DNA of 64,000 nucleotides from Rhizophagus irregularis (lineage: Eukaryota): assembly GCF_026210795.1 (NCBI RefSeq), contig NC_089434.1, positions 496,001-560,000 on the forward strand. Direction: 5' to 3'. Below the pieces are notes generated by a model. That model was not told where the DNA came from and did not search any database. It worked only from the letters and a program-made list of their open reading frames with translations. Shown here one piece after another: positions 1 through 64,000 of this stretch. Position 1 is the stretch's first letter, and every line of letters starts with the position of its first letter. Position numbers and translations under genes: made by a program.

Positions 1-3000
1 AACTTCCCAAATCAATCGAGAATCACTATTTCCATTTGTTATATGACGTAAACTACACGATTCTACATTCCTTAAAAAGAGCATCTCGTTATTACTCTGA
101 AAATTATCAAATATTTCCTTAATTTTAAGGACCTTTTTAGAGATTTCACTTTGTTCCGCTAATTTAGAAGTTCTTAATGGAAGTCTAAACAACGTTCCCT
201 TAAATTCTTTTGTAAAATCACAACCTAACGCCTCATAAGGATAACATTGATCTGGAAAATGCTTCTTAAATTCCAGGTCAATAAAATTGAATCTATTACC
301 TCTAAATCTTCTAGGAGGGTATCCTTGTGCTGGAAGATATTTTGCATTAGGGTCTAAAAATGCGATATATTTTCCACTTACAAAGCTAGGTAAATCTGTT
401 AAATGAAAAGCACAATTAAATCCTATTCCAAATCTACCAATTTTTGTATCATCATCAGATTTTCCTCCAACTCCAAGTTTAATCAAAGATTGAAAATCTT
501 TTGAAGTAAATTCAGCATCATTATAAATCCATATTGCGGGACCTTGCCAATCTTCCATCTCTTCTGATAAAAAAGATTTTTGTAGTTTATTATGACAAAA
601 TGGTTTTCTTTCGTCTACTATTATGGAAAAGTGTGTGGCTTTAGCATCATCTGCGTTCTATACATAGAAGAGAAATCATTACGTTAATTCTTTAGATGTA
701 ATTATTTTATATTAACTTCGTTCGTGTACTTACTTGAAGAAATTCTTTAAATATGGAGCTCGTCGGATAATCCTAAAAAAAAAAAAATTTAATAAATTTG
801 TGAATTAATGTTAATGCATATATGATGATTAATGAAATTATTAAAGTTACCTCGATAATATGTTTAATTCTAGTAGTTAATAATTCATTTTGTTCATATG
901 CATCCCAATTAATATCTCCACCGGTATTACTAATGCCAGTAATTTTTCCGGCTAAAGTTTGTAATTCCAATTCTTTAGCGATATCCAAAGTTACGAAACG
1001 ATGAGCAAGTTTATAATCTTTTTTCTCATCATCATCAAGTCTATCCTCCATATCATCAAATTGAATTTCATGTAAATTAACAAGAGTATCTTCAGTACTT
1101 GGTATTAATAATCCATCTAATTTTTCTCTTTCAATTCCTTCTCTTTTATTTTCCTTTTGTATTTTTGCGATATGTTCAAGAATTCTAATAATATTTGTGA
1201 TTTCAATCGCGGATAAGATTTTATCTTTATCCACTTTAACCATATTCTGAATAACTAAAATCAAATCCTTGATTCCAATCTCATCACGAACTCCCATATA
1301 TCTAAATAAAGATTTCATTCTATTATATTCCGTTGGAAGTTCAACAATTATAGAATTATTAACATGAAATTTATTTGGAAGATTAAAAACTACTTTTTCA
1401 GCTGGATAAAATATTTCTCCACATAAAATCCATGGATGAGTTTTTAAAGCTTTTTTTATAATCTCAAATTCTACATTAGATTTATAATCCCTTGAACGTG
1501 AATCAAAAATTTCATTAATATATTTATAAATAGCCATACAAATATCTTCCAAATTTTTTGGTGATTGTTTACTAAGTACTAATTTATAACAAAATATTAA
1601 TTGTTCTAAAACTTTTTCAACTTTAGGATAATTATCCCATCTTAAAAATTTTAAAAATTTCTTATTAACTTTTGTTTTAATTATAGGAGAAATTAAACCA
1701 ATTAAATCTTTATCTTTTTGACAATAACAATTATCAGATCTTGAAAATTTTATTTTTTCATTCATATCAATAGTTGGAATCCATTCTTTTTCTAAAATCG
1801 TTTTTGATAATAAATTATTATTAATATTACGAATAAATCTATTATTTTGTGAATCATTAATATTAAATGTATCCCATTTATCATCAATATATTTAAAAAG
1901 TTTGAACGCTTTGTTATGAATTAAAATTTCTTGAACGTTAGAATTTCTTCTTTGATTTATAATATTATTAATTCTATCAATAATATCGTTTGATGATAAT
2001 TCTGATTTAGTTCCTAATAATTTTAAAATTGGAAGGAATTTTTTAGATGATGAACCATATTTTCCAGCTGGAAAGACTTGTTCATTATCAAAGAAGAGTT
2101 CAATTACAGATTTTTCTTTAGGATCAAATAATTCTGTTGGTTTAACTAATTTTGTATCATAAGGAATTTGTTGATTTTGTAACGTCTTAATTGAACTTGC
2201 TGGTACAAAAGAAATATTTCCAAGTATATCCTTAAAATTTTCATCATTGGCAAGTAAAGTTGGTAATCTATCAAAAAGTTTATCGATAACTTTATCTAGA
2301 TCATTAAAATCTCGTAATTCTTTAATATAAGGTAAAACAAAAATTTTCCAATAATTATGACTATTTAATCTTGTGATTTTAATAATATCTTCTAATAAAA
2401 AATTTTGTGAATTCGTAGTAGAAAGAAATCCCCCTTTATCATTCGGATAAATAATTTTTCCATAAGATTTTTCTTCATCATGTGGTAAAAGATACCATTG
2501 CTTATTTCCTGGTAATAATGATATTGGTTTATCAATATTATCAATTTCTATAAATATTGGAAGATGTTTTATTACTTGAATAAGTTTTATATCAATATGA
2601 TTTCTATTATAAATTAATCTTAAATAATTTGATAAATGTTCAACGAACGCTAATGCTTCATGATTTTGTAAAGTACGATCCAAATTCTTTGGATATGTAG
2701 GATCGATTAGAAAAGAATTTAGAACCGATATAATATCATCAGGTTTGATAATGAACGAAGATATTCTAAAAAGAGGAAGAGGTAAACACATATTTTAGTT
2801 ATAATAAAAAAGAAGGGTTAACGATCGATGAAAATTCATAATGTAAATTAAATACTCACTTATTCCATTTAGAAATTTCACTATTATCAAATTCATTGTC
2901 GACGAAAACGGCGCCAAATTTTTCAAAAATATTAATTAAAGATTTACTAATAGTAATATCTTTACTTGTTTGATTAGAAAAAATTTTTTGTGGAGTTTTT

Positions 3001-5565
3001 AATTTTCTTAAAGTAGAATGATTCGTTGGTATTAAATGAATATCTTCAAATTTTGTTAAATCCCAATCCCTATATTTAAAATTTTTCCATAATATATAAA
3101 TCCATTCATTATTATTTAATATTTGTATTTCATCATCCGATTTTTTTCCAATAAAGTTTCCAATAATTGATTTAAAATTTCTTCCGTTATCATTTAAAGG
3201 ATTCAATGAAAATCTGATCATATCTGCTATAACTGATTCATCCAAAATTTTGATATTTAAATTCCACCCTTTTTTTACAATATCATATAAACGGTTATAT
3301 AATCTTGAACTAATATTTTTATCAACAAATTTTTCTAACTGATTTTTGAAAATATTTTCTTCATCATATTCATGACTTTTAGTTGTGCTTGTTGGTCCAA
3401 TATAAACGCAAGAATTGTTGGATTTCATTAATGCACCAAGTGTACCATTAGCTAGCGGAATCATTTTAAATCCTATTAATTTATCAAATTCTTTATTCTC
3501 TTCTAAGATATAATCAAATAATTGTAAAACCTTTTCTCTTGATATTTTATCTTCCCATCTACAACGATTACGACTTAAATAATTACGAATAATAACAGGG
3601 GAATAAAAATTGATGAAGTCATTATGATTAGAATTTTTTAAGATTCTAACGAATTCAAGAGGAATTGTTATTATGGGAAATCCAATCTCTCCGATTATCT
3701 TTGATAAGGAATCACCAATAAATTCATCTTTTAAATAACCGTGAGATAATGATAACCAATGAAATTTTGATTGTTGATGTTGTGATGATTTATATGAACT
3801 AGCTAAAATTCCAACTACTTCACCAATAGGATTTGTTGTAGGAGGTCCTTGAAATACACGATCGTTGATACTAAGACAATTTATGACATTTCGTAAAAGA
3901 TCCTTACAAAAAGTATTTATGCTACCAGTACCAACTTTAACTATTGGCCAAAATTTATATAGATCTTTTGGTTCTATATTAGGGGCTTTGAGAGGGAGTT
4001 CACAAAGAAATTTCGCCCAAGCCTTTGGTAGAACGTTCTCAAATAAATATCGATTCCACATAACTTTATAATGCGCAGATCCATCCTCCGCCTAAAAAGA
4101 TAATAACGTTAGGTAAACTGCTATAAAATTATGAAACAGCACAACTTAACGTAAAGAAATATTGATTGTTTACCAAATCCTCTTTGTCCGCCGCCGACCA
4201 TAAAGAACGTCGATTAGTACTAACCTATTAGGAAAAAAGTAATATTAATCTCAAGGGGTCATTAAATAATAATAATAATAATAATAATTCCGGTTCTTAC
4301 CGCGAAATACCCATGTACAGAGACGCAAAAAGGCATAGATATCGGAAGAGGTAAAAAGCAAAATAATCTTCCGGTATCATTTAAATTATCCAATGGAACA
4401 GCCAGACCAACATTGGGGACGAACTTGTAATCTCTAAGCTTTTCTTTAAAAAGTGCTTCAGCTTCTTTTAAATTATCAAGGTAATTCAAGATTAACCATG
4501 AACTATTAGGCTCTTTAAAATCTCCATTCTGACGAGAAAATGTAGCAACATAAGATGCTTGTGATTGATTATTATCAGGGAGTGATGTAGATTTTAACGA
4601 ACTCATAATTGATACAATATTTTTAACTATCAAACGTCGTTTATTCCTAACTTGATTAGCATTCTCCAATTGAATTGAATAAATTAATATAGGTTCAGAT
4701 TCGCCTTCTTTTAATTCATAAAAGGAGATACGTTCAATATATTTTAAAAACAATAAACAATTGATGCTCTCCTTTTCATAAAATTTTTGAAACATGGCCA
4801 AAATTTCATCTGGCTTATAAATTTTTTTAGAAATATCAGAATCTATAGAATCATCATCAGTACGAAGAGGATAACGAAAAATGGTGCCTTTAAATGATTT
4901 ATCACAAGGGATTCTGAAGGGAGCAAATTGATTCGGATATTCATCATACAATTTCTCATCAACAAAATCGAATTCGACGCCACCATTAAAATACCATTCA
5001 TGTGGATCGAGGATGACATATTTATCGCCGGTGATGAAAGAAGGAGAATCAGTAATATGATAAATTGAATTGAAACCCACTCCCATTACTAAAAAGAATT
5101 AGAAATTTAGAAAAATTAGAAAATTTTATTATATATGATTGTTATTACGTAAAATCAATAAGTAAAACAAGAAAAAAAAAATTATTTTATTTTTTTACCT
5201 CCAATCTTATCATACTGATCACGTTTTTCACTATCAGCCAATTTCAATAAAGATTGAAAATCTCTTTCTTCAAAAATGGTATTATTCTTTGCTAATAAAG
5301 CAGGACCTTGATATCTATCAAGTTTCAAATCAGTTCTATTATAATTATCTAAATCCGGTTCAAATAAATTATCTTTTGGATATGTATTATGATCCAAAAT
5401 GAAAATTTGTTCGGTACTTTTTGCGTCATCAGAATTTTGTAGTATTTCACGAAGAACTTGTGAACCATCAGGATAATCCTCAAGAATTTTACGTAAACGG
5501 TGAGTATAAGGTTCTCTTGGTTTAAATTCTCTTCCTTTTGCTTTCTTAGGAGTTTTATTAGACAT
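1..5565 (-). CDS. Sacsin-like protein with repeated GHKL/HATPase-like sacsin repeats; multi-exon, 3' end runs off the left edge of the window
   Basis: ATG at 5565. Sacsin repeat motifs: LREILQNSDDAKS, YQGPALL..NN..F...DFQSL, DKIG|VMGVGFNSIYHITD.PSF (intron 5089-5198), GTIFRYPLR, GRLFCFLPLP..VHGYFAV|STNRR. A second repeat starts near 850-660 (EFLQ|NADDAKA...WQGPAIWIYNDAEF...KIGRFGIGFN...TLFRLPLR). ORFs 5182-5565, 4262-5086, 2856-4061 and 773-2791 are exons of one gene. Confidence 0.88.
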
Positions 5566-7404
5566 TTTTTTTTTTTTACGTTAAAATGAAGGGGAATAAG
5601 CAGTATCGGGTATGGAGGAAGGATCCAAATTCAATCATTTTATAGGGGGACGCTCAAACAAATATAGACATCAATCATGTAATTGTATCCGGAAAAGGCA
5701 AGATACCGATCCATCCTAAAGGAGGAATCCGGAAAGCCGGTAGACAAGCCTTAATTCCAAAACTAGTAAGCATTAACCTTTTAAGGATTAACGTGACTAT
5801 GCACGCGGTTCCCTAAAGTTTAGCGTTACTAAATTATTACACACAAGATAAGTTGATCAAAGTAGAACAATATGGTAAACTAATAATAAGTTGCTACTAA
5901 GTCAAAATTAGTCAGACTAATGAAGATCCGGAATTTGACAATACAAGTAAATTGGATAACGGAGTTATAGTATGACAACTTGTAATGTTTTTTTCATTCA
6001 TAATCAAAAAACAAATTACCAATTAAGATATTTAAAATACCACAATCAGTTGTTGTGTGCAATCTAGCGCATGTGGTACATAAATCTTAATTTTAAAGGT
6101 GATTGTGATTTTTTTGATTCTTGCACAAAAAAATATAAAATATATTTAATAAAATCTTGAAAATTTTTAATCACATTTTTTACGGAATATGAAGATCCAA
6201 AACTAATGGGTCCATAATTTTGGTCGACTTTTTTAAAAATAATTAAAGTAAATTTTTCGTTGCGAGAAAAAAAAATATTTTGATTCATAATTAAATCAAA
6301 TGTATATCATAAAATAATTTAATTTGAATAAGAAATGATCAGCCGAATTGTTTGACAAAAATAGATTATTAAATTTGGTGACTAAGCAATTAGAAATCAA
6401 AATAATGATGAAATGATGATTTTATCGTACGTTCTTTAGAAGTTAGAACAGTTCTGTATAATGATGATCGAAATTGAACTTTATTCTATTTCCACTTAGT
6501 TTTTTTTTACTTTAGGATCTAAGGTTCAAAAAAAAAAGGATCATTTAATGCAAGAATTTTTTTGTAAAATTTAATTAAAAAAAAATATCAAATTAACAAC
6601 TTACATGTGATTAAAAGTATTAAGACGGAAATTATTTTAAATATTCTGTCACATTACAAAATGATGGGTGTAATCAGTAATGATATAATATCATACCAAA
6701 TACATTAAAATATTTTCCTAAATTTGCTACTAACATAGACAAGTTGATTTTCCAAATAATTATTTAAAGTTTAATTCCTCGTATAATTCGGTCCGCCGAA
6801 TTATGATATTATCACAAATAGATGTTGTATAGTTTCCTGACTCCTGAGTTCGTGCCGCAAGTTGTCAGGTTAATTCCGCTAACGAACGAAACCCTCCTGT
6901 TAGTTATATATCCAGACTTTAAGCTAGGTTAATTACATAACTATTACCCTTCAAAACCTGTTTAGTTTATTGAAATAAATTATACGGATCTATTTGATGT
7001 AAAATCATTTTGTTATCTTATCTTTAATATTATTTTGCGCGTTTTGTAGCGTTTATACTTTATAGCTATGATCACTATATTTGTTTATTTTTATTTCTGT
7101 GATAATAAATGAAAATAAATTATTTTGTGGAATTACTACATCATATGACCATCATATGACATGAGTAGATCAATGAACAATACTAAGATTTTGATTGTTA
7201 CGCAATTAATTTGTTTACTTGTTACGGTGTTTCGGACGACAAAATCCGAAACGCTTCGCCCATGTTTTATCCAAAACCTCCGAAATTCTAATTTGAGAAT
7301 GCTTTTGTAGACAATTTTAGCTTTGTCCAAAACACTAACGACCATAAATGGGTATTGTTCGCACGTTTAAAAGCTGCTGTTTTTTTAATTGTTTTATAAA
7401 ATTA

Positions 7405-7815
7405 CGTCTATTATTCGAAGTGATTTAGTTCATAAAGCAATTATTAGAGCAATTAAGTAGTTTATTGACGATGACTTTCATAAAAAAGCTGAATTTATTC
7501 AACAAAAAATTATTGCTGACAATCCTATGAAAAAAACTGAAGCAATTAGATTAGAATATAAGTTATATGATCAAAGATAAATTCTTTAACCAAAAATGTT
7601 GCTTTAACTTATTGCGAATATTGTATTGAAAATAGCTCAAAAAATAAATTTTTAAATCGGTCATCTGAAAATAATGATATTGATAATTTAATACAAAAAT
7701 GTCAATTATACACTGGCACCAGAATGTATTGATGGAAGATATGAAGAATGGGATTTTATAAAAGAAATTTGGAAATCAATATGTAATACTTTAGAAAATC
7801 ATGAAAGTGCCGAAA
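7405..7815 (+). pseudogene. Degenerate remnant of the N-terminal exon of a TKL kinase gene
   Basis: Fragmented translations SIIRSDLVHKAIIRAI*, HKKAEFIQQKIIADN, NNDIDNLIQKCQ and IDGRYEEWD match the first exon of the neighbouring kinases, with stops and deletions. Confidence 0.65.
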
Positions 7816-9901
7816 AATGTTACTTTTTTTTCTTTAAGACCAGGTTTCGAAGTACTGGACGAATGAAATTGGTAAGTTCGTCTGACTTCGATTTTTTTTT
7901 TTTCAAGTGTTTTTTCATTTTTTAGGGTAACGGATTTCAACGAACCGGACTTAAGGTCTGTAGGTCTCCGGCTTTCGAAAACTTTTTCTAAAACGTTTCC
8001 TTTAACTTTTTTTTTTCTTTTGAAGGACTCCGGTGAATTTGTTTGAGTCTTGGAACCTGAAACTTTGGCTAGTTTTCGAATCTACTTTTAAAAACTTTAA
8101 AAAATAGTTTTTTTTTCTATAAGAAACATTTTCGCTAACGTTTTTTGTAGTTTAGCTAGTTACTGCTTATTGGGCAGACTCTTGAGCACAAGTTTTAATA
8201 ATTGTTTGCAAAACCAACTGGCAAACCATTAACAGGAAGTAAAGAATTATTGTACTTATAAACTTGTTAATATTAATAATAATAAATTAGTAATTAATGT
8301 AATTAATGCTAATTTACGTTAAAACCTACCAATAAGTAAATAACTGAGCCTGAATTTGCCCGATTTTCCTGACGAAAAGTCACGTGACCGCTTCAGTTAT
8401 GCTAGGTAGTACATTACGGATTTGGCCGGAATTAAGTAGGGAATGATTCAATATTGTAAAGTTAATTTGCTAAGTCACATGATTATATGGCAAATATTTG
8501 TCATGTAACCTCGAAACCAAGATTTAAAAGAGAGAAAGTTTAATATATCATATTTCATGTCTTATAAATTAAAATGTTATGATTTATTAATAATCGTGTT
8601 AATTTTTCAAAAATATTCAAATTAAAAGTTAATTGCACTGCAAATATTGAAAATTAACATTATGGATTTATTGTAATTTTTTAACTCTTATTTTCCATTT
8701 TTTTTTCATTATAAATCACAATAATTTAATCGTTACCTGTTACCATACGAAATATTTGATATTTTTGTGCAGTACCTCACCGTTAAAGTTAAAAAATCTA
8801 TGAATTAAATGATATTTTCAAATCATTATATACTCAATGTACGGTACGATATTATTATCTTGTAAAATATTAGAGTTCTAATTGATTTAAAGGTAAAATA
8901 TTTAACGGATTCACAACTTACCAAAACTTGAGTTAATTTGTAGATAGAACTATAATTATAATTATTAATAACTTTAAAATGAAAAAAAACGCAATAATAT
9001 CATAAACCACAAAAAAAAATTGCTATTTTTTTCGAAATCATAAATAGTTGCATCCATTATGTTAATTTGTCTATACTGTACAATATTAAACTTATTGGTT
9101 ATCCTAAGTGCATTATTTATAATCGTATCCTTTATCAGAATAAAATCTCTTGAAGTTGCTGGATGTGATAAATAAATCTTCTAACAACCGTTAATCACAA
9201 AAATTAGTCAAATTTTTCTAGAGCACATAATTTCACCATAATATTATCAGATAATCTTTTAAGAAATTTTCCTTATCACGAATTATTGAATTAGATCGTA
9301 AAAATTAAGTACAATTAGAATACTTAATTTTATGTTAATGAAAATAATTTAATATAGTTGCTTAATTTGCGAAATTAATAATCTTATTCTCTTATACACT
9401 TAGAGGTAATTTTTATACATTCTTTGAGAACGCTTTCAAACTTTATCCTTATAAGATCATCCATTAAAATGATGTACTAAATATAAGGGTTATAGCGAAA
9501 AGATTTAAGGATTATATAGTAGGTACAAAATATTTAGTCTAACCACTTATAGTATATATATTACATCTGTGAAAATGATGGAAAAAATTAGGATTTTGAT
9601 AATGTAATTTTATTAATTATGCGACAATTGACATGATGACTGTTATTAATTTCATTCTCATTACTTTGGTTTATCAAAACAAATTCACTTAAACCATAAT
9701 TTATAATAAATATGAAATTGAGTTATTTAAAGATTACAAACTAAGAAACTTTGTAAGATAACTTACTACTCTAGACTTAGTGTTTAAAATAATTCAAAAA
9801 TAATAAAAAAAATATGAAGAATACTTTATATACCAATCATAAAAAATTTGTGATTCGTATCTAAATATCTGAAAAATTGAAAAAAAATTAACAAATTAGG
9901 T

Positions 9902-12186
9902 TTAAGAATAAATAGTATCTGAAATATCATCATTTAGAAAATTTTCTTTACCATCAGGAATTTCAAATTCATCTTGTTCTTCTGAATGAAGGTTTGGATT
10001 ATTATACACTTCATCTTCATCCATAAATAAGAACATAAAAAATCATTATTATCAGTAATATTACTCCAGTTATACAAAAGTTAATTTCACATACCATCAA
10101 TATAAGAATGATGTTTCATTATTTCTTTGTTACTATTATAATCTATTTGAAAAGATATATGAATAAATAAATAAATCATATTTCGCAAAATGTTTTTGAT
10201 CAATTTAGTACATTATATCGGTTATTTTACTCACCATTTTTTACTTGTAGTTTCTCAAATTTTTCGTATAATTAACTATCAGCATTATTAACTAGAAAAT
10301 TTTTAAGATATGTATTTAATATTAATTTACATAGTTATTTTTAATATGCAAAAAATACTAATAATTACCTTTAAAAATACTGATTTTATTTGATGTGCTG
10401 TAATTCTCCTGATCATTAGATTTGCCAAAATCATCAACTAAAATAAATCTAAATGCATTGATTTTATTATAAGAAATTTATTACGAATTTAATAAAATAC
10501 TTACCGCTATCAGGGATATAAAAATTATCATATGATTTGCTATGAAATGCTAAAAATTTATAAAAATAGTTAACAATAAATAAGATTTGATATATAAATT
10601 GTTCAATTTATACCTTCTTGTTCTCCTGTTGAATTTTAAATAAAAAATAACAATATAAAACATATTATATTAATTATTAGTATTTATAAATGAAGATAAT
10701 TAGTAACTAATATGTGATAATATACCTTCTGTTGCATTTCTTGGTTCAGGAAAACTTTCAAAATTATAAATTTTGCTACTTGTAAATAATATGCTGCTAG
10801 TTTCTTTTACTTCTTTTAAGCTATTTGTTTTATTTCTTTCTAAATTATTATTTTCTTCTAGTTCATTTGGCATATTCAGATATTTTTGGTAAGTTTCTTT
10901 TATTTTTTTCTTAAGTGTTTTAATGTAAGGTCTTTTTAATGGATCAGCATCCCAACATTGTTTCATTAAATTTTTGTATTCTAAAGGAGTTCCTGATACT
11001 ATTCTTGGTCTTATACCATTAATAATATTCATTGCAAGATAATAATCATGTTCATAATTATTAAAAGGCGGCTTTCCAGATGAAATTTCCCACATAAGCA
11101 TTGAAATACTGTAAATATCAGATTTAAAAGTATATTCTTTTCCAGCAATAACCTCAGGTGCTATATAAGGAAGATTTCCATATATACTTTTTGATGATTT
11201 GTTTACAGGACCACAAAATCCAAGGTCACTAATAAGGAATCTTTGATTGACTTGTATAAATAATATATTACCAGAATGTAAATCTCTATGGATTGCATTT
11301 TCATCATGAATACCCTTGAGTGCATTAGTTATGTAATAAATAAATTGAATTTTTCTTTCCCATGTAAGTTGATTATAGTTTTGCTGTAAATATTCTCTTA
11401 AATTTAAATCCATTTTATTCATTACAAGCATGTAATTCCCATCTGATGGATCTTGCGTTAAGCCATGACATTGGACAATATCGGGAGATTTATTACTAAT
11501 AGTAAAATGTGATTTTGCCTATAAAAAAAAAAGAATATTAGTTAATTTATCGCTAATAAGATAATTATTAATTACTGAATCATTAAGTTACTAACCTCTT
11601 CAAACCAACTTTGATCTGCACTTCCAACACTTTCTAATCTTTTAAGTATTACTCCTTGATTTCCAAATCTTGTTAATTGATGCTTCATAGTATCCCATTC
11701 ATAATACGCTCCATTAATCCAAAAAGCTGTATAGATTTCCGAGAATCCACCTTTTGTTAGATATTTAATACTTTGTAAATTATCATATGGAATCCACTCA
11801 ACTATTCTTCGTGGATCAATTGCTTCCATTTGACATTTTTGTATTAAATTATCGATATCATTATTTCCAGATGTCCAATTTAAAAAATTTAATTTTAAAT
11901 AATTTCGAACACAATATTCACAATATGATATAGCTAAACATTTTTGGTTACAATTTTCACAAATTCTTCTCGTCCCCTTATTATATTTAACTTTATTTTC
12001 ATCAATAACTTTATTTATTCTTCTTATTGCATAAGTCTTTTCATCATTTGTAAAAGATTTATCAGCAAGAACCGTTTGTTGTATAAATTCATGTTTTTTG
12101 TCAATGTCATTGTGAGTATTAAAATCTATTAATGCAATCGCTCTAGTTATTGCCACACTAATTAGCTCAACTCTTATAACAGACAT
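9902..12186 (-). CDS. Tyrosine-kinase-like (TKL) protein kinase, Glomeromycotina-expanded type, with Cys-rich N-terminal region and a multi-exon C-terminal tail
   Basis: Exon ORFs 11572-12186 and 10700-11431. Motifs CENCNQKCLAISYCEYC, WTSGNNDIDNLIQKCQ, EWIPY, KGGFSEIY, VILKRL, IHRDLHSGN, SDLG, GNLPYIAPE, CWDADPLKRP. Small tail exons at 10614-10625, 10505-10549 and 10369-10437. The 3' end is uncertain: an in-frame TAA at 10272-10274 if the next exon is used, otherwise ~9902. Confidence 0.85.
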
Positions 12187-14451
12187 AACAAAATATTTCT
12201 TTTAATTTTATTGTAAAGAAGGGTTTCGGAACGGAGTTTCATGTACCGGCTGTACCCGCCGCCTTTTGATCAACAAATTTGTATCACATGCTACAACAAA
12301 CCTAAATTCTATGTAGCACAGCATCATTAGATTATAATTTTTGCATGGAAAATAAAATAAAAAATAAAACCGTGCAATAATTTCGATATAAGCTTAGGTA
12401 TTTTGTCAACTTTTGAATTTAAACTTCAAAATTATTTGTTATAATTTAGAATTGAAAGAATTTTCTATGACAGATATTGAATTTTGTCTATTTGTAACTT
12501 TGTAAAAAATTCTAGAATATAAATTGAAAAATTTATCAATTCAATTTTTACAGGATTCATGTGTTTAATGGGGAAGGATTACTAAGTCACGTTTCTATGG
12601 GAAATCGTCTAAGATCACGTGACCTTTACCAAAAAAATTCATATTTACATTTCGAATATTATCCCTTAAACTGTTTTGCAGCCAAATTTGCCTGCAATTT
12701 TGTTTTTTAATTAAAGCCACTTTTAAATACCTTAAAATATTTTATTACATAAACCAATATTTTTATAATAAATTCTATAGTATTTTCTAAATAAAAATCG
12801 AAAAAAAGTTCAATTTGATTAATGATTTTTTAAAAGTAAATGATCGACAAATTATAACAAATAGTAGCTAAATTTTTTAAATTGAAATATCTTTTTATCT
12901 ATTAACCCTAGAAATATAAAATTACCACCATTTGATGCATCTTAATGAGAAGAATCTGATGGAAATAAAATTATCCTTTCACAAATATTATGTGACAGGA
13001 TAACTTATAAAACCTAAAATTTTATGAATTAATATAACTTTTTATTTATCAATTTTAGAGTTATGATTTTATTACCATTAAATGCGCCTTAATAAGAGGA
13101 ATCTAACAAATATAATTTCATCTTTCTATGATCACTAGATCTTTAGATATTGTAAAAATTCAAAAATTTTTAAAATTAATTTAAGCCCCTACAGTTTAAG
13201 GGATAATATCTTCGTGAATTTCTAACAATTTTTTTATTTGCTGAGCTGAGAATCCTCAATTTTCCTTTTTTTTCGATAAATCAAAATAATTTAATTATTA
13301 CAATACTGATATTATTCACTTCAATGATAAGTAGAAATGTATGATAAAAATATGATATTAAGCCTTCGACGAATTTGCTACAATGGATGACTTTAACTTT
13401 TAATGTATCGAAGTTTTTAATTGTTTAATTATTTTTTTTGAGGGGGTTAATTTATAGATAACCTACTTTTTTTTCTAAAAGCTAATAAAAAATTTTGATC
13501 AGATTTCGTGAATTGGAAAATTTTTTTATTCAAGTACGACGATTTCTGCCAAGATCTTCACGATTTATTCATTAGTAAATTATATTACCATGTGTAAGAT
13601 TATTATTATTAACAATTTTAATTACCAAATTTTAAGATTAACTTTATTATAGTTAAAATTCTAATGTCACGAATAAAATTATTATAATTTGTAATAAGAT
13701 TGGAGAACGTTAAAGTATTGTTTATTAACGTTGATTTTTTAGCTAATAAAGTGACTTTAATTTATATTATCATCGAATATTAATCTTTTTTTTCTTAATA
13801 TAATAGAAGAATCAAAATCAACATTGAAAATTTGAATAATTTAAATGGTATACTAATTCATTTAAAGTTTATTACAATACTGTATATTTACTAATAAAAT
13901 TTATCAGATAACAAATTATAGGCTATTAAACTTTATATATGAAATCTTACTATTCTAATCTTAGTGTTGAATATAATTAATCGAATATTAGGATTATTGC
14001 GATTTTCATAAAAAAAATGTTTCGTGTGAATTGTTTTGCATGCCATCAATAACTAAGGATCTTAATAATTTTAACGTAAAATCAATATTTATAAGTTTAA
14101 ACAAAGATGTTATTGTAAAAATTTATGTCGCTTCTTGACATACTATTTTCATGAAGTTAAAGATTATTTTTCAACTTGTTTTAATAAATTCATGTATAAC
14201 GAATGGAATAATCTGTCGTGATTTTACAATGTTTATGACATAAATTTACGTTAAGATAATTAATTTTCGCCTAAATAATATATGGTAGTAAATACATTTA
14301 ATAATTTGAATAAATTTATTAAAATTATTTAAATTACAAACTAAGAATTTTACTACTCTAGTCTTAGTGTTTAAATAATCCAAGATAAAAAAATAAAAAA
14401 ATAAATAAATGATAATAATTTAAAATATAAAAAAAAACATCATTAAATGAT

Positions 14452-16705
14452 TCAAAATCCATCTAAGTTAAAAAATAATAAATTATAATTAATTATTTGC
14501 TTTAAAAAGAAATATAATTTATTTAAGAACTTACCATCAGGAATTTCCAGTTCAACTTGTTCTTTTGAATGAAGATTTGGATTATTATATACTTCGTCAT
14601 CATCTGTAAGAAAATAAATAATTAAATTAAAAATAATATAAAAATTATTTGTTATTATGTAAAATTTTCACCTACCGTCGACATGTTGAGTTATTTCCTT
14701 TTCATCATCTAAATTTTAAATAAAAGTCGCATTTAATAAATAAATTTGATAAAATGATGATTTATTTGTTAGTAATTTAACTTACCATTTGAATTTATTT
14801 GTAACTTTATAAATTCTTCGGGTAATTTTTCACTATCACCTAAAATTAAGATATAGATTTAATATAAAAATTAATCTCGATTTGACAATAATTAGAATAC
14901 ATTACCTCTAATCATAGTAATTACTTTTGATGATTTGCTATTTCGCTTATTTGATTTATTAAAATCATCAACTAAAATAAATATCAATTATTAAACATCA
15001 TTATGTAATAATTCAATGCCGTAATAATGTTAATAATTACTTACTATTGTTAGGAATGTTAAAATCATACAATTTACTATGATACCCTATTAGTAGTAAA
15101 ATAAAGTATTTTAAAAGTTAAATTATTATGGTAACAAAAAACGGTAGAAATTATTGTTTATATGGTTATACCTTCTTGTTCTTCTATTATAATAAAAGAT
15201 AATATTAATAATATACTTTAAAATAAATATATATATTATACATTTATACCTTCTGTTGCATTTCTTGGTTCAGGTAGATTTCCAAAGTTGTGAATTTTAC
15301 TTGTAAATAATCTGCTACTCGTATAATTTTCTTCTACTTTGGTCATTTCTTCCATCTCTGATTTGATTAATTCATCTGACATATTTTGATAATATAAATT
15401 AATTTTATTCATTCTTTTCCAAAGTGTATTAGTGTCAGGTCTTTTTAATGGATCAGCATCCCAACATTCTTTCATTAAATTTTTATATTCTAATGGAGTT
15501 CCTGGCACAATTTTTGGTCTTATACCGTTAATAATATTCATTACAATATCATTTTCATGTTCATAATTTATAAATGGTGGTTGTCCAGATGAAATTTCCC
15601 ACATAAGAATTGCAATACTATAAATATCAGATGCAAAAGTATATTCTCTTCCAACAATAACTTCGGGTGCTATGTAAGGAAGATTTCCATATATACTCGT
15701 TGAAGATTTATCAGCGGGTCCACAAAATCCAAGATCACTAACACACCAAGAATTATTAAGTTGAGAATATAATATATTTCCAGAATGTAAATCTCTATGA
15801 ATTGCTTTCTCTTTATGAATAAAAAAAATTGCATTGATTATTTCAAAAGTAATATTAATTCTCTTTTTCCACGTAAGTTGACTATGATTTTGTTGTAAAT
15901 ATTTTCTTAAATCCATATCCCTTTTCATCATTACAAGCATATAATTTCCATTTGATGGATCTTGTGTTAAACCATAACATCGAACAACATCCGCCCATTT
16001 ATTACTTATAGTTAAATGTGATTTAGCCTAAAAAGCAATAATTTATAAAAATGTTCATATTAATACAAAGTCTGCATAATTTTATATAATAAATTTAGAA
16101 TATATTATACAAACCTCTTCAAACCAACTTTGATTTGCACTTTCAACATTTTCTAATCTTTTAAGTATTATTTTACAAGTTCCACCTCTTTCTAATTGTT
16201 TTTTTCCAAAATCCCATTCATCATATTCTCCATTAATCCAATCTGCTGTATAAATTTCTGAGATTCCACCTTTTGTTAAATATTCAATATTTTCTAAATT
16301 ATTATATGGAATCCATTCAACCACCGTATTTGGCATAAGTGTTTCCATTTGACATTTCTGTATTAAATTATCAATATCATCATTCCCAGATGTCCAATTT
16401 GAAAAATTTTCTTTTAAATAATTTCGGACACAATACTCACAATATAGTGTAGCTAAACATTCTTGGTTACAATTTTCACAAATTCTTTTTGTTCCTGAAT
16501 TATGAATAATTTTATTTCGATCATAATTTTGAGTTAAATCTCTTATCGCTTCAGTTTTTTCATCATTTGTAAGAATTTTATAAGCAAGGATTGTTTGTCG
16601 TTGGAATTCAAATCTTTTGTGTATATCATTGTAAATATTATTATCTGTTAATGTTATTGCTCTATTATTTGTTGCATAGATTAACCCATATCGAAGAGTG
16701 GACAT
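14452..16705 (-). CDS. TKL protein kinase, paralog of the 12186 gene
   Basis: Exon ORFs 16082-16705 and 15236-15940 with IHRDLHSGN, SDLGFCG and YIAPE. Tail exons at 15172-15183, 15045-15086, 14906-14971, 14786-14839, 14676-14708 and 14535-14603; last exon ends ...EIPD|DGF* with TGA at 14452-14454. Confidence 0.88.
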
Positions 16706-17579
16706 AATGTAATAATCAATAAGAAAGAAAGAATTATTTTAAGTTCGAGATAAATTAGTAAAATGCAAATTGTTGAACAAACTTCATGTTGTGCCCACAT
16801 AAATTTTGTGATCTTGAGGCGTAGTATTTTACGCCTCTTAACCAAAAAAAGAAAATATTATCGTACTTACTAATTTTAATTTTATTTTTTATTTTATTTT
16901 TTTTTTCAGCGAATACAATTTGATTGTCATACTTAATGAATAGATAATATTCCTTGATTATGTTGATTAATATTCAAATAATTTGGTAAACAAAAATCAA
17001 TGATTGTTATTCAATAGACTATTAATTTGTAGTTATTTTTAAATCTTACTTAAAATCAATATAAACATGATTGATTCTTTAGTTATTTTCAATTGAATTT
17101 ATTTTAAATAAACAACATGGTGAATAATGACATGAAAGATTAAGAAATCATTCAACTTCAACTTACTATTTCTACTAAAAAAGTCATATCTAAGAGAAGA
17201 ATTTCTTAATTATTATTTTTTTTTTTTAAGTTGTAATGATCAATATATGTAATAAAAAAAATAATTAGAAATTATTACATCATAAATTACCTTATGTGTG
17301 GTACTTTAACAATTTAGTGATAAATAAGGAATAGATCAGGCGCGGGATTTTCATATTATGGCACGATTTTCATATTACACAATTATTTATATGGAGACTA
17401 TTCTAAACGTCAGACTGTTTCAAATTTTCAAAAAAGTCAATTAATAACTCATTATTTTTAAATATAAATTAATAAACATTTATCATCAAAAGGGAATTTG
17501 AGAGCCATATGAAACACTAAAAAAATTATTAAAAGAAATATTAAATAGATAATTATAAATAAAATTTATCAATTTATGT

Positions 17580-19041
17580 ATACCTTCAAGTTCTTTTCTG
17601 TTAAAATAAAGGTATAATTAATGATATATTTTCTAAATAAATGTTATATATATTTAACTAGATAATATACTAATAATACCTTCTGTTACATTTCTTGGTT
17701 CAGGAAATTTTCAGAATTATGAATTTTACTTTTGCCGATAGTGAAATTTGAATCTAGTAGATTATTGTCCTATTTATTTTTACTTCGCTATTTTGCTATG
17801 ATAGATTATTTCTTTCGTTATGTTTCTTGAGTGTATAAATATCAGGCTTTTCGATGGATCAGTATCCCAGTTATATTTTAGGAAATTTCTGATACTGGGA
17901 CTATTATTGCCTTCTACCATTAATTATATTCATTGTAAAGTTATTGATCATGTTCATGATTAATAAATAGTGGAAAGGAAATTTTCCACATAATCATTGC
18001 TAAACTATAAATTTCAGATTTAATAGTAGAAGCTATATAATGAAGATTTCCATATCACTTTTTAATGATTTTTATTTATAGACCACGAAATCCAAAATCA
18101 CCAAGCAATAAAGAATCTCAGATCAAGTTGTATAAATAATATAATATATTTCTAAAATGTAAATTGAATTGCATTTTCATTTGAATCTGGTTGAGTGCAG
18201 TAGCTATGTCATAAGCAAATTGAATTTTTCTTTTCCATGTAAGTTGATTATAGTTTTGATGTAAGTATTCTCTTAAATTCAAATCTTACAAGCATTTGAT
18301 GGATCTTGCATTAAACCATAACATTGGACAATATTTGGATGTTTATTGCTTATAGCCAAATGTGATTTTGCCTATAAAGAAAAGAATATTAGTTGATTTA
18401 TTACTAATAAGATAATTATAAATTACTGATTCATTAGGTTACAAACCTCTTCAAACCAACTTTGATCTGCACTTTCAACATTATCTAATCTTTTAAATAC
18501 TACTTTTCGATTTCTAAATCTTGTTGTTAATCGTTGCTTCATAGTATCCCATCATTCCAAAATGCTGTATAAATTTTCCGAGAATCCACCTTTTATTAGA
18601 TATTTAATACTTTGCAAATTATCATATGGAATCAATTAAACTATTTTTCTCCGATTGATCTGTTTCCATTTGACATTTTTGTATTAAATTATCAATATCA
18701 TTATTTCCAGAAGTCCAAATTAAAAAATTTAATTTTAAATAATTTCGAATATAATATTCACAATATGATATAGCTAAACACATTCTTGGTTACAATTTTC
18801 ACAAATTCTTCTTGTCCCCACATTAAGAAGAACTTATTTCTGTCAGTAGTTTTGTTTATTCATTTTATTGCATAAGTTTTTTCATCATTTGTAAAAGATT
18901 TATTTATCAGCAGCAAGAACCGTTTGTTGTATAATTTCATGTTGTTTGTCTATATCATTATGAATATTATAATCTATTAATGTAATCGCTCTATCTAGTA
19001 CTAATAGCAACACTAATTAGCTTCTCTCGTGTAACTGACAT
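17580..19041 (-). pseudogene. TKL kinase pseudogene, a decayed duplicate of the 12186 kinase
   Basis: Colinear with 10610-12186 including the intron and ~400 bp of upstream DNA (19041-19460 vs 12186-12640). ATG at 19041, but many indels and stops, no ORF of 60 aa or more, and the HRD codons are deleted (~18160). Confidence 0.85.
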
Positions 19042-22000
19042 AACAAAATATTTCTTTTAATTTTGTTGGTTTCAGAACAGAGTTTCATGTACCGTCAACA
19101 AATTTGTATTACATGTTACAACAGATTTAATTCTATGTAATACAGCATCATTGGTTATAAATGTTCAAATACGTACGAACAAAATTTCGATATTACATTA
19201 TTTTATTATCTTATCAACTTTTGGGTTTAAAATTCAGAATTATTTGTTATAATTTTAAAATTTTATGACAAATAATAATTTTATTAGTTGTAAAGTTCGT
19301 AAAAAAATCCGGAATATAAATTAAAAAATTTATCAATTCAATTTTTTACAGGAAAGGGTTCAACATTTTAAAGGTAAGGGTAAGGTTTACTAAGTCACGT
19401 TTTTATGGGCAATCATTTAAGATCACGTGCGTAATCTGAAATTAAGCGAAATTTACCAAAAAAAAAAAATCATTATGAATTATTTACATTAAAATACACG
19501 CTCATTCTCACAAAACTTGTTGGTCTTTCTGAATCAGTATACATGAATAAACTTTAAATCTAAAAAAAAAAGTCAATCACGTTTCGAATATAAATAACTT
19601 CGCGAATTCCTAACAATATTATCATAATTTTTTTACTTGTTGGCATTCCTTGTTTTTACCTTACTTTTCATTATAAATAAAAAATAATTTAATCATTACC
19701 ATACAAAATATTTGAGATTTCGCACTTTCGCGTTAAAGTAAAAAATGTATGATATTAAAAAAAAAAAAATCAATAAATTTTTGACGATAGATATTAAATG
19801 TTTAAAGATAAAATATTTAATAACGAACAGACTTGCAACTTATAACAATTATTAATATGAAAATAAATACTAATTAAAAAATAACCATTATAATATATTA
19901 TTATAGGGATGATGCAATATAGTATCCCTACGTTCTATTAAAACCGCCTCGTTATATATTTCTGTTGATTTATTAATTTCATTTCAAATTTCAACTTCAT
20001 AACAATATGTAAGTTTAACTTAATAACCTTTTACTAGCTGATTTTTAATATATTTGATATCATCATTTCCAAGGCATACATTATAATGTATAATTTCATA
20101 TCTATTTTCCGCATTCAAAATAAGAGTTTAACAAAAAGTGCAACAAGTGATAATAATTATTGATTTTAAAATGTTAATGTGAAATCGAGTAATTCAAATA
20201 TTTTATCTGGAGATTTGCCACAAAACCTGTATAAATTTGCTGAATACTTAGATTGAAAACTTATTTGATGATAAAGTTCAAATTGTTTATTATACTCATT
20301 TTCGACAAAATATTTTCATATGCGTGTGATGCTAAACATAACATTCTCGAATATATATTTTAAAAGTAAAACTTTTAAAATATCAGTAATTCAACGAGTT
20401 GTGTCAAATTGCCAATTATAAAATCATTAAAAATATATCCGTCAAATTATTCAGACTTTTAAGAGTTTCATAAAAAAATGATTGGATAGTAGTAAAATTA
20501 CCGTTTAGCTTGTAAAAAAAAGGATTAATAAATTTTTTTTTAATTCGGTAAAAATTAGAAAATTTTTGTTTTCGTCCAATCACTGAGTGTTGTACACGGA
20601 ACCGTCACTGGATTTTGCGCGAATATAGCTGGTCCGGGACATTTTCCGGGATTTATATGTCCGGAAAGATGCCGATAATCAAATCATTTTTTTTTAAAAA
20701 AAAATAAAAAAAAGAATTTCTTACTTCATCTCTTCGATACAATTCGCATGAATATGACACCAAAATATCATGACAAAATCTAAAAGGACTTACCAAGGCA
20801 AAATTTGTTAATCAAGTGTCTTTGGTTGACTTCAACTCTCCGGATTCAAGAACCTAATTCATCAAAGTGCTCGAAGACATTTTAATAAATAATTTATAAA
20901 TTTTCAAATAAAATGATAATACGTTTGTTAATAATTTTGAAACCATTTTCGATAAGAAGGGAGAAATAAAGATAATTCCTTTTTTTTAGGAATTCGCTTT
21001 TCAAGATGACGAGTCAGGTTCGTATTTTTTTTTTTTTTTTAGTTTACTATATTTAAATGATTTTTATTTCTTTCTTTTTTTGAGCTTCAGCTGAGTTTCT
21101 TACGCGGCAGTTTGGTATTATTTTATTTGTTTTGTTTTTGTTCTCCATTTCGTTCTTTTTTTAGGAATTCTTCAAGATAGCGTGTGAATTCGTTTTGTTT
21201 CTTTGTTTCGTTTCGGTTGGATTTATTCTACAAGTTTCGACTGGGCTCTACAGCGGTAGGTGTAACTTTTTTTTCTTTTTTTCCTCTGCTAAATTTCTGT
21301 TCATCTCTAACAATATTTTTATTTCCTTAAATCTTTTGATCAGGCTCTTTAGTAATGACTAGCAACGTTTTCTGCCTGTTTTATTATTTTTTATCTTTCC
21401 ATCTTCCTTTGATTTTCATATTATCCGTTCTTCTACTGTCACACTGATACGATTTTTTAAATTTTTATAATTTTTATTTATTTACTTTCTTTTGATTTCT
21501 TTAATAACGTTGATTTTTATTAATAAGTAAATTCAATGTACTATTATTAAATCAAATTTAAAATAATAAATGAAGCATATTATTAGAAAAAAGTTATAAT
21601 TATCCCGAAATGTCCTAGGCATGGGATACTTTACAATGTCAATTAGATACCAACACGTTCAATTTAAGCACGATTATTCAATAAGTAAACCCTTTGAATA
21701 TATACTCAATTTCAGAATTAATTCCATGTCATTTTATTTTTTATAGAAAATTTGACGTGTATTATTATTAAGATCGCGTATAAAATCGATGAATAATATA
21801 AAATTGGTTTATTTTTTTACAATATTCATGTCAATTTATATATATACTTCAAGTTGCTAATTTCACTAATGTCTAATTTTATGAACTCCAAATATTTCAG
21901 ATTCTTCGAAACGAAAAAGTAAATTTAAATTATAGCATCGTAATCATTCTAATTTTTGATTATTAATACTGGATCTCGTATTCTTTTTTTTGTGATCAAG

Positions 22001-22264
22001 GAGAGAGCATCATTACAACTATAACATCTATAATGAACAAAACATAAGCAATTTAATTATTACAAATTTGCTCAATTTTAATCTCAATTATTTAATAATT
22101 ATCATAAAATTAAAATCAAAAATTTATTAATTATTAAATAGATCTGACAAGAATTCATCTCCAATCTTCATTTCAATTAAAGTTGCTTGACGAAAATAAA
22201 AGGTCATTGCCGAAATAATTTCGACAATTTCGACATGACGAAATTCACTGATTTCGACATGCAT

Positions 22265-23173
22265 CTTCAATATCTTGTAGTTTTATCTCACGTGCTATTC
22301 TAATTTTCCAAAACTAATTTGTGGTATAGGGCTTTGGCATTAACCCAATATAAGATTTTAAGTCATTCATATGACGCTCCACAACTGATTTAGGTTCTTC
22401 AAACATATCTGGATCTGGCGAGATAACCCAACGGTTTCCGACTTTGTCCAAAAATGATTTGATTCTGTCATTGAAACAATCTTCCATAAAATATCGGTCT
22501 TTAGTTTGTCTCTTTCTACACTTAGAAAAAACAACAATCATATGGCGACAAGATTCTTCTCAACCAAGGAAATTTAGGATTATGTCGTTGATCATCTGTT
22601 CCATTTTATCATATTTACTCCAAGCTTGAAAATTTATTTTTATTGTGAAAATTCATAATATAGAAACAAAATACGCTCATTTGTTGCGTAAATTCTTGTA
22701 AGTACTTACCTATAACGAACAAAAACGCTATTATTCCATGGTTACATCTGACAATTGACTGTGCAATCTCACCCAGGACTTCATCATCATTGGGTCCATA
22801 TGTACTAAAAATACCCGGTGTATCAACTAGGTTATATTCCTTACTATTCAAATTTATTAAAGTATTCTGACAAATATTGGTGCAAGTATCCTTGAAAAAT
22901 AAAATCTGACTGTCAATATTAATCAATGAATTAAATAAATACCGATACCGTATATTTCTTACCAGACCCTCTGATGTTTTGAATTTTTCTTCTCCGATCA
23001 ACATATTTGCCAATGTACTTTTTCCCGCACCTAGTTAAATCTGTTGAGCCAAATAATAATTTTTCCTTCGAATTTCATGCGCAAGACTTCTCACCTGCTT
23101 TGCCAATTAGTAAAATTGTTGGTGCCGTAGAATAAGGGTCAGTCGAAATTCGGTCGCAAAGCTTCGATGACAT
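22265..23173 (-). pseudogene. GIN1-like type-A pseudogene (AIG1 NTPase part only; Hog domain lost)
   Basis: ATG 23173 (MSSKLCDRISTDPYSTAPTILLIGKA|GAGKSTLAN), NLVDTPGIF, VVFSKC, VGNRWVISPDP. Premature TGA (from CGA) at ~22560, a second stop at 22314, and no Hint sequence follows. Confidence 0.8.
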
Positions 23174-23309
23174 AACGTTATTGTCGAAAAAAAAAAAATC
23201 TTATCAAATAATTCTGCTTGTGTAGCACTGAATGCGCCTTTTTTCCAAAATGAGAAAAATGAAGGGATGCTTATATTTATAAAAATTCTTAATTGAAGTA
23301 AATAATCTC

Positions 23310-24220
23310 CTGTTTCTTCAGCCAAGCTCTTCGAGGAATACTATTCGAAATATCATTCATTTTATAATAATTTTGTAATAATTCTTTTTTATTTTTTTTT
23401 TAAAAAAAAATTTTAAGGTATAAGGGAGATTCGTTTTTGAGTCGAATAATCTGTTGTTTCAGACTCGTTTGCTAGTAATTATAATGAACAACATAGACTT
23501 TAAAAAATAAATCTGAACGAAATTCTCCCTTAATGTAACATTTAAGGAATCTTCGCTTCAAGTAGGTCAAAACCACCTCGATTGAAATAAATAAGAAAAC
23601 GTTCATCATTGTTGGTTGATACACTCAGAATTTTGACATTGGCAAAAGGAATCAAAAGAAACGGCCCAAGAAATCTTGCAATGCGCTTATGTCTTATTGA
23701 TTATATTTGTCACGAGTGTGTAGGATTCTCATGTTCTTTGCACACAAGTAGTTTCCTCATTTTAGAAGCTACCAAGGAGCAGAAACTTATTATCGATCAA
23801 ATTATCAACTCAAATGCAGGAAGGCTTCAACATCAAATTCATTGTTTCAAGAGCAAAAATATTTTCTCAATAGTATTAGCGACAGATTTATTATAGCCTA
23901 ATCGAGGAACAAGTTGACTCAATTGTCACGTTTCACATAAAATTTATACAGAGAAACTTCGTTTGAAGAAATTCGCATTGCTCGAGAGAGAGAACTTCAG
24001 GAAATTGAAGAATAGGAACGCCGAAATTGAAGAATAAATTCAAGCTATAGCATAAAGTGAATACCTCCGCAATAATGATGAAAGGCGACAATAGAAAAAA
24101 TACAAGAAATTTCGACAAAAATCATTAATAATTACGTGTAAATGTTGGGTTGAGATCTGCTACTAATATGAAGATTGGTGAAGAAGGATGTTTTGTTACA
24201 GATTCAAAAGTTACTTCTTA
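23310..24220 (+). pseudogene. GIN1-like type-B pseudogene, divergent partner of the 23173 pseudogene
   Basis: Degenerate but colinear with the type-B gene at 26935 (VVSDS exon, ESSLQVGQ, VDT, EQK, RIARERELQEIE). Ends at GEEGCFVTDSKVTS*, just after the Hint Cys1; multiple frameshifts. Confidence 0.75.
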
Positions 24221-24827
24221 AGTTAGCGAATGTACTAATGTTAGCTGTTTCAACCATTTCACCAATAATTTCATGAGTAGTATTATTATCATTGTTTAGA
24301 ATTGTTTATATAACTAAATAGATATCAACATTGTTGTTTCTCTTAAATCTTTACTCGTGATATAATGAAATATGAAATTTGTAAATCCAAGTATTGTAAA
24401 TTCTTAAGGTATCATAATAAAGATGTGTAGACAATTAAAAACTGAGAATAAAATTGATAATGTATTTATAAATTTTTTTCCATAATGATATTACTGATAT
24501 ATACATCAATAAGTCAAAAAAGAAAAAAACTACCGTACGTGACATCAAAAAGGATAAATCCACATCAGAGAATAATCTAGTTATAATCATATACAGTACT
24601 GTGTCTATGATCAATGTTAATTCAATTAACGTACTCTTTAAATACACGTCCAATTCCAGAATCAATTTAATATCATTGAGAAGACCACATATCACGCATA
24701 GGAATAACAGTGAACATTTATAACAATAAATAAATTCAACAAGATTAAAAAATGTTTTATTTAAAGACGCTTATAAAATTAAGTCAAATTGATCATTAAA
24801 TAGAACATTGGTATAACAAAACTACTT

Positions 24828-26555
24828 TCATAATCTTTTAACAATCGTGTTAAAATAATCTATCTGTTCGAGAATCCATTGACCTCGTTTCAAGTAGCGA
24901 ATATAAGGATGAATTTCTTTTTTACACTCAGGAATGGGCATAATCCATGAGTAGAGACGGAAAGAAATCATCACGAAATCGATGATCGCTTGATAAGGTG
25001 GAGCAACAGCATAGCACGAGCAAAGTATATCATCAACGACAATTTTGCCACTTTGTGTAAGAGGAGCAGTGTAACCAAGTTCCCATTCCTTAAATTAATC
25101 ATAATGAAATAGGGTTAATTAATATAAAAAAATTTCATTAAATACGGAAAACGTAAAATTAATTACTCTTGTAACCCGATGTGGAATCACAGGAATTAAT
25201 TTTTTGCCATCAAAAAGTAAGAGCTCAGTCTCATAAGCTCGAACATCCTCAGCGAAAATGGTTTTTCCTTGAGAAACGAATAAATGGTGTTTAGGTGTGA
25301 GACGTAGGGTGCCTATTGAAAAAAACGAGTGATTCATGCTTAGAAAATATTTGAGAATAAATTATTTAATTAGAAATGTATTTATCACCTTCTGTGCCGC
25401 CTGACTTTAGATAATCGATCCGTTGATACTGAGTCACAGTTTGATTGTCTGTATGGACGACTGCATAAATCTCGCTAAAAATCAATTTACCATTTTTCTC
25501 GCCACAACAAACTTTATCACCGATGTTCAATTGTGACACTTCAATTCTTTTGCCGTCTGCAAGGATAACCTTTGAATGCAGAGGAAAACAACCACCTCCT
25601 TGCTCTTGGAATCCTTCCTTGGCTGCTTCTAATCCTGCATCTATTTGTTCTTCTGTTTCATTTGAATCAATTTCTTGCAGTTCTTTCTCACGTGCAATTC
25701 TAACTTTATCAAACAATTCTGTAGTATAGGGCTTTGGCATTAACCCAATATAAGATCTTAAGTCATTCATATGACGCTCCACAACTGGATCATTTGGTTC
25801 GTCAAATATTTCTGGATCTGGCGAAATAACCCAACGGTTTCCGACCTTGTCCAAAAATGATTTGAGGTCGTCATTGAAACTTTCTTCCATAAAATGTCGG
25901 TCTTTAGTTTGTCTCTTTCTACACTTAGTAAAAACAACAATTACGTGACGACAAGATTCTTCTCGACCAAGGAATCTCAGAATTGTGTCAGTTGTAATTT
26001 TTTGCTCTTTTGTATATCTGCCTCCAGCTTGGAAATTTATTGTATACAAATAAACATTCAGATTATAGAAATAATGTACTTGTCAATTCTTGCAAGAACT
26101 TACCCATAACAAACAAAATCGCCGTTATACCATGACTACATTGGACAATTGACCGTGCAATCTCATTTAGGACTTCATCATCGGGTTTCCGTGTATCAAA
26201 AATACCTGGTGTATCGACGAGATTATATTCCTTACCATTCAACCTGACTAAAGCACTTTGACAAATCTGGGTACTAGAATCCTTGAAAAAAAAAAATGTT
26301 GATTGTCAATGAATCAAATAAATACCAATTCCATACGTTATTTACTGTACCGAATTATCCGAAGTTTTGAATATTTCTTTTTCAACCAACGTGTTTGCCA
26401 ATGTACTTTTTCCCGCACCTAGTTAAATCTGTTGAGCCAAATAATAATTTTGCCTTCGGATTTTAAACGCAAAACTTCTCACCTGTTTTGCCAATTAGTA
26501 AAATTGATGGTGCCGTAGAATAAGGGTCAGTCGAAATTCGGTCGCTGAGCTTCAT
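24828..26555 (-). CDS. GIN1: GIN1-like type A (A1): AIG1/GIMAP-type NTPase fused to Hedgehog-type Hog (Hint + SRR-like) domain; 6 exons
   Basis: MKLSDRISTDPYSTAPSILLIGKT|GAGKSTLAN (G1), NLVDTPGIFD (G3), GGRYTKEQ, VVFTKC. Cleavage junction GGG|CFP (Cys codon 25588-25590), LRLTPKHHLF (TxxH), GYTAPLTQSGKIVVDDILCSCY, KEIHPY. Stop TGA 24828-24830. Symbol is family-level (GIN1 of Glomus mosseae), not an orthology claim. Confidence 0.9.
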
Positions 26556-26612
26556 GGTATAGATTGTTAGAAATTAAAATGAAAATGATACCCGAGTTAT
26601 TTAATTCTGCAG

Positions 26613-26646
26613 GTGTACCACTGTGTACAACCTTGTGTCCGTGTAC
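26613..26646. promoter_or_regulatory. Candidate repeated cis-element GTGTAC(CAC) in the A1/B1 divergent promoter
   Basis: GTGTACCACTGTGTAC...GTGTAC lies ~60 bp upstream of the A1 ATG. Equivalent clusters occur at 45296-45320, 52196-52215 and, inverted, at 40841-40869. Confidence 0.45.
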
Positions 26647-26934
26647 ATCTTGTAGTGTAGGACGAAGATATCACATTAAGATAACACTTTGGGTAAGTAA
26701 CATGGGTTTAACCATGTACACTTTGGCCATCTTAATACTAATATATCTCTCCAATTATCACAATCAGGGGCTTTAGTATTGTTCATTCATATTGTTTTGA
26801 AATTTTTGTGGCATCTTTTGCTGATGCTTATTTTAGGAAATAATGGTATTCGAATTTTCCATTTTTATCATTTTTTATCAAACCTTGTTTTTTATTTCGT
26901 TATCAACAAGAAACCTTTAACCTTATCTCCTAAG

Positions 26935-28792
26935 ATGTCTCTTCAGAAAGACTCTTCAAGTAATACTAATTCAAATATTCCTGCCATACTGTTGGTAGGA
27001 AAATCCGGTAAGAATTTATGCACGTGGTGTCAGTTTTACTATAAACATAATTTCATTTTTTTTTTTCAAAAAAAAAAAAAAAAAAAAAAAATTAAGGTGC
27101 CGGTAAAAGTACTTTAGGAAATTTGCTCTTGGGTCGAAATGAATTTGTTGTTTCAGACTCAGCTGTGAGTAATTAGAGTATATACAGTATCATAGAGCCT
27201 TTTAAAACTAATCCAGACAATATTCTCACATAATGTAAACTTTTAAGGAATCCTCGCCACAAGTATGTCAAACTGCTTTGATTAAGATAAATAATAAAAC
27301 GTTCAATATTGTTGATACACCTGGAATTTTTGACACCGGCAAAACGAATCAAGAAATCTTGAAAGAAACAGCCCAAGCAATCTTGCAATGCACTTATGGA
27401 ATTCAAGCCATTATTTTTGTCATGGGTATGTGGAATATTTCGCATTCCTTTATACAGAATTTTTCATATGATTGAAAAAGTTTTCTCATTTTAGAAGCAA
27501 CACGTTTTACTAAGGAACAGAAAGATACTATTAATCAAATTATCAAGTTTCTTGGTCAAGATTCGCTGAACCACATGATTGTAGTGTTCTCAAAATGCAG
27601 AAAGGCTCCGACAAAAGACCCTGACTTGCTCTTTAATTCATTGGTCCAGGAACAGAAGGATTTTCTCAATAGTATTGACAATAGATTCACTGTATCTCCT
27701 GATCTCGATATTTTTGAAGAACCAGACGACCCAATTGTTGAGCGCCACGTGAAAAACCTCAAGAACTATATTGTTGATATTCCAGATTTCTATACAACAG
27801 CTTCCTTTGAAAAAGTTCGCATTGCTCGAGAGAGAGAACTTCAGGAAATTGAACAATGGGAACTCAAAACCGAAGAACAATTTCAAGCTATAGCAAGAGA
27901 AGGCTTTCACGATGATAGTGAATTGCGACAATGGAAGGAAACACGAGAAAATACGAAAAAAAAATTTAAGCAATTACGCGCAAAAGCTGGTTCAGATGCA
28001 GCTGTCAATATGGAGCTTGGAGAAGCTTGTTTTGCTGCAGATTCAAAGGTTACTTTGCAAAATGGCAAAGTTACCAACATTTCGGAACTTGTTATTGGAG
28101 ATTATGTATGTTGTGGCTTTGAGAATGGGAAGAAAATCTTCAGCGAGGTGTTTTTATTTATTCATGCTGACCACGATACAGTGACTGAATTTCAATTAAT
28201 TGATTTCATGAAACAAGATGGATCACAAGGTAATTATTTCATTAATATACAGTATTAATATGTTACCTAGATTTTTTTACTCTCATCGATTTAATTTACA
28301 AAGGAACCCTTTGCGTTACTCCTGAACATCACATTTTCGTGAATGGTGGTGGAACCGATTTTGCCAAAAATGTTATACCAAACAAAACCCAACTTTTTAT
28401 TTCTAACGGAGAGAAATTGGTTCCCGTTACTTCAGCCCGTATATCAAAAGTTAGCATTTTTTTTTTCCTGAAAATTTTTAACTAGTTACTCAATTAGTAG
28501 ATCAAGATCTAATCCCTTTATTTCATTCAACAAGGAACGAAGAAAAGGTTATTATAGTCCCTTGACTCGTAGTGGAAATATTCTTGTTGATGAGGTTCTT
28601 TGTTCTTGTTATGCTTCTGCACCTCCTTATCAAGCCTTGTTTAATTTTGTCTTTGCGCCATTAAAAATCTACACAAAAATTTTTCCTTCTAATTATCTAG
28701 ATAAAGAGATTCATCCTTATGTTAAATTTTTAAGTAGAGGTCGCAGGATAGTAGAATTTCTCGATGATTTAAATATTTCTCGATCTATTTAA
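26935..28792 (+). CDS. GIN1: GIN1-like type B (B1): AIG1/GIMAP-type NTPase + Hog domain; 6 exons
   Basis: MSLQKDSSSNTNSNIPAILLVGKS|GAGKSTLGNLLLG, NIVDTPGIFD, EATRFTKEQ, VVFSKC. Junction GEA|CFAAD (TGT 28028-28030), CVTPEHHIF, GYYSPLTRSGNILVDEVLCSCY, KEIHPY. TAA 28790-28792. Confidence 0.9.
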
Positions 28793-29397
28793 AAAAGTTT
28801 CACAATAACTTTGAAGATTATCTGGGGTTTGCTCAAAGAGTTATTCTGATACGAATTACGGGAAATTAAAAAATCTTACTTTATTATATAATAAATATGT
28901 TGAGAATTTTTAATGATATGAAACTCTCAATAATTATAAATATAGTTTTAAGTGATATCAAGAAAACCTATTTGTATAAAAGAGTTGTAGTAATAAAATC
29001 AAACTTTAATTATCAATCTTAATATACTGTACATATGGTACAAATAAGTGTTTATAAAGATTTTTATAACGTTGCTGTTAATTCTTTAAAAAATTTCTTT
29101 ATCGTAATTGTCTTAATTTTTCATTTCCTCTTAATATATTCGTCCAACGATAAGAATAAATTTACTATTACTATTATACTACAAATTATTTTAAACTAAA
29201 GTGAAAGTTATTAAACACTAAGAAATTATTATAGTATTTCAGTTCATGAAGCAATACAGCATCGATTCTTCACCATTTTAGAAATTGTGTGATATATTAT
29301 CTCTTTAAATAATTTATACAGTAAATTAATGTTGCCTAATTAACTTGCTATTAAATCGATCATCTATCTTTAACCTTTGAAAGCCTACTTATTTTTA

Positions 29398-29547
29398 CAG
29401 CCGTTTTCAAAATGGTTGATGCTATTTATTTATGATTAAATATTCGAATACCAATATTCGTCCGGTTTTCGTCCATTATTTGTCTGGTTTTCCGGTTTTC
29501 ATTTTTTTTATCCAAACATAACAGCATCAACCATTTGAAAATGGCGA
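29398..29547. mobile_element. Small MITE, Tc1/mariner-like, with probable TA target
   Basis: Inverted ends CAGCCGTTTTCAAAATGGTTGATGCT / AGCATCAACCATTTGAAAATGGCG. Absent from the paralogous block at ~47615-47630. Confidence 0.55.
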
Positions 29548-29699
29548 TAATTGAAATTTATCCAAAGAAAATTTGTATACTTTAACACTCATTTATAACA
29601 AAATTTAAGATTCTTTGCCAAGTACCTACAACTAGGGATTGGAATCGAAAATGGAATCTTTTCAAGATTTTTCTTATAGACACCAACCTGACTTAGAAT

Positions 29700-30209
29700 T
29701 AGAAATGGCAACGGTCACGGATTATGACCGGTCATGACCGTGACCGATATCGGTCGGTCAAGACTTATGACCAACCGTTTGACTGACCGTTTGACCGACC
29801 GTTTGACCGACCGTTTGACCGACCAAATTTTTTTATGAAAAATTTACAGCAAATTTCAAAATATACGGGACACTTGAGAAATTTGATTGTCGGGTTGTCG
29901 GGTAGCCGGGTTACTCAGCAGTAGGTTATTATATAATCTGATATACTACTATTCATTATACTCGTCACGACGTCACGTGTTATTTATACTTTTCTAATAA
30001 ACAACCTACTGCTGAGTAACCCAGCTACCCGACAACCCGACAATCAAATTTCTCAAGTGTCCCGTATATTTTGAAATTTGCTGTAATAAAAACACTGCGA
30101 AAATATAAAAAAAATGATCGGTCAAATGGTCGGTCAAACGGTCGGTCGGTCAAAGGTTCTTGACCGGTCATGACCGATAACTGACCATGACCGACCGTTG
30201 CCATCCCTA
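29700..30209. mobile_element. hAT-type MITE (middle element of the nested set)
   Basis: TIR TAGAAATGGCAACGGTC / GACCGTTGCCATCCCTA. Perfect 8-bp TSD CTTAGAAT (29692-29699 and 30210-30217). Subterminal CCGTTTGACCGA repeats. Confidence 0.85.
29847..30083. mobile_element. Tc1/mariner-type MITE (inner element of the nested set)
   Basis: ~80-bp near-perfect TIRs starting CAGCAAATTTCAAAATATACGGGACAC, flanked by TA at 29845-29846 and 30084-30085. Confidence 0.85.
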
Positions 30210-30862
30210 CTTAGAATCAGTTTATAATTTCAGCAAAATGATCAGCACTTGGCCGGCATGAAAATTGGAGTCAGGTTAACTTACATGTAAAAAATTGCTG
30301 AGAATCGATTTTCGAGAATCGATTTTACTATGTTTTGTCAATTTTTGATTAATCGATTCCAATCCCTACCTACAAATGCAGCAGGTGCAGCGGGTTGTCA
30401 ATTCATTTATATTGGTAAAACTAAAAATGGTGTTCTACTAACTCTATAAAAAATATATCAAATATAATTTAACAATAAATAGTTATTGGATGTAGGAATA
30501 GAGTTTGCCGGTTGTTCGACCGATATCCCTCCATCAGTCAATAGGAATATTACGGTGACGCTATCTATTATTAAATTTATTGAAAATATAGTATTATTAA
30601 CTTTTATAACTTTTATTGGTTGAAAATTGAATCTGTACATACAAGTTGATGAAAGTTACGTTATTATTTTTGCAAATAGTACAAATTCTTTTATAGGGAT
30701 GTTAAAATGCTCAACGGTTCAAGCTTACTAGGTTCAGCTCAATACAGTTTGAGCTCAAGCAGGTTAAGCTATTTTATTAAGACAAGCTTCTTAGCAATTA
30801 TTATGTGGTTAGAAATTTGCTTAAATTAAATCCAGTATAAATTAATCTGAATTATTTTGCGT

Positions 30863-31217
30863 TTAATCTATCTGTTCGAGAATCCATTGACCTCGTTTCA
30901 AGTGACGAATATAAGGATGAATTTCTTTATCTGTTATTACAATCAGAATGGACATGATCCATGAGTATAGACGGAAAGAAATCATTACGAAATCGATGAT
31001 CGCTTGATAAGGTGGAGCAACAGCATAGCACGAGCAAAGTATGTCATCAACAACAATTTTACCACTTTGTGTAAGAGGAGAAGTGTAACCATTCCTTAAA
31101 TTAATCAAAGTGAAAATGAACAAAGAAAAGTTAATACGGTATAAAGAAATTTATTAAATACGGAAAATGCAAGATTAATTATTATTTTTGTAACCCGATG
31201 CGGAATCACAGGAATTA
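30863..31217 (-). pseudogene. 3' half of a broken type-A GIN1-like gene (end of Hog domain)
   Basis: Encodes IPVIPHRVTK, an intron, then GYTSPLTQSGKIVVDDILCSCYAVAPPYQ...KEIHPY...LEQID. Homology stops abruptly at 31217. Confidence 0.85.
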
Positions 31218-32045
31218 TTAAAATCCTTTAAAAATTCTCACAACAAATTTTAGAACTGGAATCATTTTTTTATTTTGGGAAAAAATGACACATCTGAAAA
31301 GTGATATTTTGGCAAAGCATATATAAGAAAAAAAATCCGCATAGTTAAAATATATTGGTCACTCAGAAATAATCACACGAGATATTACGTTGTTTTACAT
31401 GATAGCGTAGTCGCTATTCATTTTTCACGTTAGTAATAAAATGTTGATAACAAAATCGGTTCCATGACGAAAAGGTTCCTTGATCGATTAGATAAATAAA
31501 ATTACAAGCAGTATGTATTATATATTATAATAATTTATCTTGTGTCCCACCTTGTTTCATGAAATCTATAATTGAAATTCAGTCATTGTATTGTGGTCAG
31601 CATGAATAAACAAAAACACTTCGCCAAAGACTTTCTTCCCATTTTCAAAGACACATACATAATCTCCGAAATCTCGGTAAGTTTGCCAATCTGTGAAGTA
31701 ACTGCAGCAAAACATTCATATTGCTTAACCTGTGCTTAACCCAATACTTTTATGCTAGAATTCCTTATAATTCTTCCTATTGTCGCTTTTCGTAGTCATT
31801 GCATTGGACAAGAAATTTTGATAATTTGATTGATAGTATTTTTCGTTCCTTAGTAAATGTATTGCTTCTAAAGTGATAAAATTTTTTCAATCATTTGAAC
31901 AAAATATGATTTAAATTTTTTATTACATACAAATATCTGATGATTTAAATACGAAAAATATAATTATAACTAAAAAAATTTGTCTGACGTTTGGATTAGT
32001 CTCCGTATAAATAATTTGAATTGTGTAACTTAAATCCCATGCTAT

Positions 32046-32506
32046 TGTTGTATCAGTTCTTTTACGCTTAAAAATATTAAGCAATTTATATGGTTAGGTA
32101 GCAGAAGGTTTATGTAGTGTATAGACAAACAATATATCAAAATTATCCGATCAGACGTGTTGTATAGCGCTGTATGTCGGCATATACTTCCAAACACGAA
32201 TAAAGGATTTCACTTGATAAAAAACTATCAATTTATAACTTAAATAAAAACTTTTTTTTATTCCCTCCTCATTACAACAAGAAAATTGACCTATATTTAT
32301 AATAAATTATACATATAAGAAGAAATTTAATATATTTACTATGTATAATATGACTAACATGTTCAATACGTTGATCATAACCAACATGTTGATTAGGTTC
32401 GACATGTTAATCATGTTCGGCATATTAATTATGTCCGACATGTCAATCAAGTTAAACATTTGCAACATCGATCAATTTCGGAGTGGCACATGACGATCAC
32501 ATGACA
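32046..32506 (-). repeat. 3' LTR (461 bp)
   Basis: Matches 38699-39123 by eye apart from a 36-bp indel in an imperfect 18-bp tandem repeat. Confidence 0.95.
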
Positions 32507-32516
32507 TCATCCCTCC

Positions 32517-32942
32517 CTAATTTTCAACTCCGTTGAAAATTTCCGAAGCTTGTAGAACTAAACCTTGATATTCTTGAGTGTTAAGTTCTCTCAGCAATGA
32601 TACGTTGGTCTTTTTAGTTCTCATAATTTGTTTGGCTCCTGGAATTTCGAAAATATAAAAAATCCTAGTAGCAGAGGTCCTGTAATGTGCAGTTAACTGT
32701 CGCACAAAGTAATTGCGCTGCACACTGGACTCAGTTTCTTTTTCCAAAAATCGACCCAAATAATATAAGTGAACAAGGAGTAAAAGCCGATTGTTAAAAT
32801 GCTTAATCCGGTTCAAAGCATCACAAAGAATTTCAAATTTTCTTTCAGGCTTCATATTAGGTTCATAGGGAAGTGGAAAAGGTGTCACTTCAACTGGAGT
32901 TGTTTGTAGTAAATCTTTTAGGATACTTTGATAGGGTTCCAT
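32517..32942 (-). CDS. Extra 141-aa ORF of unknown function inside the Gypsy element, between integrase and PPT
   Basis: Intact ATG-to-TAG ORF, sense to pol; its stop abuts the PPT. Preceded by a T-rich tract ending TTATTAG|TATG. No recognisable motif. Confidence 0.6.
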   Translation of the reverse strand: MEPYQSILKDLLQTTPVEVTPFPLPYEPNMKPERKFEILCDALNRIKHFNNRLLLLVHLYYLGRFLEKETESSVQRNYFVRQLTAHYRTSATRIFYIFEIPGAKQIMRTKKTNVSLLRELNTQEYQGLVLQASEIFNGVEN

Positions 32943-33099
32943 ACTAATAATAAAAATAATAAAAAAAAATAATAAAAAAAATGTATATATATATATGTTT
33001 TTTCATTAAACATTAAACATATTAATCCCCAAAAAAAAAAAAAAATGATCTTTGGTCTAATTATTTGTAATACATTATGTACATATATGCATTACGTTA

Positions 33100-34352
33100 T
33101 CACCGTTGATTGTAAAGTTTCAAACGTTCCGAATTTACTGGGGTTTTTAAAATGTCTCCTTGTAATGTCCTTAATTTGTAAACTCCGTTCCCCAAATCCT
33201 CGTGAATGTAATAAGGACCCTTCCAACGGTCTTGCAGCTTTTTCTTTCCCCTCAGCTGACTTTTATATAATAATACAAGATCACCAATCTTGTAAAATAT
33301 TCTCACAAGATTTTCATCATGACGCTGCTTCTGCTGCTGTTGTGCTTCATATATGGCGTCTTGAGTCATCAATCTGTCTTCTGTGACTCTTCCAGTAAGC
33401 ATGCGTATTCTAGCCAATAAATCATCTTGTGAATCTCCTTCATGCAGTTCAGCTTGCATAGTCTTTACTGCAAAATCTACAGGTAGAACGGCATCTCTTC
33501 CATACATGAGATAAAATGGTTTGTGACGCGTGGTGCTTTGCTTTCTTACACGATATGCAAACAAAGCAGAGGACATATACATGTCCCAATCATCATGATT
33601 TTCATTTGAAAATTTCACCAACGCCTCACACAATGTCCTATTAAAACGCTCCACAAGACCATTTGTTTGGGGGTGATAGGCAGTTGATAATTGATGTTTT
33701 ACCCCAAGCTCATCACATAATGAATCCAACATTTCATTAACAAAATGGGACCCACGATTGGTTAGTATTTCTTTTGGGCACCCGTGGCGGCAGATTATGT
33801 CTTCATAGAAAAAAGACACAACTGAAGAAGCTTTTGCATCAGGAAGGGCTCGTGCCTCGGGCCATTTGGTAAGATACTCAGTGGCAACAACTATATACTT
33901 GTTGCCTTTCTTTGTTGTGGGAAGGGGTCCTACGATATCTATGCCTATCCTGTCAAAAGGCATTCCAACTTTGATCGGGTGTAGAGGTTCTACACGTCGA
34001 TTTCCCCCTTTCTTTGGCACTCGTCGCAAGTTCGTACATATCTACGAACATCTTCGTACATCTGCGGCCAGTAATAGCAAACCTTTACTCGCCTATAGGT
34101 TTTGTCCAAGGAAAAGTGTCCGGCCAGCGGATCTGAATGGGTAAAATGTAAAATTTCTCCAATTTCGTTTTCTTTCACAACCTTAATAGGTCTATTTGGG
34201 TTGTTTTTATTTCTTTTGTATAACTGATCATTCAATACAATAAAGTATCGGTCTTTTCGTCTTATTGCATCTTGTTGTTTTTTCGTCATGTCTGTTGGTA
34301 ATGATAAATCCGTCAAAAATCGTATTAATAAATAATATGTGGTGGTATCCAT
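33100..34352 (-). pseudogene. Retrotransposon integrase in a separate ORF, frameshifted
   Basis: HHCC zinc motif (H..PLAGH...CDEC); core GIDIVGP, LTNRGSHF (catalytic D replaced by N), YHPQTNGLVERFN; GPY/F motif WKGPY. 1-bp frameshift at ~34005. Confidence 0.9.
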
Positions 34353-34449
34353 TCCGTTAAATCAATAATGGGAAGTCCGTTAAGTGGTGTCAAAAAAAAA
34401 ATGCGTTAATCCGGTGTGTATATATATATAAAAAAAAATATGGGTTGTA

Positions 34450-37029
34450 TTAAACTCTTATTCGGCTTAGTGTATCGACGTTGGTGTGTTGTTTTCCGGG
34501 GCGGTTAACTATTTCCAAATCATATCCGTTAAGAGTCATCAACCATCTTCCGAGCTTACCAACAGGGTTCGACATGTTCATTAAATACCTTAAAGCGGCG
34601 TGATCAGTTACAACGGTAAATCGTTGTCCGTGCAAATAATGATGAAAGTGCTTGACGGCCCATATAACCGCAAGACACTCCAGTTCCATGACACTATAGT
34701 TCCGTTCATGCTTATTTAGAGTCCAGCTCGCATAAGCAATGACGCGTTCTTTTTTATCGTCATCCTTTTGGGATAATATTGCGCCCAACGCAAAAGTAGA
34801 GGCGTCGGTATATAACAAGAACAGTCTTTCGAAATTAGGATACGCCAATATAGGTGGCATTGTTAAACAAGTCTTTAATTTTTCAAACGCGGCTTGTTGA
34901 TCTTTATCCCAAATATACGGGATATTTTTCTTTAATAACCTATTCAACGGTTCAACGATAGACGAGAAGTTCTTCACGAACTTCTGGTAATACGAGGCCA
35001 GCGCAATAAATCCCCTTAATTGCGTTAAGTCTTTCGGAATGGGAAATTCGTTGATGGTGCGTAATTTTTCAGGATCGGTATGGATGCCTTTTCGGCTCAC
35101 CACATGTCCTAGGAAAGGAAGTTCTTCTTTAAAAAAGAAACACTTCTCAGGACTTAATTTTAAACCAGCCTTCTCTAGACGTGAGAAAACCTGTTCCAGA
35201 TGCACCAAATGCTCTTCGAAGGTTTTCGACCCTACATTAATATCGTCGATGTATACTACCGTGAACTGCCAAAGAATGTCTCGTAACACCATATCCATTA
35301 GACGTTGAAAGGTTGCAGGAGCGTTACAGAGGCCAAAAGGCAACACGGTAAACTCATACGTCCCGAACCTGGTGATGAACGTTGATTTTTCTCGATCTTT
35401 TGGGTCCAATTCGACCTGCCAAAAGCCACTGGCAAGGTCTAAGGACGAGAACCATCGAGATCCTGATAATGTCTCCAACATATCGTCTATTCGTGGTAAA
35501 GGATAGCAATCCTTTTTGGTGACCTTGTTGAGTTTCCGATAATCCACACAAAGGCGCTTCTTCCCGTTCTTTTTTTCTACTACAACCACAGGAGAAGTCC
35601 ATTGACTACTTGATGGCACAATTAGACTGGCCTCCAAGAGTCGTTGTATTTCCTCTTTGATGAACAACTGATTCTGATGTGACGTCCGGTAAAATCTTTG
35701 CTTGATGGGGGTCGCACCTCCGGTATCGATAGTGTGTGTAACCACTGATGTTTGACCGAAATCATTTGAGTTCTACGCAAACAGATTATTATATTTTTTT
35801 ATGAATTCATGAAATTGCTGTTGCTAGTTCTCATCCAAAGTTCCGGTATGGAAATTTCCCATCTCGATCTCTTTATACTGGTAATAATAATCGTTTTCGA
35901 TCAGAGCCGTTCCCCTTAGTCCATCTTCGATTTCCTGGGCTTCCTTTTGGGTGATGAACTGCGTATGACAGTATAGCTGCTCTTGAGTGGTTTCATCTTC
36001 ACTCTCGTATTCTTCATCAGAATCTTCTATAGCTTCATCATCCGGTTCATCATCTGGTTCCTTATCGGGTTCTATATCCGGTACTTCGATACTGATGATG
36101 TGATGTGGCGTCTTCCGACATTCGGTTGATACTTTAATTACATCACCTTTCCATTTAATTGTCATAGTATCATTATCATAATCCAAGATGGCCTTAGTTT
36201 TTTGCAACCAGTCATTACCGACTATTGCTGCGTAAGAATCAGCATCAGTCACGATAGCGTCCATAGGGATGATCTGATCGTGTATTTTTAAAGGAATATC
36301 TGATACGGCTCCTAGTGGTCTTCGCCGTTCACCATTTACGTTTACCATCACCGTTTTTGATGCTCTAGTTATCTCCATATCTAGATCTTTTAACAAAGAC
36401 AGTGAGATAATACTACCGGCGGATCCAGAATCCAAGATCAACGGAAATTGTATATGTTTGATCGAGGCGTCACAATATAAGGCGGAGGACTTGCTGTTAC
36501 TTGATGTGTTCGCCTGCATCAAATCTTGTAGTTCCGCTATACCTCCGTCTTCTGGCGTCTCGTTATTAACAGCGTTTTTGGTTTGAATTTTCTCGGAATC
36601 CTCATCTTTCTTTCGTATGACCAGTTTTCGTAGCTGTTTTGCTATCGTTAGACTGAACTTAGGATTCATCGCCAACAATTGTCCATTCGTGATGTTGGCT
36701 ACCTGGTCGAAAAACTGTTGCGGGGTATAGGGTTCGACCATTTTATTGATCAGAGCGGTAGTGGTGGGTTTCTTCTTGGTATTTTTTTGTAATACCGTTC
36801 TTCTGGGCTCTGCAGTCTTTATAGGTTGTTTCTTTTTCGGATGAAATTGCGTAACCCGTATCTGAGCTTCATCCTCTTCTAACGTTTTATCCTTTGCTAT
36901 TCCTTCCAAAGAATTTAACCTTGCCTTGCTCCTCGTAGTTCTGGTGGCGGGATAGGTTTCTAATAATGTGAGGTTTGAGGGAATTGTATGTTGGCTTGTA
37001 CTCTCACCCTCATGAGGTACGCCTTCTAG
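34450..37029 (-). pseudogene. Retrotransposon pol: aspartic protease, reverse transcriptase, RNase H
   Basis: LILDSGS (protease); RLCVDYRKLN, LDLASGFWQ, LPFGLCNAPATFQ, YIDD (RT); YTDAS, ELECLAV, TDHAAL (RNase H). In-frame TAG stops at 35824 and ~35773. Confidence 0.92.
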
Positions 37030-38648
37030 TTTAAAGACTGATCCTTATCAGTTTCTTGTGGGACTAATTGGGCTAGTAATTGTTGTGATTGGGCGAGTTG
37101 ATTATTGTTGATTGCCAACACTAGTTGGTTGAGGATTAGATCTTCCTTCACCATTATTTGCGACTGATGTCGTATTGTTATTTCGGTCAGGGCAATTCCT
37201 TACTATGTGCCCAGGCTGTCCACAAGAGTAACAAACAATCCTTCTATTTAACAATTGTTGCGGCTGCGGCGTCACTTGCTGCGGATTTCGATAATTGGTT
37301 CCCCTATATCCCCTATTTCCGGTACTCAACTGTTGTACCTGTCTAGTCAAATCCTGAATGGCTTTGTATAGGTCTTCCGTTTGAGTATTAGTGCCTGCAG
37401 GAGCGAATTTATTAAGATAGGCGTTTACCGCATGTTGGTCTTGATGGGTTAACTCATAGGCCTTCGCTCTGTCTACTGCGGCGTTCCAGGTTTGATCGTT
37501 ATGTGGTTTTACGGTGACGTACAAGTCAGGCAACAACCCGTTTACAAATTTACGAGCTTTAATAGCTTCTGGATATGCGAAGGCGTTAGTCTCTACCTCC
37601 TATATAATTCTTGTAGAGCAGCGGCGTATGTGTTTACGTCTTCGCCGGGCTGCTGTCTTCTTTGTTCCAATTCCGTGGTCCAGATTTCGATCAAGGTTTG
37701 CATTCTGAAGGCGGCAGGGAAATTCAATATAAAATCCGTATTGTTATTGTTGCCAGTCCACGCAACAATCTTGTTCAGATCATTATTCGGCAATGCTTGG
37801 TTGGCATTCCACCAAGTAGAAGCAGCTCCCTTTAGGTATGCTGGTACGACTTCCAATTTTTGTACATTTGCAATACCATTTGCATTACAGGATCTGGTGA
37901 AATCCTCTAACCACGCAACTGGGTCCTGGTTGCCACCATAGAAATATGGCAACTCGGCCACCTTTCCTTCTCGTCTAGGCGGGTTGGCAATGGCCTGTGT
38001 ATTTCCGGCCAAAGCATTGTTGGTGTTAGGTAATGCTTGGGTCAATGCAGCAATTGTTGCGCGTAATTGCTGAAAGTCCTGTTGGTTAGGTTGTGCCATG
38101 TTAATCACTTGTGGGATTACTGGAGCTGGATTATTCGGTGTGTTGTATATAGGTGGTAGGGGAATATGTAAATGGGGAATATTTTCCTCGGAATTTTCAG
38201 ATGTAGTATCACTTAAAGCTTCAGGTTCTGGTGAGGTGGTAGTCTCACTGACTTGATAAAGGACTTCGTTAGGGTCCTGTTGAAATCCGTTAGTTAAATT
38301 ATAGGCGTTGATAAGGTCCTGACGCAATAGAGTATAATCTATTGTTGGTTCTATATCAGCGTATCGGATGCTGAACAATAGGTTATGTATAGCGTTATTG
38401 ATATCTGTGTTAGTAATCGAATACGCAACCTCTTTAAAATATTGTTGAGTGTATCGGGTGTATTCTACAACCGGATAGTTGGAAGAAATCCAGTCCAAAA
38501 AGTGCTGAAAAGTGGGTGTTAAGGGAATTTCTGATGGGTAACAGTTATTACACGAAAGGTCACGATGATAGGCGGTTACGTTATCTAGCCCTAACTGTCT
38601 ATGTATAGCGTCGTGTATAGTATTACGATCAAAATGGTTTTGGAACAT
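37026..38648 (-). pseudogene. Retrotransposon gag (capsid-like + CCHC zinc knuckle), frameshifted
   Basis: FYGGNQDPVAWLEDF, YLKGAASTWW, QQPGEDVNTY, CYSCGQPGHIVRNC. Frameshifts near 37595 and ~37120. Ends at TTTAAAC-TAG (37026-37035). Confidence 0.85.
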
Positions 38649-38679
38649 AAAAGGGGATTAAAGGTAGGGATCGGAAATT

Positions 38680-38695
38680 CTGGCAGAAGGCACCA
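38680..38695 (-). other. Primer-binding site of the LTR retrotransposon
   Basis: TGGTGCCTTCTGCCAG, 3 bp inside the 5' LTR, complementary to a tRNA 3' end ...GAAGGCACCA. tRNA identity not determined; an acceptor stem starting GCC, as in tRNA-His, would fit. Confidence 0.75.
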
Positions 38696-38698
38696 ATT

Positions 38699-39123
38699 TG
38701 TTGTATCAGTTCTTTTACGCTTAAAAATATTAAGCAATTTATATGGTTAGGTAGCAGAAGGTTTATGTAGTGTATAGACAAACAATATATCAAAATTATC
38801 CGATCAGACGTGTTGTATAGCGCTGTATGTCGGCATATACTTCCAAACACGAATAAAGGATTTCACTTGATAAAAAACTATCAATTTATAACTTAAATAA
38901 AAACTTTTTTTTATTCCCTCCTCATTACAACAAGAAAATTGACCTATATTTATAATAAATTATACATATAAGAAGAAATTTAATATATTTACTATGTATA
39001 ATATGACTAACATGTTCAATACGTTGATCATAACCAACATGTTGATTATGTCCGACATGTCAATCAAGTTAAACATTTGCAACATCGATCAATTTCGGAG
39101 TGGCACATGACGATCACATGACA
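38699..39123 (-). repeat. 5' LTR (425 bp)
   Basis: TG...CA termini; direct repeat of 32046-32506. Confidence 0.95.
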
Positions 39124-40051
39124 CTATTTAATTAAAACCCGTGACATACCTCCGCCTGATCTATTTATGGTCAAAAACTATTCGATCCGTGTGCATTCCA
39201 ATCAACTAATCCAATTTCGGTTAATTCGGTACTAAATTTTTTTTTCGGATTCCTTTTTTTCGGAAATTTCCCTTTTTTTAAACCGATTTCTTTCTTTATC
39301 CTTTTTCTTCCCCCCAAATTTTTTTTCTTTTTCTTTCAACTTTTTCTTATTATTAAATAAAGAAATTTTTAAAATATCATTATAACATGTAGGAAAATTG
39401 ACTGACGTTGATAGAGAGATGATTAAGATTATTTCAATTAAATTGAACGCTGGATAAATTGTTTGATTTTCAAATTCATAAAAATCAAAAAAAATTGATA
39501 TTTTTACAATATTTTATAATTAATTGGTTTATTTGATAATAGGTTATTATAATCAAATCCATATCCTCCAGATTTTTAAATAAAGATTTTAATTGAAATG
39601 GTTTAGTTAAATTAATATAAAATGAGTATCAAAAGAGTAATAATAAACGAAATGAACAGATTCTAATTTTAATATTTTTCTTAAGTTGGTTATAACTTAT
39701 AAGTTTAAGATTGACGTAATATAAATAATAAGAAATAATTATAATAATATTTTCATAAAATTAAAGTTTTTTCGAAAATACTTCTAAAAAAATTAATCAA
39801 TTTTTATTAATAATTATTTTTTCACAATTCCTTAATTAATCCGAAATTTCATTCTACACTCAAACGTCAAATCATTAATAATTAATATCATTCTAATATT
39901 ATTAATATATAATTTAATACGTATTATTTTATTATTTTTTGTTAACTAATTATTACCATATTAAATTCCTAATTATAAACAAAAACCATCTTTAATTTAC
40001 TTAGTATTAAATTATGATACTAAATTTTTCTATTTAAACAAACTCATTGGT

Positions 40052-40080
40052 CCCGGTGCGAAGCAACGGGTGACTGCTAT
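40052..40080 (+). mobile_element. Possible Helitron-like 3' end (GC hairpin followed by degenerate CTRR)
   Basis: CCCGGTGCGAAGCAACGGG imperfect hairpin then TGACTGCTAT. A more decayed look-alike lies at ~60395-60440. No 5' end established. Confidence 0.3.
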
Positions 40081-40935
40081 TATAATCCTAATTTTTTTAT
40101 CAATTCGAAATTTTTTTTTTTAAAAAAAAAATTCTTTATAAATATTTTATTACATAAATATATATAAACTTCACATTAATTAAAAAATAATATCAATTAA
40201 AATATTAAATAATTAATAAATTGGAAATAGTTCTCTCAGATGTAAAAGAAATTATCGAAACTTCGAAGCTTTAGAATTGGCTAATTTAAAGAAAGAGGAT
40301 TAGAATTATAATATAGGCAAGAAATCCTATATAATTTTTTTTATAGGTAATTTAGTATTTTGCAGCTTCAATTTTTTTCACAAGTTCTGCAAGAAAATTA
40401 AAAAAAAAAAATTAAAAATTTAATAAACATGAAAAAGCTTAAATATGATTGTGTTTATAATTTATTTATTTAAAGATAAATAAATGCAACATGCTAGTAT
40501 AAGTGTATAACAAATAAAAATATTTATTTAAATTTTTATTTTCATATTTTAAAGAAGGAGCGAGCGCCATTGCATAGGACTTCAAGGGATTGAAAAAGTG
40601 TATGGCGTGGCTGGTAAAAAAGTATGTATGATTTTTTTAACTACATACGTACATCTTCTATATTTATATTTAGCAATCAAAATAGTACGTACGATTTAAA
40701 ATCATACGTACTAACAAAAATCCAATCTTATTCCATGGAATCATGGATATCTAATAAAAACTACATATCAGATATACACCGATGCTACCCCCTTTCGTGG
40801 GCCCCAGTTATTCATTGATATCTACTCTAAAAAGATTTTCGGTGGTACACAGTGGTACACGGTGGTACTCAGAAATTAAAATAAAAATGATTTCCTTAAA
40901 AATGAGAATTATTTAAATCTGTTAGACAAAACATT

Positions 40936-42244
40936 ATGACATTGGAGTTGAGTAGTCGAATCTTGACTGATTCTTATTCTAAGGCACCAGCAATTTTATA
41001 ATTGGCAAATCAGGTGAGAAGTCTTGCGTTTATAACCCCGAAGGAAAAATCATCATTTGGCTTGATAGTTTAACTAGGTTCAATTCAAACCATTGGAGAA
41101 TCGGGTAAGAAACATACGTATCGGTATTTATTTAATTCATTAATCAGCATTGACAATCAACATTTTATTTTTCAAGGATTCTAGTACTCAGATTTGTCAA
41201 AGTACTTAATCAATTTGGATGGTAAATAATATAATCTTGTTGATACACTAGGCATTTTTGATATAAAGAGACTCAATGATAAAATTCAGAATGAGATTGC
41301 ACAATCAATTGTCCAATGCAATCATGGTTTAATTGCGATTTTGTTCGTTATAGGCAAGTTCTTGCAAGAATTGACATAATAATGAACGTATTTTATTTCT
41401 ATATTCTAAATATTTTTTGTAAACAATAGATTTTAAAGCTGATGGTAGATATACAAAAGAGCAATAAACTACAACTGACGCAATTCTGAATTCCTTGGTG
41501 GTCATGAAGAATCTCGTCGTCACATAATTGTCGTTTTTACTCATTGTAGTAAGAAACAAACTGAAGACCGATTTTTTATGGAAGAAAATTTCAATGACAA
41601 CCTCAAATTATTTTTGGACAAAGTTGGAAACCGCTGGGTCATCTCACCAAATCTAGAAATTTTCAAAGACAAAATGATCCAGTTGTGGAGCGTCATATGA
41701 GTGGCCTAAAGCATAATATTAGAATATTGCCAAATCACTATACCACAAAATTTTTGAAAAAGTTAGAATTGCACGTGAGAAAGAACTGCGAGAAATTGAT
41801 CAAATGAGAAGATTTACAAACGAAAAAATAGATACCGGATTAGTCGTAGCCAAACGCATTCAAAGGTTATTCATTCTTACAGACGACAGAAGAACTGAAG
41901 TATCACAATTGAGCATCGGCGATAAAGTTTGTTGTGGCGAAAAAAATGGTAAATTGATTTTTAGTGGGATTTATGCAGTCGTCCATACAGACAATCAAAT
42001 TGTGACTCAATATCAGCGAATCGATTATCTAAAATTAGACGGCACAGAAGGTGACAAATAATTTCCAATTGATAATTTATTCTCAAATATTTTTTAATAG
42101 CATGAATCACTCTTTTTTTTTCCGATAGGCACTCTACGTCTCACTCCAAAACACCATTTATTCGTTTCTCAAGGAAAAAACCATTTTCGCTGAAGATGTT
42201 TGAGCTTATGAGACTGAGCTCTTACTTTTTGATGGCAAAAAATT
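40936..42244 (+). pseudogene. 5' part of the broken type-A GIN1-like gene, inverted relative to the other A genes
   Basis: ATG 40936 (MTLELSSRILTDSYSKAPAIL), VDT, GRYTKEQ, VGNRWVISPN, LSIGDKVCCGEKNGK, LRLTPKHHLF. Frameshifts, partial loss of G1 and of the GGCF junction. Ends at ...FDGKK (42244), exactly where the 31217 fragment begins. Confidence 0.88.
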
Positions 42245-43464
42245 TAATGATTATAAATATCAGTTATATATTAATTGGGATTTATTTGATTATTTCTTTA
42301 TCTTATTGGATGTGCATTTAAAAAGAATATAACTAAAAATACTGTATATTGTTATTTTAATTACCTATAACTATATTAATCACGTTCATTTCCCTTTTTT
42401 GTGAGCCTTTTCCTTTAACAACATTTTGAATATCATCCGCTATTATTGTCTTTTTCGTTTTTTTTTTTAATTTCATTGCTTCAGATTTTGCTAAAATATT
42501 TAATGATTTCGAAAATTTTGATTCTCTAATTCTTATTTTGTTATATCCCTTTCTGGAATTTTCTCTTTTCGTGAAATCGAAATTTTATTTTCCATCTCTT
42601 ATTAAATTTTTTTAATAAAATGATGTTTCTTAATGGTAACCCGTGTTTTTGTGTAAAAAGGCTTCATGTTTAATTTTCTTCTCTTTTTTTTAAAAAAAAA
42701 GCCAAACCGAGAAAAGTTCAGCGAGAAAAAATTTTTTTTTTTTTTTTGCGTAAAACATAAATCTGAAATTAATTTTTTTTTGGCCCATTAGAATGAAACA
42801 CTTTGCTGATTCATGATTCATTAATTGATAATATTTGAAGATTAGATATTGTTACAAATTTGGCTAACGAAAAAAGGAAAGTTTGAAAGAAAAAGAAAAA
42901 AATTTCGGTTTAAAAAACCACCTGAAAAAGAAAAAAAAAATCGGGTCACGCGTTTCACATTAACACAATTCAATTTATTTATACAGGAGGATAATCTAAA
43001 CGTCAAAGAATTTTTTTAAAATAAAATATAAAATTTGTAAATCCAAATATTGTGCATGACTGAATTCTTAAGGTATCATAATAAAGAGCGTAACAATCAA
43101 AACCGAGAATAAAATTGATATTGTATACTTTCTCTTTGGGCTCATTGTGTATATATCAGTAATATCATTATGCAATCTTTTTTTTATTTTAATGTGCTCT
43201 ATAAAAGCTACAAAATAAAAAAAAAATTATCAAATTCTGATATAGATCATATACTGTGTATACGATCAAATTTCAAAATCAATTCTACTTGTCTTTAATG
43301 CCATTGAGAAGACCACTCACTTATCATGTACAGGAATAACAGCGTACATTTATAGCAATAAATAAATTCAACAAAATTAAAAATGTTTATTTAATGACGC
43401 TTATAAGGTTAAAACAAAATTAAACATACAGTAGATCTAATAAAATTGGCATAACTAAACTACT

Positions 43465-45230
43465 TCACGATCTTTTAATAATCATGTTAAAATAATCTAT
43501 TTGCTCGAGAATCCATTGACCTCGTTTCAAGTAACGAATATAAGGATGAATTTCTTTACTACACTCAGGAGTGGGCATGATCCATGAGTAGAGGCGGAAA
43601 GAAATCATTACGAAATCGATGATCGCTTGATAAGGTGGAGCAACAGCATAGCACGAGCAAAGTATATCATCAACAACAATTTTACCACTTTGTGTAAAAG
43701 GAGCAGTGTAACCAAGTTCCCATTCCTCAAATTAATCAAAGTGAAAATGAACAAAAAAAGGTTAATACGTATAAAGAAATTTATTAAATACGGAAAACGT
43801 AAGATTAATTATTACTCTTGTAACCCGATGTGGAATCACAGGAATTAATTTTTTGCCATCAAAAAGTAAGAGTTCAGTCTCATGAGCTCGAACATCTTCA
43901 GCGAAAATGGTTTTTCCTTGAGAAACGAATAAATGGTGTTTTGGAGTGAGACGTAGAGTGCCTATTCGAAAAAAACGAGTGATTTATGCTTAGAAAGTAT
44001 TTGAGAAACATTTAATTAGATATTTATTTATCACCTTCAGTGCCGTCTAACTTTAGATAATCGATCCGCTGATATTGAGTATCAGTTTGGTTGTCTGCAT
44101 GGATGATTGCATAAATCTCGCTAAAAATCAATTTACCATTTTTTTCTCCACAAAAAACTTTGTCGCCGATGCTCAATTGTGACGCTTCAATTCTTTTGCC
44201 GTTTGCGAGAATAACCTCTGAACGCAGAGAAAAACAAGTACCCTTTTTTTTCACTTCTTCTTTGGCTACGACGGTTCCTGCATCTATTTTTTCACTTGTT
44301 TTTACCAATCCAGTTTTATTCTCATTTGATTCAATTTCTTGCAGTTCTTTCTCACGTGCAATTCTAACATTATCAAACAATTCTGTGGTATAGAGATTTG
44401 GCATTAGCCTAATATAATGTTTTAGGTCATCCATGTGACGCTCCACAACTGGATCATTTTGTCTTTTGAAAATTTCTAGATTTGGCGAGATGACCCAGCG
44501 GTTTCCGACTTTGTCCATAAATGATTTAAGGTTGATATTGAAATTATTTTCCATATAAACTCGGTCTTCTGTTTGTTCTTTTTTACACTTGGTAAACACA
44601 ACAATTATATGACGACAAGATTCTTGACCAAGGAATTTCAGGGTTTCATTAGTAATATCTTGAAACTCTCGTCCAATTTTTTCCCAAGCTTGAAAAGTTG
44701 TTGTATACAAAATAAACATTCAGGATATCATAGAAATAAAACACGCTCATTAATACTTACAATAACTTACCTAAGACATATAAAATCGCTGATATACCAT
44801 GACAACATTGGACAATTGACTGTGCAATCTCATTTAGGACTTCACGGTCGGGTTTCTGTGTATCAAAAATACCCGGTGTATCAACAAGATTATATTCTTT
44901 ACCATTTATATTTATTAAAGTACTTTGACAAATCTGGGTGAGAGAATCCTTGAAAAATAAAATGCCAGTTGTCAACGTTAATTAATTAATTATATAACAT
45001 ACCGATACTAGTTTCTTACCGAACCATCCGATGTTTGGAACTTTTCTTCTCCAATCAACATATTTGCCAATGTACTTTTTCCCGCACCTAGTTAAATCTG
45101 TTGAGCCAAATAATAATTTTCCTTCGGATTTTTATGCGCAAGACTTCTGACCTGTTTTACCAAATAGTAAAATTGCTGGTGCCGTAGAATAAGGGTCAGT
45201 CAACATTCGACTACGAAGCTCCAACGTCAT
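43465..45230 (-). CDS. GIN1: GIN1-like type A (A2): AIG1-type NTPase + Hog domain; 6 exons
   Basis: MTLELRSRMLTDPYSTAPAILLFGKT|GAGKSTLAN, NLVDTPGIFD, VVFTKC, junction KKGT|CFS, LTPKH, LCSCY, EIHPY. TGA 43465-43467. Confidence 0.9.
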
Positions 45231-45418
45231 AATATTTTCGTCAGAATTAAAATACAAATGATTTTCTTAAAAATGAGGATTATTTAATTTTGCTAGTGTA
45301 CCACCGTGTACAGTACTACCGAAAATAGGGGTATGTTTCAGAATGCTTATTTTAGGAATTAATAGTCATTTTTGTTTTTTACTTGATCGACAACCTAATT
45401 GAAGCCTTGTCTCCTAAG

Positions 45419-47174
45419 ATGTCTCTTCAGCAAGACTCTTCAAGTAATACTAATTCAGATATTCCTGTCATACTGTTGGTAGGAAAATCCGGTAAGAACT
45501 TATGACGTAATGTCAATTGTTGTTTATAAATATAATTTCATTTCTCTTTTTTTTTAAAAAAAAAAATCAAGGTGCTGGTAAAAGTACTCTGGGAAATTTG
45601 CTCTTAGGTCGAAATGAATTTGCTGTTTCAGACTCAGCTGTGAGTAATTATAATTAATATAATAGAGACTTTTAAAAACAAATCGGGACGAAATTCTTAC
45701 ATAATGTAAATTTTAATAAGGAATCTTCGCTACAAGTGTGTCAAACTGCCTTGATTGAAATAAATAATAAAACGTTCAATCTTATTGATACTCCTGGAAT
45801 TTTTGATACTGGTAAAACGGATCAAGAAATCTTGAAAGAAACAGGCCAAGCAATCTTGCAATGCGTTTATGGAATTCAAGCCATTATTTTTGTCATGGGT
45901 ATGTAGAATTTTTCACATTCTTTATACAGAGTCTTTCAAATGGTTGAAAAAGTTTTCTTACTTTAGAGGCAACACGTTTTACTAAGGAACAGAGAGATAC
46001 TATCAATCAAATTGAAAAATATCTTGGCCCGGATTCGCTGAATCACATGATTGCAGTGTTTTCAAAATGCAGAAAGGCTCCGACAATAGACCCTGACTTG
46101 CTCTTTAATTCATTAGCCCAAGAACAAAAGGATTTTCTCAATAGTATTGACAATAGATTCACTATATCTCCTAATCTCGAGATTTTTGAAGAACCAGACG
46201 ACCCAATTGTCGCGCGCCACATTAAAAACCTCAAGAACTACATTGCTGATATTCCAAATTTCTACACAACAGCTTCCTTTGAAAAAGTTTGCATGGAAAT
46301 TGAACGTCGACATTTGGAGGAAACACGAGAAAATACGAAAAAAAATTCTCAGCAATCACGTGCAATTGCTGGTTATAACAATATGGTGCGTGAAGCAGCA
46401 GGTTGTTTTGCTGCACATTCAAAGGTTACTCTGCAAAATGGCAATGTCGCCAACATTTCGGAACTTGTTATTGGAGATTATGTATGTTGTGGTTTTGAGA
46501 ATGGGAAGCAAATCTTCAGCGAAGTGTTTTTATTTATCCATGCTGATCACGATGCAGTGACTGAATTTCTATTAATTGATTTCATGAAACAAGATGGAAC
46601 ACAAGGTAATTATTTCATTAATATATTTATATATACTACCTAAAATTTAAGTATTTACTTTACTTAATCAACTTAATTTACAAAGGAACCTTTTGCGTTA
46701 CTCCTGAGCATCACATTTTCTTGAATGATGGTGGGACTGATTTTGCCAAAAATATTATACCAAACAAAACTCAATTTTTTATTTCCAGCAGAGAGAAATT
46801 GATTCCCGTTACTTCAACCCGTATAACAAAAGTTAATATTTTTTTTTTTCTGAAAATTTCTAATTGGTTGCACACTTAAAAGATCAGACCCTAATCTCTT
46901 TATTTCATTTAATAAGGAACGAAAAAAAGGTTATTATAGTCCTTTGACTCGAAGTGGAACTATTCTTGTGGATGAGATTCTTTGTTCTTGTTATTCCTCT
47001 GCGCCTCCTTATCAAGCCTTATTTAATTTTGTCTTTGCGCCATTAAAAATCTACACAAAAATTTTTCCTTCTAATTATCTAGATAAAGAGATTCATCCTT
47101 ATGTGAAATTCTTAAATAGAGGCCGCAAGATAGTAGAATTCCTTGACTATTTAAATATTCCTCGATCTCTTTAA
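45419..47174 (+). CDS. GIN1: GIN1-like type B (B2): AIG1-type NTPase + Hog domain; 6 exons
   Basis: MSLQQDSSSNTNSDIPVILLVGKS|GAGKST, LIDTPGIFD, EATRFTKEQ, junction EAAG|CFAAH, VTPEH, GYYSPLTRSGTILVDEILCSCY, EIHPY. Stop at 47174. Confidence 0.9.
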
Positions 47175-47680
47175 ATTTAAAAAGATAGTGTTGTGATTTA
47201 TTCTAATAATAAAATTAAAGCTTATTACAAATCTTAAAATACTATATATAATGATACAAACAAGTTTTTATAAAGAGTTTATAACATTGCTGTTAATTCT
47301 TTAAAATTTTCTTTATTATCCCATCGGTAAAATATTGGCCGGTTCATCACTTGAATTGTCATAATTTTCATTTCCTCTTAATATGTTCATCCGATGATAA
47401 GATTTAATTAACTGTTATTATTTTTACTACAAATTGTTTTACACTAAGAAATTATTATTATGATTTATATGATAGTTTCAGTTCATTGGAGCAATACGGC
47501 ATCAATTCTTCTTCATTTTAGAAATTGTGTAATATATTATCTCTTTAAAGGAAAAAATTAAGCTTAGATAATTTATAAATTAATGTTGAACATCTATCTT
47601 TAACCTTGAAAGCATATTTATTTAATTGAAATTTATCCAAAGAAAATTTTATATATTTTTAAGAAAAAAGTCACTTTATA

Positions 47681-48869
47681 TAGAGCTGCAACCCGTTACC
47701 CGTTTATCCGGATACGATCCGGGTATACTCGGGTATTTATGAGTATCCGAGCCATGGAATAGCAAATGGGTAAAAATGGGTAATGCCCGTTTTTGTATCC
47801 GTTTTGTGTGATACACATATACTGTAAGGGCTGGATTTACCTAGTGAAATTATTAATTTTTGGGGCGCAGGATTATATTTAAATTTACTGCGGTCTGAAA
47901 TGACGTTAAACTATTGGGTATTTTATGACTTTCCCAGCGTAACCTGAAAAAAAAGTCACGAAAAATCACGTGACCTTTTTTGTCACAACCGGCACACCCC
48001 ACTGCGTTTCCATTTTTCTATAAGTATCTGAGGGACAGTTTTTTTCGAGTAGGTAAAACTTATTCGTCACTACTTATTCGTCACATGTGCGCCACACTTA
48101 ATTTCAGTCAAGTTGCGTAATGCCGGCCATTTCGTGACATTTTTTTCAGGTTACGCGTATTTTATTTACTGCGTCCGAAATGACGTTTAAGCTAGCGGTT
48201 TATTTTTATTGGCTATTAGAGAATCGGGTAGATCATCAATTATCATGTGCGAGAGAAGGCAGGAGAATCATTTATAAAATCGTATTTCGTAGAATAACCA
48301 ATCTCTAATTTTGTTTACTACTGTATATTACTCTTTAGAAAAAGGGAATTATTATTTATGTACAGCTAATTTCAAAAAGGTCGGGACATTTAGCAAATTT
48401 TAAAGAACTCGGAAATATTCGGTAAAGATAAAATTATACCACCATTCTCGGAACAGTACTCTAAAATTAGCGTATAATTTACATAAGTGCCCCGTACATT
48501 ATGAAATCGGCTGTAATTGGTTCTTTAGTTATTTAAATATATTAAATATATTAATTGAAGTTTAAAAGATTAATAATCTTGGAAATTCTTTTCTTTCTTG
48601 AATTAAATTTTGCCAGAGTTAAGATGTTAACTCTGGCCAAAATTTTAATGCCGGCCGGAATTAAGGGTTATATGGATTTTTGCTTGGCCGAATGAAATTT
48701 TATTAAATCTGCCCAAAATTATAATATTCGGCCGGAATTAAGTGGTGTGTTGACGGCCTTTAACAACACTTATTTAATAATTTTAGTTTAAACAATATCA
48801 AAGTAATAAATATCTTGATTTGTATATTTATTGATCCGGATCCAGAAATTCTGATGGGTCGCAGCTCTA
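47681..48869. mobile_element. Non-autonomous hAT-like element containing a decayed Tc1/mariner-like MITE (~48363-48513)
   Basis: TIR TAGAGCTGCAACCC / GGGTCGCAGCTCTA with ATCCGGAT-type subterminal repeats. No matching TSD seen. Absent from the paralogous 29580-29625 block. Confidence 0.6.
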
Positions 48870-50287
48870 TTAACCAAGTATCTACAACTGCAGCAAGTGC
48901 AGCAAGTTGTCAATTGGTTGGTTCCTCGTTTTCTAACAAGACTACGAATATAAATATCGTATGATTCTTTTATATTAGTAAATTAAAAATGGCGTTCTAT
49001 TTTCTCTAATATTAAATTAAAATTTAAATTAACCATACCGGATACTGGATAAAACCGCTACGACCAAACATTATGTTAAATATAGCTTTTATAACAATAA
49101 ATTATTAAATTTGTTAAAATGCAGTATTATTCTTTACAATCAACTTTAATAACTCTAATATATTTTAGTTCTAAAATTAATATCTCCTTTAAATCCTGTT
49201 TTAGCACAGGATAAAAAAATTATAATTTTATAATAGTATAACTGTTCAACACTTTTTCATGTTTTTTTTTTACGCCAAATAGCCATGAATAATATAGATA
49301 TTTGAATCTGAATTTTGTTATAATGAAACAATTTCAAATAATGATAATAAGTTATCAACGTGTTTGATCCCGGCATTTATAGTTAAGGCATCCGCTTGTC
49401 GTTTCTCTTAAATTTTTACATGGTATAATGAAATACAAAATTTGTAAAATCCAAATACTGTACATGATTGAATTGAGGATTCATTTAAGGTATCATGTTA
49501 AAAATGAGTAATAATTATAAATCGAGAAATCGTATAATGAATGCGAAAATATGAATAACCATAGGAAAACTATTATTACACCTTATTCACTTATTCTAAA
49601 GACTAAAATTTGGTTCAAATTTCCTTTGAAATATGGCATATATATTGAATTAGAAAGTTCCTGTCTGTTTATTTCTTTATTGCGATACATTTTTGATTTG
49701 CAAAAGCTGTTATGATCGTAGTAAATTATTTTTTTATTTGTTGAGTATAAATGACAAAATTTTATAACTTTAATAATAGAGAAAGAAGACGAAGAAAAAA
49801 TATTTTGGGACATAAAATGATCTATTTTGAGCTTACTGGTCAGTAATACAATGGAGAAATTACTTTATCAGGCATTTACTATTGATGATTTATGTTTAGC
49901 ACAAATGAATGTAAGCCTGATAAAACAGTTACTCAGCACAAAGTTCAGATACTGTATCTATTGAACAACTTCTCATCAGTTTCATTACTAATTCAATTAA
50001 ACATTTCCTTTAAATATATGCCCAATTTCCGTGTTTTTAATATCATTAAGAAAAGCACTAATTATTCATAGGAATAACATTAACAAATATTTCGATCCTA
50101 TGAAGGTGAAAGGTAAATTTAAACCTTCGAGAGCATATCGACAACAACCGAACAACTTGATTATTGCAAATTTGCTCAATTTTAAATTCAATAAAATTAA
50201 CAAAATTAACGAAATTAAAAAAGTTTATTTAATATATAACATTGTTAATTAAATAGATAAAATAAATATAATAGAATATGATTGTAT

Positions 50288-52074
50288 TCATGCTCTTTTA
50301 ACAATCGTGTTAAAATAATCTATCTGTTCGAGAATCCATTGACCTCGTTTCAAGTAACGAATATAAGGATGAATTTCTTTCTTACAATCAGGATTGGGTA
50401 TAATCCATAAGTAGAAGCGGAAAGAAATCATTACGAAATTAATGACTTGCTGATAAGGTGGAGCAACAGCATAACACGAGCAAAGTATATCGTCAACAAC
50501 AATTTTACCACTTTGTGTAAGTGGAGCAGTGTAACCAACTTCCCATTCCTTTAAGTTAATTAAAGCGGATTGAAAAAACGTTAATATAAAGCAAATTTAT
50601 TAAAATATGGAAACGTAAGATTAATTACCTTTGTAACCCGATGTGGAATAACAGGAATTAATTTTTTGCCATCGAAAAGTAAGAGCTCAGTTTCGTAAGC
50701 TCGAACGTCTTCAGCAAAAATTGTTTTTCCCTGAGAAACGAATAAATGGTGTTTTGGTGTGAGACGTAGGACGCCTATTAGAAAAAAAGATGACACAATG
50801 TTATTATGATACATTTAATAATGAATGATTTAAATTGGAAGTTAATTTTTATTACCTTTTGTGCCATCTGACTTTAGATAATCGATCCGTTGATATTGAG
50901 TCGTGGTCTGATTGTCTGTATGGATGACTGCATAAATCTCGCTAAAAATCAATTTACCATTTTTCTCTCCACAAAAAACTTTATCACCGATGTTCAATTG
51001 TGACACTTCAATTCTTTTGCCGTCTGCAAGGATAACCTTTGAATACAGAGAGAAACAACCACCTCCATTATCTTCGAATCCTTCCTTGGCTGCGTTGATT
51101 CCTGCGTCTATTTTTTTATTTGTTTCTACTACCCCAGTCTTTTTCTCGTTTGATTCAATTTCTTGCAATTCTTTCTCACGTGCAATTCTAACTTTTTCAA
51201 ACAATTCTGTGGTATAGGGTTTTGGCATCATTTTAATGTAATATTTTAAGTCATTCATATGACGCTCCACAACCGGATCATTTGGTTTATCAAAGATTTC
51301 CGGATTCGGAAAGATGACCCAGCGATTTCCGACTTTTTCCAAAAACGTTTTGAAGTAGTCACCAAAATCATCTTCCATTTTATACCGGTCTTCAGTTTGT
51401 TTTTTATTACATTTAGTAAAAACAACAATCATATGCCTACTAGATTCTTTTTCGCCGAGGAATTTCAGGATTACGTCAGTTGTAGCTTTTTGCTCAAGGG
51501 TGTCTTTGCCCCATTCTTGAAAATTTACAATAAATGAGTATTTGGAATATTTACTGTAAATAATCACTAATTACGGTAAATGTAACGTCGATTATTATTT
51601 GTTTACCTATAACATACAAAATTGCTATGGTACCATGACTGCATTGGACAATTGATCGCGCAATTTCTTTCAGGGTTTCATCATTTGGTTTTCTTACATC
51701 AAAAATACCCGGGGTATCAACAAGGTTGTATTCAATACATTCATCATCATGCAATTTAATTAGATCACATTGACAAAACTGGGTACAAGATTCCTTGAAA
51801 TAAAATGCTGAATATCAATATCGGTCAGTATATTAGATACTAAAAAATAGCTACGTTTTCTTACTTACTCGACTATCTGACGTTTTGAACTTTTCATCAT
51901 CTTCAAACAGTTTATTTGCCAACGTGCTTTTTCCCGAGCCTAATTAAACCATTTTAGGTTAAACTTCAATTTTTCATTTGGATTTTTATTCTCACCTGTT
52001 TTGCCAATTATCAGAATTGCTGGCGCCGAAGAATAAGGGTCCGTCAAAATTCTCCTACGAAGATCCAATGTCAT
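50288..52074 (-). CDS. GIN1: GIN1-like type A (A3): AIG1-type NTPase + Hog domain; 6 exons
   Basis: MTLDLRRRILTDPYSSAPAILIIGKT|GSGKSTLAN, NLVDTPGIFD, VVFTKC, junction NGGG|CFS, LRLTPKHHLF, LCSCY, EIHPY. TGA 50288-50290. Confidence 0.9.
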
Positions 52075-53060
52075 AATTTTTTTGAACAAAATTCTTATAA
52101 TTTTTTAAAAAAAAGCTGATGATAATATAACATCAAAAGCTGAAATTTATTATATTATTTATATTCATGCAAATTGCCATTACTATTTCTTTACAGTAAC
52201 CACCATGTACCACGGAACCATCACTTTTTTCGTATAACCAGGGATTTTATGATATTTTTCATAGTTCATTATGATATAATGATCTACAGTTATAAGTGGA
52301 AATTACATCATAATGAAAAACGAGGGAAAAAATATTTTTTGTTTATTAATTAATTAATCGGCTAGAGCGTAAATGTAAAGTTACTATGAGTAATATGGTT
52401 AACAACATGGCGGGTGTAGATCCAGAATTACGGAATTGTTTAACTACTTGATGGCTATGGCCTTACGTAAGATTTTCTTTTGTGTAGATCCTATTTACTT
52501 TTTAGGAAATCAATAAAATTTTATTTATTAGCTAATATTTGGATTACGCCTACTATGTCTGAACCAACCCTGGTTAAAAGTTAAAACAATTATGTTAAAA
52601 AGTTCACACAAGCCATAAGTTTTTCTCCCAAGTAGATTTTATACTTGCATTAGACGGACTATCGTCATCTTGTATTCCTTAATAGTGTTAATCATTAATT
52701 TTTTTGTTTATTATTTATTAGTGAGAATATTTTTTCACATAAAGATTCGTTGCTACATCTGATCATGATGTAAATTTTTATTATGTAAAAAAATATTACG
52801 TGGTGTTAGTACTTAAAATCACGACCAAAAAAGAGTAAGTCTTTTGACGACCATTAGTTAGCAAAAGAACTTTAAATATTTTTTAAAAAAAAATTGATAT
52901 TTTTAGATCTGAAAGAAAAAAATTTTTTCTTGCGATATATTCATGTAAAATTTCGTTTAATCCTCAAAATTGGCTATTTTTCTTTTTTTGTTTTGTTTTC
53001 ATTCCTTCGAATTGATTAAATTTTTTATCCAATAGTACTAATAGTACTCAATCTCTTATA

Positions 53061-54778
53061 ATGTCCCACCAATACTCTTCAAGTAATGATAATGTAAATT
53101 TCCCAGTTATCCTACTAGTAGGAAAAACCGGTAAGATATTGCACTTATATTTATTTAAATTATCTTAAAAAATTACAGCTTTTGTTCTTGTTCCTAAATT
53201 AAAGGATCTGGAAAAAGTACCTTGGGAAATCTGCTTTTGGGAAGAGATGAATTTTTTGTCTCTGATTCGACTGTAAGTAATTGTAATGAAAAAAAATCTT
53301 TACAAATTATTCAAATAAATTCTGAAATTTTGATATAATGGAACTTTTAAGATTTCCTCAACTAAAAAATGTCAAATGGCCTCGACTATAATAAATGAGA
53401 AAATGTTTACTATCATTGATACACCCGGAATTTTTAGGACTGATAAAACGAATCAGGAAATTCCGAGAGATATGGAGCAAGCAATCTCACAATGTGGATA
53501 TGGAATTCAAGCTATCATAGTTGTTATAGGTGTGTATGATATCAGAATATTTTTATGAAGTTTTCAAATGATTAAAAAAAGTTTCCTCATTTAAGAGGCT
53601 ACTCGTTTTACAAAGGAACAGAGAGACACTATTGATCAAATTATCAAATTTCTCGGCAAGGAGTCGTTAAACAACATGATTGCGGTATTTACAAAGTGTA
53701 AAAAGGCTCCAACAATAGATTCTGATTTGCTCTTCAATTCATTGGTTCCAGAACAAAAGGAATTCCTAGGTCAATTTGACAACAGATTTATTGTATCGCC
53801 TAATCCCGATATTTTTGGAAAACCTGACGACCCAATTGTTGCACGTCATATGACGAAACTCAAGAATTATATTGTAGGCTTTTCAGATCTCTATAGAATA
53901 GATATCTTTGAAAAAGCTCACAGCAACCGACTACGAGAAAATCAGATATATTATACATTATATAATTTGTATACATTTGTAAAAAATTCATTTAAAGATC
54001 ATGCAATTGAAGAAGAAGAATGTTTTGCCGCGGATTCAAAAGTCACTTTGCGAAATGGCAAAGTTATCAAGATTTCGGAACTCGTTATTGGAGACTATGT
54101 ATGTTGTGGATTTGAGAATGGGAAACAAGTCTTCAGCGAAGTGTTATTATTTATTCATGCCGACCACAATTCAATGACGGAATTTCAATTAATTGATTTC
54201 ATGAAGCAGGATGGGTCACTGGGTGATTATTATATATTAATATACCATCTAGAATTTTATTTTATTCTTTTGTTCTAATCTATTTTATTTATTAACGTTA
54301 AGGAACCTTTTGCATTACTCCTGAACATCATATTTTCATGAATAATGGTGGAACCGGGTTGGCCAAAAATGTTATACCGAACAAAACTAAACTTTTTGTT
54401 TCAGATGGTGAGAAATTAGTTTCTGTTACTACAACACGTATTACGAAAGTTAGTATATTTATTTTGAAGTTTTATTGTATTGAAAAGAAAAGAAAAAACT
54501 CATTACTTTCGTTTGATAAGGAACGAAGAAAAGGTTATTATAGTCCGTTGACTCGAAGTGGCACCATCCTTGTTGACGAGGTTCTTTGCTCTTGTTACGC
54601 TTCTGCGCCGCCATATCAATCCTTGATCAACTTTGCCTTTGCACCATTAAAAATCTATACAAAAATTTTTCCATCTAAACATCTGGAGAAGGAGATACAT
54701 CCTTATGTGAAATTTTTAAATAAAGGGCGCGGAATAGTAGAATTCCTTGATTATTTAAATTTCCCTAAAAAGGCTTAG
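53061..54778 (+). CDS. GIN1: GIN1-like type B (B3): AIG1-type NTPase + Hog domain; 6 exons
   Basis: MSHQYSSSNDNVNFPVILLVGKT|GSGKSTLGN, IIDTPGIF, EATRFTKEQ, AVFTKC, junction EEEE|CFAAD, ITPEH, GYYSPLTRSGTILVDEVLCSCY, EIHPY. TAG at 54778. Confidence 0.88.
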
Positions 54779-56317
54779 ATTTTTTGATATTTAAAAAAAC
54801 TAGGAGTATAACTTTTAAAGATTACTGAGGTTCTTCTACTCAGGAAATTTATTTTGTTCGAATTAAGTTAACTAGGAAAATTTATCTACTGATCCTTTAT
54901 AATATTTTTATTTAAGCGAATATTGATAAATGATGTCTTTTAAGGCTAACGGGCACGATTCGAAAAATGTAACTTAATTTAATAAATTTTTAGTTCATTG
55001 TATAAAATGTTATAATATTACTTCTAAAATTTGATATCAATTTAAATACATTCCAAAAGTTTATTTACGATACTTGATGGTTGCAAGAGAATATAATTTT
55101 ATTATGGTTTCGTCCAAATATCTTTTAAAAACATTTCCATTTTTTGATGATATTAAAAATTCAGTAAGTAAATCCAATTGTGATTGAATTAATTTGTATG
55201 GATTTTAAAATTTTAAAAGTAAAGGAAACCATTTTTTTACACCTATAATTAAACGATGTACGTGTTAGCTACATGTTAGTCATGTTACGATTGTTACGAT
55301 TGTTATGAGGTACAGACAAAATTCAATATTCCTAGCGCCGTCTAACGATTCTTATTCGTCTTTGAAATATAATTAAAATCTTCCAGAATAATACTGCAAT
55401 TTTAGCAAGGTTAACCTTCCTCTATTTCTTAAGAAAAATGTTAAGCTAACTTCTTTCACTTATAAGCAAACTATTTTAACGGAAATGTTGTTACAGGATT
55501 ACAGCAGTTAGTTTAGTCAATTAATTGTGTCAATTTAACGATTGGAATTGTAATGGGTAAGAAGTAATTACAGGGTTTAATAATGAAGAAATAGTAAAAA
55601 AAAAGTTTTTCCATTTATAACTGATATAAAAGATGTTTCACTTTATTAAGTTTGGAAGTGATAGTTGAATATAAAATTTATTTACTTAATGGCGCACCTT
55701 TTTAAAACTGAATATTTCTAAGTAATGTTAATATAAGCAATGATAACGATAGAGTATAGACTTACAATAAGCTTAAATACTGGTACTAGTTATTTTTTTA
55801 TAAATTATTTAGTTTTCTTGTTTAACTAATAATTTTTAATAACGGATAATAAAATTAGTAAATTATAGAAAATTGCTCAAACTTCAAAGTATAAATAACG
55901 ATAAATATACAATATTAAAAAATTCTATTTACAGTATTAGTTTAAGATTACCTATAAAAATTTGTACATGGTACATTGGAAAAGTTGTTCTTTAGAATAA
56001 TGACTACATAAACCTTAAATTTAAAATAAAGCGAACAATTTCTTTCGCTTAATTCTTTTAATGTTTTCAACTGAGAAATTTCATTCTATTATGTTTAATA
56101 ATAAGATTATCAATAATACATCAGCCATTTAATGATGCATTGAAAATTCATCATATAAATCATATTTTTTACATCACCTCAAAACGTTCAAATTTTGATA
56201 ATTGAATATACTTTTATTATAATGGTTTGTCAGCTTTAACATATTGAGAAAGTTTGTAAATGCTTAATAAAAAATTTCAAATTTTATTAATGTAAAAATG
56301 TATCTTTTTTCTTACTA

Positions 56318-56517
56318 NNNNNNNNNNNNNNNNNNNNNNNNNNNNNNNNNNNNNNNNNNNNNNNNNNNNNNNNNNNNNNNNNNNNNNNNNNNNNNNNNNN
56401 NNNNNNNNNNNNNNNNNNNNNNNNNNNNNNNNNNNNNNNNNNNNNNNNNNNNNNNNNNNNNNNNNNNNNNNNNNNNNNNNNNNNNNNNNNNNNNNNNNNN
56501 NNNNNNNNNNNNNNNNN
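56318..56517. other. Assembly gap (200 N)
   Basis: Run of N. Confidence 1.
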
Positions 56518-57677
56518 GTGCAAGATCATAATCATGTTCGTAATTATTAAATGGTGGTTGACCAGATGAAATTTCACACATAAGTATGCCAATACTATAA
56601 ATATCCGATTTAACAGTATATTCTTTTCCATCAATAATTTCAGGTGCTATATAAGGAAGATTTCCGTATATACTTGTTAATGGTTTATCTGCAGGGCCAC
56701 AAAATCCAAAATCACTAATAGACCAAGCATTATTAAATTGTGAATACAATATATTCCCAGAATGTAAATCTCTATGAATTGAACTTTCATTATGAATATA
56801 ATAAATTGCATCAATTATTTCATAAATAATTCCAATTTTTTCTACCCATGTTAGTTGATTATAATTTTGTTGTAAAAATTCTCTTAAATTAGCATCTTCC
56901 TTCATCATTACAAGCATATAATTTCCATTTGATGGATTTTGTGTTAAACCATAACATTGAACAATTTCTTGACGTTTATTACTTATAGATAAATGTGTTT
57001 TAGCCTATAAAAAGTAATTTCAAAATTTTATTATTAATAATTAATTTTAAATAATATAAGTTTTTAGGTATTTTTAGATTACAAACCTCTTCAAACCAAT
57101 TTTGACTTGCATTTTCAATATTTTCTAATTCTTTTAATATTACATCATGTTCTCCAAGTCTTTGTAATTGTTGATTCTCAGAATCCCATTCTTCATATTT
57201 TCCGTTAATCCATATTGCTGTATAGATTTTAGAAAATCCACCTTTTGTTAAATATTCAATATTTTGTAAATTATTATATGGAATCCATTCAATTATCGCA
57301 TTTGGCATAAGTGACTCAACTTGACATTTTTGTATTAAATTATCAATATCATTATTTCCAGATGTCCAATTTGGAAATTTTGCTTTTAAATAATTTTGAA
57401 TACAATATTCACAATATGTCATGGCTAAACATTCTTGGTTACAATATTCACAAATTCTTCTTGTTCCTTCATTATAAAGAATTCTATCTCGATCATAATA
57501 CATATTATTAAGTCTTATTGCTTCATTTTTTTCATCAGTTGTAAGAGAATTGTCAGCAAGAATTGTTTGTTGCATAAATTCATATTGTTTGTGTAAGTCG
57601 GCATGAATATTAGGATCAATTAATGACCATGCTCTATTAATTGCTGCATAAATTAAATTTCTTCGAATATTAGACAT
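56518..57677 (-). CDS. TKL protein kinase of the same family; 3' end lost in the assembly gap
   Basis: CEYCNQECLAMTYCEYC, KGGFSKIY, VILKEL, IHRDLHSGN, SDFGFCG, YIAPE. Intron ~57004-57084. Confidence 0.85.
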
Positions 57678-58972
57678 AATATTATAGGGCTTTTAAATTT
57701 CCAACTTTGAACAATGAACATTTACGCCTTTAGCCTTTTTTAACGTATACTCCGGATTGCGTAACTACAAACTTAAATTTAGCATGATCTACTGCTGAAT
57801 AATGTTTCACAATATTTTAATGTTTCACAATGTTTCACCACATGACATTTGTGATTATGCATTTAATTTAAGAAGTGAATTACCTAAAAAGGCAATAAAA
57901 GTATTATTAATTTTTTTAACGAAGAAAAACAATTATTATGTAATAACTTTTCGTTCAAAAATTACCTTTTTTTCTCCATTATTTTTTTTTTAAAAAAAAA
58001 AAAATCTAAATATATATGTAATAATTAAATAACAATGCGCAGAAATTGAAGTTAAAATGTTTTTTTTTATTCTGTGTACGAGTATAAATAATTCTAGAAT
58101 TTGATTCTATAAAATAAAAAAACATTCCTTTTTTAAAAAATTAAAAAAAAATAATTAATAAAAAAAAATTAATAGGATTTTTTTTATACATATGGAAGTT
58201 TCAATATGTTCTTAGGTCACATACAGTAAAAGCAAAAGACCCAGCTAGCTATGGCCTATAAGCTGCATGAATGATCCAATTCAACAACAACAATGGTCAA
58301 TGGTGAAAGCATTTTTGTTTTGTTATTATTGTTGGAATAATAAAATTTTAAGCGAACTTAATGTATTATTGTGTAATAACAAATCATCTTTCTAATAAAT
58401 TGATAGTCCTTAAATCACTTTAATAAATTATTTGATAAAAAAATATGCTTACTTATCTATATCCGTTAAAATTTTAAACCATGTAACATTGAACTCTAAA
58501 AGTATTTTTACACGGATGTATGAATTTAACTTTAGATTCCATTTATTGAAAATGGTCTTTAAAGTTATGGAGATTTATATAATTCACTTTCAATTCAATG
58601 TACATCTATTTTCAAATTCATTTTTATTTCTACTGTGCTGTACATTAATACATTTATAAATTTTTTTATATTATTTTCTAATTTCCAATTTGTTATATTA
58701 ATATACATTAAAAAAAAAATACTGAAATTTACGCTATTAATTTAAAAATGACTTAGTTTTAACTTTTCTTAACTTTATGCAAAAAAAGTTTCGCTAATAA
58801 TTATAAGTAAACATTAAAATCTGGTTGTTTTTTGGAATAAAAAAAGATATTCGTGAGATAAATAATTATGAATATAAAGAATACAATAGAATGGAATCTA
58901 CATAATTAAAAAATTTGGTAATATTTAGATTTTTGAATTGTGTAACATGGAAACGCTTGATATATCTGTGCC

Positions 58973-59517
58973 GCAAAAATTACCTCCTCGTATTACTTTC
59001 TTGACCCGGTCAAAATATGCATGATTATGTATGACAAAAATGTTCCTTTCTTGACCTGAAACGCGATATGCGATAAACAAAAAAAGAAATATTTTATTCT
59101 TTATTTATATTTAACAAAAATAATGTTCTTTAATACTTTTTTATTTCTACAATATTGATAAAATAATTTTATTTTATTTACAAAAGATAGCCGATAAATA
59201 GATTACATTTAAGAGAATTAGGTAATAAATACTAAACTACAACCCGCATAAAAATAAGTATTAAAATAAAAAAAAAATAATAAATTATTTTGTCATTAAT
59301 CATTAATGATAAAAAAATAAATTATTCTTTTTGACATTAAATATTGATCTCCTTGTGTATATAACTCTTGAAAACTGAAATTATGGAAATAAGAAAAATA
59401 ACAACGCGTTAATGTTTTTTGCAGGTCAAGAAAAGAACATTTTTGTCATACATAATCATGCATATTTTGATCAAGTCAAGAAAGTAATACGAGGAGGGTC
59501 AAGAACGTAATTTTTGC
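58973..59517. mobile_element. Mutator-like (MULE) MITE
   Basis: ~90-bp imperfect TIRs starting GCAAAAATTAC. Perfect 9-bp TSD ATCTGTGCC at 58964-58972 and 59518-59526. Confidence 0.8.
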
Positions 59518-61694
59518 ATCTGTGCCTGGTCTATTGTGAAAATTTTTGTGATCTAATTCAGTTCTAGTTAATGAAATTTTGATCAGATTTTTTTTTTTAT
59601 ATCATAATACTGATAAAGAAAGTTTAGTTTATTAATCATATTTCCCCTCGGGATGATGCGATCGGCCGCATTAGAATGTTAAAAAAATTTTCCAATATAT
59701 TTTTCTTTTTTTTTTTAAACCAAAAAATTTTTTTTCAAAATTTTTTTTTATATTTTGATTTTTTAAAATCGAAATTTTTTTTTCCAAATCGGTTTTTTCT
59801 TTAAGCCGGTGTTTTTTGGTTTAATTTTTCCCCTTTATAATCTAAATAGTAATTTTTTTCCTTAATTCTTTTTTTTTCGTTCTTTCACTTTTTAGGTTTA
59901 TATCTGTGATCGGATCGATACTGTAGTATTACTATAATTTTTTCTTTCTTGGTTACTTTTTTTTACTAATATTTCATTTTTCTTAATTTTTTTTTGTTCT
60001 TTTGACTTTTAGGTTTAGATCGGGCAGTGCTTTGATGTAATCAAAATAAATACTTTTTTTTTATTTAAATAAATACTGTATATTTTATATGATTTCTTTT
60101 AGGTTAGTAGAATAAATATGATTTTTTAAAAATATCCAGCAAAAAAAAAATAAAATTGATAATTTTTTAAATTATAAATATATATTTTTTAAATATTGTT
60201 AGTTGGTATAATTAATACTTATTTTATTATTGTTCATTTTTTATTGTTAATTATTATGACATAATTTATTTTATTTAATATAGTTAAAATTTTTAATCAA
60301 TTTTTATTTTTCATTCACATTATAATCCAAATTATAAATAAATAAAAAACCTTTATGTAATTATTAACTCAATATATGAAATTTTATACTAATTTAAACT
60401 CATTAATCATTTTGCAACGCAACAGTTTACAGCAAGTTATCATAAAAAATAAAATACAAAGTTAAATAATGAATTTTAATCGGTAATTATTTTTTTATTT
60501 ATCTTTTTTTATTTTTAAAACTAGTAGAGCCCAAATTACATATATTTGATAAAACGAAATATATAAAGTTGAATATAAAATATGTCCTAGATGAACTACA
60601 CGCATAAATAGAACAATGTAACAATATAAATAAAAGTTGCAATCTGACAAAAGTTATCTTCTTTTTCTGTTATTAATATACTTTTTTTTTTGAATAAAAA
60701 AAAGATAAATCTTAAAATAAAATTCAAAGAAATTAAGTAGTAAGCTTAAATTTAATCTGCCTGAAATTTATTCATAATGATAAAACATACTTTTTTTCAA
60801 AAACAAATGAATAAATGAATTAATTAACGTATAATTGAAAAAATGACAAACATTTAATATACTGTTGTTACAAAAAAATACTGTAGTCAATCTGAACACT
60901 AGTTTCATAGGAATTTGATGTATCTACACATAATGAACATAGAATTCGATGTCAAAATCATTGCCTAGAAATTAAATTTCTTAGTGCAATAATGTAGCCT
61001 TACTAATAATTGTATTATTTAGACAAAAAATATATATATATTATAGTATTTAATAATAAAGTCAGTTAATAAATGAACGTGAACGTAATAGTTTTTTGTA
61101 TAGATTATACAAGAATTTAATTTTACGGTGATTATGAAAAAGCATAAATTTTTTAATAACTTAATACTAATTTTAACCTATTGATTCGTTGTGAATATGA
61201 AAAAGGAAAGGTCTAAATAACATGATGTATTATTCCATACAATGATACAAGTACTTTTATTATTGATCAAAAAAAATATATATATAATATATATTTTTAA
61301 ATGGATTCTTTGTGTAATTCTAGATTGTTAAAATTAATTACTCCAGAGGATATCATGGCTGGATAATACAGATATATGGATATTATCCGGATAGCCGCCA
61401 GGATAGTAAGAAGCGACATTCGCGAGTTTATCTGGATTGATTCACCACCAAACCAACAGAATGTGTCATGTTACTCATGTGTACTGTACATTAAAATAAA
61501 AATCGGATTTTTTATTTTAAAAAATCAAATCAAACTAGATATTCAATTAATCAAAATCCGGGTATTCGGATCATAAAAAATTTTTATTTTTCAACAAAAA
61601 AAAAATAATAAATAAATAAATAAATAAAATAAACCCTAAATCTAAATATAAAATCAAATAAACACTATACTATAAACCCTTCATTTACTAAATA

Positions 61695-63275
61695 TTAAAT
61701 ACTAATATTATACATCTTATGAACATCATGAATACTATTAAATTCCATTATTTCAACTCCTTTATCTTTAATCCTATTTAATAATTTTAATTCCTCATCA
61801 TTCAATTTTTTATTCAATTTCATCACACCAAGAATTTTTAAACTATTATTACTTTTTTCAATATAATTTAAAATAATTTTAAGTAATTTAAATTCAATAA
61901 TATGTTTTAAATTAATTATTTCAAAATTATTATGACAATTTTCTAAAAATTCCTCAAGTTTTAAAAAATTGATTGATTCACGAAGACGAATAGTAAAAGT
62001 AATTTTATTAATATTAATAGGTATATTATTTGCTAAATTTATAAAAAATTTATCAATATTATAAGAAATATTAATATTTAATATTCTTATTCTTAAATTT
62101 TTTAAAAATTCTAATACTGATAAATCAATATATAAATAAATTCTTATTTCTAAAAAAATAAGATTTGAACAATACATTGATATATTTTCAATAAGTTGAA
62201 TTGTAGGATTTTCAATTAATAATCTTTGTAATGATTCTCCTAGATATTTGATCATTAAAGATGTGACATCATCATTCCATCTATTACGTATAAATGATAA
62301 TTCCTTGAGCTTAAATGAAGCAAAATTTAAAATCTCACATTGATTTAATAATATACCTTCACAAGATTTAAATATTAAATATTCTAAATTATATAAATTA
62401 TTAAACCTTTTTAAATTAACGTTAATAAAGTTTGATCTTATAAATTCAATATGAACTAAAGAATGCTTTTGAAATTCTAAGGATAAAATAATATTATTTA
62501 ATAAAGAATAACAATTCCATATCTTAAATATTTTAAGTTTGTTTTTCCCTTGAATAATTTTGTAAAGATTTTCCCATATAGTATTTTTGGAATTGACTGA
62601 CCCTCGAGTTTGAGTAAGCTTAATTATCAATTTACTCAAATTTAAACTATTATTAGTTATATTTCCTAAAAATTCTTGTTTAATTTCATTATTAATGATA
62701 TCATCTAATGATAAACTTAATGATTTTAATTTTGTTAAATTTGAAATAAAGTTTTGAACATTAAAATTTTTAAAACCTTGTTTATAAAATAAATGTAATG
62801 AAATATCTAATTGTTTAATATTTCTACTTTGACGTAAAATTGATTGATGAAATATTGGAATAATATCTTCATACATTTTATCTGTAAATATCGATAAACC
62901 TAAATTATAATTTATAAACATAATAATAAAAGACTTTATTTTAGAGTGATTGTAATCTTCTAAATATTTTAAATATTCAAATAATGGTTTATGTTCTTCA
63001 TAATCAATATTATTATTATTATTATTAATTTGATTTATTCCTAATTGATTCTTTAATTGTAAAATTTCTTCTTTATTAAAACATAAAATTATGGTTGAGA
63101 TTATCATGTATTTTTTTTTGGATATTATTACAAAAGGATTTGTATAAAGTAAAGGAATTGCCGTTTTACACCAAAATCTATTAACTAATAAACAGTTAAA
63201 TAAAGTTGTTCCATCATTTTGAAGGTATTGTAAAATATCATAAACACAATCATCTATTAAATAAGGCAATGACAT
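61695..63275 (-). CDS. F-box-like / leucine-rich repeat protein, intronless, 526 aa
   Basis: N-terminal F-box-like motif LPYLIDDCVYDILQYL...LFNCLLVNRFWCKTAIPLLYTNPF, followed by LxxLxL-type repeats (LTKLKSLSL, NLEYLIF, KLKELSF, SLQRLLI). Confidence 0.85.
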   Translation of the reverse strand: MSLPYLIDDCVYDILQYLQNDGTTLFNCLLVNRFWCKTAIPLLYTNPFVIISKKKYMIISTIILCFNKEEILQLKNQLGINQINNNNNNIDYEEHKPLFEYLKYLEDYNHSKIKSFIIMFINYNLGLSIFTDKMYEDIIPIFHQSILRQSRNIKQLDISLHLFYKQGFKNFNVQNFISNLTKLKSLSLSLDDIINNEIKQEFLGNITNNSLNLSKLIIKLTQTRGSVNSKNTIWENLYKIIQGKNKLKIFKIWNCYSLLNNIILSLEFQKHSLVHIEFIRSNFINVNLKRFNNLYNLEYLIFKSCEGILLNQCEILNFASFKLKELSFIRNRWNDDVTSLMIKYLGESLQRLLIENPTIQLIENISMYCSNLIFLEIRIYLYIDLSVLEFLKNLRIRILNINISYNIDKFFINLANNIPININKITFTIRLRESINFLKLEEFLENCHNNFEIINLKHIIEFKLLKIILNYIEKSNNSLKILGVMKLNKKLNDEELKLLNRIKDKGVEIMEFNSIHDVHKMYNISI

Positions 63276-64000
63276 CTTAAGAAATTTTAGGAAGAAAATA
63301 CGAGTATCGGAGTTATGTTAGTTATTACAGTATTATAAGCCCAATTTTAGAAGTCATATGGTTGTACATTTTATAATACTGCGACACGAACTGTGGATAA
63401 ATTAGAATGCCGTAATTGCTGACGTGTGTGACGTATGACATATTGTATGTAAAACATTTATTGATGTATTGATGTGTTACACTGCTGATCATACGTTGAA
63501 CAATAATTTTTATTTTTATCACAAAAAGAACCGTCATTAGTACAGTCTACAAGAAACTATATAAAACAATTTCTACAAGTAGGGCATAAGAACTAATGCA
63601 TGAAAAGTCTTCCTAAGACAACATTCTTCTGGTGGAAATGGGAAATAACAAAAATATCTATACTAGATAGATATCACCAAAAAAGAAATAAAATAAAACT
63701 ATGCAATATAAGGTTGAACAAACTTGAATAAAATTAGCCAATCAAAATATTATATAGTATATATCATATAATACAAATGAGCCACACTCTCCTATTTTGA
63801 AATAATTAAAGAATAATTAAAGCATTTTACTAAGTCCATTCAAAAAAAAATAATTATTATTTTTTGATCCCACATATAGCAAATGGACAACTTCTTCAAA
63901 TTTGAACCGGCGATTTAAAAAGTTATATCCAAATTTTTTTGTCTCTTGTTCTTAAAAAGAAAATTTTATAATTTCAAAACAATACATATGGCTAGTTCAT

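Follow-up and report, generated by a model that had tools for sequence, protein, structure and literature searches.

A 64-kb stretch of Rhizophagus irregularis DNA, hereafter the window, carries three intact head-to-head pairs of six-exon genes that fuse an AIG1-type GTPase to a Hog domain. In our best explanation, to which we assign a probability of about 0.5, the two members of each pair, A and B, belong to two old GIN1-type subfamilies that are copied as a cassette and whose products likely form a GIMAP-like A–B heterodimer. GIN1-type AIG1–Hog genes are already known; our literature search yielded no account of the A subfamily or of the A/B pairing.

Architecture of the A/B locus

We built six stop-free, six-exon models, comprising A1 (24828..26555, 454 aa, with the Hint cysteine at residue 253), A2 (43465..45230, 461 aa) and A3 (50288..52074, 467 aa) on the minus strand, and B1 (26935..28792, 485 aa, GmGIN1 type), B2 (45419..47174, 453 aa) and B3 (53061..54778, 448 aa) on the plus strand. 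Four of them are letter-identical to public proteins (A1 to P0001, B2 to P0018, A3 to P0030 and B3 to P0052), and all six ATG positions given in the first-pass annotation are correct. Each model contains five GT-AG introns of 56–91 nt (in A1, 26482–26419, 26350–26282, 26103–26028, 25388–25313 and 25166–25089), and their phases (1, 0, 1, 1, 0) and codon positions match across all six genes, as had been claimed for A and B. The protein identities, 75–79% among A, 69–84% among B and 41–49% between the two, bear out the view that like members resemble each other far more than A resembles B. The ATG-to-ATG distance is 379 bp in A1/B1, 188 bp in A2/B2 and 986 bp in A3/B3. The duplication of flanking DNA with the unit is real, though more patchy than had been described: two flank duplicates (24361–24465 with 43017–43126, 82%; 28985–29394 with 47201–47623, 72%) accompany a duplicate block that includes the gene (24666–26629 with 43294–45312, 82%).

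The previously noted dead pair exists. A0 (22266..23173, minus strand) is a broken A gene, interrupted in frame by a stop close to codon 128 and lacking a Hog half, and it is partly spliced in transcript contigs of one run, X17 (joints 22624–22710 and 22889–22962). B0 (approximately 23310..24216, plus strand), which matches B1 at 65%, has lost its start codon and contains many frameshifts and stops. An inversion together with a Gypsy element has disrupted a fifth pair, overlooked in the first-pass annotation. Its A gene, A4, consists of an inverted 5′ piece (40936..42244, plus strand) and a 3′ piece that remained in place at the inversion (30864..31217, minus strand). Since position 1358 of A1 is both the end of one piece and the start of the other, a single inversion split A4, and this common breakpoint rules out that the 5′ piece and the fragment near 30.9 kb are two separate genes. 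Other isolates have an intact 465-aa A (P0006), of which A4 is likely the orthologue. A B4 remnant (31493..31902, minus strand), retaining portions of introns 3 and 4 and of exon 4, occupies the expected head-to-head partner site of A4, beyond the Gypsy element. The latter, an LTR retrotransposon lying between A4 and B4 (32045..39123, minus strand), has LTRs (32045–32506 and 38698–39123) that are 92% alike and gag, protease, RT/RNase H and integrase ORFs, labelled from motifs rather than by family search. In both dead pairs, B is the more decayed gene (B0 65% versus A0 81%).

Transcript contigs join across all five introns of A1 and across introns 2–5 of B1. In the intergenic region common to these genes (26556..26934), one contig of run X2 carries at 26902 a sequence that we take to be the template-switch adaptor, and this position is likely the B1 5′ end, as judged from that one contig; a plus-strand GT-AG intron (26691–26767) is skipped in another single contig of the same run. 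The near-palindromic motif GTACCACNRTGTAC lies 60–73 bp upstream of A1 (26615..26628, plus strand), with further copies at 45298–45311 (A2), 40845–40868 (A4, two copies) and 52197–52210 (A3, two mismatches). Its count of five, against 0.44 expected by chance, is an unfair test, because the pattern was derived from these same homologous copies. Twenty of 24 sequencing runs contain at least 64% of the query words; the runs were ranked by containing both genes and are therefore no test of co-expression, and contig depth is unsuited to ranking genes by expression. A published co-expression module includes three AIG1–Hint transcripts that are not linkable to an A/B pair (PMC6956056 Table S7). We infer co-regulation within pairs, in which a short shared promoter would supply both A and B.

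Age and duplication history of the two subfamilies

The careful tree of 33 proteins (13 A and 8 B rows) recovers A (100/100), B (100/99) and A+B (100/99), confirming A and B as sister clades that are distinct and old, and A–B synonymous sites are saturated. A stays one group and B stays one group in both the G-domain and the Hog trees, and among the sequences found by our searches both clades are confined to Glomeraceae. Endogone, on a long branch, groups with A in the G-domain tree (96/93), and the A/B split may thus predate Glomeraceae. Three proteins from the 150 matches listed of 19,187 in a 50%-representative search (P0167, P0180 and P0186) entered the motif table and the tree as distant rows and fall outside A and B; 41 further AIG1–Hint rows were recovered outside the two clades. 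An earlier 72-row tree was based on a quick search only.

A3 clusters with R. clarus 16450004, and the neighbor of that protein, R. clarus 16450005, clusters with B3. AU tests reject as clades A3+B3 (p = 3e-4), the window A genes (3e-7) and the window B genes (3e-55). These groupings and the rejection of local or recent origins uphold the proposal that the pair was amplified as a cassette. They date the duplication of pair 3 as one unit to a time before the divergence of R. clarus, and make it very probable that the A/B unit has been copied as one. The six within-type comparisons all give a whole-gene dN/dS of 0.21–0.44, and both gene types are under purifying selection.

Outside the window, linkage was judged by accession order, and the head-to-head orientation was observed in this window only. 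By accession order, A and B are neighbors in two genera, Rhizophagus and Funneliformis: R. clarus (GES76269-72) reads A,B,A,B, each of two F. geosporum sets reads A,B, and several R. irregularis sets read A,A,B,A,B, with an extra A lacking an annotated B. The earlier statement that every intact gene is paired holds within the window and fails in some relatives, where the same measure gives lone A genes, namely the 465-aa A of other isolates, R. clarus GES76262 and two of the three R. diaphanus A genes. Strict 1:1 pairing is thereby ruled out. Sequence searches found no B for F. caledonium or G. cerebriforme, and none of five metagenome loci from 73 stretches, among them two A-type loci (L001 and L002) and a B-type end (L003), runs across an A–B junction.

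Predicted processing, residue losses and the putative heterodimer

Precomputed Pfam assignments and solved-structure matches place an AIG1 domain (PF04548) at the N-terminus and a Hint domain (PF01079) at the C-terminus. The best solved relatives are GIMAP7 (6e-25) and Drosophila Hedgehog (1e-12). All 17 A rows and 10 of the 11 B rows carry equivalents of the catalytic C1, TxxH (T69/H72) and C143, located by alignment to 6td6/6tyy; the remaining B row lacks the domain. A and B also share with Hedgehog precursors a C-terminal sterol-recognition-like region. They differ in that the passenger is a cytosolic GTPase rather than a secreted ligand, and in that the D46 site is His in all 27 A/B rows with a Hint domain, so that the general base Asp46 is absent; D46H Shh retains autoprocessing (PMC12054796). 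Hydropathy detected neither a signal peptide nor a transmembrane helix (mean over the first 25 residues −0.20 to 0.26; highest 19-residue window 1.3–1.6). The single-chain A1 model has a mean pLDDT of 57, with the Hint region below 50. Each precursor, without a signal peptide, would self-cleave in the cytosol at the Hint cysteine, an activity that we expect with good confidence. The released GTPase of 247–284 aa would probably acquire sterol and be tethered to a membrane or lipid droplet; we lean slightly towards such a transfer.

A1 R110 aligns with the GRYTEE arginine of GIMAP7. The G1 Lys and G3 Asp are present in 28 of 28 A/B rows. The G4 motif (TKCRK or SKCRK versus TRKEE of GIMAP7) is without the acidic residue that serves guanine recognition, and the GTP specificity of the A/B proteins is therefore not assured.

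Two further residues are lost in a complementary manner. The conserved-box (dimer) arginine occurs in 12 of 17 A, 11 of 11 B and 40 of 40 other rows, and is thus missing in A only (5/17). The switch-I threonine, missing in B only, occurs in all 15 A rows with a residue at the site and in 7 of 11 B rows. Both residues are present in A1 and B3, as well as in the 456-aa A of other isolates, R. clarus 16450002/03 and F. geosporum A/B. One is missing in each of the other window genes: B1 (Thr to Pro) and B2 (Thr to Leu) keep the arginine, while A2 (conserved box WEKIG, without Arg) and A3 (Arg to Lys) keep the threonine. A2/B2 is strictly reciprocal, and no pair examined has a double loss of either residue. 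This reciprocity amounts to about four events: Arg was lost about three times and Thr once or twice.

Clustered GIMAP paralogues control one another by dimerization, through which the silent GIMAP2 is activated by GIMAP7 (PMC9111091, PMC8201404), and a GIMAP arginine finger is presented in a figure legend (PMC8066113). The human GIMAP7/GIMAP2 and GIMAP6/GIMAP7 share the GTPase family, the G1–G3 motifs and the conserved box with A/B (PMC9111091, PMC8201404); human GIMAPs differ in lacking Hint, in being anchored by protein helices and in the G4 acidic residue that is absent from the fungal proteins. The reciprocal losses lend some support to an A–B heterodimer and, as about four events, fit a GIMAP7/GIMAP2-like pair in which B would activate A; we put the dimerization of the A and B products at even odds. 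A and B would dimerize via the GIMAP G-interface, B donating the catalytic arginine to A. B, in which the arginine is always present and the threonine sometimes gone, would be the activator, while A, in which the threonine is always present, the arginine sometimes gone and extra copies tolerated, would be the variable, switched partner. Several A proteins could share a single B, and the lone A genes would then be accounted for. Those lone genes, the more advanced decay of B, the small number of residue-loss events, the A and B genes that keep both residues, the few A/B differences in the GTPase half, the G4 motif, the 986-bp A3–B3 gap and the restriction of the observed orientation to this window run against the heterodimer explanation.

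A and B may instead be linked, independent paralogues, which we consider a tentative and less probable alternative. An old inverted duplication would have left a shared short promoter and homodimers acting in development or lipid handling; neither gene could be moved without losing its promoter, and tandem duplications would therefore have copied both. Head-to-head AIG1/IAN duplicates originated at least four times in Arabidopsis via inverted-repeat recombination (PMC12845241); those divergent genes are recent IAN-clade duplicates. Other AIG1–Hog clades likewise cluster by accession, lone A genes persist, and 14 of the 17 fixed A/B differences lie in the Hog half, with three in the GTPase half. 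On this alternative the residue losses would be drift in redundant copies, yet each type of loss is restricted to one subfamily, and A2 and A3, which lack an arginine present in 51 of 51 non-A rows, are under purifying selection. Adjacency across two genera, together with the synonymous saturation, also argues against independent paralogues.

Related systems and possible significance

Unlike paralogues placed head-to-head with a short shared promoter are typical of paired plant NLRs such as RRS1/RPS4 and Pik-1/Pik-2. The A/B genes of this window share the layout only: their precomputed Pfam families are AIG1/P-loop and Hint, with no NB-ARC, LRR or integrated decoy, which rules out NLR membership. 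GmGIN1 of Glomus (Funneliformis) mosseae, a long-known fungal hedgehog-like gene, was reportedly described by Requena et al. in 2002. PMC2362128 presents it as a single gene with an AIG1 GTPase, a Hog domain and no signal peptide. The Hog sequence in its supplements bears the B-type signatures CFAADSKV, LMIHADP and KERRKGYYSPL, and by these signatures, compared by eye rather than placed in the tree, the published GmGIN1 is B-type. The accessible part of that account mentions no A subfamily, pairing or cassette amplification, and our literature search found no published description of the A partner or of head-to-head pairing. MEROPS C46, with the same two-domain architecture and lineage, is expanded in Glomeromycotina, and the accessible part of that survey gives copy counts without subfamilies or gene arrangement (PMC8778642). 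AIG1–Hint fusions also occur in variable defense-gene families of lancelet and Biomphalaria (PMC12373286, PMC7053062); the accessible parts of these reports and of the Arabidopsis one (PMC12845241) describe no fixed two-subfamily cassette.

A nonself-recognition or defense locus, in which A would be an effector or sensor that varies and may do harm and B its cognate regulator, is in our estimation unlikely. Either the meeting of mismatched haplotypes as hyphae fuse or a signal from microbes would set off membrane-anchored GTPase activity and, locally, cell death. Such a two-component fungal switch would consist of self-cleaving, sterol-anchored GIMAP-type GTPases, conserved B activating variable A, with divergent haplotypes maintained and common to several Rhizophagus species. 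The haplotypes do differ sharply: in the slot preceding A3, the window A2 is 76–77% identical to the 456-aa A of other isolates, itself 97% identical to R. diaphanus, versus 97% for A3 and B3 between isolates; differential loss of tandem copies, however, accounts for this equally well. The A-type Hog halves look homogenized (A1–A3 dS 0.27) and the G domains kept apart (dS 0.81), but a search for positive selection found no dN/dS above 0.52 in any domain. An AIG1 gene is induced by co-inoculating two isolates in three hosts (PMC7490403), but that gene, GBC10892.1, is not among the accessions found for this locus, and the analysis was disputed (PMC8319373). Lancelet AIG1–Hint proteins are dispensable defense genes (PMC12373286). 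Lone A genes and early B decay speak against B as a needed cis-antidote.

If the defense-locus reading were true, arbuscular mycorrhizal fungi would have here a candidate locus for vegetative incompatibility, and hedgehog chemistry would lipidate a cytosolic immune GTPase. If GmGIN1 represents just the B member of a pair, single-gene work may have missed an activator/target relationship. The A/B pair offers a ready way to test Hog lipidation of cytosolic GTPases and the donation of arginine from one subfamily to the other, and the sharp divergence of its haplotypes marks the locus as a candidate for nonself recognition, a poorly understood process in these fungi.

Head-to-head A/B pairs

The window is AT-rich (28% GC) and its genes contain introns. 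Six intact AIG1-GTPase/Hog fusion genes were modelled, forming three divergent pairs of a type-A gene on the minus strand and a type-B gene on the plus strand: A1 (26555-24828) with B1 (26935-28792), A2 (45230-43465) with B2 (45419-47174), and A3 (52074-50288) with B3 (53061-54778). Four of the six modelled proteins match public proteins letter for letter, the match to A1 being from Rhizophagus irregularis, which marks the source of the window as an arbuscular mycorrhizal fungus. Protein identity is 75-79% among A and 69-84% among B, versus 41-49% between the types, and all six models contain five introns with the same phases (1,0,1,1,0) and matching codon positions. These results confirm and extend the first-pass annotation, which had described divergent pairs, greater likeness within types than between them, and common intron positions.

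Contigs from four transcript runs (of 24 listed; four studies) were compared with window positions 22000-32000. All five A1 introns are joined in them, four in 4/4 runs and one in 3/4, as are B1 introns 2-5 (4/4, 4/4, 3/4 and 4/4 runs), intron 1 lying at a skipped repeat. One contig reveals a plus-strand GT-AG intron at 26691-26767, between A1 and B1, which suggests a longer B1 transcript beginning near the A1 start; the 5' ends of A1 and B1 may therefore nearly overlap. A1, A2 and A3, as well as A4 of a broken pair, share a 14-bp near-palindrome in their upstream DNA.

Two clades and a duplicated cassette

An alignment search for relatives returned 170 matches, 120 of them listed. A rapid tree covered 72 AIG1-Hint rows, of which 20 fell within A and 11 within B, leaving 41 outside both. 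Among the matches listed, every named A or B row belongs to Rhizophagus, Funneliformis or Glomus, and a further two A rows are JGI proteins; Gigaspora, Ambispora, Entrophospora and Endogone are among the outside rows. In a more thorough tree, built from 33 selected rows, A and B are well-supported separate clades (100/100 and 100/99; A+B, 100/99), and each is recovered in separate G-domain and Hog-domain trees, except that a long Endogone branch joins A in the former. The R. clarus proteins 16450004 and 16450005 cluster with A3 and B3, respectively, indicating that pair 3 was copied as a unit before the R. irregularis/R. clarus split; AU tests reject alternative topologies, which bears out the proposed cassette amplification.

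Pairing in relatives was read from accession order alone, in which strand is not seen. The order is A,B,A,B in R. clarus (GES76269-72), with a lone A (GES76262), and A,A,B,A,B in several other R. irregularis sets; A and B are neighbours in two F. geosporum sets, and R. diaphanus gives a partial A,A,A,B. F. mosseae carries A on one short contig and B on another, and F. caledonium and G. cerebriforme yielded no B among the matches listed. Where the order is readable, B always adjoins an A, while A sometimes occurs without B. The first-pass interpretation is partly supported: separate clades and cassette copying hold, and pairing is not strict in all relatives. Other AIG1-Hog clades are likewise clustered by accession. 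Two subclades of a second such clade (public proteins P0073/P0105, P0064/P0090 and P0069/P0102) are accession neighbours in R. irregularis and R. clarus, and may be another paired unit.

Between isolates, A3 and B3 are each 97% alike. At the slot before A3, A2 of the window is 76-77% identical to a 456-aa A protein of other isolates, itself 97% identical to R. diaphanus, and a third type is represented by the public protein P0004 (86%). These differences are compatible with balanced haplotypes and also with differential loss of tandem copies.

Broken pairs, repeats and neighbouring genes

The dead pair A0/B0 reported earlier is real. A spliced contig from one run (X17) covers 22496-22889 in the broken A0 copy, so this pseudogene may still be transcribed. 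A4 is split by an inversion, both pieces meeting at A1 position 1358, and on its upstream side lie a Gypsy element and the remnant of a B gene, which makes it part of a fifth A/B pair. A 465-aa A protein of other isolates is probably its intact orthologue, judging from the best tblastn score and features in common.

A Gypsy-type LTR element with broken frames occupies 32045-39123, with a 161-aa ORF (32520-33002, minus strand) between integrase and LTR. The foldback element at 29633-30368 ends in perfect inverted repeats of 16 bp, inside which lie nested arms (87 bp, 98%). Contigs of two runs contain a form 603 bp shorter with other flanks, so the element probably belongs to a dispersed, MITE-like repeat family.

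The further genes noted here lie on the minus strand. A large gene of repeated ATPase modules runs off the left end (1-5580); from its motifs we take it to be sacsin-like, with HSP90-type modules. A kinase-like family comprises four tandem or dispersed copies, 70-80% alike (9700-19430 and 56318-57700), one broken by an assembly gap. The 540-codon ORF at 61698-63317 presumably resembles an F-box/leucine-rich-repeat protein.

Active sites and a possible A-B mechanism

The best solved relatives of the A/B proteins are GIMAP7 and Drosophila Hedgehog. The equivalents of Hint C1, TxxH and C143 are intact, with His at the D46 site; PMC12054796 names these residues as belonging to the active site and reports that D46H still autoprocesses. 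Hydropathy gave no evident signal peptide or transmembrane stretch.

The GTPases lack the acidic residue of the G4 motif. Two Funneliformis B proteins, P0021 and P0061, have DTHG where the G3 motif is DTPG. The conserved-box Arg, a putative trans-acting finger by its alignment to GIMAP7, is kept in 11/11 B and 40/40 other rows, and in only 12/17 A rows. PMC9111091 places this box in the GIMAP dimer interface, and a figure legend of PMC8066113 bears on the finger role. The switch-I Thr is kept in all 15 A rows having a residue there and in 7/11 B rows. The losses in A2/B2 are strictly reciprocal; the Arg is also missing from A3 and the Thr from B1, and both residues persist in several pairs. 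With some four independent events, the reciprocal pattern is suggestive only. All within-type comparisons indicate purifying selection. Between A1 and A3, dS is 0.27 in the Hog halves versus 0.81 in the G domains, and this low value suggests gene conversion among A-type Hog halves.

On the most likely reading, given a probability of about one half as a whole, each A or B precursor would cut itself, the GTPase half would probably become sterol-anchored, and A would pair with B in the manner of GIMAP7 and GIMAP2, with B as the activator. That A and B are independent paralogues kept together by a common promoter seems rather unlikely, and a nonself or defence switch formed by the pair is more doubtful still.

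The AIG1-Hog family and its chemistry are already known. Supplement alignments of PMC2362128 make GmGIN1, the published F. mosseae gene, B-type, and earlier papers describe the AIG1+Hint expansion in Glomeromycotina (PMC8778642), head-to-head IAN duplicates in Arabidopsis (PMC12845241) and AIG1-Hint fusions in animals (PMC7053062, PMC12373286). No published description of A/B pairing was found in the literature searched, most subscription papers lying outside its reach. What appears to be new is the conserved cassette of two subfamilies, together with its previously undescribed A partner and the reciprocal pattern of residue loss.
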